Shown here: positions 1-64,000 of the stretch, one piece after another | How the letters are laid out: each line of letters opens with the position of its first letter | How positions within the stretch are numbered: position 1 is the first letter of the stretch | Origin: Eledone cirrhosa | Taxonomy: Eukaryota | Assembly (NCBI GenBank): GCA_964016885.1 | Contig: OZ024740.1 | Coordinates: 11,532,001-11,596,000 of the forward strand | Direction: 5' to 3' | DNA: 64,000 nucleotides | Translations under genes and position numbers: made by a program | The notes under the pieces: generated by a model | Databases searched by the model: none | Told to the model about the DNA's origin: nothing | The model's input: the letters and a program-made list of their open reading frames with translations, nothing else

Positions 1-1982
1 CGTATTGAACAGAACAAATCTTGCAGTTTTGCTTTTTGTTACTCGCTGGTAAACATTCATAACCTTCCAGCTAGCTAATTCTATCGTATTCTCCAATTCC
101 TTAAATTCCTTAATTCCATCGTATTCCCAAACAAAAAAAAACAAAATCCTTCCCATTCTTAATTCTATCGTATCCTCCAATTCCCTAATTCTATCGTATT
201 CTCAAACAAAAAAACAAAAAACAACAAAATCCTTTCCATTCTACTTCTTATAATTTACTTTAAATATATATATCATGCTACCTCGAAAGTCAAAAATCCC
301 GCTCATACACCCCTCACCCACCATTTTCTTCACGAGGGGTTGCGGTCAGCCACTCTCTCTCTCTCTCTCTCCCCCTTCCCACTCTCTCTCTCTCTCTCTT
401 AGCTACACACACACACACACATATATATATAAGATAAATTCCCGTTCATGTTTATTCACTTTCGCCAAACAATTGCTGCTTCAACTACCCCTACTACGGT
501 GTAACCATGTAATCGTAACGTTCACGTTTTTCCTATCTCCTCCACACACCACAATTTCGTACAAACATCCAATCCCGCAAAATCCGAAATCTGTATTTTT
601 TGTTATTTATTAAGGTTTAAATACGGTGTTTTTGTCGTATTGAACAGAACAAATCTTGCAGTTTTGCTTTTTGTTACTCGCTGGTAAACATTCATAACCT
701 TCCAGCTAGCTAATTCTATCGTATTCTCCAATTCCTTAAATTCCTTAATTCCATCGTATTCCCAAACAAAAAAAAACAAAATCCTTCCCATTCTTAATTC
801 TATCGTATCCTCCAATTCCCTAATTCTATCGTATTCTCAAACAAAAAAACAAAAAACAACAAAATCCTTTCCATTCTACTTCTTATAATTTACTTTAAAT
901 ATATATATCATGCTACCTCGAAAGTCAAAAATCCCGCTCATACACCCCTCACCCACCATTTTCTTCACGAGGGGTTGCGGTCAGCCACTCTCTCTCTCTC
1001 TCTCTCCCCCTTCCCACTCTCTCTCTCTCTCTCTTAGCTACACACACACACACACATATATATATAAGATAAATTCCCGTTCATGTTTATTCACTTTCGC
1101 CAAACAATTGCTGCTTCAACTACCCCTACTACGGTGTAACCATGTAATCGTAACGTTCACGTTTTTCCTATCTCCTCCACACACCACAATTTCGTACAAA
1201 CATCCAATCCCGCAAAATCCGAAATCTGTATTTTTTGTTATTTATTAAGGTTTAAATACGGTGTTTTTGTCGTATTGAACAGAACAAATCTTGCAGTTTT
1301 GCTTTTTGTTACTCGCTGGTAAACATTCATAACCTTCCAGCTAGCTAATTCTATCGTATTCTCCAATTCCTTAAATTCCTTAATTCCATCGTATTCCCAA
1401 ACAAAAAAAAACAAAATCCTTCCCATTCTTAATTCTATCGTATCCTCCAATTCCCTAATTCTATCGTATTCTCAAACAAAAAAACAAAAAACAACAAAAT
1501 CCTTTCCATTCTACTTCTTATAATTTACTTTAAATATATATATCATGCTACCTCGAAAGTCAAAAATCCCGCTCATACACCCCTCACCCACCATTTTCTT
1601 CACGAGGGGTTGCGGTCAGCCACTCTCTCTCTCTCTCTCTCCCCCTTCCCACTCTCTCTCTCTCTCTCTTAGCTACACACACACACACACATATATATAT
1701 AAGATAAATTCCCGTTCATGTTTATTCACTTTCGCCAAACAATTGCTGCTTCAACTACCCCTACTACGGTGTAACCATGTAATCGTAACGTTCACGTTTT
1801 TCCTATCTCCTCCACACACCACAATTTCGTACAAACATCCAATCCCGCAAAATCCGAAATCTGTATTTTTTGTTATTTATTAAGGTTTAAATACGGTGTT
1901 TTTGTCGTATTGAACAGAACAAATCTTGCAGTTTTGCTTTTTGTTACTCGCTGGTAAACATTCATAACCTTCCAGCTAGCTA
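1..1982 (+). repeat. 635-bp tandem array (3 full units plus a partial unit, cut by the window start), directly upstream of an RTE LINE 5' UTR
   Basis: Same sequence recurs at an exact 635-bp period (identical 112-aa ORFs at 275, 910, 1545). Units 78-712, 713-1347, 1348-1982; no differences seen by eye. The last unit runs straight into the LINE 5' UTR. Confidence 0.95.
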
Positions 1983-1994
1983 CCCCACATCCCT

Positions 1995-2145
1995 CCCACC
2001 CGCCCCCACACACCACCATTCTTAATACGTGGACCAATCATAAGCCAGAGACCCCCCCCACACGCATCACCATTATTACTATAAGCCAGAGACCCCCCCC
2101 CCCCACACGCATCACCATTATTATTATTACGCGGACCAATCATAA
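1995..2145 (+). promoter_or_regulatory. Putative internal Pol II promoter in the LINE 5' UTR (GC box and two CCAAT boxes)
   Basis: CCCGCCCCC near 2000 and GGACCAATCA at ~2031 and ~2133. The diverged minus-strand copy (29230-29340) keeps GCCGCCCCC and GGGCCAATTA in the same order. Confidence 0.45.
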
Positions 2146-2174
2146 GCCAGAGGCCTATACTATCGCTTGCACGG

Positions 2175-5100
2175 TTGCCTTCGATATATGATGGATGGAT
2201 GGATGGATGGACGGACTGCGGAATCCTGGAGAGTGGAGGGGAGAGAAAAATCTGGACGCTCAGAGCGAAAATGCCAATGCTAAAGTCAAATTCACCTCGT
2301 GGACGAGAATGCGAGCACTCTTCTTTGTTTCGCCCGCGGATGGCTAACATAACCCCATCTCCCCCCGCCCCACACCACCCCCACCCTCCAAACGCGATCC
2401 AAAACTTCAGAGTTGGTACCATAAATGTAGGCACCCTAAAGGGGCGCGCTAACGAGGTTGTAGAAATGCTTGAACGTAAGGAGGTCGATGTTTGTTGTAT
2501 TCAAGAGACCAGGTGGAGGGGTGGGTCTGCTAGATTCATTGAGGGTAAAAAACGATGTTATAAGCTTTTCTGGGTGGGAAACGACGATGGGCTGGGTGGA
2601 GTAGGAATCATGGTAGCAGAAAAGTGGGCGGATAAGATAATAGACGTAAATAGAGTGAACGACAGAATAATTAAAATACGACTTGTCCTCAATAGAACTA
2701 CGGTGACAGTAATATCTGCGTATGCACCCCAATCCGGACTGCCCGGCACTATAAAAGACAGATTCTATGAGACACTGATGCTCACTACCTCCCAAATATC
2801 TGACAGTGACTATATAATTATTGCAGGCGACCTAAATGGTCACGTTGGGCAACATTGTGACGGCTACGACGAAATCCATGGAGGCTATGGGTTTGGTACT
2901 AGAAATGAGGAAGGCTCCAGAATCCTGGAATTCTGTGATGCAAATAACCTAACTATCTGTAACACTAACTTCAAAAAACGTGACAATCACCTGATCACCT
3001 ATAGATCCGGGGAACACACAAGCCAGGTAGATTATATCCTTACCAGAAGACGTGACAGAGTGTCTGTTGTAAACACTAAATCCCTCCCCCATGAAGAATG
3101 CACCTCCCAACATAGACTGATAATTAGCGACCTCATAGTCAGGTCGAGACGTACTCGACAGCAGAAGAGGACTATCCTCAGGAGAAAAATATGGAAGCTA
3201 AAGGACCCCACAGCCAAAAATAAATTTCAAAACATATTACTTGATGCTTTCGACAGTAAGGAAGAACACTTAGAGTCGGACAATATAGAGGGACAGTGGG
3301 AATTTCTGAAAGCAAACCTGCTGTTGGCCACAGACGAAGTCTGTGGCTGGAGCAGGCCTGTAGGCAGGAGGAGAGTAACATGGTGGTGGAACAGTAAGGT
3401 GGAGGAGTCAATTAAGGCCAAAAAGCAGGCTTGGAAAGTATGGCGGGATGGGGGAAGTAGAGTAGACTATCAAGTGGCCAGGAGGGAAGCTAGGAGAGAA
3501 GTGTACTTAGCAAGAAGGGAAGCTGAGGAAAGAAAGTTCAAGCATGTCCTACAACGCGATGACCAAAAACGTGAGGTGTTCAGGATTGCTAGGCAATGCG
3601 TCAAGGAAAACCGTGATATTGTCGGGGAGAAGTGTGTACTTAACGATGATGGCATACTTGCCATCACCGACACTGATAAGAAGGCAGCTTGGAAGTGTCA
3701 CTATGAAAGGCTACTAAATGAGGAGAATAAATGGGAGAAAGACAGTCTCCCCCATGTCGACCCAATAGAGGGACCAGCAGTGTTAGTCGAGGGGAGTATA
3801 ATAAGTAAGGCAATCAAGGATATGAAGACAGGTAAGGCGGCTGGGCCTTCGGAAATAGTTGCTGAGATGCTGAAGGCATCTGGCACGGTGGGACACACCA
3901 TGGTCACCCGCATAGTTAACCAAGTCGTACAGAATGGGGCTGTTCCGAAGGACTGGCATAGCAGCATCATCGTTAACTGTTATAAGGGTAAAGGAGACGC
4001 CCTAGATAGGAGTAACTATAGAGGCATTAAATTAATCGACCAGGTCATGAAGGTCACAGAAAAAGTAATAGCGCAACTAATCAGAGAGAGAATTGACCTA
4101 GATGAAATGCAGTTCGGGTTTGTGTCAGGCAAAAGTACCACAGACGCTCTTTTCATAGTACGACAACTACAGGAGAAGTACCTAGCTAAAGGTAAACCCC
4201 TCTACTTAGCTTTTGTCGACTTGGAGAAAGCCTTCGACAGAGTCCCCCGCTCCATTATCTGGTGGGCTCTTAGAAAACTAGGCGTTGACGAATGGCTTGT
4301 GAGGGCTATACAAGCCATGTATAAAGAAACAGTCAGCAAGGTTAGAATTAACAACGAATATAGTGAAGAGTTTAGCGTAAAAGTTGGCGTCCATCAGGGC
4401 TCTGTTCTCAGCCCCCTACTATTTATTATTGCCCTTCAGGCTATAACAGAGGAGTTCAAGACAGGCTGCCCATGGGAACTCCTATACGCAGACGACCTGA
4501 CACTCATAGCGGAATCAATGGCCGAGCTAGAGAAGAAATTCCAAACATGGAAGCACGGCCTAGAGTCAAAAGGACTTAAAATTAACCTGGCTAAGACCAA
4601 AGTTCTAGTTTGTAGGAAAGAAAACAAGGCGGCGGTCCCTTCTGGGAAATGGTCGTGCTCGGTGTGTAGGAAAGGCGTAGGTAGAAACTCCATTTTGTGT
4701 CCTAAATGCAAAGTATGGGTGCATAAAAGATGTAGTGGGATCACAGGTAAGCTAACTAAGAACATAGATTTTACATGTGGCCGGTGTTCTGGTGCAATAA
4801 GTAGCAGCAAGTGCCCACACAATACTAGCTCTTTCAATTGCGCAGAGGGTTCTATAGAAATAGTGGACAGCTTCCGTTACCTGGGCGATAAAATCAGCAG
4901 TGGGGGAGGGTGCTCTGAAAGTACTGTAGCTAGAGTCAGAACTGGTTGGAAAAAGTTCAGAGAGCTTATACCACTATTAGCTGCTAAAGGGTTCTCCCTA
5001 AAAATGAAAGGCAGGTTGTACGATGCCTGCATACGAACAGCAATGTTGCATGGCAGTGAGACCTGGGCATTGTGTGCAGAGGATATACGCAGACTAGAGA

Positions 5101-5453
5101 GGAACGAAGCTTGCATGCTCCGCTGGATGTGTAACAGTAATATACGTGAACGGCAAAGCATAAACGAACTAAGGAAAAAATTAGAGATAAGAGGGATCAG
5201 ATGTTGTTTACTCGAGAGAAGGCTACGTTGGTATGGACACGTGATGCGCATGAAAGTCGATAGCTGTATAACAAAGTGCAGGGCAATAAAGATAGACGGT
5301 AGCCACGGAATAGGCAGACCTAGAAAAACCTGGGACGAGCTGATAAACTCCGACCTCACACACTTACACCTCTCCAAGACAATGTCACTGGACCGAGACC
5401 TTTGGCGGTACTCAGTAACAGAGAAGACCCGCCTTGCCAGTAGGCATCTCTAA
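2175..5453 (+). CDS. RTE LINE ORF: APE endonuclease + reverse transcriptase with inserted PHD finger
   Basis: 1092 codons, no stop. Endonuclease motifs GTINVGTL, CIQETRW, SAYAP, AGDLNGH, SQHRL; RT motifs [23 protein letters not shown] (4485-4496); C4HC3 finger at 4656-4787. The annotated start is TTG; the real start is more likely an in-frame ATG at 2202, 2271 or later. Confidence 0.92.
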   Translation: MPSIYDGWMDGWTDCGILESGGERKIWTLRAKMPMLKSNSPRGRECEHSSLFRPRMANITPSPPAPHHPHPPNAIQNFRVGTINVGTLKGRANEVVEMLERKEVDVCCIQETRWRGGSARFIEGKKRCYKLFWVGNDDGLGGVGIMVAEKWADKIIDVNRVNDRIIKIRLVLNRTTVTVISAYAPQSGLPGTIKDRFYETLMLTTSQISDSDYIIIAGDLNGHVGQHCDGYDEIHGGYGFGTRNEEGSRILEFCDANNLTICNTNFKKRDNHLITYRSGEHTSQVDYILTRRRDRVSVVNTKSLPHEECTSQHRLIISDLIVRSRRTRQQKRTILRRKIWKLKDPTAKNKFQNILLDAFDSKEEHLESDNIEGQWEFLKANLLLATDEVCGWSRPVGRRRVTWWWNSKVEESIKAKKQAWKVWRDGGSRVDYQVARREARREVYLARREAEERKFKHVLQRDDQKREVFRIARQCVKENRDIVGEKCVLNDDGILAITDTDKKAAWKCHYERLLNEENKWEKDSLPHVDPIEGPAVLVEGSIISKAIKDMKTGKAAGPSEIVAEMLKASGTVGHTMVTRIVNQVVQNGAVPKDWHSSIIVNCYKGKGDALDRSNYRGIKLIDQVMKVTEKVIAQLIRERIDLDEMQFGFVSGKSTTDALFIVRQLQEKYLAKGKPLYLAFVDLEKAFDRVPRSIIWWALRKLGVDEWLVRAIQAMYKETVSKVRINNEYSEEFSVKVGVHQGSVLSPLLFIIALQAITEEFKTGCPWELLYADDLTLIAESMAELEKKFQTWKHGLESKGLKINLAKTKVLVCRKENKAAVPSGKWSCSVCRKGVGRNSILCPKCKVWVHKRCSGITGKLTKNIDFTCGRCSGAISSSKCPHNTSSFNCAEGSIEIVDSFRYLGDKISSGGGCSESTVARVRTGWKKFRELIPLLAAKGFSLKMKGRLYDACIRTAMLHGSETWALCAEDIRRLERNEACMLRWMCNSNIRERQSINELRKKLEIRGIRCCLLERRLRWYGHVMRMKVDSCITKCRAIKIDGSHGIGRPRKTWDELINSDLTHLHLSKTMSLDRDLWRYSVTEKTRLASRHL

Positions 5454-5807
5454 CAAAATACACCCCGTCCCACCACCACCACCCCCACCCCATCCACACC
5501 ACCCCGTCCTATGTAAAGTTATGTTGGTGCCGCGCCATCCGGGCCGAAACAAATGAGATCGTGTAGGTGTCACGACAAAAAAACACACAGTCCACGCTGT
5601 AATGTGGCCGTGTAGGCAACACGGTAAAAACCTCCCAGACCCACACTGTAAATGTGGTTGGTGTTAGGAAGGGCATCCAACTGTAGAAAACCTGCCAGAC
5701 AGTCCTATGCGAGCAAGACAATCACTCTTGCCTCAAGTGGGACTACCCCCGTCCAAACCCATGCAAGCGTGGAACACGGACGTTAAACGTTGATGATGAT
5801 GATGATG

Positions 5808-5852
<45 letters not shown>

Positions 5853-5927
5853 GTATATGTATGTGTATATGTATATATATGTATATATCTATATATATAT
5901 ATGTGTATATGTATATATGTATATGTG

Positions 5928-5956
<29 letters not shown>

Positions 5957-5958
<2 letters not shown>

Positions 5959-6291
5959 CATCATCATCATCATTTTATGTCTGCTTGTTACCTGCTTGCA
6001 AGGGTGCGACAGGAACTGATTCTGGCTTGATTTCTACGGCTGGATGCCCTTCCTAACACCAACCTCATTTACAGTGAGTGCTGGGTGCTTTTTTTCTGTG
6101 GCACCTCCACGTCCACTTTGCAGTGGCATGATAGGGACCCCAGTCCTATCATCTCATTTCTACAGCTGAGTAAACTGGAGCAATGAGAAATAAAGCGTCT
6201 TGCTCAAGGAAACAACACATCACCTGGTTTGAGAATTGAATTCCCAACCTTTCGATTGCAAGGCCAATGCTCCACTAAGCCATGTGCCTCC
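5957..6291 (-). mobile_element. tRNA-derived CORE-type SINE with RTE-derived tail
   Basis: Read on the minus strand: GGAGGCACATGGCTTAGTGG (A box), B-box-like GAGTT/GAATTCAATTCTC, CORE-like CCTTGAGCAAGAC...CAGTTTACTCAGCTGTAGAAATGAG, AGGAAGGGCATCC tail segment, (GAT)n end. Several near-identical copies in the window. Confidence 0.85.
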
Positions 6292-6357
6292 ATTTCATAA
6301 TGAATATGAAGTCTGCCATGGAGCCTACAAGGCTGCCTCCTACTTCAGCAGTGAAAA

Positions 6358-6475
6358 GTTATAACTGTATATATATGTTATAACTGTATATGTTATAACT
6401 GTATATATGTTTGTTATAACTGTATATATATGTTATAACTGTATATGTTATAACTGTATATATATGTTATAACTG
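6358..6475. repeat. Minisatellite of GTTATAACTGTATA(TA)n units between two ~65-bp direct repeats
   Basis: About 7 units. The flanking block ATTTCATAATGAATATGAA...CTTCAGCA.TGAAAA occurs at ~6292-6357 and ~6582-6647. Confidence 0.8.
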
Positions 6476-7124
6476 TGTGTATCCAGTTTAGAATAAGTAC
6501 ACCATATCCCGGCATGTCAAAGGTAAATAGAGAGTTGGCACCAGGAAGAACATCTGAGCAGAAAACAATGTCTCAAAAAGGATTTCATAATGAATATGAA
6601 CTCTGCCATGGAGCCCACAAGGCTGCCTCCTACTTCAGCAATGAAAATGGCCTTTGAACCTTCGTTGTTATATTTAACTTCAATCATAGTAACTTTAAAG
6701 AAATGGCGAAGTGTTTGATTAAATGCCTTATGATGTTTGTTCCAGCTGTTTTTGAGGTCAACTTTGCCTTTCAACCTTCGGGGTGTGATGCATTACAAAA
6801 TTATTAGAAGGCCAGATGGGATGCCTTGTAGTATCTGTACCAACTCTGCGTTGTAAGTTCAAACCTTCCTCCTGTCCCCAGGAATATGGTAATAGTAGGA
6901 CTGGGACTCCTATCATAGAAGGCAGGCTAAACCCACACAGGTATGAGCCCTAACAACATTAACCCCACTTAGTTTTCTTTATCTCATTGGTAAATAAAAA
7001 AGCTAAAGGGCAATGCACCTTTTAATACCAACTTATTAACAGAGCATAAACCTCCATTGCTATGGATAGTCCCCAAATCTATCTCACCTATTATTTGTCC
7101 CAAAATACATTAAAGGAGTAGAGA

Positions 7125-7388
7125 TCACAGCTCTGATACTATGGGCATGTGGTTAGAATGTCTCAGGAAAGAATCGTTTGACAGATTTTATGGGCAAATC
7201 CAAGTGAAAGGAGACCCAGGGGTAGACCCCGAACAAGATGGTTGGATAACATCCATAGACATGGCTGGTCACACTTGGAGATCCAGCTGGATTAGTTGGA
7301 GATGGTTACTTCTGACAGGACCTGCTGGGAGGAGTGTTTGAGGACTCTGCCCTCACAACCCTCTCAGGAATAAGTGGGTGAAGAAGAG
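7125..7388 (+). mobile_element. Old RTE 3' fragment (separate family)
   Basis: Translates with stops to YGHVVRMSQER...RRPRGRPRTRWLDNI, the RTE C-terminal motif; ends in a short GAA repeat. Confidence 0.6.
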
Positions 7389-7607
7389 ATAGTCAATCAG
7401 AATTTCTGATATAAAGTCCCTCACACATTGCTTGCTTGTGTAAGAATAGTTGCTTTTACTGAGGAAGGCATGAGAGTCATTACTTCTCTTTTTCATCTTT
7501 GAGCGTTGATGCCTATTGAATATATCATTACCTTATTGTACTTAATTGCTTCTATTGTTGTTCTGAGTTAAAACCCTCTGACGATAGATTTTTACCTGTT
7601 ATCTTTT

Positions 7608-7830
7608 ATCATCAACGTTTTTAAAGCCTGTTTTTCCATGCTTGCATAGGTTGGAAGGGTCTTTTCAGTACAGCATCTCTTCACTCACTGTGTTCCTTTG
7701 TCATCTCTCCTGTGAGTCTCAGTGATTTGAGGTCAGCTTTCACCACTTCTGCCCATGTCTTCCTTGGTCTGCCTCTACTGCAGTTTCCCTCCACTGGGAT
7801 CTCCTGACACCTCTTCACCCAGCAATTATC
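7608..7830 (-). mobile_element. RTE 3' remnant with short 3' UTR (family D-like)
   Basis: Minus strand encodes [15 protein letters not shown], then the terminal hairpin and GAT tail. Resembles 39733-39968. Confidence 0.6.
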
Positions 7831-9216
7831 TTGGGTTTGATAAAATCAGAACAACTTAGCTGTTAGTTAATTTACAGAAAAATAACAAGATTACAGGGCC
7901 AGAATAAATACAGCAAGGTATTTATTCTGGCTCTTCACCTTCTGAGTTGAAATTCTGTCAATGTTAATTTTACTTAAGTTTTCTTCAAGGATGATAAAGT
8001 AACACTCCAGAACAGTGACCTGGTAGAATTGTTTTGGAAGCAGGTCATAATAACCAGAGCTTCTAAAACTTCCTTCAAATTTAAGTCTCCAAGACTTTCC
8101 TCAAAATTCTTGCTCTTCCTAACAAGGCTGTCTTATGTGTATATTGTTATTTCTATTCTGAGATTTCAAGCCAACTTCCTAATTTCCAGACACTGTTGTT
8201 TGAGATCCATATACTTGTTTATCTTGATTATAAAGGAGGTGGGTAGGCAAAATCGGTAGATCATCAGACAACATGCATATAGTTACAACCCTTTATGTTC
8301 TGAATTAGCTTTGCCTTTCATTTTTACTGGATCGATAAAATAAAATACCAGTAATACTCGGGTCGATTTAATTGATTTTATCCTTCTCTTCAAATTACTG
8401 ATGTTGTGCCTAAAATAAATGCAATCATTATTATAATCCATATCACAGACTGATCTTGTGTCAGTTTTACAGTCACAAGAGTAATTAATAACCAATAATC
8501 AGAGATAAATTACTAATCTTTCATGAGTTCAATTTTTTTAGTACCCTACTAAGGATCTTTGTAGTTGCTAATAGTGAGTTGTTTTTTCCTAATAGTTCTG
8601 TTTGTATTTGAATTCTGATCTTCTCCAATCATAATTTAATTTTCTTCGTGATTCTAAGAGTATTCCCTACAACTGGTACAATTTCAACTTTTTTTTATAC
8701 TTCCATATTCTAACAGTTTTCCATTTCAGATTTTGCTATTTCTGGATTATTTTCTAGTTCTTTCTCATACTCCCTGTTATCACTTGATGATACTCCCTAT
8801 TATCATTTGATGTTGCGACATTTTTGAACAGTGTCTCTCCTTTTTTTTTTTCGATGTCCTCAGGCATGCCTTCCAGCCGGTCATGTCAGAAGCAACCATC
8901 TCCAATTGATCTGACTGGATCCCTATTTGATAATATTGCATGTTGAAATCACAATTTTATTTCCTCATTTTCCTCTACTTACAGTTAAACCACCTATCAG
9001 CTCTGTTCAAATTGTATTTTGCTCACAGTTACCAATGAACAGTGCATGTAATATTGTTGTATTTTACATACTTTTTATCCCAGTTTACTGTGTTCACTCA
9101 CTATGGCTGATGCTGTCACCTTTTTTATCAAAAAGTCTACATGATTCCTCATCCTTATCTATGAAGTCTTTCATATAATTTGTTCTATGTGCCTGTTCTT
9201 GTGTTACACAGATTAA

Positions 9217-9496
9217 CCCTTTTGTTACCAACCTGGCCCAAACCGGCTCTGATTCTATGAAATAAAACCACCCATTTTAAAGATTTCCAATTTAAATTAA
9301 AACCTTCCAACATAATTCTATATAAGAACCTTAAGTTACCATCTTAGTAATGAAATTTAATAATTTTAGTATCATCATCATCATCGTTTAATGTCCATCT
9401 TCCACGCTAGCATGGGTTAGACGGTATATCTCTCCAAATTATTCATTAACTAATTGAAATAGAGTGTACTTCGTTAGAAATGCAGTCATGAAAGGG
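9217..9496. mobile_element. piggyBac-type MITE carrying a short inserted RTE tail
   Basis: TTAA|CCCTTT ... AAAGGG|TTAA ends (TTAA at 9213-9216 and 9497-9500). Internal ATCATCATC...CCACGCTAGCATGGGTTAGACGG at ~9370-9425. Confidence 0.7.
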
Positions 9497-9584
9497 TTAA
9501 TTCTTCAGTCCCATCCTTTAGATATTTTCACATTTCCTCCCATGTCTGTAGTGTTGAATAAAATACCATTGCAGTATATGTACT

Positions 9585-9870
9585 GACTGGGTTCAAATCT
9601 CGCTATGATCAATTTTGCGTTTCATCTCCTCGGAGTTAGTAAAATAAAATACCAGTCAAGTACTGGGGTTGATTCAATTTTGCTCTTCCCCAAAATTTGC
9701 TGGTCTTCTGTCTAAACTAGAAATCAGTATTTATTGAGTTCAAGTTCCACTGAGGTCAACTTTGCCTTTCATCCTTCCAGGATTGATAAAATAAAGTACC
9801 AGTTATGTACCGGGGTCAATATAATCCAACTTTCCCCTTTCTCCAAAGTTACTGGCCTTGTGCCAATCAT
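9585..9870 (+). mobile_element. Two degenerate copies of a second SINE family (B box plus a Meta-domain-like body)
   Basis: GAGTTCAA... followed by GGTCAACTTTGCCTTTCATCCTT..GG..GATAAAATAAAGTACCAG. Related pieces at ~6755, ~7940, ~8300, ~10800, ~15920. Resemblance to the MetaSINE central domain is from memory only. Confidence 0.55.
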
Positions 9871-10022
9871 CATCACCATTTTACGTGATGATGATAATGG
9901 TTGGCACAAGGCCAGTAGCTTGGGAGAAAGGGGAAAGTTAATTACTGTTGTGGGTAGCAGACCATGTGATGATATTTCAATATGTATTCTGTTTCAGTAA
10001 TTTTGTTGTTCTGTTCTGTTAG

Positions 10023-10206
10023 ATGGCTGAAAATGGACAGGAGGAATTAGATCCATCAATGGAAGATCAACTTTTAGCAGAAGACGAAGTTGAACCATCT
10101 ACAGAGACAACCATGGAGAATGGTCACTCCGATGATTATCAAAAATTAGTTGATCATGGAATTGATAAGAAGGTTGCTGATGAATTGATAAAAATATACA
10201 AAACTG
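10023..10206 (+). CDS. SYNCRIP: hnRNP Q/R (Syncrip) homolog, first coding exon
   Basis: Polypyrimidine tract and AG (10021-10022) directly before ATG. Encodes MAENGQ...DDYQKLVDHGIDKKVADELIKIYKTG, matching the start of the hnRNP Q/R N-terminal helical domain. Strong donor G|GTGAGT at 10207, phase 1. Confidence 0.88.
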
Positions 10207-11048
10207 GTGAGTTACTTGTTACGACATCGATAATTGACCAATATTGTCATCTTTTACACCTGTTTTTCCAGGTTATGGATTGATCAAATGTTATGAAAAC
10301 AATATTCTATGGCTGGGTAACTTTTCTGAAGCTATCCCTTTTACGCTTCTGATTTATGTACATTGAACTGTTGGGCTGTAGGAATGTTAAGTTGAACATG
10401 CCACCACGTGTGTATGTGGTGCCATGTGGACATATATGATATGGTTGCTTTTGCATTAGGAAAGGCATTCAGTTCTAAAAACTATGACAAAAATGGAATG
10501 TATAGAGAGAGAGTTGTGGTCCTTTGACCTGTCTATGAGGACAATAGCTTCAATAAAGTATTCATGATGATGATGATTATAACCACAGGTAATATTAGCT
10601 ACTGGTTATTATCAAAATTAGTGAGTTCTAAACTTTTTATTTAAAATGAATTAAAAATTATCCGCTCAAAGTCTGGGATATTGCTTAGAGAATGTTCAAG
10701 TAAACCACCACATATGCATTGTAGTCACTATGGAAATTAAAAAGAAAATCACAGCTAGCTACGGAGACATTGTAGGTGTATTTGATTCACGCAGTTGAAA
10801 TCCTGTTGATGTTAACTCTGCTTTTTGTCCTTTCAGGGTCAATAAAGGGTGGTGTGTTAGATGAGATGTCTTGTAATGTTCAGGATCAATAAAGTACCAA
10901 TCTAGGGTGGTGTATTAGTAGAATTGTTAATGTGTTAGATGAGATGTCTTGTAATATTTGTTTTGGCTCCTTGAGTTCTCAATTTTTGTGAGGTAGACTT
11001 AATTCATAACTCAGTTTAACACTATCATCTGATCCCTGAGTGCCTTAA

Positions 11049-11283
11049 CCCTTTAGCATTTTATATTTATTTGTATTTTACAATTATATTTACAATTGTA
11101 TTTTCACGTTAAACACTTTATTCCACATAATTATCTCACATAATATCAAATCTATGAGATTTTGATATTATATATTTTGAGAACAATACTTTAGCATAAG
11201 TATGTGCAGCCAGTTATGGCTGGTTTGAACTGAAAGAAGTGAGATAATTCTGTCTGGATATGGCTGGTTTAAATGTTAATGGG
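11049..11283. mobile_element. Degenerate piggyBac MITE
   Basis: Left end TTAA|CCCTTTAGCATT is the same as the element at 34624; decayed right end AAATGTTAATGGG|CTAA. Confidence 0.55.
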
Positions 11284-12409
11284 CTAAACAGTATTTATTC
11301 TATTGTAATCATTTGGGCAAGGTCTCCAGTCTGAGCATGACTTCATCCTATCCTCCCACCAATCTTGGAGGTCCTGAAAAAATAAAAGTATCATGAGCAT
11401 TGGCATTCCCTTTCTAACTGAAGAATCCATACATACTTGAGATACTATCTCTCCTAGTCCATCAGCAGTTGTTGCAACTTTACAATCTTAAGTGGCTAAA
11501 ATGTGATTCATTTATAATGTTGAAAGCACAACCAGTGCATTTTAATTTCAAACAAACTTCTTTGTTTATTTTTAAATGAATGTTTAGTTAATATCAATCA
11601 TAGATAATATTTACTCTTTCTAATCACTATTTCTACTTTACTTATGATTTGTTTACACCTCACTATTTAATATCTGCAGTTTTATGGCTTTTTTCTGTTG
11701 CAATATTCTTAATTGGTTACCTAATCAATTTCATACAAAAAGCAACACAAAATTTTCAAGTAACAGATTGTTTTAGAATGTAGTCCAAATTAAAACTTTT
11801 GCTAGCAAATTATATATACTGTGGAACCTTGGTTCATGAACTTAATTTGTTTCTGAAGGATGTCCATCATCTGAAATGTTTGTAAACTGAAACTATTTTT
11901 CCCATCTGAAATGTTGAGAGAGAGAGAGACTGTGAAAGACTTAGATACTGCAATAGTAACTAACTACACAAATGATGCTTTCTTGACAGATGACAATATA
12001 GTACACATGGATTGTATTCATGTAAATGTTATGTAATATTGATTCATCATTTTCTATGTTAGCATTGGTTGGATGGATTCGCACAGTTGGAGTCAGGTCT
12101 TATTTGGTGTTACTGCCCTCTGAGACAAGTCAGAGGACCACATTTCACCTGCATGTTCTGTTTTTGGTATAGATTTTAATGAGAGACATATACTTTGATA
12201 TTACAACTAGATATATATTTTAAGGCCATTTCCAGAGGTGGTTGTGGAAGGGATTGGCTTCTCCATTTTGCCTTATCCTCTGCACCTCCTCTATTATGTT
12301 CTGTCTTTCATTTCTCCTTCCATCTTTAGTTGTCTTTATTGGTCTTCCCCTTTCTCTACTTCCTTCCCCCATTTATTTTCATCGCTCCTTTCACCCACTC
12401 ACTTTCATC

Positions 12410-12788
12410 CTTCTTCAATGGTGTCAGTAAAATCTTCTCTTTCACTTTCAAAGTGACTATCAGATATATCAGAAATAAATATATTTGATTCGCTTGAAGA
12501 TAAATCACTGATATTATCTTCTGTTTCTTTTTGATCTCGAATGTCGTCGGATGTAAAACCTTCAAATTCGTTGTCGCTACTTTCGGAAGCCATGTTACAC
12601 TTTCAACGTTAAAAACACGTGTTTTCGCAAGTTCTTTAACTATACTAAGAGTTAATTTTCGTGCGCAAGGGCTTTATCTCGCAGTAATCTCGAATTGATG
12701 AGATTTCGATGATGTCAATGTTTATTTTTAGAAGAAGATCTCCGTGTGGTATTAAATGTCGGTTTTTGTCGGTTTGAATGCTAAAGGG
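12410..12788 (-). mobile_element. piggyBac left-end fragment with the transposase N-terminus
   Basis: Inverted near-copy of ~34624-35040: TIR GAATGCTAAAGGG and ORF start MASESSDNEFEGFTSDDIRDQKE, same as 34853. Confidence 0.85.
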
Positions 12789-14354
12789 TTATGGGACTCC
12801 ACTACTAACTTTGGCTGAGCTTGATCATATTCCTTCAATCACAACATGCTGGGCTCTGTTCACCAGGAAACAATCCACTCTAGTAGCTTTCCAGACTCCA
12901 ATGTTGGATAGTTTCAAAAACAAGCTCCACCTCTTCTTACAGATCACAAGTTTATCTTATTTTACCCATTTTGAAAACACAATCATCATTTTACACCCAT
13001 TTTCCATTCTGGAATGAGTTGGATGCGTTTTCATGGTCTGAATCAGTTCTTATTCGGAATTATTGCCATCCTAGAAAGCACTGGGGACCACATCATAAGT
13101 TCCAAATTTTAGCATGGTTTCTTTGTCTAGATGTCCTTCCTAATGCCAACCACTTTACAGAGGAGCATTTTATTATTACACAAGACTAGAGAGGTTGTTA
13201 TGATCTCAACAACACTAAAGAGTTCTCTCTATTTTACATTGCCACCGTCAAACCATTTGATAAAATATTTTGCAATATTCAGAACTTCAAGTGAGGTATG
13301 TTATAGTGGGTTGTCAAGGGACACAAAATTTAAAGATTATTTAAATTTAAAAAATGAAACCTGATCTCAAGGAAGAGTACCTCACAATAGAGATAACAAA
13401 TGGTAGCAATAAGTGGTGATAAGCTGTAGTAGAGAAGATCCACATAGCTTGTGCATGTATGATAAAAGAGACATAAATTAATAGTGATGTAGACATTGAA
13501 TGAATTAGGTGGAATGAACCTTGGTGATAGTAACTAGAGTGAACTGGACAGAGAAGTTCTGGGAACTGAGTGGTATGTTGGGTGAAACTAACAGGAAAAG
13601 TGTCTGTGGCATGTTTAAGAAGTGTTGATTTATTGGGGTTGGTGGGTGGAAATGGTTGGATGGATGAGAGAGAGGAAGACATGCAATGAATTGCAGAGGA
13701 TAATAGTGAAAATAAATGGAATGAGATGGTGGGGGCCATGTACATGTATACATATATATATATATGACGATGTGTATGGGTAATTCCATGCCAAAGTGGG
13801 CAATATTTTTCTGACCCAACACCCACCCACTCAATATGTTGACAAATCTGGCTAAATATTAGGTCCAAATGATTAGTGGTTCTTGAAATTTGAGTAAGAA
13901 TACCCTGTTTGACACACCAGCAGCCATTTTGAATTATCTTGCATTTATATACTTTTAGGTAATTTCATTTCTACTTTGTCCAATCATGAAAATTGGTATC
14001 TGGCATAATTTTCTGGTGAGGAATCCAGAAGAATGTGCTTGGAGCAATGCATCATGTTTTTGCATGGATAAATATATACAGGCATTACAATTTCAAGTTT
14101 ACCAAACCTTGGTATCTAAATTGAGTTTTTTCTTAGTGTAATTGCATTGTAACTTAGTTTTGCTAATTTCATACAAAAAATTATCTTGGCTTCTCACTCC
14201 CTTCAAGCATTTTATATTGCTTTCCCATGAACTTTGTATATTGTGCATCAGGTTTGCATAGATGTAAATGAAACTTGAAGAGATGTTAGATGAATTTTTA
14301 TTATTATTGGAGTTCAGGTTTATTTTTCTAATAGTTGCATTTTATGTTCAGAAT

Positions 14355-14945
14355 TATTGATAAATATAAATTTCTTTATTAGCCACAAGGGCACAAAAGA
14401 AGGGGAAAAATACAAATGGGGAGTTTACATACAGGTATATGAAAATAAAACTATTAAAAATAACAAATAACAATTGAAATCCCCAATAGGGGGCAGGCGT
14501 TACACAGGGGTTGTACACACCCTGAAAATGTACAACCCTCATCTCCAGGAGCACCAAGAGTGAGTACTCCTTTCCTCTCTTCCTCTTTTTCCTCAACCTA
14601 CAGGCTTATATAGAGAGAAGGCCCAACCACTCGGACCATTTTTGCCACATTCTCCCACCTTTTATAAAATCTGCTGGGGTACATCACCTCTCTCTCCATC
14701 CTGATTCTTCTTCCAAAATGATATTTGAAAAAACGAATCAGTTGTTCGCTGGAGAGAAAAGTGTCTGACCTCAGCCCTTTTAACCTCTTTCACCATAGCC
14801 ATAACACATAGGAAAACTGCTTCTCCCTCGTTTTTGAAGGAGGGTGGCGGTTTGATCATGACAATGGACTCGGTGGTCAACTGGATTGGTCCCACCCGCG
14901 ACAATAGTCGTTCTACATAAGCCCACAGGTCGGTAACACCCGGGC
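14355..14945 (-). mobile_element. Probable L1/Tx1-like LINE 3' fragment
   Basis: GC-richer degenerate coding-like block ending on the minus strand in AATAAA and an A-rich end. No catalytic motif visible, so the clade is uncertain. Confidence 0.35.
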
Positions 14946-15214
14946 AGTGTACAAATTATATGTAGAATTATTGATAAATATAGATAGATTATTGCATCCT
15001 CTATTGTGGCTCCCTTCCATGGATTTCCTGGCATCTCTTCACCCATCAGTCATTGTCCATGCACATGTCCATACGATTGTAGTCTTCTCTCTTGCACACC
15101 ATCTCACATCTAAAGCACAAACTCTTCCAGGTACCTGAAGTTTTCACCAATTTATTCCACTGTCAACTGCATACATTACTACTTAGAGTTTCCGAGGATA
15201 CATTGTAAGGATAC

Positions 15215-15465
15215 AGTCCATGCTGTAAAGTGGTCATGTAGGTGTCACAATAAAAAGCACCCAGTCCACACTGTAAAGTGGTTGTCTAGGTGACATGGCA
15301 AAAATGTGGTTGGCGTTAGGAAGGGCATCCAGCTGTAGAAACCAAGTCAAAATCAGTTCTGTGTGAGCAAATTCACGGTCCCCCTGACCTTATCCCTCAC
15401 AAAGGGACAGCTCATCCTATTCATGCTAGCGTGGAAGATGGACGTTAAACAATAATGTTGATGAT
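15215..15465 (+). mobile_element. RTE 3' UTR remnant
   Basis: CCAC.CTGTAAAGTGG repeats, GGTTGGCGTTAGGAAGGGCATCCAGCTGTAGAAA, terminal CATGCTAGCGTGGAAGATGGACGTTAAA and decayed tail. Confidence 0.75.
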
Positions 15466-16117
15466 ACATGTTATGGTCAACAGTTGGTAGTCAGTTATGT
15501 ACCCAAAATAAAATTACAGGATGTTTGTTGTGTGCCTTTACTATGTACAAAAAGGGATTAAAATGGTGCCTGAAGTTGATAATGATCACAAGAGATTTAT
15601 TAATTAAATTCATGTACTCTTCATACTCAAGTAGTTGTTTTTCATGGTCAAGATTTGTGTTGGGTACCAAATCTCAGTTTTACCATAAAAGCACCATCTT
15701 TCTTCAGCATCGGCATGGCAATATTTTCTGGTTCAAATCATATTGACGGTTTTAGCCAATAATCAAACTGTAGACACAAATGTTCTTATGTTTAATATTA
15801 TTTTCTGCACCACTGTGAAGAGATATGTCTTTATGTTTTGTCTTTCCTGTATAAGCTTGTATATAAATTTACTTAACTGTAATGTTGGTGTCATTGTTAC
15901 TCCAGGGCGGTCGGACATTCTGAGTTCAAATCCCGCGTCGGACCTTGTGCCTAATTTAGAAACAATTGTTACTCCATTTGCACTATTAGTATTGAACACA
16001 AGGTAATTTTACCTTGGAGCAATAATAATTTACCTTGTTTTAAACTGGATTAAGTAGACAATTTAAACATAAAACTTTACTGTAATTTTGAAGTAATTGG
16101 ATATTTTGATGGTGAAG

Positions 16118-16760
16118 ATCATCATCATCATTGTTTAATGTCTATCTTCCACGCTAGCATGGGTTAGACGAGAATTGTCCCACTTGAGGCAAGATTGGTC
16201 GGGTGGCCGTGTCTTGCTCGTATAGGACTGTATCTGGCAGGTTTTCTACGGCTGGATGCCCTCCTTAACACCAACCACATTTAGTGTGGACTGGGAGATT
16301 TTTACCGTGTTACCTAATATGTTCGTGTATATTACTATTGCATGCATACTTTGTTCCTTTCCAGTCTGCGCAGGTCCTCTGCACGCAATATCCAGGTCTC
16401 ACTACCATGTAACATTACTGTTCGTATACAAGTATCATACAATCTGCCTTTCATTTTTAGAGAGAAACCTTTTGTGGCCAACAGCAGTATTAGCTCTCTG
16501 AACCTTTTCTATCCTGTTCTAACTCTAGCTACTGTACTTTCAGAGCACCATTCACTACTGCTGATTTTGTCACCCAGGTAACGGAAAGTGTCCACTATTT
16601 CTATAGAACCATCTGGGCAGTAGAAGGAGCTAGTATCCTGTGGGTACTTGCTACTTATTGCACCTGAGCATCGGCCACATATAAAATCTATGTTCTTAGA
16701 TAGCTTGTCTGTGACCCCACTGCATCTTTTATGTACCCATAGTTTGCATTTGGGACAGAA
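16118..16760 (-). mobile_element. Internally deleted RTE fragment (PHD/C-terminal region plus 3' UTR)
   Basis: ATCATC tail, hairpin and AGGAAGGGCATCC-type UTR, then sequence antisense to ...[14 protein letters not shown]...RVRTG with deletions. Confidence 0.8.
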
Positions 16761-16918
16761 TGGAATATATCAAATAGGATTTAATAATTTTCTTTTTCCT
16801 TACAATCACTATCTAATGGACTGGAGTGACCAGCGTGTGGGCTCCCATTTACATATATAATAGTGAGAGATGGAGGAGAGTGAGAGACGGGAGCAGTGAA
16901 TGAAAGAAAGATAACATC

Positions 16919-16952
<34 letters not shown>

Positions 16953-18178
16953 ATAAGACAATGTAAGTTGAGAAGAAAGTAACCAGCTGAATTGCATTCA
17001 TATAAACATATCTCTACACCTAATATATAATGAAGCTTAAGAGAACTCAAAACAGTTTGGGCATGGATTAAAGTACAACTAAATATGTTTTATTTGGGCC
17101 CTGATTAATTTCTGTTATAGTCACACTCTACTATCCTAAGTATTGAGTATTCTGTTGAATAATGGTCTAACTAGTTTCATACTAGTTTAATCCTGACACA
17201 CACATATACATACACTTTCAAACACACATATATATTTATATATACTAATGATCACCCAGCCTTTGCCTTCGTCTGTACTATGCTCAAATCTACTCCTATG
17301 CTCCTAAGGCACTTGTTAGCGTCTAGCGTATTGTCCATTTTCCTTAAAATAAAAGATGTTAAAAGGTACTTAAGTATTGTATAACATACTAGAATATCTA
17401 AATACAGAAAGTAATAAAGAAAATAATAGAAAAATGTATTCTACAAAAATTATAAAACATGTTTTCCTTAGGACACACACACACAATTTTTTTCACACGC
17501 GTTGACAGACTTGCACTTAACCTCCTCTCCGTTTTTCAGGTGACAACACTCTATCTCTCTCTCTCAATAACAACAACCTGTCATTATAGTGAAAGTTTAT
17601 TTTTGAAGTCTGTGTTGTCTATTTGAAGGACATACAGAAACATACACACACACTGACAAAAAAAAACTCCATTATTTTCTATTTTCATTTGTTCAACTAT
17701 TACATTTTAGTTAAGAGAGAGGTGGAGTAGTATTTCCCTCCATCTATATAGAGAACTATATATGAAAAGTTTGTGTAGTCTTCCTACTCTGGAACAATCT
17801 ACAATACAATTGACCATGTGAGAAACAGCAGCCCTCTTCTAGATGGATGTCCAAGGTCTCCAATGCGTGTCTGTGCGCCATTGTACATTCATGTCCCAAA
17901 ATTGCCAAACATCTTGCAATACTTGGGCAGCTCCTGAGTCCTTCTTCATATGACACATGGACATTTCATTTAAACTGTGGCCCATGTCCAATTTGAAAGC
18001 AGAATGATTTGTCCGACATTCAAGTAAAATTTAGCAGCAATTCCAGATGAAGCAACTGCAAAAGCTATCTGTTATATATGTGTGTGTATGTATATGTATA
18101 TATATATGTATATAAATGTATATATATATATGTATATATATGTATATATGTGTATGTATGTGTGTCTATATGTATGTA

Positions 18179-18211
<33 letters not shown>

Positions 18212-19130
18212 GTGTATATGTGTATGTATATGTATATATGGGGGTATAGATGTGTATGTGTGGATATAGATATGTATGGATATGTATATATATGATTATA
18301 TGCATGCGTGTGGATGTGTATTTAGGTTTGCATCTATTTGCACGTATGTATATTTTGGTTAGATATCAATATAACTGTACCTCTCTCTATATGTGGTGTG
18401 AATATATGCACTTTGTAGACTATGAAATTTATGTGTTTTAACTATGCCAACATGTACTTATCTGAGTTTGATTGTTTATGCATAAACATACTTAGTCATA
18501 TTTTAGGGCATATAATATGTTATATTATACTGAGTGCAATTTACCACACCGTACTATATTCTGTTGGTTAAGTTGTATATTATCGCATTACTATATCACA
18601 TTATCTTATTATAATTTTCATCTTTTAATATACTATCGTTCCTAGATATAACATTAATTTATATTCACCTTAAAACTCAATAAAACACTAATCACCATTT
18701 ATTTTGACATTCCTTTTAATTCACTATACAAGATACATTCAACTATCAGTTTGACAACCCCTTTCCTTCCTAATAGATTTTTATGCCATTTCTACTAACA
18801 CCTTTCAACCATTCCTTTCAAAGGGTCATGACCTCAACTAAAGTGTATTACTTTTCCTCTAAACACCATATGAAAAAAACAATTTGATTCATTATTTCTT
18901 CAACTACCTCCAAATATGGACATGATACTAATTCTGAGTAAAATTATTATTGTTTTTGAAAACAGCTGGTGATATGCATGTAAGTAAATATTCTCTCTAT
19001 CTGATAGTTTGTAAACTTACATAGATCAATAACCGAGTATAGATACAATGTATTATCACCATCTAGAAACAATCGTAAAGCAGTGAAGTATATCTCTAAT
19101 GACTTGATTTTTTATTTCATTGTTTTAACT

Positions 19131-19170
<40 letters not shown>

Positions 19171-19174
<4 letters not shown>

Positions 19175-22149
19175 CCATATCAAATCACCCTGTTTCAGAA
19201 ACATTTCCCAAGTCACCCTCTCAGATCCCCCTGAAAAAATTCATACTAGCTTCTGTACCTATATAATGGAAAAATATCAAGTATTAAGGTCAATATCTTT
19301 GATAGTTTTGAAATTGTAGGCCTTTATAATATTAATTAATTATACATTTTTTTCTGAACGAGCCTCTCAGACCAACTTGAGACAGCCATTTCTCCTCTAA
19401 TAAGGTAAGCATAACTTTGAAATCATGTGTTTGGGGCTAACTTTTTCTGTAGAGTTCAAATATCTTATCAAATCAAGTGTATTTTGTATATTTTTCCATC
19501 TACAGGCCTCAGAAAATTGCCAAGAATTAAACGTACAGCAAATGTAAGGTATTTTTATTTCAATAATAACACTAGATAAAGCGACCATAATTGTTTTCCT
19601 GTTACTTAGCATATAGTAGACCATTTCTGAGCAGTAACCATGTTAGTTACTATTATGAGTGTCAGAATAAGTTTTTGAAATATGTGCGATTTAAAAAAAT
19701 ACCCATTTGAAATCCTGTTGACCATGTGAACAGTTCACTATCATTTTCAAATTTTTAACCATGCATTCTTATACTTCTGAAGATGATGTAACAGAAATTT
19801 GCTTTTGTTGCTGAGCTTCTTTTCAGAGCTGTGAATTTTTAGAAATTCGGTTGCCAGCGCTTTGTACAGGATCAACTTATTCATAAAACATGGATATAAA
19901 ACAGCATGTTGCATGCCTGTGAAGTGTCCTGGGAAAAAGGCATTACAAGCGTACTTCAATAGTCAGTCTGAAAAGAAGCTCAGAAACAAACCCAAATTTC
20001 TGTCACATCATCTTCAGAAGTATAAGAATGCATAGTAAAAATTTGAAAATGATAGTGAACTGCCCATATTGTCTATATGCTTCGGCTTGTACCCGTGGGA
20101 AGTTGGGTCTTCTGTATTACTGTGTGATGCCAGAGGTCACGGGCGTGTCATCACCTTTGAGAGGTGCAATTGGGTAAGGTCGGCTTTTATCACCTCATCC
20201 CAGGTCTTCCTGGGTCTCCCCACCCCGCGGCTTCCATCGACTTCTAGTGCTCTGCACCTTTTTATGCAGCTGTCATCCTTCATACACATCACATATCCAT
20301 ACCAATGCAGCCTCCTCTCCTGCACACAACATTTGATTCCTCTTATGTTCAGTCTCTCTCTCATTTCGTTTATGCTTTGCCGTTCGCGTATATTACTATT
20401 ACACATCCATCGGAGCATGCAGGCTTCGTTTCTTTCTAACCTGCGCAAGTCTTCTACACACAACGCCCAGGTCTCACTACCATGTAGCATTGCTGTTTGT
20501 ATACACGCATCATACAGTCTGCCTTTCATTTTGAGGGAAAAGCCTTTTGCAGCTAGCAGTGGCAGTAGCTTGCTGAACTTCTTCACCCCGTTCTTACCCT
20601 GGTTACTGTATTTTCCGAACACCCACTTCCACTGTTAATTCGGTCACCTAGGTAGCAAAAGCTGTCTACTGTTTCTATAGAGCCCTCCCAGAGTTTGGTG
20701 GTGCTTGTCTCCTGTGGACCTTTGCTGCTTGCTGTCCCGGTGCAGCTACTACATGTAAAGCCTACATTGTTAGCTAAGCTTCTTGAGATCCCACTAGCCT
20801 GCAATACTATAATGAACAGGAGAGGGCTAAGAACAGAGCCCTGGGAGACACCGACCTGTATGCTAAATTCCTCGCTATAGTCATTGTTAAACCTGATTTG
20901 CTGACTGCTCCTCTATACATGGCTGGTACTGCTTTCACAAGCCATTCATCTACTCCTAGTTTTCTATGAGCCCACCAGATTATAGCACGGGATACACTGT
21001 TGAAGGCTTTTTCCAGATCAAGAAATGCCAGGTAGAGCAGCTTACTTTGGCACAAACCCAAATTACATCTCATCTAGTTATACCTGGTCCCTAATCAACT
21101 GTGCTATAACTCTTTCCGTTACTTTCATGACCTGGTCCATCAGCTTTATACCTCTATAGTTTCCTCTATCTAGTGCATCACCTTTACCTTTGTAGCAGTT
21201 ATGGTGTGACCCACCGACCCAGATGCTTTCAGCATCTCGGCAGCTATACCCGATGGACCGGTTGCCTTCCCAGTCTTCATATCTTTAATTGCCTTACTTA
21301 TTACGCTGCTGCTGGCCCCTCTACAGGGTCCACTTGGGGGTAGAGTCTTTTTCTCCCATGCATTCTCCTCATTTAGTAATCTTTCATAATGGCTCTTCCA
21401 CGCATCTTTCTTCTCAGCACTTGTGAGGGCAAGCTCACCTTTATCATTCCAGACACACTTCTCTCCAATGACATCACAATTTTCTCTAACACACTGCCTC
21501 GCAATCCTGAACACCTGTTTCTGGTCATCATACTGCAAAACATGCTTGGATTTTCCATCCTCTGCTTCCCTTCTAGCTAAGTATACATGTTGTCTAGCTT
21601 CCCTCCTGGTCTCTATGTAATGTACTCTGCTTCCCGCCTTCTTCCATGCTGTCTCTTAGCCTTAATTGCCTCATCTACCTTATTGTTCTAATATATGATA
21701 AGTAACAGGAAAACAATTATGGTTGTTTTATCTAGTGTACCTATTGAGATAGAAATACCTAAAAGTGGCATACATTTCCTGAACGTTTAATTCTTGGCAA
21801 TTTTCAGAGGCCTGTAGATGGACAGATATACAAAATACACTTGATTTGGTAAGATATTTGAACTCTACAGAAAAAGTTAGCCCCAAACACATGATTTCAA
21901 AGTTGTGCTTACCTTATTAGAGGAGAAATGGCTGTCTCAAGTTGGTCGAGATGCTCGTTTGGAAAAAAATGTATAATTTATTAATATTTTAAAGGCCTAC
22001 AATTTCAAAACTTTCAAATACTTATACCTAATACTACCTAATACTTGATATTTTTCCACCATATAGGTACAGGAGCTAGTATGAATTTTTTCAGGGGGAT
22101 CTGAGAGGGTGACCTGTGACCCTCTGGGTGATTTGAGATGGAATGACCC
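19171..22149. mobile_element. Foldback-like element with long inverted arms, interrupted by an RTE copy
   Basis: ~19171-19610 is the reverse complement of ~21700-22146, and ~19732-19829 of ~19968-20061. Right end ...GGAATGACCC. No ORF; superfamily not assigned. Confidence 0.8.
20066..21690 (-). mobile_element. Degenerate RTE family B fragment
   Basis: Broken ORFs 20137-20622, 20583-20804, 20807-21073, 21170-21538 match the family B copy at 54233-56581, with several deletions. Confidence 0.88.
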
Positions 22150-22440
22150 TAGAAAGTTCCTAGGCAGGCAGTTCTTGGAGTAATAATAGTAAAAGAATGA
22201 AGAATAACATGGTCAGCTGTACAATAGGGTTTATTCAAAGTATTAACAATTGTTTCTTTAGTCTGGTGTGTCTAAATGCTGCTGATCGTTAGAAGTTAAT
22301 GTCACTTGATTTTAATTACAGTCTATGCCTGATCAAATCGGTCAGAATATTGGTGCGTATGTAACACAGGGCACTGGTATTTATAGATACATCGAAGAAT
22401 AACATCAATGAAAACAATAACAATAATAATAATACGGTTC

Positions 22441-22788
22441 ATCATCATCATCATCATCATCATCATTTTACGTCCGCTTTTCCCTGCTTGCAAGGGTGGG
22501 ACGAGAACTGATTCTAGCTTGATTTCTACAGCTGGATGCCCTTCCTAACACCAACCTTATTTACAGTGAGTGCTGGGTGCTTTTTTGCCATGGCACCTCC
22601 ACGACCACTTTGCAGTAGAATGATAGGGACCCCAGTCCCTATCATTTCATTTCTACAGCTGAGTAAACTGGAGCAATGTGAAATAAAGTGTCTTGCTCAA
22701 GGAAACAACACATCACCCGGTCTGAGAATTGAAATCACAACCTTTCGATTGCAAGGCCAATGCTCTAACCACTAAGCCATGTGCCTCC
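22441..22788 (-). mobile_element. Full-length tRNA-derived CORE-type SINE
   Basis: Same head/CORE/tail layout as 5957-6291, with (ATC)n at 22441. Confidence 0.88.
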
Positions 22789-23285
22789 ATACTGATAATA
22801 ATAGTATTTGGTGGTAGTAGTTGTAATGGTGAGTAGGTAGATGTGTAAAATAGTAATAACCGTAACAATAATAATAATATGAAAGAGATTTAGGGAAGAA
22901 TAGATACGATAGTCGAAAGACTGGTGTATTGGCACAAGTTTCTTCAGTAGCCTGCAGTAAGTTGTCACGCAAGAAATTCCAGTTATCATCTATGTCATAC
23001 TACTCCAAATCGTCTTTTTTTTTTGTCGTACGCATCTTGAAGGGCTTTCCTAAATTTATATTTTAATGAAAGGTCTTTTAGTTTCCAGACCTTTCTTTTT
23101 CACACCTTCCTGTATGTCTCATTCTTTCTCTTGCTTACTGAGATGTCACTAACGACTAACCTATGCTGTGGGATACATTCTTCCCCAGAGTAAGCCTTAG
23201 TATTTGACACCATCTATCTCTCTCGCTGTCTAACTAGCAGGAAGTTAATCTGGCTTATGTGCTCGCCTGATTTGTAGGTTATATA

Positions 23286-23840
23286 TCTGTATATATATAT
23301 AAAAATCTAGTTTTCTGTATGTGTGTGTGGACAATTTTTAATGAGGGCTCATATATTCTAAACCATTCATGCGATTTCTTTGAAATTTTTTACAGAGCTT
23401 CTCCTTGCACAAAACCTCTACATGATCTACAAAGGCTTTCAAAAATCGATATTGGGCCCTTTGGGGATATTAAAAAATTTTCGGTTATTTGTGTCAATTT
23501 TCGTGATTAAGTAAGACAAGAGTTATCTTTCGTCAATATTTTGTGTTTAAGTAAGACAAGAGTTATCTTTCGTCAATACAATAGGAACTCATTTTTGATG
23601 TCAAAAATTTTGTTTGGGGATTTTGATTATTACAATTCGGCTCATTCGGATTTTACTTTACTCTTTGTACTTGAAACAAAAGGTTTTACTGTTGTCAAAA
23701 AAATTTATACCTAGACTGGATTTCTGTTGTTACATGGGATAACGGATGACTCTGAGCTCACATATTAATTTACTTTGTTTAGTTTAATGAGCTACATCGA
23801 AAGCTACTTGAACCGTCCAAAGGACGGGTACTTTAGCTAG
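23286..23840 (+). mobile_element. Non-autonomous Helitron-like element
   Basis: A|TC 5' end (ATCTGTATATATATATAAAA), subterminal hairpin CCGTCC-AAA-GGACGG, 3' end CTAG|T at 23837-23841. Internal ~31-bp duplication at ~23508 and ~23548. Confidence 0.7.
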
Positions 23841-24077
23841 TATATATATATATAAATATATATATATATAACCTTGACCAACCAGTCTGTCGGACGCCAT
23901 TCGACGCCGCTGGTCACAGCACGTGCTGTTTTAGCCATATATGACGCCATCCCACTGGCTAGGCGGGCAGGCCGTAAGTCTAAAGTCTGTCTTAAGCCAG
24001 AAGGCTCATTTGGCCGGTGCTTTTCCCTGTTTCATGGCATGACACATATATATATATAAATATATATATATAAATAT

Positions 24078-25320
24078 AAACAGCTCACATGTGGACATGA
24101 TATATCTTGACTTTGCAAAGGCCTTTGACAAGGTCGACCACGGAATATGTCACAAACTACATGGACTCGGCATAACTGGAAAAGTAGGTGAGTGGCTGCA
24201 TGACTTCTTAAAGGACAGAAGCCAGACAGTCGCAGCAAATGGGGCCCTCTCAAAGGAAACATCAATAACAAGTGGGGTGCCCCAAGGGACAGTTCTGGGA
24301 CCACTACTGTTTTTGGTGGCTCTCAGACATTCCCTCTGTAGTACATACAACAACATCCCTCACTAGCTATGCTGATGACACTAAGGTAGCACAGGCAATC
24401 AAAAACCCGACTGACGCTGCCCTTTTACAACAAGATCTGGATGCCATATACAAATGGGCGGAAGAAAACATGCAGTTTAATGCTGGCAAATTGCAAGCCC
24501 TACAATACAAACCTGCAAACATAAATACAGTACAACACAGTTATGCAGGACCAGGAGGGACCGATATCCCCGTGTCACAATCAATACGAGACCTGGGTAT
24601 AGACATGAGCGATGATGCATCTTTTTCCTCACACATCATGAAAGTGGCGACAATGTGCAGAGGACTCGCTGGCTGGATCTTGAAGACTTTCCAGACAAGA
24701 GACCGAGACACCTTGTTGACACTATGGAGGACATTTGTCCTAAGCCGCCTGGATATTGCTCCCAACTGTGGTCACACCATAGTGTCAAACTAACCATGGA
24801 GCTTGAGGCAATCCAGTGAAGCTACACCAAGAGGATTGCCACGATGAAGGAGATAAGCTACTGGGAGAAGCTAAAAGAACTGAACCTCTACTCCTAGGAA
24901 TGAAGACGGGAGAGATACGCAGTGATCTACATGTGGAAAATCCTGGAGGGACTAGCACCAAACTTTGGCATTGGGAGCTCGACCAACCGTCAAACAGGAC
25001 GTCAGTGTGGTGCCACATCTAAAATAAGGAGCAGATATTGCAATAGCCTGGGATTCAAGGGTCCTCAACTTTTCAACAAGCTGCTGAGGGATCTGAGAGA
25101 TCTGCATGGTGTGGAGGTTGATGTCTTCAAGAAACATCTCAACACCTTGCTATCCAGGATCCCGGATGAGCCCACAGCAAGGCACGAGGGAAACCTAAGG
25201 GCAGCAGCAACAAACTCCCTCTTACACCAGTGGCCAACCAATACAGGCTGGAGATAAAATGTGTAGCAAAAAGGGCGGTGCCCCAGCATGGCCTCAGCTG
25301 GATGGCTGGAACAGGTAGAG
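24078..25320 (+). mobile_element. 5'-truncated CR1-group LINE (RT and C-terminus), frameshifted
   Basis: DMIYLDFAKAFDKVDH, SGVPQGTVLGPLLF, YADD, RDLG motifs across ORFs 24091, 24272, 24922. (TA)n on both sides. Confidence 0.88.
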
Positions 25321-25338
25321 TATATATATATATATATA

Positions 25339-26482
25339 TCATAATCTATAAAGCTCAGTGTGTGGTCATGCTCCTTTCTTATAGAAATCTACGATATAGA
25401 ATTTCTTCAATTGAAATTTACAATTCAGTATTCAAAATAGTTTCGATTGCGTCTTGGCACATCTCATTTTTTCAATTTCACCCACAATTACGCAAAAAAT
25501 AGATAAAACAATATTTTACGATTTTTCTCTGTCATTTAAACTGCTAAACTCTTTCCAAGCTTGATGGTGATACTGTCCGTTTTACTCTCTCATATCATCT
25601 GCTTACCTCTATCTACAACCCACACATTTTGCTACTTTCTCTTTTATACTTCAAATTATTACATTTCATACGAAACGACAATTATTCAAAAGCAACAGAT
25701 ACATTTATTCAACAACAAGCGATAAATCTTTTTTAAAACCTCTTTTCCAAACGCATACAAACACACACTCACTTCAACAACAACAACAACAACAATCTGC
25801 CTTTTATAGATAATGATAAACAATAATATCCTCTATGAGGTCACTAAACCTGCTAGAAACAGCAGCTAACTCTCCCCCATACCACACCCCTCCCTACTGT
25901 CTTAAATTTAGAAAACATATCTTCTATGAGGTCACTAAACCTGCTAGAAACAGCAGCTAAATCTCCCCCATATTACACCACTCCCTACTGTCTTAAATTT
26001 AGAAAACACATATCCTCTATGAGGTTACTAAACCTGCTAGCAACAGCAGCTAACTCTCCCCCATATCACACCCATCCCTACTGTCTTAAATTTAGAAAAC
26101 ATATCTTCTATGAGGTCACTAAACCTGCTAGAAACAGCAGCTAACTCTCCTCCATATCACACCACTCCCTACTGTCTTAAATTTAGAAAACACACAGACA
26201 ACCATGCAGAACACTCCATCGCAGCTCTGTTGTTCGGCTGGCATCGTCTACGCGCGTGTTGTGCAAGTACTGTGAAACAATAAATTTCAACACTTTTTTG
26301 CACAGAGATAATATCCATAGGCGAAACTACAATTGTCACTGCTGGCGCAGCTCCTGCTTCGGCAGTCCAGGTCTGCAATTCATTCAGTGCCTGGCAGACA
26401 AAAAAGTGCTGCCATAAAATGGGTGGTGCAACCTAACTTTGGTAACTTAATGACCCCGAGCGACGCCGGGCTTTAATGCTAG
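25339..26482 (+). mobile_element. Helitron-like element containing a minisatellite
   Basis: TC start within a TA tract; 3' GC-rich CCCGAGCGACGCCGGG followed by CTAG|T at 26479-26483. 5' boundary uncertain. Confidence 0.55.
25826..26192. repeat. Four-unit ~92-bp tandem repeat with alternating unit types
   Basis: ATGAGGT.ACTAAACCTGCTAG starts at 25835, 25926, 26019, 26110 (spacings 91, 93, 91). Unit starts alternate CCTCTATG / CTTCTATG. Confidence 0.9.
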
Positions 26483-26716
26483 TATATATATATTATTCAA
26501 AATATTAACAAATGAAAAATATTCTCATAATCAAAATATATACTTTATTATATATATTTCAGAGGTACTGTGTTGTTTTTTCAGTACGCCCTCATCAGAC
26601 AAATATATGATTTGATATATGACATACCGCTACGGTCTTGATTATTCAATTCCAGTTTTGGCAGCATAAAATATACATATATAAATATTGGTATTGGCAG
26701 AATATAAATATATATA

Positions 26717-28168
26717 TTCGCAAGAAGGAAATCAGAGGAAAGAAAGTTCAAGCATGTTCTACAACATGAGGACCAAAAACGTGAGGTGTTCAGGATTGCT
26801 AGGCAATGTGTCAAGGAAAACCGTGATATTGTCGGGGAGAAGTGTGTACTTAAGGATGATGGCATATTTGCCATCACCGACGCTGATAAGAAGGTAGCTT
26901 GGAAGTGTCACTACGAAGGCTACTAAATGATGAGAATAAATGGGAGAAAGACAGTCTCCCCCACATCGACCCAATAGAGGGACCAGCAGTGTTAGTCGAG
27001 GGTAGTATAATAAGTAAGGCAATCAAGGATATGAAGACGGGTAAGGCGGCTGGGCCTTCGGAAATAGTTGCTGAGATGCTGAAGGCATCTGGCACGGTGG
27101 GACACACCATGGTCACCCGGATAGTTAACCAAGTCGTACAGAATGGGGTTGTTCCGAAGGACTGGCATAGCAGCATCATCGTTAACTGTTATAAGGGTAA
27201 AGGAGATGCCCTAGATAGGAGTAACTATAGAGGCATTAAATTAATCGACCAGGTCATGAAGGTCACGGAAAAAGTAATAGCGCAACTAATCAGAGAGAGA
27301 ATTGACCTAGATGAAATGCAGTTCGGGTTTGTGTCAGGCAAAAGTACCACAGACGCTCTTTTCATTGTACGACAACTACAGGAGAAGTACCTAGCTAAAG
27401 GTAAACCCCTCTACTTAGCTTTTGTCGACTTGGAGAAAGCCTTCGACAGAGTCCCCCGTTCCATTATCTGGTGGGCCCTTAGAAAACTCGGTGACGACGA
27501 ATGGCTTGTGAGAGCTATACAAGCCATGTATAAAGAAACAGTCAGCAAGGTTAGAATTAACAACGAATATAGTGAAGAGTTTAGCGTAAAAGTTGGCGTC
27601 CATCAGGGCTGTTCTCAGCCCCCTACTATTTATTATTGCCCTTCAGGCTATAACAGAGGAGTTCAAGACCGACTGCCCATGGGAACTCCTATACGCAGAC
27701 GACCTAACGCTCATAGCTGAATAAATGGCCGAGCTAGAGAAGAAATTCCAAACATGGAAGCACGGCCTAGAATCAAAAGGCCTTAAAATTAATCTGGCTA
27801 AGACCAAAGTTCTAGTTTGTAGGAAAGAAAATAAGGCGCCGGGCCCTTCTGGGAAATGGCCATGCTCAGTGTGTAGGTAAGGCGTAGGTAGAAACTCCAT
27901 TTTATGTCCCAAATGCAAAGTATGGGTGCATAAAAGATGTAGTGGGATCACAGGTAAGCTAACTAAGAACATAGATTTCACATGTGGCCGGTGCTCTGGT
28001 GCAATAAGTAGCAGCAAGTGCCCACAAAATACTAGCTCTTTCAACTGCGCAGAGGGCTCTATAGAAATAGTGGACAGCTTCCATTACCTGGGTGACAAAA
28101 TCAGCAGTGGGGGAGGGTGCTCTGAAAGTACAGTAGCTAGAGTCAGAACTGGATGGAAAAAGTTCAGA
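26717..28168 (+). mobile_element. RTE family A internal fragment (A2), truncated at both ends
   Basis: Matches A1 ~3510-4960 with frameshifts and stops. Starts after a TA-rich run and ends fused to an inverted copy. Confidence 0.92.
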
Positions 28169-29766
28169 ATTCTCACTGTTCCTCTGTATTGTACGACTCT
28201 AATTGCTCTTCCTTACTATCAAAAGCATCAAGTAATATGCTTTTAAATTTATTACTGGCTGTGGGGTCTTTTAACTTCCATATTTTTCTCCTGAGGATAC
28301 TCCTCTTCTGTTGTCGAGTACGTCTCGTCCAGACTATGAGGTCGCTAATTATGAGTCTATGTTGAGAGGTGCATTCTTCATGGGGGAGGGATTTAGTGTT
28401 TACAACAGACACTCTGTCACGTCTCCTGGTAAAGATATAATCTACCTGGCTTGTGTGTTCCCCCGATCTATAGGTGATCAAGTGATTGTCTCGTTTTTTG
28501 AAGTTAGTGTTACAGATAGTTAGGTTATTTTGGAGCCTTCCTCATTTCTAGTACCAAACCCATAGCCTCCATGGATTCCGTCATAGCCGTCACAATGTTG
28601 TCCAACGTGGCCATTTAGGTCGCCAGCGATAACTATGTAGTCACTGTCGGTTATTTGGGAGGTAGTGAGCATTAACGTCTCATAGAATCTGTCTTTTATA
28701 ACGCCAGGCAGTCCAGATTGTGGTGCATATGCAGATATTATTGTCACAGTAGTTCTATTGAGGACAAGTCTTATTTTAATTATTCTGTCGTTCACTCTAT
28801 TTAAGTCTATTATCTTATCTGCCCACTTTTCTGCTAACATGATTCCTACTCCACCCTGCCCATTGTCATTTCGCACCCAGAAAAGCTTATAACATCGTTC
28901 TTTACCCACAATGAATCTAGCAGACCCACCCCTCCACCTGGTCTCTTGAATACAACAAACATCGACCTCCTTACGTTCAAGCATTTCTACAACCTCGTTA
29001 GAGCGACCCTTTAAGGTGCCTACATTCATGGTACCAACTCTGAAGTTTTGGATTGCGTTTGGAGGGTGGGGTGGGGGTGGATTATGTTAGTCATCCTCGG
29101 CCGAAACAAGGAGGAGGAGTCCTTGCATTCTCGTCCGGCAGCATGAGGTGAATTTGTCTTTATCTTTGGCATTGTCACTGAGTGTCCAGATTTTTTTTTT
29201 CTTTTCAAACTCTCCAGAATTCCGTAGTCCATCCATCATATCGAAAGGCAACCAGTTAAATGATAGCATAGGCCGCTGACTTATAATTGGCCCACGTAAT
29301 AATGGTGGTGCGTGGGGGCGGCTGGGAGGGATATGGGGTATTTCGCGAGAAGATTAAGGTTTAAATAAGATCCCCGTATTTTGGGCATAATTTAACAAGC
29401 ATAAAAGATACAAGATTTGTTTTGAAAAATACGCTAGAATTATCGAATAGAAAAGCAACAAGGATTGGATTCTGGGATAAATGATACAGATTGATGAATG
29501 GACTAAGGAATTAAAATGGAGAGAAGAGTGAAGAAATAGCAATTAGTACGTTACATTTCACCGTGCGTGCACCTAGCCTGAAATAGGGTTGGCGGTTTTT
29601 GTGTTTCGTACTTGCAAAGGATTTATTTTATATTTGGAGAGCGCGGAAGGGATTGGGGGCGAACCAGCATGATATAGAGGGGGGTGGGGTGAAGATAGGA
29701 GGGAGCAGAGGTTAAGAGTTTAAATAAAGTCCTCGTATTTGGGGCATAATTTAACAAGCATAACAA
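28163..29766 (-). mobile_element. RTE family A 5' part (A3, diverged subfamily): endonuclease region, 5' UTR and upstream ~359-bp repeat
   Basis: ORFs 28520-29029 and 28173-28481 match the A1 endonuclease; 29230-29340 matches the A1 5' UTR. A ~50-bp block recurs at ~29355 and ~29713. Confidence 0.88.
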
Positions 29767-29833
29767 ATATATATAGATATATAAATATATATATATATAA
29801 ATATACATATATATATATACATATATATATATA

Positions 29834-31060
29834 TAAGACCAAAGTACTAGTTTGTAGGAAAGAAAACAAGGCGGCGGTCCCTTCTGGGAAATGGTCGTGC
29901 TCGGTGTGTAGGAAAGGCGTAGGTAGAAACTCCATTTTATGTCCTAAATGCAAAGTATGGGTGCATAAAAGATGTAGTGGGATCACAGGTAAGCTAACTA
30001 AGAACATAGATTTTACATGTGGCCGGTGCTCTGGTGCAATAAGTAGCAGCAAGTGCCCACAAAATACTAGCTCTTTCAATTGCGCAGAGGGTTCTATAGA
30101 AATAGTGGACAGCTTCCGTTACCTGGGCGATAAAATCAGCAGTGGGGGAGGGTGCTCTGAAAGTACTGTAGCTAGAGTCAGAACTGGTTGGAAAAAGTTC
30201 AGAGAGCTTATACCACTATTAGCTGCTAAAGGGTTCTCCCTAAAAATGAAAGGCAGGTTGTACGATGCCTGCATACGAACAGCAATGCTGCATGGCAGTG
30301 AGACCTGGGCATTGTGTGCAGAGGATATACGCAGACTAGAGAGGAACGAAGCTTGCATGCTCCGCTGGATGTGTAACAGTAATATACGTGAACGGCAAAG
30401 CATAAACGAACTAAGGAAAAAATTAGAGATAAGAGGGATCAGATGTTGTTTACTCGAGAGAAGGCTACGTTGGTATGGACACGTGATGCGCATGAAAGTC
30501 GATAGCTGTATAACAAAGTGCAGGGCAATAAAGATAGACGGTAGTCACGGAATAGGCAGACCTAGAAAAATCTGGGACGAGCTGATAAACTCCGACATCA
30601 CACACTTACACCTCTCCAAGACAATGTCACTGGACCGAGACCTTTGGCGGTACTCAGTAACAGAGAAGACCCGCCTTACCTAAATATATAGTAAAACCTA
30701 CTCCAGCCAGTAGGCATCTCTAACAAAATACACCCCGTCCCACCACCACCACCCCCACCCCATCCACACCACCCCGTTCTATGTAAAGTTATGTTGGTGC
30801 CGCGCCATCGAGGCCGAAACAAATGAGATCGTGTAGGTGCCACGACAAAAAAACACACAGTCCACGCTGTAATGTGGCCGTGTAGGCAACACGGTAAAAA
30901 CCTCCCAGACCCACACTGTAAATGTGGTTGGTGTTAGGAAGGGCATCCAACTGTAGAAAACCTGCCAGACAGTCCTATGCGAGCAAGACAATCACTCTTG
31001 CCTCAAGTGGGACTACCCCCGTCCAAACCCATGCAAGCGTGGAACACGGACGTTAAACGT

Positions 31061-31090
<30 letters not shown>
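29834..31090 (+). mobile_element. 5'-truncated RTE family A copy (A4)
   Basis: Starts at KTKVLV right after (TA)n; open to EKTRLT*; complete 3' UTR and (GAT)n tail. Confidence 0.95.
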
Positions 31091-31091
<1 letters not shown>

Positions 31092-31117
31092 ATATATATA
31101 TATATATATACACACAT

Positions 31118-32005
31118 ATCATCATCATCATCGTTTAACGTCCGTGTTCCACGCTTGCATGGGTTTGGACGGAGGGTTTTCCCACTTGAGGCAAGAGTGG
31201 TTATCTTGCTCGCATAGGACTATCTGGCGGGTTTTCTACAGCTGGATGCCCTTCCTAACACCAACCACATTTACAGTGTGGGGCTGGGAGGTTTTTACCG
31301 TGTTGCCTACACGGCCACATTACAGCGTGAACTGTGTGATTTTTGACGTGACACCTACGCGATCTCATTTGTTGTGGCACCAACATAACTTTACATTGAA
31401 AGGGGCGGTGTGGATGGGGTGAGGGTGGTGGGACGGGGGTGTATTTTGTTAGAGATGCCTACTGACTGTAGTAGGTTTTACTTTGTATTTAGGTAAGGCG
31501 GGTCTTCTCTATTACTGAGTACCGCCAAAGGTCTCGGTCCAGTGACATTGTCTTGGTGAGGTGTGTGTGAGGTCGGAATTTATCAGCTCCTCCCAGGTTT
31601 TTCTGGGTCTGCCTATTCCGTGGCTACCGTCTATCTTTATTGCCCTGCACTTTGTTATACAGCTATCGTCCTTCATGCGCATCACGTGACCATACCAACT
31701 TAGCCTTCTCTCGAGTAAACAACATCTGATCTCTCTTATTTCTAATTTTTTCCTTAGTTCGTTTATGCTTTGCCGTTCACGTATATTACTATTACACATC
31801 CAGCGGAGCATGCAAGCTTCGTTTCTCTCTAGTCTGCGTATATCCTCTGCACACAATGCCCAGGTCTCACTGCCATGCAACATTGCTGTTCGTATGCAGG
31901 CATCGTACAACCTGCCTTTCATTTTTAGGGAGAACCCTTTAGCGGCTAATAGTGGTATGAGCTCTCTGAACTTTTTCCACCCAGTTCTGACTCTAGCTAC
32001 TGTAC
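31118..32005 (-). mobile_element. 5'-truncated RTE family A copy (A5), tail-to-tail with A4
   Basis: ATCATC tail, 3' UTR and C-terminal ORF on the minus strand; bounded by TA tracts. Confidence 0.93.
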
Positions 32006-32025
32006 ATATATATATATATATACAT

Positions 32026-32214
32026 ATCATCATCACCGTTTTACGTCCGTTCTTCCATGCTAGCATGGGTTAGACGGGTTGTCCTGTTGTTGGCAGTGTC
32101 TGGTCGGCTGACCATGCCTTGCTCATACAGGAACTGATTTTTGGCTTGATTTCTACTGCTGGATGCCCTTCCTAACACCAACCTCATTTACAGTGAGTGC
32201 TGGGTGCTTTTTCC
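32026..32214 (-). mobile_element. RTE family B 3' UTR-only insertion
   Basis: Nearly the same as 54233-54430; flanked by TA runs. Confidence 0.85.
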
Positions 32215-32239
32215 GTATACATATATATATAAATATAAA

Positions 32240-32822
32240 GAAGTCGAGGGGGTTGCAGTCAGGCGAGCTGGGAGGCCAGATGTCAGGTGAAGTGTGGTCG
32301 GCGAAGTTCTCTGACAACCAGGCTTGGGTCTTTCGGCTGGTATGGCAGGGCGCTGAGTCTTGCTGCCACACGTACGGCCTACCTGCAGCTACCTGGTCGA
32401 TCCAGGGCTTTACTACCTCGCTCAGAACGCGGATGTAGCCATCGGTGTTCAGCTTGAGACCCTCAGGGAAGAACTCAGCGTTCTGAAGGCATCAGATCGT
32501 CGATCATGTATTTTCCTCTATGATGTTGCTCTTTAGTCGAATCCTGAATCTTCCAATTCCTTTCTGACCTTTTCCACCATTCTCCTGCTGATGCTGAGAA
32601 AGTCTGAAATTTTCATATTTGTCCTCCCGGCGCAGATTCAAAGAAGAAGTCCGTGTCTCTTCCACAAATTTGGAGGTTCAAAATTATTCATAATTAATTA
32701 TTCTGAAAATAAATAATGGAAATATAGTAACTGTTTTTATGAAGACAAGAGTGACAACATAAGTAAAAAAAAAATTGCATAAAATTAGCATTTGAAAATT
32801 GCCAATAAATATCGTCTGCACC

Positions 32823-32825
<3 letters not shown>
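32240..32825 (-). mobile_element. Tc1/mariner-superfamily fragment (maT/rosa-like), deleted
   Basis: WQQDSAPCH...WPPSSPDCNPLDF catalytic-region motifs; terminus CAGGGTG next to a TA tract at 32825. Confidence 0.75.
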
Positions 32826-32877
<52 letters not shown>

Positions 32878-32919
32878 TTTGTATATATATATATGAATAT
32901 ATATAAATATTTGTATATA

Positions 32920-34218
32920 CAAGGGGGGATCAAAAAGTTCGCAGAATTTTTCAGAAAATATTCTATTTTTCAAAAAATATGATTTACCTTCAATTTATTT
33001 TTCTACATAGTTGCCATCCAGGTCAATACACTTCACAAGGCGATGCTTTCAGCTTCGTAAGCCGTCTCTAAAGAAAGTTGAAGGCCTGTTCGAAGCCATG
33101 TGTTGGCAGTGTTTTTAGCTTCTTCAACACCACTAAAGCGGGTTCCTTTTAGCATTTCTTTGAGTTTTGGAAAAAGTCTGATGGGGCTAAATCTGGACTA
33201 TAAGGCGGGTGAGGAAGCACTCCCCATAGAAATTCTCAAAGAACTTCTTTTGCAACCCACGCAGAATGCACTGGTGCATTGTCATGGTCAAACAAGATCC
33301 CACCATGAAGTTTCCCTTTTCGTTTCTTGACTAATGCCTCTTTCAGCTTCCTTAAAACATTTGCATAGTAAGCTCCTGTCACAGTTCTTTGACCTTCAAG
33401 ATAATCTATTAGTATCACCCCATCTGAATCCCAGAAAATGGTGGCCATCACTTTTTGATCCGACTTTTGAGATTTGAACTTGATTGGCCCCGATGATCCA
33501 CGTGGAAGCCACTGTTTTGACTGCTGTTTGGATTCAGGATCATACTGGTAGATCCAGGTTTCATCTCCGGTGATGATTCTGGTTAGGAAATGCTCTTCAT
33601 CAACTTCAATTTTGTTTAATATCGCCAAAGACAGATCACTTCGAAGAATCAGTTGATCAGGGCGCAACGCTTTTGGGACCCATCGCGCTGAAAGCTTGCT
33701 TAGTTATCGTGCAGAATTGAATTTGCCGAACCATATGAAATGTCTAGGGACTTAGCTAACTGATTAACTGTTATTCGTCAATCTTCTTCAATTAAAGTCT
33801 GAGCAGCCTCAATGTTTTGGTCATTTTTTTTATGTTCCTAGTCTTCCACTGCGATGGTCGTCTTCAATGTCGTCTCTCCCTTGTTTGAATCACTGAATCC
33901 ACTTGTAGACAGCAGTTTTCTTTGGAGCAGTAGTACCGTAAACTTTAACTAAAGCCTCCATAATCTGTGTCCCTTTCCATTTGAGTTTCACCAGAAACTT
34001 GATATTCGATCTTATCTCAAAATAACTATTTTCCATTGTTCCAAAAAGAGGTTTTTTTAAAGAGTGTCAGTACTGTACAATAGTCCGCGCATAACTGACT
34101 GCAAGTGACTAATAGCAAGGTAAACACCCAGTGACAATGTTCTGACATGTTTAATATTGTTTTAACCTATTTTTCTCTTACTACGATAAAATTCCGCAAA
34201 CTTTTTCATCCCCCCTCG
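32920..34218 (-). mobile_element. Full-length (1299 bp) mariner element with TA target duplication
   Basis: 31-bp imperfect TIRs: CAAGGGGGGATCAAAAAGTTCGCAGAATTTT and, reverse-complemented, CGAGGGGGGATGAAAAAGTTTGCGGAATTTT. TA on both sides. Confidence 0.92.
32995..34036 (-). pseudogene. Mariner transposase, disrupted
   Basis: MENSYFEIRSNIKFLVKL start, ARWVPK, RIITGDETWIYQYDPE, DHDNAPVH, YVEK* end; internal stops and frameshifts. Confidence 0.88.
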
Positions 34219-34262
34219 TATATATGAATATTTGTGTATATATATATATCATCATTTTATTT

Positions 34263-34578
34263 ATCATCATCATTTTACGTCCGCTTTTCCCTGCTTGCAA
34301 GGGTGGGACGGGAACTGATTCTAGCTTGATTTTTACAGCTGGATGCCCTTCCTAACACCAACCTCATTTACAGTGAGTGCTGGGTGCTTTTTGCCATGGC
34401 ACTTCTACGACCACTTTGCAGTGGAATGATAGGGACCCCAGTCCTATCATCTCATTTCTACAGCTGAGTAAACTGGAACAATGTGAAATAAAGTGTCTTG
34501 CTCAAGGAAACAACACATCACCCGGTCTGAGAATTGAACTCACAACCTTTTGATTGCAAGGCCAATGCTCTAACCGCT
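34263..34578 (-). mobile_element. tRNA-derived CORE-type SINE, 5' end clipped
   Basis: Same sequence as 22441-22788 without the first ~15 nt. Confidence 0.88.
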
Positions 34579-34623
34579 ATCGTTTGTTGGAAAAAGAAGT
34601 AAGTGACATAGTCACTACTTTAA

Positions 34624-37116
34624 CCCTTTAGCATTCAAACCGACAAGATTATGTCCTTTTTCATTTATTCAAACCGACAAAAACCGACATTTAATACCAC
34701 ACGGAGATCTCCTTCTAAAAATAAACATTGACATCATCGAAATCTCGTCAATTTGAGATTACTGCGAGATAAAGCCCTTACGCGCGAAAATTAACTCTTA
34801 GTATAGTTAAAGAACTTGAGATAACACGTGTTTTTAACGTTGAAAGTGTAACATGGCTTCCGAAAGTAGCGACAACGAATTTGAAGGTTTTACGTCCGAC
34901 GACATTCGAGATCAAAAAGAAACAGAAGATAATATCAGTGATTTATCTTCAAACGAATCAGATATATTTATTTTTGATATATCTGATAATGATGATAGTC
35001 ACTTTGAAAATGAAAGAGAAGATATAACTGACACCATTGAAAAAACACCAACGTGGTTGAAAGAAACAACACCGATACATGTTTCGGATTTTACTGAAAA
35101 TATTGGACCACAACAAACATTACCACCCGATGCTAAAGCACTGGGTTATTTATTTTTTTTTTTATCACAAACTTTCTTCGAAGTTGTGGCAAATCGCTAT
35201 GCACAACAACAGATTTCTAATATCGGAAAACCCGATCTGTTATGGCGTCCGACAGATTCTGCCGAAATGAAAGCGTTTTTTACCATAAACATTATGTTTG
35301 GTATTAAACAATTTCCACGACTGTGGAATTATTGGAGTACTGATATAAGGTTTGGTGACCCTTATATATCTAGTATTATGGCAAAAACGAGATTCATCAA
35401 ATTAAACCAGTGTTTGCATCTGGTTGATACTTCAAATGCCCCTGGTAGAAATGAATCAAATTACGACCCACTGTACAAAGTACAACCATTAATTGAAATG
35501 TTGTCAGAAAAATTTAAAAGTGTGTATATACCTGGATAAAATCTTAGTGTTGATGAAGCTATGATTGGGTATAAGGGTAGGGTTCATTTCAGACAGTATA
35601 TGCCAGCTAAACCCACCAAATGGGGCATCAAAGTGTGGGAACTGTGTGAATCGGACACAGGATACTGTGTAAACTTTGATGTTTACACAGGAAAAAAACA
35701 TAACGGAGAGAAAAAACACGGGTTGGCTTACGATGTTGTGTGGTCACTGACTCAACCCTTCCACTCTCAACACAGACATATTTATTTTGACCATTTTTTT
35801 TCTTCGGTGCTTTTAGCAGAGGATCTTGCCCTTGTAAATACATACACCTGCGGCACAATAATGAGCAATCGGAAAGGGCTACCCCAAGAAATAAAAGAGA
35901 ACATGTTAGCCACAGTGTTCAAAGACAAACGGCAAATTTTGTTCCTGAGTTCTAACCAACAATCAGGTGTTGGGGCTGAGGGTAGACCTTTAGTTAACCT
36001 CTCCTACAATAAATATATGGGTGGGGTTGACAAATCTGACCAATATTGTGCTTATTACCCAGTTGGGCGCCCTGGAAAGAAATGGTGGAGATACATCTTG
36101 TGGTTTTTAGTGAATTTAACCATTGTGAATTCTTTTATTGTATTTACTATAAGCCACAAGAATCCGCCACCACCAAAGGACTACTGTCATATGAAGTTTT
36201 GCGTGGACATTGCATCCCAGCTACGTGGAGGAAATACTTCTCGCAAACACAAAGCTGGGAAAAAATCAAAATTAGCAGTGGTCCACAAAGAAAATATTGA
36301 TTTTCATAAAGTGGAGAGAATTGATGGTAGGAGGAAGGTTTGCCGATTGTGCTCTTTGCAAAAGAGAAAAACTGTTAAAGGTTACGCAATCCAAACCCTA
36401 TTTATGTGTTCCTTTTGCAAAGTGCCATTATGTAAAGGGTGCTTTGGGCAGTATCACGATAGAAATATTGTCTGACAATATTGAAAACAATATTTTAAAA
36501 ATATATTAGAACACATATACAAAAACACCTGCATTCACCTGTGTCACACCTGTTAATGAACTTATATATTGGGAACACTCTGTTACATAAATTTACACCG
36601 TACATTGTGTAAGAGTACATTGCCAATATTATTTTGACTGGTGAAAAGGTTTTATACATTTTTTTCAATGAAAATATTTGCCTGGAATCTAGAGAAAGAC
36701 TAAAACCTTGTACTGATTACACCTGCATTTTTAATTAATTCACCTGTTCGGAAAACTGCTAGAATTGATGGAAATCAGCATGTAGGTCATTATTGGATTT
36801 TTTTGGCAACAAATCTAACAGGTAAGGCAGATAAAGTTTAAATTTTTGTGTTTATCCATGAAGTTATTACTTTTACACCTGTTAATTAATTTCACCTGCT
36901 CATAAAAGTCAAATTTAACAAAAAATATCAGATAAAAATATATAATTGTAAATTATAGTTATTTAAACATCTACTGACAAAATTTGAAGTCTGCACATAG
37001 AAAATTAAAGTAATTACAAACAAATAAAATTGATAACCCTCTTGAGTATAATTAAGTGAAAATAATGCGAATAGCTGAACATGACATTTGACAATTCAAT
37101 GTGAATGCTAAAGAGT
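34624..37116 (+). mobile_element. Full-length piggyBac transposon (~2.5 kb) with TTAA target duplication
   Basis: TTAA|CCCTTTAGCATTCA ... TGAATGCTAAAAGAG|TTAA (TTAA at 34620-34623 and 37117-37120); internal transposase. Confidence 0.92.
34853..36475 (+). pseudogene. piggyBac transposase (PGBD4-like) with an in-frame stop
   Basis: ORFs 34853-35539 and 35561-36475 share a frame, separated by TAA at 35537-35539 just before NLSVDEAM. Motifs KPTKWGIKVW, YFDHFF, YNKYMGGVDKSDQ and a C-terminal Cys-rich domain are present. Confidence 0.88.
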
Positions 37117-37279
37117 TAAAACAATAGCGTTAAGGTTTTCAAAATGCTTTTAATTAAGCATACAGTGTATTGCCAAATATACTATATATACATTTATATA
37201 TACATATATATGCTGTTCTATATTTTTGAGACGAGGAATTATTTACATTGGACGGATAGGTGTCCTCATCTTGTTTTGT

Positions 37280-37329
37280 TGTTAACACATTTCGGCTGAT
37301 ATACTCTTCAGCCTTCATCAGGTGTCCTA
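37280..37329 (-). ncRNA. Degenerate minimal hammerhead-ribozyme-like motif (Penelope-type repeat remnant)
   Basis: Minus strand GACAC-CTGATGA-A-GGCTGA(agagtata)TCAGCC-GAAA-T-GTGTT. Core boxes, stem II and stem I present; stem III/cleavage triplet looks deleted. Confidence 0.45.
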
Positions 37330-37378
37330 GTGATGTTATTATTAACGTTCAGGTCACTGCCTGGAATTGTATATACTG

Positions 37379-37445
<67 letters not shown>

Positions 37446-38145
37446 GTATATATATATATACGGACGAAGAACCCAAGAGCACAGACTTCGTCCGTTCCCA
37501 TGTCGATTCAATTTGGATTGCCTTGGAAACATAACCTTATTATGTAACCAGCTGTCTGACGATGTCGCGGCACTGGCGCACGGAACAGTGTGGCCACTGT
37601 CGCCATTGAAATATGTATCACACCATTATTATTAAAGGACTTTAACATCTGAAACTACTGCGCTTTTCCTTATTCTATATATATATATAAATATTATAAA
37701 TATATTAATGTATCTGCCACAGTCGCTGTGCTATAAAGAGCAGTAAGCCCCCCCCCCCCCCCCCCCCCCCACCATCACCATTTTCGGAGAAAAGTCAAAT
37801 GTCGGAGTTCAAATTAGTTGAAAACGCAAAAAAAAAAAACCCTTAATTATTATCAATTGTATTTAGTGTTATTAGGAGTGAACATACAAAGAAACAAACT
37901 TCCTGTTTGTAAGTATTATAGATATGGACACTGACACACATACAAACATACACACACATATGTAGTGGTGGGGATGACAACTATGGCCACTATAATCACA
38001 TCATATATGTCTGATGACCCTGTCATAAATAGGCGACATTCCACAGTAACATGACTCACTGTTTAGCCTAAATAAAACGAATGTATGTATGTATATATAA
38101 AGCGGACGTATGTTGATGATGGTGATGATGATGATGATATATATA

Positions 38146-38179
<34 letters not shown>

Positions 38180-38362
38180 AGTATATAAAACGAAAAATCA
38201 GTGATGCATCTGAACTCAATTTATTGTGTGTTATAATTGTTTCGCCAGCAGACAGCTCGAGACACAATCATTGTCTGGATCTGTCCGATTCTGGATCCGC
38301 AGGTTCGACGGACATGTCTAATAATATATAAGTATATATATATATGTGTATATATATGTATA

Positions 38363-38490
38363 TGGTGAAGGCTTAGTGGTTAGAGCATTGGGCTTGCAAT
38401 CGAAAGGTTGTGAGTTCAGTTCTCGGAGCAGGTGATGTGTTGAGCAAGACACTTTACTTCACGTTTACTCAGCTGTAGAAATGAGTTGCG
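38363..38490 (+). mobile_element. SINE head and CORE, followed by a different sequence
   Basis: GGCTTAGTGGTTAGAGCATTGGG...GAGTTCAGTTCTC...GAGCAAGACACTTT...TTTACTCAGCTGTAGAAATGAG, then unrelated sequence. Confidence 0.75.
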
Positions 38491-38778
38491 ATCCTGCCAA
38501 ATCAATGGGTGGCAATAGTTCTAGCTACACACATCAAAAGACTGGTGTAGTGGTTCTGAGAACAATGCAGCTTTGCAGATGATCAATGTAAATTGACAAT
38601 GGAAAGGTGTTCCCACTCGAGTTAGAAGAGAACTATTGACCTTCACGAGAAGCAGCGACCCCTGATTGTATTCAGCAACTGAAAAAAATATGAAGTACAC
38701 CAAATCCAATTGTCTTAGGGGCGGCCCTGGACCATAACGCACCAGAGTACTCAATACTTAGGGTAGTAGTGTGGGGAA

Positions 38779-38908
38779 TAGGAAAATATTCAAGGCTTCG
38801 ACGGCTGAGCTCAAGCCGTTTCGACGGCTATTTCTGGACTATTTCTAGTCCAGAAATAGCTGTCGAAACGGCTTGAGCTCTGTCATCGGGGTCTTGAACA
38901 TCCTCCTA
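38779..38908. repeat. Palindromic hairpin element (probable MITE)
   Basis: 35-bp arms 38807-38841 and 38846-38880 with one G-T pair and a 4-nt loop; looser pairing extends ~28 bp further each side. Confidence 0.85.
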
Positions 38909-38914
38909 TATATA

Positions 38915-39260
38915 ATGGCTTAGTGGTTAGAAAATTGGCCTTGCAATCGAAAGGTTGTGAGTTCAATTCTCAGACTGGGTGATGTGTTGTTTCTTTGAGC
39001 AAGACACTTTATTTCACATTGCTCCAGTTTACTCAGCTGTAGAAATGAGATGATAGGGACTGGGGTTCATATCATTCCACTGCAAAGTGGTCGTGGAGGT
39101 GCCACGGCAAAAAAGCACCCAGCACTCACTGTAAATGAGGTTGTTGTTAGGAAGGGCATCCAGCTGTAGAAATCCAGCCAGAATCAGTTCCCGTCCCACC
39201 CTTGCAAGCAGGGAAAAGTGGACGTAAAATGAAATGATGATGATGATGATGATGATGATG
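38915..39260 (+). mobile_element. tRNA-derived CORE-type SINE with (GAT)n tail
   Basis: A box TGGCTTAGTGG, B-box-like GAGTTCAATTC, CORE-like segment, RTE tail, terminal hairpin. Confidence 0.9.
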
Positions 39261-39444
39261 GCGACGACGACGACGATTGTGTGAGTGTATCATTATCATC
39301 ATTTTACGTCCGCTTTTGAGTATATATATGTATATGTATCTGGCTGATCAGTGGATCTGCAAATATGCAAATCTGACTGATCAGTCACTGTATAATTTTG
39401 AAAATAGCATATATTTTCACTAGCTTTGGCAGGTGAACTGTGAG

Positions 39445-39488
39445 CTGTACTGATGAAGGGTGATACCCAGAAACATTAGTGTCTGCAG
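39445..39488 (+). ncRNA. Hammerhead-like motif (degenerate)
   Basis: CTGATGA-A-GGGT(gat)ACCC-A-GAAA-CATT at 39450-39477; stem I pairing weak. Confidence 0.3.
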
Positions 39489-39650
39489 TTCTGTTTACAT
39501 GTCAACACAAGAGCAAGAATGAAGGGTTCATTCTACAGACATGGCTATAATAATGAGGCTTGTTTGTATTATTGCAAACGAATCTAATGTTATTATTAAC
39601 ATTCGAAAAACTCAGATTACATTTATTGTATTCAGCCATGTAGAGCGAAC

Positions 39651-39708
<58 letters not shown>

Positions 39709-39732
39709 GTATGTATGTATATGTATATGTAT

Positions 39733-39968
39733 ATCATCATCATTATTTTATATCCGCTTTCCCCTACTTGCAAGGGTTGGACGGGTCCTATTCAGCACAG
39801 CATCTCTCCACTTGTCACGGTCCTTTGTCATCTCCTCGGTGAGTTTCAGCGATCTGAGGTTTGCTCTCACCACCTCCGCCCATGTTTTACGTGGTCTACC
39901 TCTACTGCGTCTTCTTTCTACTGGGATTTCTTATCCCTCATATACCCAGTTTCTTTCTCAACTCGTCT
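39733..39968 (-). mobile_element. RTE family D 3' fragment (very short 3' UTR)
   Basis: Minus strand encodes [39 protein letters not shown], directly followed by hairpin CGTCCAACCCTTGCAAGTAGGG and a GAT tail. Confidence 0.8.
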
Positions 39969-40095
39969 ATGTATATATATGTATATATATATATATGTAT
40001 GTATATATATATATGTTTGTATATATATATATATATGTTTGTATATATATATATATATGTGTGTATATATATATATGTGTGTGTATATATATATA

Positions 40096-43041
<2,946 letters not shown>

Positions 43042-43079
43042 ATGTGTGTGTATATATATATATATATGTGTGTGTATAT

Positions 43080-45443
43080 ATTGCCAGGCAATGTGTCAAG
43101 GAAAACCGTGATATTGTCCGGGAGAAGTGTGTACTTAAGGATGATGGCATACTTGCCATCACCGACGCTGATAAGAAGGTAGCTTGGAAGTGTCACTACG
43201 AAAGGCTTCTAAATGAGGAGAACAAATGGGAGAAAGACAGTCTCCCCCACATCGACCCAATAGAGGGACCAGCAGTGTTAGTCCAGGGTAGTACAATAAG
43301 CAAGGCAATCAAAGATATGAAGACGGGTAAGGCGGCTGGTCCTTCGGAAATAGTTGCTGAGATGCTGAAGGCATCTGGTTCGGTGGGACACACTATGGTC
43401 ACCCGGATAGTAAACCAAGTCGTACAGAATGGGGTTGTTCCGAAGGACTGGCGTAGCAGCATCATCGTTAACTGCTATAAGGGAAAAGGAGATGCCCTAG
43501 ATAGGAGTAACTATAGAGGCATTAAATTAATCGACCAGGTCATGAAGGTCACGGAAAAAGTAATAGCGCAACTAATCAGAGAGAGAATTGATCTAGATGA
43601 AATGCAGTTCAGGTTTGTGTCAGGCAAAAGTACCACAGACGCTCTTTTCATTGTACGACAACTACAGGAGAAGTACCTAGCTAAAAGTAAACCCCTATAC
43701 TTAGGTTTCGTCGACTTGGAGAAAGCCTTCGACAGAGTCCCCCGTTCCATTATCTGGTGGTCTCTTAGAAAACTAGGTGTTGACGAATGGCTTGTGAGAG
43801 CTATACAAGCCATGTATAAAGAAACAGTCAGTAAGGTTAGAATTAACAACGAATATAGTGAAGAGTTTAGCGTAAAAGTTGGTGTCCATCAGGGCTCTGT
43901 TCTTAGCCCCCTACTATTTATTATTGCCCTTCAGGCTATAACAGAGGAGTTCAAGACCGGCTGCCCATGGGAACTCCTATACGCAGATGATCTAACGCTC
44001 ATAGCTGAATCAATGACCGAACTAGAGAAGAAATTCCAAACATGGAGGCACGGCCTAGAATCAAAAGGCCTTAAAATTAACCTGGCTAAGACTAAAGTTC
44101 TAGTTTGTAGGAAAGAAAATAAGGCGGCGCTCCCTTCTGGGAAATGGCCATGCTCAGTGTGTAGGAAAGGCGTAGGTAGAAACTCCATTTTATGTCCCAA
44201 ATGCAAAGTATGGGTGCATAAAAGATGTAGTGGGATCACAGGTAAGCTAACTAAGAACATAGATTTTACATGTGGCCGGTGCTCTGGTGCAATAAGTAGC
44301 AGCAAGTGCCCACAAAATACTAGCTCCTTCAACTGCGCAGAGGGTTCTATAGAAATAGTGGACAGATTCCGTTACCTGGGTGATAAAATCAGCAGTGGGG
44401 GAGGGTGCTCTGAAAGTACAGTAGCTAGAGTCAGAACTGGATGGAAAAAGTTCAGAGAGCTTATACCACTATTAGCCGCTAGAGGGTTCTCCCTAAAAAT
44501 GAAAGGCAGGTTATACGATGCCTGCATACGAACAGCAATGCTGCATGGCAGTGAGACCTGGGCATTGTGTGCAGAGGATATACGCAGACTAGAGAGGAAC
44601 GAAGCTTGCATGCTCCGCTGTATGTGTAATAGTAATATATGTGAACGGCAAAGCATAAACGAACTAAGGAAAAAATTAGAAATAAGAGGGATCAGATGTT
44701 GTTTACTCGAGAGAAGGCTACGTTGGTACGGTCACGTGATGCGCATGAAAGACGACAGCTGTATAACAAAATGCAAGGCAATAAAGATAGACGGTAGCCA
44801 CGGAGTAGGCAGACCCAGAAAAACATGGGACGAGCTGATAAATTCCGACCTCACACACTTACACCTCTCCAAGACAATGTCACTGGACCGAGACCTTTGG
44901 CGGTACTCAGTAATAGAGAAGACCCGCCTTACCTAAATACAAAGTAAAAACCTACTACAGTCAGTAGGCATCTCTATCAAAACACACCCCCGTCCCACCA
45001 CCTCCACCCCATCCACACCGCCCCTTTCAATGTAAAGTTATGTTGGTCCCACAACATCCAGGCCGAAACAAATGAGATCGTGTAGGTGTCACGACAAAAA
45101 AACACACAGTCCACGCTGTAAACGTGGCCGTGTAGGCAACATGGTAAAAACCTCCCAGCCCCACACTGTAAATGTGGTTGGCGTTAGGAAGGGCATCCAG
45201 CTGTAGAAAACCCGCCAGACAGTCCACGCTGTAATGTGGCCGTGTAGGCAACACGGTAAAAACCTCCCAGCCCCACACTGTAAATGTGGTTGGTGTTAGG
45301 AAGGGCATCCAACTGTAGAAAACCCGCCAGACAGTCCTATGCGAGCAAGACAACCACTCTTGCCTCAAGTGGGAAAACCCCCGTCCAAACCCATGCAAGC
45401 GTGGAACACGGACGCTAAACCTGATGATGATGATGATGATGAT
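43080..45443 (+). mobile_element. 5'-truncated RTE family A copy (A7) with a duplicated 3' UTR segment
   Basis: [11 protein letters not shown]...EKTRLT* (to 44936); ~113-bp tandem duplication at 45106-45337; (GAT)n tail. Head-to-tail behind A6. Confidence 0.95.
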
Positions 45444-46338
<895 letters not shown>

Positions 46339-48893
46339 TACAGTCTCTTGCGTGAGGTTTATGGACCGTCTTCTTCTCTGGTGACACCGCTTCGCAGCAA
46401 GGATGGCAAAGAACTTCTTCGTGACTCACAAGGAATTCTACGAAGGTGGCGAGAGCACTTTGATGATCTTTTGAATCAGCCGTCTGTCGTCAGTGAAGAT
46501 TTCCTCAATCTCATTCCAGAAAGTCCAGTGAAAGTAGCTCTCGCAGAACCTCCGACGCTTGTGGAGGTTGCAGTGGCTATTTCGAAGCTGAACAGTTGAA
46601 GATCTCCAGGTATGGATGGCATACATGCTGAGCTCCTACAATATGGTGGTGAGAGACTCCTGCAACATCTTCACTCTTTGTTTGGCAGGATATGGGCTAA
46701 TGAATCCGTACCTGAGGACTGGAGAGATGCAGTAATGGTGGTCTTGTACAAGGGAAAGGGTAACAGGAATGATTGTGGGAACTACAGAGGTATATCATTG
46801 CTTTCTGTCGTAGGGAAAGTTTTATGTAGGGTGCTTCTGACACACATTGCAGATTGTGTTCTTCCTGAAAGTCAATCTGGTTTTCGTGCTGGATGCGGCA
46901 CTACTGATATGATCTTCTCAGCTGGACAGCTCAAGGAGAAATGCATGGAACAAGGCTTGGATCTGTATCAGGTTTTTGTCGATCTGACAAAAGCTTTCGA
47001 TACTGTTAACAGAGATGCATTATGGAAGGTTCTCCAGAAACTTGGTTGCCCTGATAAGTTCCTTGCTTTAGTTAGGTCTTTCCATGACGACATGAAGGCT
47101 TGGGTTAATGTCGGGGGTAACATGTCGGAGCCTATCTCAGTGAAACAGGGGGATATTCCAGCACCGATCCTGTTTGCCATATACTTTGCAATGGTTTTCT
47201 GTATTGCATTCAGGAATTGCGAGCATGGTGTTTACATCCGATATCGAACATCAGGCGCTTTGCTGCGAAGACAAAAGTGTTTACATCAATCATAAGAGAC
47301 CTCTTGTATGCAGATGATTGCGATCTTGTAGCGCACACAGAGAGTGATATGCAGCACATTTTGAGTGCATTTTCTTACGCTTGCACTGCCCTTGGTCTGA
47401 TTGCCAGTCTCAAGAAAACCGTCGTCATGTACCAACCTGCCCCTGGTAAGCAGTACACTGAACCAAACATCTATGTGTATGGCAAACGACTTGGAGTGGT
47501 TGATCAGTTTGTCTACCTGGGAAGCACTGTCAATCGATACGGCAACCTTGACAGTGAAATCTCACTTAGGATTAGGAAAGCAAGTGATGCTTTCGGAAAG
47601 CTAGAAAGACGACTCTGGGGTCGGCGAGACATATGCAGGAGGACAAAGGTAAAGGTGTACAGGGCATGTGTGCTCTCTTGTCTTCTTTATGCCTGCGAGA
47701 CCTGGGTCACATATCGACACCACCTTAAGCAATTGGAGCGTTTCCATCAGATGTGTCTCAGCTGGATCCATGGCGTTCACTGGAGGGACCACATCAGTGA
47801 TGTTGAGATTTTGGAAAGCTCTATGTGTGACAGTATAGAAGCTCTTGTGCTTAAGCAACGACTCAGTTGGAGTGGTCACCTTGCCAGGATGAATGTTTCT
47901 AGAATACCAAAACAACTCTTTTATGGAGAGTTGGTTAAAGGAAAACGACCGCCACATAAACCAAAAAAGAGGTATAAGGATTCCTTGAAAGCCTCTCTGA
48001 AAGACGCTAATATCTCTGCTGATACATGGGAGAATATTGCTGCTGATCGTAATAAATGGAGAAAGACTGTATATGGGGGAAAAGTTGCCTTTGAGGCATC
48101 TCGAATCGCATACGAGAAAGTAAAGCGGGATGTGAGGAAGGGCATTGCTGTTGCACTTCCAGACGGCGAGGGTCCTCCTATGGTGCTGACATGCAGCATA
48201 TGTGCGAGACTCTGCCTAAGCAAAGCTGCACTCGAAAGTCATCTTCGCAGTCATAAAGTAAGACCAGTGGTTGACTACCAGGCTGCTGTTGGAGATACTA
48301 CTCACCATGCTTGCCAAACATGTGGTAGAGAATGTAAATCAGCAGGAGGGCTCAAGCGACATGCAAAAGTACACGAACTCCAACCACAGCCGACTATTCT
48401 CAGTAAATGTTTTGGTTGCCGACTCTGTGCAAGACATTTTAGATCATTGGCTGGGCTAAAAAGCCACATTCGATCGCAGCGCTGTTAGTTGCTATCGTGT
48501 GTGTGTGTGTGTATGTGTCATCATCGTTTAACGTCCATGTGCCACGCTTGCATGGGTTTGGACGGGAGTTTTCCCACTTGAGGCAAGAGTGGTTGTCTTG
48601 CTCGCATAGGACTGTCTGGCGGGTTTTCTACAGTTGGATGCCCTTCCTAACACCAACCACATTTACAATGTAGATATGCTTATGTGTGTGCGTGTGTGTC
48701 TATATGTATATTATTATTGTTGTTGTCGTTATTATTGTTATTATTATTATTATTATTATTGTTATTAATGTATGTGTGTGTATGTATATGTATATATATG
48801 TTTATATATATATTTTTTATTTTTTATTTTTTTATTTTTTATTTCTCCTGGTGCAATGGCCATACTCGATAACGAGGGGGCAGCCATCATCAT
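46339..48893 (+). mobile_element. 5'-truncated BovB-like RTE (family C) with three C-terminal C2H2 zinc fingers; 3' UTR interrupted
   Basis: NYRGISLLSVVGK, LPESQSGFR, FVDLTKAFDTV, LLYADD, RIPKQLFYGEL motifs; a stop and frameshifts; ORF ends 48488. Probable displaced 3' end CTCGATAACGAG...GCCATCATCAT at ~48845-48893 (inferred). Confidence 0.85.
48518..48671 (-). mobile_element. RTE family A tail-only insertion
   Basis: Last ~150 nt of the family A 3' UTR inside a TG/TA tract. Confidence 0.85.
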
Positions 48894-48926
48894 ATATATA
48901 TGTGTGTGTGTGTGTGTATATATATA

Positions 48927-48999
<73 letters not shown>

Positions 49000-51052
49000 A
49001 TCATCATCATCGTTTAACGTCCATGTTCCACGCTTGCATGGGTTTGGACGGGGGTTTTCCCACTTGAGGCAAGAGTGTTTGTCATTGCTCGCATGGGACT
49101 GTCTGGCGGGTTTTCTACAGCTGGATGCCCTTCCTAACACCAACCACATTTACAGTGTGGGGCTGGGAGGTTTTTACCGTGTTGCCTACACGGCCACATT
49201 ACAGCGTGGACTGTGTGTTTTTTTTTGTCGTGACACCTACACAATCTCATTTGTTTCAGCCTGGATGTTGTGGCACCAACATAACTTTACATTGAAAGAG
49301 GCGGTGTGGATGGGGTGGGGGTGGTGGGACGGGGGTGTATTTTGTTAGAGATGCTTACTGACTGTAATAGGTTTTACTTTGTATTTAGGTAAGGCGGGTT
49401 TTCTCTATTACTGAGTACCGCCAAAGGTCTCGGTCCAGTGACATTGTCTTGGAGAGGTGTAAGTGTGTGAGGTCGGAATTTATCAGCTCGTCCCAGGTTT
49501 TTCTGGGTCTGCCTACTCCGTGGCTACCGTCTATCTTTATTGCCCTGCACTTTGTTATACAGCTGTCGTCTTTCATGCGCATCACGTGACCATACCAACG
49601 TAGCCTTCTCTCGAGTAAACAACATCTGATCCCTCTTATTTCTAATTTTTTCCTTAGTTCGCTTATGCTTTGCCGTTCACATATATTACTATTACACATC
49701 CAGCGGAGCATGGAAGCTTCATTCCTCTCTAGTCTGCGTATATCCTCTGCACACAATGCCCAGGTCTCACTGCCATGCAACATTGCTGTTCGTATGCAGG
49801 CATCATACAACCTGCCTTTCATTTTTAAGGAGAACCCTTTAGCGGCTAATAGTGGTATAAGCTCTCTGAACTTTTTCCATCCAGTTCTGACTCTAGCTAC
49901 TGTACTTTCAGAGCACCCTCCCCCACTGCTGATTTTGTCACCCAGGTAATGGAAGCTGTCCACTATTTCTATAGAACCCTCTGCGCAATTGAAAGAGCTA
50001 GTATTCGTGGGCACTTGCTGCTACTTATTTCACCAGAGCACCGGCCACATGTAAAATCTATGTTCTTAGTTAGCTTACCTGTGATCCCACTACATCTTTT
50101 ATGCACCCATACTTTGCATTTGGGACATAAAATGGAGTTTCTACCTACGCCTTACCTACACACTGAGCATGGCCATTTCCCGGAAGGGCCCGGCGCCTTA
50201 TTTTCTTTCCTACAAACTAGAACTTTAGTCTTAGCCAGGTTAATTTTAAGGCCTTTTGATTCTAGGCCGTGCCTCCATGTTTGGAATTTCTTCTCTAGCT
50301 CGGCCATTGATTCAGCTATGAGCGTTAGATCATCTGCGTATAGGAGTTCCCATGGGCAGCCGGTCTTGAACTCCTCTGTTATAGCCTGAAGGGCAATAAT
50401 AAATAGTAGGGGGCTAAGAACAGAGCCCTGATGGACACCAACTTTTACGCTAAACTCTTCGCTATATTCGTTGTTAATTCTAACCTTGCTGACTGTTTCT
50501 TTATACATGGTTTGTATAGCTCTCACAAGCCATTCGTCAACACCTAGTTTTCTAAGAGACCACCAGATAATGGAACAGGGGACTCTGTCGAAGGCTTTCT
50601 CCAGGTCGACAAAAGCTAAGTATAGGGGTTTACTTTTAGCTAGGTATTTCTCCTGTAGTTGTCGTACAATGAAAAGAGCGTCTGTGGTACTTTTGCCTGA
50701 CACAAACCCGAACTGCATTTCATCTAGATCAATTCTCTCTCTGATTAGTTGCGCTATTACTTTTTCCGTGACCTTCATGACCTGGTTGATTAATTTAATG
50801 CCTCTATAGTTACTCCTATCTAGGGCGTCTCCTTTACCCTTGTAACAGTTAATGATGATGCTGCTACGCCAGTCCTTCGGAACAACCCCATTCTGTATGA
50901 CTTGGTTTACTATCTGGGTGACCATGGTGTGTCCCACCGTTCCAGAGGCCTTCAGCATCTCAGCAACTATTTCCGAAGGCCCAGCCGCCTTACCCGTCTT
51001 CATATCTTTGATTGCCTTACTTATTATACTACCTTCGACTAACACTGCTGGT
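49000..51052 (-). mobile_element. 5'-truncated RTE family A copy (A8)
   Basis: ORFs 50152-51147 (part) and 49385-50014, 3' UTR and ATC tail; bounded by TA runs. Confidence 0.93.
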
Positions 51053-51070
51053 GTATATATGTATATATAT

Positions 51071-51198
51071 ACCATGGTCACCCAGATAGTAAACCAAGTC
51101 ATACAGAATGGGGTTGTTCCGAAGGACTGGCGTAGCAGCATCATCATTAACTGTTACAAGGGTAAAGGAGATGCCCTAGATAGGAGTAACTATAGAGG
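51071..51198 (+). repeat. 128-bp inverted duplication of 50801-50928
   Basis: Shares A8-specific variants (CCCAGATAGTAAACC, GTCATACAG, ATCATTAACTGTTAC); one mismatch seen. Confidence 0.9.
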
Positions 51199-54100
51199 GT
51201 AAAAAACGATGTTATAAGCTTTTCTGGGTGGGAAACGACGATGGGCTGGGTGGAGTAGGAATCATGGTAGCAGAAAAGTGGGCAGATAATAGACGTAAAT
51301 AGAGTGAACGACAGAATGATTAAAATACGACTTGTCCTCAATAGAACTACGGTGACAGTAATATCTGCGTACGCACCCCAATCCGGACTGCCCGGCACTA
51401 TAAAAGACAGATTCTATGAGACACTGATGCTAACTACCTCCCAAATATCCGACAGTGACTATATAATTATCGCAGGTGACCTAAATGGTCACGTTGGACA
51501 ACATTGTGACGGCTACGACGAAATCCATGGAGGCTATGGGTTTGGTACTAGAAATGAGGAAGGCTCCAGAATCCTGGAATTCTGTGATGCAAATAACCTA
51601 ACTATCTGTAACACTAACTTCAAAAAACATGACAATCACCTGATCACCTATAGATCCGGGGAACACACAAACCAGGTAGATTATATCCTTACCAGAAGAC
51701 GTGACAGAGTGTCTGTTGTAAACACTAAATCCCTCCCCCATGAAGAATGCACCTCCCAACATAGACTGATAATTAGCGAGCTCATAGTCAGGACGAGACG
51801 TACTCGACAGCAGAAGAGGACTATCCTCAGGAGAAAAATATGGAAGCTAAAGGACCCCACAGCCAGGAATAAATTTCAAAGCATATTACTTGATGCTTTC
51901 GACAGTAAGGAAGAACATTTACAGACGAAGTCTGTGGCTGGAGCAGGCCTGTAGGCAGGAGGAGAGTAACATGGTGGTGGAACAGTAAGGTGGAGGGGTC
52001 AATTAAGGCCAAAAAGCAGGCTTGGAAAGTATGGGGGGAAGTAGAGAAGACTATCAAGTGGCCAGGAGGGAAGCTAGGAGACAAGTGTACTTAGCAATAA
52101 GGGAAGCTGAGGAAAGAAAGTTCAAGCATGTTCTACAACGCGATGACCAAAAACGTGAGGTGTTCAGGATTGCTAGGCAATGCGTCAAGGAAAACCGTGA
52201 TATTGTCGGGGAGAAGTGTGTACTAAACGACGATGGCACACTTGCCATCACTGACGCTGATAAGAAGGTAGCTTGGAAGTGTCACTATGAAAGGCTACTA
52301 AATGAGGAGAATAAATGGGAGAAAGACAGTCTCCCCCATATCGACCCAATAGAGGGACCAGCAGTGTTAGTCGAGGGGAGTATAATAAGTAAGGCAATCA
52401 AGGATATAACTGTTATAAGGGTAAAGGAGACGCCCTAGATAGGAGTAACTATAGAGGCATTAAATTAATCGACCAGGTCATGAAGGTCACGGAAAAAGTA
52501 ATAGCGCAACTAATCAGAGAGAGAATTGACCTAGATGAAATGCAGTTCGGGTTTGTGTCAGGCAAAAGTACCACAGACGCTCTTTTCATAGTACGACAAC
52601 TACAGGAGAAGTACCTAGCTAAAGGTAAACCCCTCTACTTAGCTTTTGTCGACTTGGAGAAAGCCTTCGACAGAGTCCCCCGCTCCATTATCTGGTGGGC
52701 TCTTAGAAAACTAGGCGTTGACGAATGGCTTGTGAGGGCTATACAAGCCATGTATAAAGAAACAGTCAGCAAGGTTAGAATTAACAACGAATATAGTGAA
52801 GAGTTTAGCGTAAAAGTTGGCGTCCATCAGGGCTCTGTTCTCAGCCCCCTACTATTTATTATTGCCCTTCAGGCTATAACAGAGGAGTTCAAGACAGGCT
52901 GCCCATGGGAACTCCTATACGCAGACGACCTGACACTCATAGCGGAATCAATGGCCGAGCTAGAGAAGAAATTCCAAACATGGAAGCACGGCCTAGAGTC
53001 AAAAGGACTTAAAATTAACCTGGCTAAGACCAAAGTACTAGTTTGTAGGAAAGAAAACAAGGCGGCGGTCCCTTCTGGGAAATGGTCGTGCTCGGTGTGT
53101 AGGAAAGGCGTAGGTAGAAACTCCATTTTATGTCCTAAATGCAAAGTATGGGTGCATAAAAGATGTAGTGGGATCACAGGTAAGCTAACTAAGAACATAG
53201 ATTTTACATGTGGCCGGTGTTCTGGTGCAATAAGTAGCAGCAAGTGCCCACAAAATACTAGCTCTTTCAATTGCGCAGAGGGTTCTATAGAAATAGTGGA
53301 CAGCTTCTGTTACCTGGGCGATAAAATCAGCAGTGGGGGAGGGTGCTCTGAAAGTACTGTAGCTAGAGTCAGAACTGGTTGGAAAAAGTTCAGAGAGCTT
53401 ATACCACTATTAGCTGCTAAAGGGTTCTCCCTAAAAATGAAAGGCAGGTTGTACGATGCCTGCATACGAACAGCAATGCTGCATGGCAGTGAGACCTGGG
53501 CATTGTGTGCAGAGGATATACGCAGACTAGAGAGGAACGAAGCTTGCATGCTCCGCTGGATGTGTAACAGTGATATACGTAAACGGCAAAGCATAAATAG
53601 ATGTTGTTTACTCGAGAGAAGGCTACGTTGGTATGGACACGTGATGCGCATGAAAGTCGATAGCTGTATAACAAAGTGCAGGGCAATAAAGATAGACGGT
53701 AGTCACGGAATAGGCAGACCTAGAAAAACCTGGGACGAGCTGATAAACTCCGACATCACACACTTACACCTCTCCAAGACAATGTCACTGGACCGAGACC
53801 TTTGGCGGTACTCAGTAACAGAGAAGACCCGCCTTGCCAGTAGGCATCTCTAACAAAATACACCCCGTCCCACCACCACCACCCCCACCCCATCCACACC
53901 ACCCCGTTCTATGTAAAGTTATGTTGGTGTCGCGCCATCGAGGCCGAAACAAATGAGATCGTGTAGGTGTCACGACAAAAAAACACACAGTCCACGCTGT
54001 AATGTGGCCGTGTAGGCAACACGGTAAAAACCTCCCAGACCCACACTGTAAATGTGGTTGGTGTTAGGAAGGGCATCCAACTGTAGAAAACCTGCCAGAC

Positions 54101-54212
54101 AGTCCTATGCGAGCAAGACAATCACTCTTGCCTCAAGTGGGACTACCCCCGTCCAAACCCATGCAAGCGTGGAACACGGACGTTAAACGTTGATGATGAT
54201 GATGATGATGAT
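51195..54212 (+). mobile_element. Near full-length RTE family A copy (A9) with internal deletions
   Basis: Runs from EGKKRCYKL to the (GAT)n tail. Deletions near 51920, 52407 and 53597. Shares the EKTRLASRHL* end with A1. Confidence 0.94.
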
Positions 54213-54232
54213 ACATATACATACATATGTAT

Positions 54233-56581
54233 ATCATCATCATCATCATCATCACCGTTTTACGTCCGTTCTTCCACGCTAGCATGGGTTAGACGGGTTG
54301 TCCTGTTGTGTGCAGTGTCTGGTCGGCTGACCATGCCTTGCTCATACAGGAACTGATCTGGCTTGATTTCTACAGCTGGATGCCCTTCCTAACACCAACC
54401 TCACTTACAGTGAGTGCTGGGTGCTTTTTCGTGGCGCCTACACGTCCACATTACAGTGTGGGCTGGGTGCTTTTTTGCGGTGGGGGGTGTGGGGGCATAT
54501 TGTTTATATGCTTCAGCATGTACCCATGGGAGGTCGGGTACTCTGTATTACTGCGTGACGCCAGAAGTCACGGTCGTGTGTCATTGTCTTTGAGAGGTGT
54601 AATTGGGTAAGGTCGGCTTTTATCACCTCATCCCAGATCATCTTGGGTCTCCCCACTCCGCGGTTTCCATCAACTTCTAGTGTTCTGCACCTTTTTATGC
54701 AGCTGTCATCCTTCATACGCATCACATGTCCATACCAGCGCAACCGCCTCTCCTGCACACAGCATTTGATTCCTCTTATGCTCAGTCTCTCTCTCAATTC
54801 ATTTATGCTTTGTCGTTCACGTATATTACTGTTACACATCCATCGGAGCATGCAGGCTTCGTTTCTCTCTAATCTACGTAAGTCTTCCACCTTCAGCGCC
54901 CTGGTCTCACTACCATGCAACATCGCTGTTCGGATACACGCATCATACAGTCTGCCTTTCATTCTGAGGGAGAAGCCTTTTGCAGCTAGCAGTGGTAGTA
55001 GTTCCCTAAACTTCTTCCATCCCGTTCTTACCCTAGTTATTGTACTTTCTGAACACCCACCTCCGTTGCTAATTCGGTCACCTAGGTAGCAGAAGCTGTC
55101 TACTGTTTCTACAGGGCCCTCCCAGAGATTGGTGGTACTTGTTTCCTGTGGCTGTTTGCTGCTTGCTGTTTCAGCACAGCTGCTGCATGTGAAGCCTACA
55201 TTCTTAATTAAGCTTCCTGAGATCCCGCTACATCTCTTGTGTACCCATTGTTTGCATTTGGGGCAGAGAATGGAGTTCCTACCTACACCTTTCCTACATA
55301 CTGAGCAAGGCCATTTCCCCGAGGGGATCTGGGTTCTGTTTTCTCGTCTACTTACAAGGACCTTAGTCTTGGTCATGTTGACTTTGAGACCCTTTCTCTC
55401 TAGTCCCTGCTTCCAGGTTTGGAATTTATTCTCTAGTTCTACCATAGATTCAGCTATGAGTGCGAGGTCATCAGCATACAGGAGTTCCCATGGGCATCCG
55501 GTCTTAAACTCCTCCGTTATTGCCTGCAGGACTATGATGAACAGGGGAGGGCTAAGAACAGCCCTGGTGGACCCCAACCTGTATGCTAAATTCCTCGCTA
55601 TACTCATTGCTAATCCTAACTTTGCTGACTGCTCCCCTATACATGGCTTGTACCGCTTTCACAAGCCATTCATCTACTCCTAGTTTTCTAAGAGCCCACC
55701 AGATTACAGCATGTGGAACTCTGTCAAAGGCTTTCTCAAGGTCGACAAATGCCAAGTAGAGTGGCTTACTTTTAGCTAGGTACTTTTCCTGTAATTGCCT
55801 CACAAGGAAGAGGGCATCAGTGGTGCTTCTTCCTGGTACAAACCCAAATTGCATCTCGTCTATATTCACCCGGTCCCTAATCAGCTGTGCTATAACTCTT
55901 TCTGTTACTTTCATGACCTGGTCCATCAACTTTATACCTCTATAGTTTCCTCTATCTAGTGCATCGCCTTTGCCTTTGTAGCAGTTGACAATGATGCTAC
56001 TGCACCAATCTTTTGGTATGGCCCATTCTAGTATTACCTGGTTAACGATACGTGTGGTTATAGTGTGACCTACAGACCCAGATGCCTTCAGCATCTCGGC
56101 AGCTATACCCGATGGACCGGTTGCCTTCCCCATCTTCATATCTTTGATTGCCTTACTTACTACGCTGCTGCTGACTTGTACTGCTGGTCCCTCTATAGGG
56201 TCTACTTGGGGTAGGGTCTCTTCTTCCCATGCATTCTCCTCATTTAGTAATCTATCATAATGACTCTTCCATGCATCTTTCTTCTCAGCACTTGTGAGGG
56301 CAAGCTCACCTTTATCATTCCGGATACACTTCTCTCCAATGACATCACAACTATCTCTGACACACTGCCTCGCAATCTTGAATACCTCCTGTTTCTGGTC
56401 CTCACGTTGTAAAACATGCTTGAATTTTCTATCCTCCGCTTCCCTCCTAGCTATGTAATGTACCTTGCTCCTCCCGTTCTTCCATTCTTTCCATGCCTGT
56501 CTCTTGGCCTTAACTGCTTCATCTACCTTATTGTTCCACCACCAAGTCACTCTCCTCCTGCTTGAGGTCTTACTCCAGCCA
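54233..56581 (-). mobile_element. 5'-truncated RTE family B copy, tail-to-tail with A9
   Basis: ORFs 55552-56652 and 54513-55607 (one frameshift) with [13 protein letters not shown] and the same PHD finger; distinct 3' UTR. Confidence 0.93.
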
Positions 56582-57085
56582 TATATATATATATATATAT
56601 ATGTGTGTATATATATATATACACAAAGAGCAAAGGAGCTCTTAAGAGTCAATGGCCATCCAAAATCACTGGGAGAGATGACTCCTTAGCCTTTGTCAAG
56701 GCAGAATTCTAGAAGGAAAACTCTGATATAACACCTGCAACCCTGATGGTATCCAATGATGTTGACTTGTTCTTCTTTTTGGTAAATATCATCTTGGTTA
56801 AGAGAGTTGGACTGGCTTTGTGCAGTGCCTTTGCTCACTATAAAAGCTTCACGGCACAGGCATTGCTTTATATATGGAGATCTCTCTGCACTTGTCATCA
56901 CATGGTACCATGGGCCTAGCACTATGTGTCAATAATTGTCACAAGTGTAGTGTTTCTACCAGAGTTTTCAAGTCGCTGGCTGGACTAAAAAGTCACACTC
57001 GTCCAGCGTATCGGTAGGGGTTGTCCTACATGGATATAAAGTAGTGGCCGTACTCGAAAACGAGATGACAGCCACCATATATATA

Positions 57086-57121
<36 letters not shown>

Positions 57122-57146
57122 TGTATGTATGTATGTATGTATGTAT

Positions 57147-57389
57147 AGGCACATGGCTTAGTGGTTAGAGCATTGGCCTTGCAATCGAAAGGTTGTGAGT
57201 TCAATTCTCAGACCGGGTGATGTGTTATTTCCTTGAGCAAGACACTTTATCTCACATTGCTCCAGTTTACTCAGCTGTAGAAATGAGATGAAGGGTATCC
57301 AGCTGTAGAAATCAAGCCAGAATCAGTTCCCGTCCCACCCTTGCAAGCAGGGAAAAGCGGACGTAAAATGAAATGATGATGATGATGAT
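57147..57389 (+). mobile_element. CORE-type SINE with internal deletion
   Basis: Head and CORE join directly to AGGGTATCCAGCTG, then hairpin and (GAT)n. Confidence 0.88.
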
Positions 57390-57399
57390 ATACATACAT

Positions 57400-60017
57400 G
57401 AAAGCTTGAGCCTATGTGATGATGGGTAGATATGGAAGTTTGGTAAGACTGGTGAAACATGGAAAAGAGATACCACCTTGTCTGAAAACACTGTACCCAC
57501 AACAACTGACAATAAAAAAACTGAAAAAAACTCAGGGAAACTAAATTAGAACAACCTGCCATCCCCTGCACACAATCGTATACTGCAATCAAGGTACAAA
57601 TTGTTGTCCTTGAATGCACGTAGTCTATGCAATAAGATTCATCTTTTTGACTCCTACGTCAAAAGTATCAACCCTGATTTCATTACAGTCACGGAAACTT
57701 GGGCACATCCCTTACTCTGTGATGAGGTTTTCAGCATAACTGGCTACAACCTGTTTCGTAAAGACCGCATTAATCTTCGCGGTGGTGGTGTAATGGTCTG
57801 CGTTCGGTCAAATTTGTCGGCAATTCCTTGTGTTGATTTGAACCAATCGCAGCAGGAAGTTTTTTTCTGCAATATACGTATGACCATGTCAACACTGCTA
57901 CTTGAGTCGTTTACCGTCCCCCAAATTATCATCAAGACACTCAACTTTGTGATATCCTCCGAGCTGCTGCCAGGAAAACAGCCACTTATGTTTTTATTGC
58001 AGGAGACTTCAATCACCCTGAGATTGACTGGGAAACCTTTCGTTGGCCGCCAAGTGCAAATGACTTCCTTGAGCTAGTGCTGGACTTGAATTGGTCCCAA
58101 GTAGTCACCTCCCCAACAAGAGGTGACAACATTTTGGACCTACTCTTCACTACTACTCCTGAAACGGTCATTAGTGTTATTGCTGAGGAACCTTTAGGTG
58201 ACTCTGATCATGCTATGTTCATTGCCAATCTATCCTTCATGGGCAGTAACAAGAACCACAACCATCTCCAAACTGCTCACTTTGACTGGAATAAAGCAGA
58301 CTGGAACTGGTACTGCACCGAGTTGCAACGTCCAAACTGGCTTGAGTTCTACGACTCTGGAGATGTCAACACTGTACTCCAGAACATCCTGAGCTTAATA
58401 TGGACAGCATGTGTAGTATCGGTGCCACGTAAGCGGAAAAAACATCCCCAAAGTGCAATTTGGGAGACTGCAGCAGTCCGTCTTGCCAGAAAAGAACGTC
58501 GCAATGCTGAACGTGAGTACAAACTGCACAAATCAGACATTAATAGGAAGAGGCGAAATAGATCGTCCAACCACCTCAAACAGGTGACAAAAAAGGCAGT
58601 GCTTCAATTTGAGCAGCACATAGCAACCAGCCCTGATAGTAAGGTGTTGGTCCTCTTCACAATCGCCACACAAGCCAGGTTACTGACGACCCCCAAGGAA
58701 TGCGCAGAGCTCATTACTGAATGCTATGCAGGCATTTTCACTATTGAAGACCAGAGTGTACCGTCTTCACCACCTATGACACCGGACTCTATTACAACCA
58801 TCGATTTACACCTGCAATGCTGCAACGTCACCTAAAAAATAAACGCAACCATACCTCTCCTGGTCTTGATGGTGTTATGTACCTGCTTCTTAAACGTGGT
58901 GGGTATTTCCTTCTGCACCAGCTATCACGCTTCTTCCAATTCAGTCTGAACAACGGTGCTACTCCAGAACAGTGAAATCCTGCCAGTGTCATTCCTCTGT
59001 TCAAAAAGGGTGACCGCACATCACCTGTGAACTATCGTCCAGTCAGTCTTACTAGTTGCATTGCCAAACTGATGGAATCCTGTGTCAGAGAAACACTTTG
59101 GAACTTCTGGAACTCTCACAGTCTTCGGCCCTCGCAATTTGGATTTATCCCCAACTCCAGCTGCTGTGATGAACTTATCGAGTTTCTTGAAGACATGACC
59201 CGGATCACTGATGGTGGCTCATGGGTGGACGTTGTTTACCTTGACTTTGCGAAAGCTTTCAATTCTGTGCCACACAAAAGGCTTATGGCAAAACACTCTG
59301 CAATGGGTGTGAAGGATGATCTTTTTAACTGGTTGAAGTCCTTCATTCTCAGTCAAAGAGAGGTAGTCACGGTTCTGGGACATCATTCCTCACCATATGA
59401 GATGTCATCTGGTGTACCACAGGGATCTGTTCTTGGCCCCCTTTTGTTTGTGGCATATATTAATGACATAGATGCCAACTTAAAGAATGCCACAGTACTA
59501 AAGTACGCAGACGACATCAAGCTGTACCTTGAGATAAAAAGGACAGATCCTGAACACTATAGATCTTGCTTGCAGTCTGACCTGGACACAATGCAACAGT
59601 GGATCTCAGACTGGCAACTCAAGCTAGCTGTGGACAAGTGCACCACCATACATTTTGGGAGTAAAAACCCAGCGTCCTCATACTCCCTCCACAGCACTAA
59701 TATCAAGAAGTCTTCTTGTGAATGTGACCTGGACATTACAGTCAGCAGCGATTTGCGTTGGACGAAGCACGTCTCTAAAATTGTCAAGAGGGCCGAGGGT
59801 GTCTTAGCATCACTCAGCAAGACCTTTGTCAGCCGCTCTCCAGCTATCTATTTAAGGCTGTACATGGCTATGGTGCGGCCACATTTAGAATTTGCATCAC
59901 CTATCTTGCTCAGAAGATTGACCGCCTGGAAACTGTTCAGAGCTCATACCCTCCATTAGGCATCTACCATACTCTGAACGCCTTGCTTCCCTGGGCATGG
60001 ATACATTGAAGCTCCGT
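57400..60017 (+). mobile_element. CR1-group LINE ORF2 (endonuclease + RT), frameshifted
   Basis: LSLNARSL, ITVTETW, ILDLLFT, DSDH; NYRPVSLTS, YLDFAKAF, SGVPQGSVLGP, YADD, VRPHLEFA. Boundaries approximate. Confidence 0.88.
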
Positions 60018-60285
60018 GTACTTAGTGGGTAAGGTTATGTAAAAATCCCAGAGTAGGCACAAAGTTAATTGCTTCAATACAACACACATAAATGGGTACC
60101 ATAAATCTATACCCGTACTCGAGTTTTGGCCATACTTAATATATGTGTGTCTATCTATGTCTCCCTCTCTGTAAATGTTTGTGTATGTGTATCATACTAT
60201 AGGTAAAACATACTCGTATATGTTATATAGGCTACAAATATCTCATACAGACCTCTCTATGTAGAGTAGTGTGATAATTTGCTTT

Positions 60286-60403
60286 ATATCAATAAGTGAC
60301 AGTTACTTGCAATACAAGTTTTCACCTAGTGGATGATCACAATGCAGTTGTAATCATCGACTAGGTGAAACTTGTAATGTAAGTAACTGCCACTTGTTGA
60401 TAT
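60286..60403. repeat. Imperfect palindrome (hairpin MITE-like)
   Basis: ~56-bp arms ATATCAATAAGTGACAGTTACTTGC...ACAA and TTGT...GTAAGTAACTGCCACTTGTTGATAT around a TGCAG loop. Confidence 0.8.
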
Positions 60404-60966
60404 TCATATATATTCACCACTAGTTACAATTGTTTTATAAAATGTTTATCACCTGTTTAGTGAATATATTTAGGAGGCACATATGTTATATCTAATATTT
60501 AAGGGCATCCAATTGTAGAAAGCTTGCCAAACAAAGGGTTGGGATGACCCTTTAGTTGTGTTAGTATATGACAACCTCCCTAGTGCTGGTGATGTACACA
60601 ATAAAAGCACACAGTACATGCTGTAAAATGGTTGGTGTTAAGATGAGCATTCAGCTAGAATACTTACCAAACAAAGGGTTGAGAGGACCCTTCAGTTTGT
60701 ATCAAACGACACAACTTCTCTGCAATCAATACATGACCTTATTTAAGTGAAATATAGACCCCTCAGCCTGTCTGGGAAGTCAGTAACCCTGTACCCCTAC
60801 TGACTCAGTCTATATAGATCCTTCCAGCCTTTGCTAGCAGGGAAAATTGACGTTAAATGACAATATATATAGAACCTATGCAAATGTCCCTCACATGTGC
60901 CTTTCTCCCGCAAAATTTATTTTTCATTTTATTTCTCTTCTCACTCTCCTTTATCTTTCTATTTCT

Positions 60967-61004
60967 ACTTTCTGATGAAGGACTAGTGTCTGAAATGTCA
61001 AGAC
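60967..61004 (+). ncRNA. Minimal hammerhead-like motif
   Basis: CTTT-CTGATGA-A-GGAC(tagt)GTCT-GAAA-T-GTC-AAG: core boxes, 4-bp stem II, GUC triplet, short stem I. Confidence 0.4.
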
Positions 61005-61179
61005 TTTTTTCCGACTATATCATTTGACTGTATTGTTTGCTTTGTTGTTTTTCGTTTACTTTCTGCGCGCACACACGCACACACACTCATTATCATCATC
61101 ATCAATTATTCACTTCAGTGAACAAAGTATTTCCATCATATATGTAAAGGCACGTATTCTAGTTTCATTTTATTGTGTA

Positions 61180-61624
61180 CTAGCCGAATTACCCGTGCTT
61201 TGCTGCATTTTTTTTGTAAGAAAATGATGATTGATTTTAAATCAGTGATATAATTTATGGAGAAAAATTCTTCATTTCAATATTACTCAATGTAAAATCT
61301 AATGCATGAAAAATTGGAAAACATTTTTTTTGTAATATATCAAATCAAAATTACATTATTAAATCTTATTCTTATTTTGTTTCTTGTAAATAATTTTTTT
61401 CAAAATATCAATTCAAAACTTTGTGAATAGGCATCATATCTTGTTATTTACCTATGGTTTAAATTTCATATAAATCGAAGGGAAAACATTTTCAGCCCCC
61501 GGGGAACCATTTGATTAAAATGAAATATACTTATCCTTTTACCCTGGTTATGGGGGTCTATCTCCAAAACCATAGGAGGAGTTCGTGAACAAACAGACAG
61601 GAACTACAACTTTATATATATAGA
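61180..61624 (-). mobile_element. Non-autonomous Helitron-like element
   Basis: Minus strand starts A|TCTATATATATAAAG and ends ...CACGGGTAATTCGG-CTAG|T. Confidence 0.6.
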
Positions 61625-62380
61625 TTACCCTTTGTGTGTGTCTGTGTGTAGTTTATAGTACATAGTTCAGTCTATGTGTACTAGAGCTTAATGTGTGTCG
61701 TCTTTGCAACACACTATTCTACCTATTTCTACTTCCTTAAGTACCCTGTGTGTGTGTTTATCCATGTGTGGTCCTACTGTCTGTTATTCTCTGTGTGTGG
61801 TCATCTCTCTGTCTCTCATTACTCTGCTGCTATATTTTACAGTGCTCCACTGTTCTATGTCAACTTCTGTTGTTATGTTGTGTTACATAACACACAACAA
61901 AACTACATATTGTCAATTCTTTAAAGCATCATCTCCCAAAGTGGGTTTCATAAAAAAATAATTCTGTGTTGTGATATAAAGCATCTTTTATCATTATTAT
62001 CATTTTGATATCCACTTTCCATGCTGGCATCAGTTGGCAGAACCGTTACAGTCTGAGTTCTTATTCAGGGACATTGTTCGGGTCGAGGAACCAAGTCGAA
62101 TTCGTACATTTCAGATTTTGAAACTGTTATATTTTAAAACTGTTTTTTATATGATTAAATTCTCTCTTTAAAATTATGGATTGGTAGATTGTCTGTAATA
62201 TGTAGTTATGAGTTCTGCAGTCTTTTGAAAGCCCTGATCAAAAGGAACATGCTGTGTGGTTAAAGATGTTTTGTATAGTTATTTGTAGTAATTGCTGTTT
62301 CCTGGTGTTTCAGGAATAGCCATGAAATATAACTAAATTCTATCAACTTTAACATCCTTATTTATTTTTCTTTATTCTAG

Positions 62381-62607
62381 GAAAACTATCCCAATCTGAT
62401 TTAGATGACAGAGCCATGGATGCTCTTAAAGAATTTCCTGCTGAAGATGCTGTATCTGTGTTGAAGCAGTTTTGTGATAGCAGCCTGGAACATGTTGCAA
62501 ACAAAAGTGCATTCTTATGTGGACAGATGAAGATGTTTCGACAGAGAACAAAAATACAGGGAATCCCAAATTCTGCTGCAAAGGGCCCTGATGAAACCAA
62601 ATTAAAA
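62381..62607 (+). CDS. SYNCRIP: hnRNP Q/R (Syncrip) homolog, second coding exon (N-terminal helical/NURR domain)
   Basis: Acceptor TTTTTCTTTATTCTAG| and donor |GTATGC (phase 0). Encodes KLSQSDLDDRAMDALKEF...VLKQF..S.LEHVANKSAFLCGQMK.FRQR...KGPDETKLK, which follows hnRNP Q/R DLDERAI.AL.EF...HVQNKSAFLCGVMKTYRQR...GPDEAKIK. Confidence 0.93.
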
Positions 62608-62664
62608 GTATGCTGCCAATTCTTTGATATTTACTACACATATATGCACGCACGCACGCACGCA

Positions 62665-62700
<36 letters not shown>

Positions 62701-62977
62701 TGTTCCCACCATGTTTTCAGAGTTTTTTTTTTATTTCAACATTCTTTGGTTCCTTGGAGCAGGTATTTCGGCCACCATTCTCCTTTCAATGGGATTAAAG
62801 TTTGATTAGATTTATAAAAGACATTTTCCCTGTGACTATACCGTTTTTCTAATATCCAGTTATAGTGTATCTAGGTCTATATTATCCAATATGGTTTCCA
62901 TTTTTTGAGCCAACAGTGTAGTATGGAGATTTGGCTAATATGCCTAGCAGGTTGAATGACTATATAGAAATTGTGAA

Positions 62978-63085
62978 TGCTTAGTAATTAGGGTGTTGGC
63001 TCATGGTCATAAGATTGTGGGTTTCATTCCTAGATCAGATGGTGTATTGTGTTCTTGAGCAAGACACTTCATTTCATATTGCTTT
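62978..63085 (+). mobile_element. Degenerate SINE head/CORE remnant
   Basis: GCTTAGTAATTAGGG...TGTGGGTTTCATTCC...GTTCTTGAGCAAGACACTTCATTTCATATTGCT. Confidence 0.6.
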
Positions 63086-63276
63086 TTATGATAGGACCGG
63101 GGCCCCTTTTCATTAAAGCACTCAAAACTTCTTATAAGATGCAAGATCGTAGGAAACCAGCTAAACCTGATTATGTGTGAGCTGTAAATTTAACATTTCA
63201 GATTTTTGATTATAGAGATTCCTTCAGTTGTTTTCAATGACTATAGTGAGTAATGGAGTGGGTCTTCTATTGAACA

Positions 63277-64000
63277 AGGTTTAACAGCACGAGATCTAAC
63301 CTCAACATAAGGTCTAACAGCACGAGATCTAACCTTAACATAAAGTCTAACAGCACGAGATCTAACCTTAACATAAGGTCTAACAGCATGAGATCTAACC
63401 TCAACATAAAGTTTAACAGCATGAGATCTAACCTCAACATAAGGTTTAACAGCATGAGATCTAACCTCAACATAAGGTCTAACAGCATGAGATCTAACCT
63501 CAACATAAGGTCTAACAGCATGAGATCTAACCTCAACATAAGGTCTAACAGCATGAGATCTAACCTCAACATAAGGTCTAACAGCACGAGATCTAACCTC
63601 AACATAAAGTCTAACAGCACGAGATCTAACCTTAACATAAGGTCTAACAGCATGAGATCTAACCTCAACATAAGGTCTAACAGCATGAAATCTAACCTTA
63701 ACATAAGGTCTAACAGCATGAGATCTAACCTCAACATAAGGTCTAACAGCATGAGATCTAACCTCAACATAAGGTCTAACAGCATGAGATCTAACCTCAA
63801 CATAAGGTCTAACAGCATGAGATCTAACCTCAACATAAGGTATAACAGCATGAGATCTAACCTCAACATAAGGTCTAACAGCATGAGATCTAACCTCAAC
63901 ATAAGGTCTAACAGCATGAGATCTAACCTCAACATAAGGTCTAACAGCATGAGATCTAACAGCATGAGATCTAACCTCAACATAAGGTCTAACAGCATGA
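63277..64000. repeat. 33-bp minisatellite (~22 units, runs off the window end)
   Basis: Unit AAGGTCTAACAGCATGAGATCTAACCTCAACAT, made of related 15- and 18-bp subunits. One extra 15-mer near 63955. Confidence 0.97.

Follow-up and report, generated by a model that had tools for sequence, protein, structure and literature searches.

The element and its 5' tandem repeat

The window, meaning the whole 64-kb stretch of DNA that was analyzed, starts inside a tandem array of 635-bp monomers (1–1982, plus strand) in front of an intact RTE LINE, copy A1. Position i was identical to position i + 635 at 1347 of 1347 positions, with the first mismatch at i = 1348, and TRF reported 3.1 copies at 100% identity. 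In the phase of the 5' UTR, the array contains three monomers (78–712, 713–1347, and 1348–1982) and 77 bp from the end of a fourth. Three is a minimum, because the window start cuts the array and the 5' end of A1 lies beyond the window. The monomers are identical down to the lengths of their microsatellites and poly-A, and the array abuts the 5' UTR at 1983 with a spacer of 0 bp. These results confirmed the preliminary description, which had reported three apparently identical units running without a spacer into the UTR of an intact copy.

Every monomer starts with two subrepeats of ~84 bp (1346–1512 for the third monomer, plus strand; 76% in self-BLAST), and according to the motif list TAATTCTATCGTAT is present three times within them. 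It ends with a conserved 3' core (1831–1982, plus strand), which carries ATCCAATCC, CGTATT..AACAAATCTTG, and AACCTT and is common to all monomer variants seen. A read-depth step at 1831 marked this core in four of four runs, and it is homologous to 29341–29500 of a second copy, A3. With microsatellites and the diverged A3 relative set aside, the A1 unit had no BLAST match elsewhere in the 64-kb window, and the possibility of an LTR-like or 3'-derived repeat was rejected for this reason. The word TAATTCTAnCGTAT, chosen post hoc and thus not used as a test, occurs nine times in the A1 array, once in the A3 unit, and 0 times elsewhere in the window.

The array is followed by a non-repeated 5' UTR, called the tether here (1983–2339, plus strand), in which 195 of 232 aligned bases are identical to A3. 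The first ATG of the A1 frame is at 2199, and the A1 ATG at 2340 corresponds to 29094 in A3. The single intact ORF (2199–5453, plus strand; 1084 aa) matched APE endonuclease, RT, and PHD, the last as a PHD-like Cys/His insert at aa 820–863. The 3' UTR (5454–5813, plus strand) ends in (GAT)n at 5790–5813, as is also the case in other copies. A (TA)n-type microsatellite at the 3' end of A1 (5814–5958) is the likely insertion target.

One ORF with APE and RT (cf. PMC2887409) and a 3' end in simple repeats are features of RTE elements. RTE 3' UTRs are described as very short in the available part of PMC2887409, whereas ~340 bp precede the repeat here; we took shortness as typical and its lack as non-excluding. 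The RTE placement is a probable one, based on six short ORF motifs found in the RTE set of that source and on the Cys-rich insert, recognized by eye as common to A1, NvRTE-a01, and Branchiostoma-a02. L1 and R2 structures matched the A1 ORF only at E values of 1e-29 or weaker. The best named protein match was an Octopus bimaculoides protein (60%). Among 37 loci from a metagenome scan, none matched the unit or the UTR, and one alone (L001) extended to the ORF N-terminus, reaching ~150 bp upstream of it. Prokaryote and viral scans gave no match. ARAGORN found 0 genes, indicating that there is no tRNA-type head.

BLAST of 1906–2500 confirmed that A1 and A3 are the only copies in the window keeping the 5' UTR. 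A3 lies on the minus strand. Its tether and the 5' part of its ORF (28163–29340) are 93% identical to A1 in two aligned blocks; the copy is broken, and the 3' part is lost. The two subfamilies differ by 7% in the ORF, and among 805 ORF columns, 2 changes are private to A1. The tether of A3 is preceded by one complete monomer of 359–360 bp (29341–29700, minus strand), which is kin to the A1 unit over its last ~150 bp. Next comes a 66-bp 3' remnant of the next monomer upstream (29701–29766, minus strand), which makes up the element's 5' end and begins a few bases past the AACAAATCTTG position of the unit. A (TA)n run (29767–29835) adjoins this end and also borders the 5' end of a plus-strand copy at 29834. 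The repeat had been described as having a period of ~359 bp. The period was correct, as a ~60-bp segment is found twice, 359 bp apart and ~90% alike, but 1.2 periods in all do not make an array, and the repeat was absent from the TRF output. Relative to the tether start (TACCCC), the repeat ends exactly there in A1 and ~10 bp short of it in A3.

RTE target sites are called not sequence-specific in the available part of PMC2887409, whereas (TA)n is favored here. A TA run of at least 8 was present within 30 bp of 10 of 13 chosen 5' ends, compared with a background of 4.7% of 20,000 positions. The A3 remnant was among the ten, and both tether starts were without a TA run. (TA)n also abuts the 5' ends of truncated family copies.

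Relatedness of the 635-bp and 359-bp monomers

Short motifs had been reported to occur in the same order in both monomers, and they were found at the positions given for A1 and A3: TATATCATGCT (269 and 29676), ACGGTG (496 and 29564), ATCCAATCC (567 and 29470), CGTATT (636 and 29433), AACAAATCTTG (648 and 29421), and AACCTT (696 and 29361). For scoring, the bounds of the core were taken from read depth, independently of A3. Of 2000 shuffles, 1 scored as high as the core under one scoring and 15 under the other; none of 1888 genomic controls did so under either scoring. Outside the core, the monomers were at chance level, with 849 and 187 of 2000 shuffles scoring as high. Since this part scored like chance, the TATATCATGCT and ACGGTG matches are unsupported on their own. 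The shared motifs thus passed the shuffled controls in the last ~150 bp and failed in the remainder.

Other comparisons were also made. The best single ungapped match was equalled in 17 of 300 shuffles. Whole-unit alignment gave z values of 3.05–4.35 over five scorings, and 1–54 of 750 genomic controls were as high. An ordered word chain, with A1 microsatellites masked, scored above 940 of 940 genomic controls at both k = 7 and k = 8. The similarity of the subrepeat region to A3 was weak (76 of 2000 shuffles and 0 of 1126 genomic controls as high). By sequence comparison, the relatedness of the A1 and A3 monomers extends over the final ~150 bp and not demonstrably beyond.

The idea of a different monomer in another subfamily therefore held for length, with 635 bp in A1 and 359 bp in A3, but the two are diverged relatives with a common 3' core and not unrelated replacements. 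With homology limited to the core, the monomer appears to have been remodelled between subfamilies rather than swapped out. Sequencing reads added a sister type of greater depth and a form of ~165 bp; the monomers keep the 3' core while their middle and length vary.

Repeat units in public sequencing runs

Four of 12 runs were used for read analysis (X1, X4, X5, and X10; X2, X3, X11, X12, and the small-share runs X6–X9 were left out). X4 is from another sample, X5, from a separate study, is labelled as a different organism (organism B), and X10 is a RAD-seq run and biased. In X1, exact unit contigs (1456–1574 and 1710–1875) had depths of 997 and 1186, and rare rearranged contigs had depths of 7–28. 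X4 contained an exact unit contig (1728–1881) at depth 68 and a sister contig at depth 1555, in which 1832–1977 was followed by 30 letters identical to 1456–1485. In X5, the joints 1974→1832, 1977→1448, and 1985→1448 were detected. These runs show many head-to-tail copies of the unit, and further unit lengths, both in a second sample and in organism B, indicating that the unit is neither single-locus nor an invention of the assembly. Both possibilities had been listed as potential refutations.

Units that agree perfectly, down to their microsatellite and poly-A lengths, in an array running from base 1 of the window would be expected if the triplication were an artefact of assembly where a contig ends. 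However, the exact unit in X1 was far deeper than the rare contigs, and sister units were joined head-to-tail in X4 and X5. We consider such an artefact very improbable. Collapse of a longer array, and hence a wrong unit count at A1, is possible. The A1 joint itself (1982→1348) was absent among the 15 of 26 joints listed, where 1473–1500 was masked and the unit start is subrepeated. Among the 24 of 5620 pieces listed, no contig formally spanned both unit and tether; one X4 contig at 1998 had 37 letters to its end and, on the unit side, did not attain the 31 required. The linkage of unit and tether, observed in two copies, is likely.

The sister core in X4 (1555) was ~19 times as deep as the commonest tether contig (81). 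Summed depths in X1 were of the same order (~7,300 for the core and 3,800–8,100 for the tether). Raw reads of X10 gave ~230–265 for the core and 12–32 for the tether start, with the bias of RAD-seq. Judged by the X4 and X1 depths, some monomers may form long arrays or be located away from elements. For sister versus A1-type units, the ratio was ~3 in X1 and ~23 in X4, and some A1 alleles had almost zero depth in X1.

The X4 and X10 depths, in which the core may greatly exceed the tether, and the continuation of the array beyond the window edge would also fit units that form a satellite family of their own, into which the LINE inserted, or which it captured, on two occasions. However, the A1 and A3 repeats end in the same phase, and within the 64 kb the unit is found elsewhere only as the diverged relative at the A3 tether. 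Moreover, (TA)n and not the unit flanks the 3' end of A1, and truncated copies meet (TA)n at their 5' ends. An independent satellite is thus improbable. The proposal that the array belongs to the element is supported: both repeats stop at the same UTR boundary and share the 3' core, the A3 repeat starts at (TA)n, the usual family flank, which both UTR starts lack, and other runs contain the unit in many copies joined head-to-tail.

A putative promoter array and known systems

The CpG o/e values of the two units were 1.31 and 1.18, compared with 0.61 and 0.58 for their own ORFs. Of 89 and 158 other sequence segments, 1 and 3, respectively, attained these values. The tether contains the GC-box-like word CCGCCCCC at 2000 and CCAAT at 2034 and 2136, all retained in A3. 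Counted as points against a unit promoter were the location of these words in the tether, not the monomer, and the GC content of the units (37–39%), unlike mammalian L1 CpG islands.

Probably, the 635-bp repeats joined to the RTE 5' UTR belong to the element and each holds a promoter; the array would thereby renew what is otherwise lost on retrotransposition. CpG retention and the 5' end of A3 (29766), which lies directly after the best-conserved motif, make the self-renewing promoter a plausible candidate role. This one 5' end suggests that transcription would start within a unit, close to its 3' end and directly after the conserved core. On the model of A3 alone, a transcript from an upstream unit would contain a short remnant, at least one whole unit, and then tether and ORF. 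Insertion of its copy at a (TA)n site would give the A3 structure (66-bp remnant, whole unit, and tether). The remnant and the unit end would then form a direct repeat, from which unequal crossing-over could regrow and homogenise the array, yielding units as identical as those of A1. The core is kept while the rest of the monomer changes.

Alternatively, the monomer may be in the element with its tandem state a neutral by-product of post-insertion unequal crossing-over, sometimes leading to long satellites, and the real promoter may be in the tether. The words retained in both tethers, the 1.2 periods of A3, and the unequal ratio of sister to A1-type units (X1 ~3 and X4 ~23) are consistent with this. 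So are the identical A1 units, which, together with the private ORF changes and the near-zero X1 depth of some A1 alleles, indicate homogenisation in place. However, with the tether in single copy, each round would remove a promoter lying upstream of its own start. The periodicity also stops at one boundary in two subfamilies 7% apart in the ORF, the head-to-tail joints occur again in organism B, and the core is retained while the middle changes. We regard the by-product explanation as unlikely.

Retention of LINE promoters through reverse transcription is understood in few clades. For RTE, the published route that was found relies on host promoters and a 5' ribozyme: Schistosoma Perere-3, also an RTE element with a means of keeping its 5' end, uses upstream host promoters and self-cleavage by twister variants, according to the available part of PMC8501958. 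With this precedent, a self-cleaving ribozyme in each unit might trim the 5' end here, and the A1 core had a somewhat stronger fold than shuffled sequences (z −2.2; 7 of 200). However, the A3 core had no stable fold (z +0.4), Rfam gave no ribozyme at E ≤ 10 and no match at the gathering score for both regions, and the hammerhead core word CTGANGA was absent from both strands of the A1 unit and the sense strand of the A3 unit. No 5' ribozyme (twister, hammerhead, or HDV-like) was found in A1 or A3, although a very divergent one could escape the models. This explanation is very improbable.

If the promoter array is real, the rodent L1 design would have arisen anew in a distant clade, invertebrate RTE. 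It predicts that 5' ends, like start sites, fall ~65 bp short of where the unit ends. Monomer variants of 165–635 bp delimit a ~150-bp candidate promoter, and RTE consensuses from short reads or transcripts may miss true 5' ends. More tentatively, the element could be an independent RTE run-in promoter relay, in which unit n−1 would fire ~65 bp before the unit end and each full-length daughter would be a remnant, a whole unit, and the tether. The direct repeat would lead to array regrowth, at some loci to macrosatellites of individually differing size. In that case, LINEs would have come upon monomer arrays again and again as a general remedy for the loss of promoters, and satellites would be born from such arrays.

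The literature searched contained no RTE element with a tandem-monomer 5' end, in agreement with the preliminary description; the monomer-plus-tether design itself is already known from L1. The 5' repeats of trypanosome SLACS/CZAR are precedents, and the A-modules of Dictyostelium TRE5-A are tandem and variable in number. TRE5-A resembles A1 as a non-LTR element outside mammals with a modular 5' promoter, but it has two ORFs and targets tRNA genes (PMC5391098, PMC4559204). NvRTE-a01 of Nematostella and Branchiostoma-a02 share with A1 one APE and RT ORF, the RT motifs, the Cys/His-rich insert after the RT core, and a 3' simple repeat, whereas a 5' tandem array is unmentioned in the available text (PMC2887409). 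RTE-2_OV of Octopus vulgaris, whose animal group may include the source of the window, is also an RTE LINE; it encodes one ORF of ~1100 aa and ends 3' in a microsatellite, but has a C2H2 zinc finger in place of the PHD-like insert (PMC9115989). Its 3' UTR is likewise not short (~600 nt), its 5' UTR of ~600 nt comes from transcript assembly, and the word "tandem" has 0 occurrences in the main text of that paper (PMC9115989).

In the available parts of the sources, mouse L1 has monomers and a tether, two monomers outperform one, and 5' ends cluster within monomers (PMC9022269). Monomers of mouse A, Tf, and Gf are ~200 bp (PMC9022269), and those of rat L1 are ~650 bp (PMC5381506), near the 635 bp found here. 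As in mouse and rat L1, tandem units of apparently variable number (3.1 in A1 and 1.2 in A3; read depths, which carry no linkage information, are compatible with several units per tether) stand straight upstream of a non-repeated, better-conserved tether and the ORF, with a partial unit at the 5' end and undepleted CpG. Unlike rodent L1, the element is of the RTE clade, in an invertebrate host, with AT-rich units and a single ORF in place of ORF1 and ORF2, and its subfamily monomers are diverged relatives with a common 3' core, not unrelated replacements. Promoter activity and 5'-end clustering are demonstrated in mouse L1 and are predicted here. The best reading is a monomer-plus-tether 5' end that would work like that of rodent L1, in an element outside the L1 family, and would have originated separately in the RTE clade.

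Structure of the A1 copy and its surroundings

The 635-bp period was exact over window positions 1–1982, with 0 mismatches at 1347 compared positions and the first mismatch at 1348. TRF analysis gave 3.1 copies with 100% match. The array was truncated by the window start and abutted unique sequence at 1983, the beginning of the non-repeated 5' UTR (tether), without a spacer. These results confirmed that exact units adjoin the UTR of the intact RTE copy A1; the feature is real, in part as the preliminary description had it. The A1 ORF (2199–5453, plus strand) encodes 1084 aa with endonuclease, RT and PHD matches. Downstream lay a 3' UTR of ~340 bp, which led into (GAT)n and then a (TA)n run.

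Six short ORF motifs were present in the RTE reference set of the PMC2887409 supplements, and on visual comparison NvRTE-a01 and Branchiostoma-a02 both had the Cys/His-rich insert that follows the RT core. In the single ORF, a PHD-like finger (4656–4787) formed an insert just after the RT core; it also occurred in many relatives and, by eye, in NvRTE-a01. Of 179 full-length protein relatives, the 120 listed had 37–54% identity; many carried the same PHD match. The best named shorter match was an Octopus bimaculoides protein (60%). RTE-BovB elements are described in part of PMC10294476 as greatly expanded in cephalopods. The host is probably a cephalopod.

A1 was ~1% diverged from its nearest copies, with 2 private changes across 805 ORF columns. 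At this rate, ~7 differences were expected by arithmetic among the 1347 positions, and none was observed. Either the array was recently expanded or homogenised, or the private changes of A1 were inherited from its source element, or a longer array was collapsed by the assembler.

The window contained several other features. One LINE copy (51071–54212) had its internal segments shuffled (A1 3897–4024, 2538–3823 and 3974–5812), and another carried a 112-bp duplication inside its 3' UTR (45106–45337). A short repeat family (6021–6123, 22523–22615, 34330–34421 and 39080–39182) had ~100 bp in common with the LINE 3' UTR at ~80%, likely an RTE-dependent SINE tail. A split DDE_Tnp_1_7 transposase with a zinc finger (34853–36475) is presumably piggyBac-like. 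A 91-bp tandem repeat of four copies lay at 25826–26194, and a 33-bp minisatellite (~21 copies, 96% matches) at 63276–64000 reached the window end. An hnRNP Q/R-like host gene exon encoding the acidic domain was found at 62416–62613; this gene may contain or adjoin the LINE cluster. A broken LINE of another family (46350–48488) had RT and, at its C terminus, C2H2 zinc fingers, resembling the RTE-2_OV architecture reported in part of PMC9115989.

The A3 repeat and the limits of the element

Within the window, the UTR was kept in A1 and otherwise only in A3, a broken minus-strand copy of the same family. A3 and A1 were 84% identical in the UTR (195/232) and 93% identical in two ORF blocks (461/496 and 325/350). 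A ~60-bp segment was present twice 5' of the A3 UTR at a spacing of 359 bp, giving one complete unit (29341–29700, minus strand) and a 66-bp remnant of a second period (29701–29766, minus strand) with (TA)n beyond. Thus, the reported period of the A3 repeat held, and an array did not, as only 1.2 periods were present. A3 and a plus-strand copy, together spanning 26717–29766, were fused tail to tail with a 6-bp overlap at 28163–28168, and both fused copies had lost their 3' ends.

The TACCCC starting the shared UTR coincided with the exact end of the A1 repeat, and the A3 repeat ended ~10 bp short of it. (TA)n often flanked copies of this RTE family, at both ends (e.g., 5814, 26717, 29834, 32005, 40198, 43080, 51052 and 56581). 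Thirteen 5' ends were hand-picked; six joints from internal rearrangements and seven short matches to the 3' tail were set aside. A TA run of at least 8 lay within 30 bp of 10 of these 13 ends, compared with 4.7% of 20,000 random positions; by distinct site, the count was 8 of 11 (two pairs had one run in common). Such runs were also found at 7 of 11 3' ends. RTE insertion in general is described in part of PMC2887409 as not sequence-specific, whereas this family had (TA)n at both ends well beyond chance, suggesting that (TA)n is its insertion target. If so, the monomers lie within the insertions: the A3 remnant adjoined a (TA)n run, and no such run was present at either UTR start. The A3 run was common to another copy at 29834, which slightly weakens the flank argument. 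The common UTR boundary and the position of the remnant supported the earlier claim that the array is part of the element, and it is very probable that this element bears tandem 5' monomers.

Read depth, joints and the common core

Four of the 12 public sequencing runs listed were mapped to 1348–3400 at 85% likeness. X1 and X4 were contigs of two organism A samples from one study, X1 being a possible source of the assembly; X10 was raw RAD-seq reads of organism A from a separate study, and X5 was contigs of organism B. In X1, exact unit contigs had depths of 997 and 1186, far above the 7–28 of rare rearranged contigs, indicating roughly tens to more than 100 copies of the exact unit, depth not itself being a copy number. 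In X4, depths were 68 for the exact unit, 81 for the tether, and 346 and 442 for near-identical ORF contigs. In an X4 sister core contig (depth 1555), the 30 letters that came after 1977 were the same as 1456–1485, a head-to-tail joint. In X5, a joint from 1974 to 1832 with 21 letters between (depth 22) implied a unit of ~165 bp; further joints ran from 1977 and 1985 to 1448, and depth was zero across 1486–1830. All four runs showed an upward depth step at 1831, marking off 1831–1982 as a distinct core. These depths, joints and the step indicated that the unit is multi-copy, tandem beyond this assembly and length-variable around a conserved core. The X1 depths and the X4 and X5 joints thus disposed of a single-locus or assembly-only unit, which the preliminary description had allowed for.

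No contig formally bridging unit and tether was among the 24 pieces listed of 5620, and A1's own unit joint was absent among the 15 joints listed of 26. Because the core/tether depth ratio was ~19 in X4 and of order 1–2 in X1 (summed depths), long arrays or free satellites may fit the depths as well as short element-borne arrays do.

The motifs named in the preliminary description were all found in place. The whole A1 unit matched the A3 upstream region with z of 3.05–4.35 under five scorings; among 500 shuffles, 0, 4, 9, 0 and 0 scored as high, and among 750 genomic controls, 1, 11, 54, 1 and 1. As the core limits came from read depth, the division of the unit was independent of A3. For the core against A3 29341–29500, 15 and 1 of 2000 shuffles (two scorings) and 0 of 1888 genomic controls (both scorings) scored as high. 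For the rest of the unit, the counts were 187 and 849 of 2000 shuffles, and 31 and 398 of 1888 genomic controls. Ordered exact-word chains (k = 6–9) were equalled by 29, 11, 4 and 25 of 2000 shuffles and by 18–53 of 940 genomic controls; with A1 microsatellites masked, none of the 940 controls equalled them at k = 7 or k = 8. The best single ungapped match between the monomers was unremarkable, being reached by 17 of 300 shuffles. Since the core exceeded its controls and the remainder did not, sequence comparison indicated that the monomers are related over their last ~150 bp, not demonstrably beyond; the claim of shared motifs thus stood for the core and was not supported for the remainder.

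A putative promoter and comparison with known systems

CpG o/e was 1.31 (A1) and 1.18 (A3) in the units, compared with 0.61 (A1) and 0.58 (A3) in the ORFs. The unit values were reached in 1 of 89 and 3 of 158 other windows. GC content of the units was only 37–39%. The A3 5' end, a single 5' end, lay a few bases past the position of AACAAATCTTG, the best-conserved motif. If a core promoter fires close to the unit's 3' end, a full-length daughter copy would retain the tether preceded by one complete unit and a remnant, which matches the A3 structure. The remnant and the unit end, as two direct repeats, would then permit array regrowth. The main rival places the promoter in the tether, the tandem state being neutral, and the tethers of both A1 and A3 retained words that we take to be GC-box-like and CCAAT. 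On balance, we lean toward element-borne monomers that also act as a putative renewable promoter. No ribozyme was found in the A1 and A3 regions; the RTE element Perere-3 has a 5' twister ribozyme (PMC8501958, in part).

No description of 5' monomer arrays in RTE was found in the open-access literature by titles and abstract starts, nor in the available parts of PMC2887409, PMC10294476, PMC5381506, PMC9022269, PMC8501958, PMC9115989, PMC13282606, PMC5391098, PMC4559204, PMC11203168 and PMC6007223. RTE 5' repeats may already be described in Repbase, in Dfam, in non-open-access papers or in supplements other than those of PMC2887409. L1 monomers, as described in part of PMC5381506, are ~200 bp in mouse and ~650 bp in rat, plus a ~250-bp tether. 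According to part of PMC9022269, young mouse L1 families average 3–4 monomers, two monomers outperform one in activity, and 5' ends cluster inside monomers. The present element is not an L1, and its layout is like the monomers plus tether of mouse and rat L1.

Follow-up and report, generated by a model that had tools for sequence, protein, structure and literature searches.

Why do transposable elements of unrelated kinds lie end to end in one octopod intron, joined by TA- and TG-rich microsatellites? The window, the whole 64,000-nucleotide stretch of Eledone cirrhosa DNA that was analysed, comes from an octopod hnRNP R gene and is mostly a single 52-kb intron. The element arrays are enclosed by two consecutive, in-phase exons of the same gene:

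10023..10207, plus strand: hnRNP R/Q exon, residues 1-60 (tblastn with P0121, 84% identity), GT directly 3′
10208-62381: array-bearing intron
62382..62607, plus strand: hnRNP R/Q exon, residues 61-136 (99% to Octopus vulgaris cluster P0121; Pfam hnRNP_Q_AcD)

Element bodies cover 44,179 of the 64,000 nt. The explanation that we favour, with a probability of roughly 0.55, is that young RTE-type LINEs and unrelated elements came to stand end to end in TA/TG tracts by inserting into tracts that already existed. The RTE-type elements are the following:

1983..5812, plus strand: A1, family A RTE-type LINE; its (TGA)n tail runs into the TA tract 5813-5956
26717..29770: A2 (plus, A:3507-4961) fused to inverted A3 (minus, 5′ UTR to A:3310) with a 6-nt overlap; TA at the two outer ends, none at the fusion point
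29835..31091, plus strand: A4, 5′-truncated; TA at both ends
31118..32004, minus strand: A5, tail-to-tail with A4; TA at both ends
32026..32220, minus strand: tail fragment of family B; TA at both ends
39733..39967, minus strand: E1, RTE-type 3′ fragment; TA at both ends
40194..43041, plus strand: A6; TA/TG at both ends
43080..45443, plus strand: A7, 3′ UTR with a 112-bp duplication; TA/TG at both ends
46339..48496, plus strand: D, another RTE-like LINE, C2H2 fingers at the C terminus; TG/TA at both ends
48518..48671, minus strand: A8, tail portion only, ending in TG/TA; its 5′ end is at least 10 nt from an imperfect tract
49000..51052, minus strand: A9; TA/TG at both ends
51071..54212, plus strand: A10 fused to the chimeric A11; A11 tail in TA
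54233..56581, minus strand: B1, family B, tail-to-tail with A11; TA at both ends

Family A has the characters of RTE elements: a single ORF with APE and RT domains, a length of 3-4 kb and a 3′ end made of a short tandem repeat. The A1 frame is intact (2085-5453, 1122 aa) and contains Exo_endo_phos (the APE endonuclease), RVT_1 and a PHD finger. The other copies of the family differ from A1 by 3-10%. Family B, ~75% identical to A, also has the PHD finger, whereas the RT of D shares 38% identity with that of family A. A10 is a 126-nt segment, 99% identical to an inverted segment of A9, and its fusion with A11 lacks TA. A, B, SINE C and their relatives carry a conserved 3′ motif followed by (TGA)n, with no poly(A) tail. 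A stem-loop shared by the 3′ ends of A, B and SINE C folded no better than shuffles in five of six sequences and was left out of the argument. Homology between a 635-bp repeat and the unit upstream of A3 was borderline (score 85, shuffle maximum 84).

The same tracts are used by one BovB-like RTE, one CR1, SINEs, mariners and Helitrons. The other elements and the longest compound tract were placed as follows:

5957..6293, minus strand: SINE C copy facing A1 tail-to-tail, the tract between them; head outside TA
23286..23840, plus strand: Helitron-like, 5′ TC, 3′ hairpin and CTAG; 3′ end adjoins a TA tract
23870..24045, no strand given: 176-nt element, no family assigned, flanked by a 27-nt duplication of interrupted TA tract
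24078..25320, plus strand: CR1-like LINE, 5′-truncated, RVT_1; TA on either side
25339..26482, plus strand: Helitron-like, internal 91-bp repeat; within a TA tract
32241..32827, minus strand: mariner-like fragment, DDE-like frame by reading, no Pfam match; TA tracts on either side
32919..34218, minus strand: mariner with terminal inverted repeats, Transposase_1
34249..34579, minus strand: SINE C copy with TA at the tail but not at the head
34620..37120, plus strand: piggyBac-like, DDE_Tnp_1_7; at TTAA, outside tracts
45444..46338: compound (TA)n(TG)m tract, 895 nt
57148..57389, plus strand: SINE C copy; both ends TA/TATG
57540..60030, plus strand: second CR1-like LINE; neither end TA

The name CR1 for 24078..25320 follows the preliminary description and general features of the clade, not a tree. 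The head of the SINE gave no tRNA with ARAGORN and was read as tRNA-like by eye only.

All 17 junction coordinates of the preliminary description proved to be element ends adjoining TA/TG tracts. The weakest is 26717, where the tract is ~15 nt long, AA-interrupted and strictly alternating over 9 nt; 39968 is the 5′ end of E1, a short fragment of a different RTE tail. The wider statement that nearly every junction lies in such a tract was too strong: at least 11 nt of alternation adjoin 17 of 25 curated tails and 14 of 29 5′ ends, with AA-interrupted TA at three more 5′ ends. The tails of young family A copies are all (8/8) followed by 22-468 nt of strict purine/pyrimidine (TA/TG) alternation, which occurs at 2.5-9.8% of host positions (p 8e-9 to 1e-13). 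Against a null restricted to TA dinucleotides (7-27%) these tails were still enriched (P 3e-5 to 8e-10), and against TATA alone (31-60%) the enrichment was weak or modest (P 2e-2 to 8e-5). The nulls already include every tract present in the sequence; the P values come from one window, selected for the pattern, whose chain insertions are not independent of each other. A hand count places 29-30 of the 38 junctions between 26700 and 57400 in tracts; in 1-23000 and 57500-64000 together, where the copies are mostly older, the figure is 2 of 16 (Fisher 3e-5). A1, located outside the chains, likewise ends in TA. Older and diverged copies, and one of the six SINE C copies, lack TA at both ends.

The preference for tracts is not specific to retroelements, DNA transposons having like flanks. 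Beyond the RTE copies, the pattern holds for the CR1 of 24078-25320, the two mariners and two of the Helitron-like elements. It fails for the second CR1 (57540-60030), for the piggyBac at TTAA and for one further Helitron. As had been described, no target duplications are visible at the RTE copies: exact overlap between the flanks averaged 7.8 nt, against 6.9 nt after permutation (p 0.23), although slippage would hide a duplication. Truncated 5′ ends are joined through 1-4 nt of microhomology, and the elements are oriented eight plus and eight minus, as a symmetric target would give.

The elements form two chains of ~11 and 17 kb, in which mixed elements are joined by TA microsatellites. They had been called nested arrays, wrongly, as they are joined end to end in modular fashion: none of 19 doubly flanked elements is inside another element. 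Linkers range from 10 to 895 nt, many being only 18-42 nt, and two fused A/A junctions have no TA. The proposal that insertions renew the tracts in a feed-forward manner is partly supported. Chain 1 agrees with it, since its 344 nt of tract would be expected to carry 2.5 doubly flanked elements and carry nine (p 3e-4); chain 2 does not, with 8 elements against 11 predicted from tract length.

To learn where the tracts came from, we compared their interruptions on the left and right of each element. The two sides matched (mean cosine 0.53, against 0.25 permuted; p 5e-4; 16 of 19 pairs scorable); this p value refers to same-strand permutation, a stricter null than the orientation-mixing one, which had given p 5e-5. 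The match was better on the same strand than flipped in 12 pairs and worse in three (A10/11, B1, C5). Shared interruptions thus follow the chromosome strand, whichever way the element points, and an addition of the tracts by the RT is not supported. The mariner at 32919..34218 splits a tract whose interruption recurs on either side. The bases after family A tails vary by copy (GTATA, ATATA, ATGTG, ACACA, ACATA), and are therefore not templated by the element. Long RTE-free tracts exist in the intron (18073-18240, 37381-37462).

Published insertion calls from Octopus bimaculoides provided a comparison at the level of RTE elements rather than of family A or D, and one that is error-prone for calls in low-complexity DNA (PMC9115989). 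In the cited MELT file for RTE, 12 of 211 calls have a TA-type duplication or deletion, and at least 6 of these are absent (0/0) in one animal, thus polymorphic. Among resolved sites of at least four letters (71 rows) 7 of 13 are TA-type and 6 are not. At the TA sites the reference allele already has 12-25 nt of TA, and several MELT sites are deletions. The PASS filter removes 11 of the 12 TA-type calls. Together with the strand-matched interruptions and the RTE-free tracts, these polymorphic insertions at TA uphold the landing-pad reading.

Tracts could also be largely products of insertion, if elements had entered TA seeds of 6-8 bp and duplication and slippage, during or after repair, had then expanded them. 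Such growth was described for maize TAFTA, as cited in the SaTar report (PMC5907723), and predicts matching interruptions as well; the modest enrichment over the TATA-only null and the variable linker lengths also fit. We regard it as unlikely in view of the long RTE-free tracts and of the TA already present in the O. bimaculoides reference alleles. Another reading dispenses with the element's own endonuclease: structure-specific nucleases of the host would nick (AT)n hairpins or cruciforms, giving ends at which LINE RNPs would prime. Cutting of AT repeats by structure-selective nucleases is reported (PMC12972899, PMC9890227). Three LINE lineages (RT identity 28-38%) occupying common tracts, the lack of duplications and the deletions among MELT sites speak in its favour. 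Host-made breaks are nevertheless improbable, because the tails and the A1 endonuclease are intact, because many of the linkers, whether short or compound and rich in TG, form cruciforms poorly, and because relatives (L071, L032, L004) have ordinary target duplications of 10-16 nt in unique DNA.

That this intron is merely an outlier, a local hotspot on a high (AT)n background with no genome-wide preference, seems very unlikely to us. Cephalopods have genomes very rich in (AT)n, with more than 10% in a squid (PMC9068888), the window was picked for its pattern and few junctions outside the chains are in tracts; but pure (TA)5+ makes up only 2.9% of the intron, the null counts all tracts present, A1 ends in TA outside the chains, and the cited O. 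bimaculoides calls are TA-rich genome-wide. An origin of the TA in the element itself, from its RNA tail or from RT slippage at junctions, is highly improbable given the variable bases after the tails, the chromosome-strand interruptions and the like flanks of DNA transposons, which have no RT. The cited account of octopus RTE-2_OV does describe a 3′ UTR filled with microsatellite (PMC9115989); D's own tail may therefore account for the (GT)n that comes after it. Least credible is that mis-joins through TA tracts connected separate loci in the assembly. Long TA tracts are hard to assemble, and the best runs contained 0.83-0.85 of the words of 1990-11980 only, a region outside the chains; yet the array stands between in-phase exons of one gene, many linkers are very short, the copies differ from A1, and interruptions match across whole elements.

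If the elements inserted into pre-existing tracts, the LINE endonuclease would nick the many TpA steps of a tract, the freed DNA end would anneal to the (UGA)n tail of the RNA over 1-2 bases (AT, TG) and prime reverse transcription, and the truncated 5′ end would join through microhomology. Mariners, whose target is TA, and Helitrons, whose target is AT, would enter the same tracts by their own rules. Each insertion would leave tract on either side, so that later elements would land in the linkers and not inside earlier ones, yielding mixed, non-nested chains. The intact tails, and the conserved endonuclease residues of A1, are as target-primed insertion predicts. The preference looks like the outcome of a host rich in TA tracts and an ordinary TpA-cutting enzyme, not of an endonuclease that has newly acquired sequence specificity. 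Cutting at TA, with the signature Tn-TA, is reported for RTE LINEs (PMC13295347, PMC6007223).

The A1 endonuclease domain, at about 2340-3110, keeps the invariant residues of the alignment and gave weak matches to the L1 endonuclease structure. No specialisation of it was found in comparison with 36 relatives: a loop has equal length in 35 of the 36, and the residue before the catalytic His is Gln in every one of the 37 sequences aligned. Its named matches are plant proteins and 'craniofacial development protein 2-like' proteins of Octopus, fish and moth, a label that we take to denote RTE-derived sequence. No GIY-YIG domain was matched in the elements here (Pfam), the APE domain being present instead. 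A thymine stretch of the Tn-TA kind (TTT 15-35 nt upstream) was seen at 2 of 12 young RTE 5′ ends, the cut site being unfixable inside a tract. Relatives in other animals had tails in TA in 0 of 25 cases, against 15 of 22 here; the contigs of the relatives are short-read assemblies, biased against long TA flanks. The 25 come from 40 of 92 related loci, a set with most of the loci that extend toward the 3′ end, after setting aside 13 without a tail repeat and 2 with too little flank, and include two (L031, L042) that are probably not true tails.

These TA-tract LINE chains are a variant of known systems rather than something of a new kind. SaTar arrays of guayule, rice, sorghum and citrus (PMC5907723) and mt-MITEs of pineapple (PMC8449440) likewise consist, as described in the passages cited, of mixed elements linked by TA microsatellites with none interrupting another. 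Their members are non-autonomous Mutator-like DNA transposons of plants with terminal inverted repeats, whereas the chains here are in an animal intron and consist chiefly of APE-type LINEs, accompanied by SINEs, mariners and Helitron-like elements. The Tn-TA group (Bov-B, Sauria SINE, plant RTE, Au SINE; PMC13295347, PMC6007223) shares, in the sections consulted, the single-ORF APE and RT architecture, the short-repeat tail and the cutting at TA, and the Gln before the catalytic His resembles D229Q of plant RTE, if the positions are equivalent. Known Tn-TA insertions hit individual TA steps of unique DNA that have a T stretch ~10 nt before them, and their duplications are clear; here the targets are long tracts, seldom with a T stretch.

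Waldo, Mino, Kibi, Koshi and Dong (reviewed in PMC3812793) also interrupt pre-existing microsatellites, each family having one motif (ACAY, AC, TC, TTC, TAA), and the list in the cited part of the review has no LINE that targets (TA)n. The several clades in this intron have in common a loose target of RY alternation (mixtures of TA, TG, CA and TATG) and insert elsewhere too; no family-specific repeat motif was found, and related older copies are in unique DNA. The invertebrate retroelements Naiad and Neptune resemble them, in the cited text, in their (TA)n bias and in duplications hidden in the tract, but are Penelope-like, with a GIY-YIG endonuclease and a telomerase-like RT (PMC8557442). The octopus RTE LINE RTE-2_OV resembles D in that, by description, it has a C2H2 finger and its ORF is followed directly by a microsatellite; no target preference of octopus RTE is reported in that part of the study (PMC9115989).

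More tentatively, and as something possible rather than probable, octopod (AT)n tracts may be a genome-wide, self-renewing sink for unrelated LINE clades, SINEs and DNA transposons, whose non-nested chains would inflate introns and transposon hotspots. Such a sink, if real, would mean that modular arrays of the SaTar type arise from animal LINEs as well as from plant DNA transposons, and would offer one mechanism both for long introns and for the transposon hotspots of cephalopods, which are unexplained (PMC13282606). Since the A1 frame is intact, its enzyme is directly testable. If the sink exists, a large part of the new LINE insertions of octopuses, with any somatic ones of the brain among them, would have been discarded, since low-complexity sites are filtered out by short-read callers; with nearly all TA-type calls failing PASS, estimates of RTE activity, brain retrotransposition included, may be low.

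The two hnRNP R/Q exons in the window are consecutive and match an Octopus vulgaris cluster; the host is accordingly an octopod, and the TA-linked element arrays sit in a single 52-kb intron. By our own annotation, 44,179 of the 64,000 nt belong to the bodies of mobile elements.

Features (window positions)
10023-10207: hnRNP R/Q exon, matching residues 1-60 of the Octopus vulgaris cluster (84%)
62382-62607: next hnRNP R/Q exon, matching residues 61-136 of the same cluster (94-99% by alignment)
2085-5453: intact 1122-aa frame of A1, PHD finger inserted behind the RT core
5957-6293, 22441-22795, 34249-34579, 38915-39259, 57148-57389: copies of SINE C, 92-97% among copies

Family A is a 3.8-kb RTE-type LINE with a (TGA)n tail, whose single 1122-aa frame runs from an APE endonuclease through RT to the PHD finger; the identity of its copies to A1 is 90-97%. 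Many of the best 120 homologs listed share this layout with the PHD finger, and our literature search found no paper on PHD-bearing RTEs. A further RTE-like LINE with C2H2 fingers, D (46339-48496), has a microsatellite directly behind its stop codon; in both features it resembles RTE-2_OV as PMC9115989 describes it. Family B is a 75% relative of family A. SINE C, which joins a tRNA-like head (recognized by eye) to the 3′ tail of families A and B, was probably mobilized by one of them. The window also contains two CR1-like LINEs, two mariner-like elements, one piggyBac and three Helitron-like elements; the CR1 and BovB-like labels of the LINEs are putative, and the Helitron-like elements carry end motifs typical of Helitrons. 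Three identical 635-bp tandem units (1-1982) run straight into the 5′ side of A1 and weakly resemble the 358-bp unit that precedes A3 (29351-29769). Judged by sequence, they may be 5′-UTR or promoter monomers of family A, thus the true 5′ end of A1 may lie outside the window. A 33-bp minisatellite (63276-64000, about 21 copies, 96%) occupies the next intron.

All 17 coordinates listed in the preliminary description proved to be element ends adjoining TA/TG tracts. Tails are intact, and in 8/8 young family-A copies strict purine/pyrimidine alternation of 22-468 nt lies directly behind the tail. Host positions show such alternation at a rate of 9.8% (all tracts), 5.7% (without an 895-nt tract) or 2.5% (outside the arrays), giving p-values of 8e-9 to 1e-13, which hold for one locus, in a window picked for the pattern and with insertion events that are not independent. 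Since cutting at TA is reported for RTE elements (PMC13295347, PMC6007223), the null was rerun on TA dinucleotides only (background 7-27%, P 3e-5 to 8e-10); with TATA only, the background was 31-60% and P 2e-2 to 8e-5. The association of element ends with TA tracts is real and well above local chance; that nearly every junction lies in a tract was overstated, as alternation of at least 11 nt was found at 17/25 tails and 14/29 5′ ends, another three 5′ ends lying in AA-interrupted TA. By hand count, 29-30 of 38 junctions within 26700-57400 lie in tracts versus 2 of 16 further out in the window, where the copies are mostly older and diverged, so that age and place are confounded. The tail of A1, the sole young copy outside the chains, is also in TA. 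The Helitron-like 5′ ends at 61180-61626 and 23286-23310 start with a short TA run of their own, hence part of the apparent tracts is element sequence.

The elements had been described as nested arrays, but none of the 19 doubly flanked elements (tract at both ends) interrupts another. Two end-to-end chains, about 11 kb and 17 kb long, join 9 and 8 of them, respectively. Orientation is balanced (8 plus, 8 minus). On its 344 nt of tract, chain 1 carries 9 elements where tract length predicts 2.5 (p 3e-4). For chain 2 the count is 8 on 1533 nt against a prediction of 11, and for all other tracts 2 on 754 nt against 5.4. Feed-forward growth, in which each insertion creates new targets, is thus a plausible account of chain 1, and chain 2 does not require it. 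Only one insertion in the window is clearly nested: an old, deleted family B copy in an element with long inverted ends (19172-22144), which has a TA tract only at its left side. A2 is fused to inverted A3 at a 6-nt overlap (28163-28168), the inverted homology being gone; the fusion may be what a deletion left of a tail-to-tail palindrome of the kind still intact in the pairs A4/A5 and A11/B1. Within 50801-52407 a fold-back-like 126-nt segment is 99% identical to inverted neighbour A9. A11 is chimeric, its identity to A1 changing from 92% to 97%, and has internal deletions.

Addition of TA by the RT, offered earlier as an alternative, is unlikely because the letters behind the tails vary among copies, tract interruptions are fixed to the chromosome strand, and elements without RT (mariners, Helitron-like elements) have the same flanks. 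The plus-strand interruptions are CA/AA at 29.8-32.2 kb and TG at 39.7-51 kb, whether the element is plus- or minus-strand. Mariner targets TA and Helitron AT. The flanks on the two sides of an element resemble each other (0.53 versus 0.25 for permuted pairs, p 5e-4, 16/19 pairs scorable), with same-strand similarity higher than flipped in 12 pairs and lower in three (A10/11, B1 and the SINE copy C5). Exact flank overlaps over the 19 elements were not above permutation (7.8 versus 6.9 nt, p 0.23). A 176-nt element carries a perfect 27-nt duplication of interrupted tract on its flanks. Duplication and expansion of a short TA seed, described for maize TAFTA as cited in PMC5907723, is not separable here from a long pre-existing tract. 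Assembly mis-joins are an unlikely source of the array, as the flanking exons are in phase and the linkers short. Nicking of AT hairpins by the host remains a rival.

Among relatives, 37 PHD-bearing proteins (47-53% identity) were aligned and used to fetch 92 loci, of which 40, picked for matches extending towards the 3′ end, were examined. A tail-like repeat with flank was found in 25; none had alternation of at least 11 nt behind it (best 10 nt, L002), compared with 15/22 tails of the same type in the window. The count for the relatives is a lower bound, since long TA interrupts these short-read contigs, two of which ended inside (TG)n, and a small number of hosts is probably the source of many of them. 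At L071, L032 and L004, unique DNA is duplicated over 10-16 nt. A1 and 35/36 relatives share an endonuclease loop of 12 residues, the Gln-His pair is invariant, and the alignment with these 36 relatives revealed no mark of specialization in the octopus endonuclease. One contig, filed under a bacterial MAG and probably animal contamination, contains, at L083:2176-4630, an RTE relative together with a SINE-like stretch and broken (TA)n over kilobases; several other contig matches look similar.

For an RTE of O. bimaculoides, supplement 10 of PMC9115989 lists 211 non-reference insertions called by MELT. Text searches returned a TA tract as duplication or deletion in 12 of the 211 rows; at least six of these are 0/0 in one animal, two are genotyped in none, and only one is PASS, the sole class the authors kept. 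In 71 rows scanned whole, 29 carried a low-complexity flag, where MELT calls are error-prone, and TA-type sites were 7 of 13 resolved sites of at least four letters, a share that stands without a background rate for that genome. The rows show empty TA sites in O. bimaculoides for its own RTE, whose identity with A or D is putative.

All this is explained most economically by an RTE enzyme of the ordinary TpA-cutting kind, at work in a genome with an abundance of flexible alternating tracts. The endonuclease would nick the tract at TpA, the tail would prime reverse transcription by 1-2 nt pairing, the 5′ end would be joined via microhomology (by eye, about 1-4 nt are common to the tract and the element at five truncated A 5′ ends), and each insertion would renew the tract. 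The literature searched, with most subscription journals and Repbase reports outside it, contained no description of octopus LINEs that target TA tracts or form TA-linked arrays. Clear precedents exist for TA-tract-linked element chains; the SaTar arrays described in PMC5907723 are likewise modular and TA-linked. What is new is that such SaTar-like modular arrays are built largely by LINEs, and in an animal.
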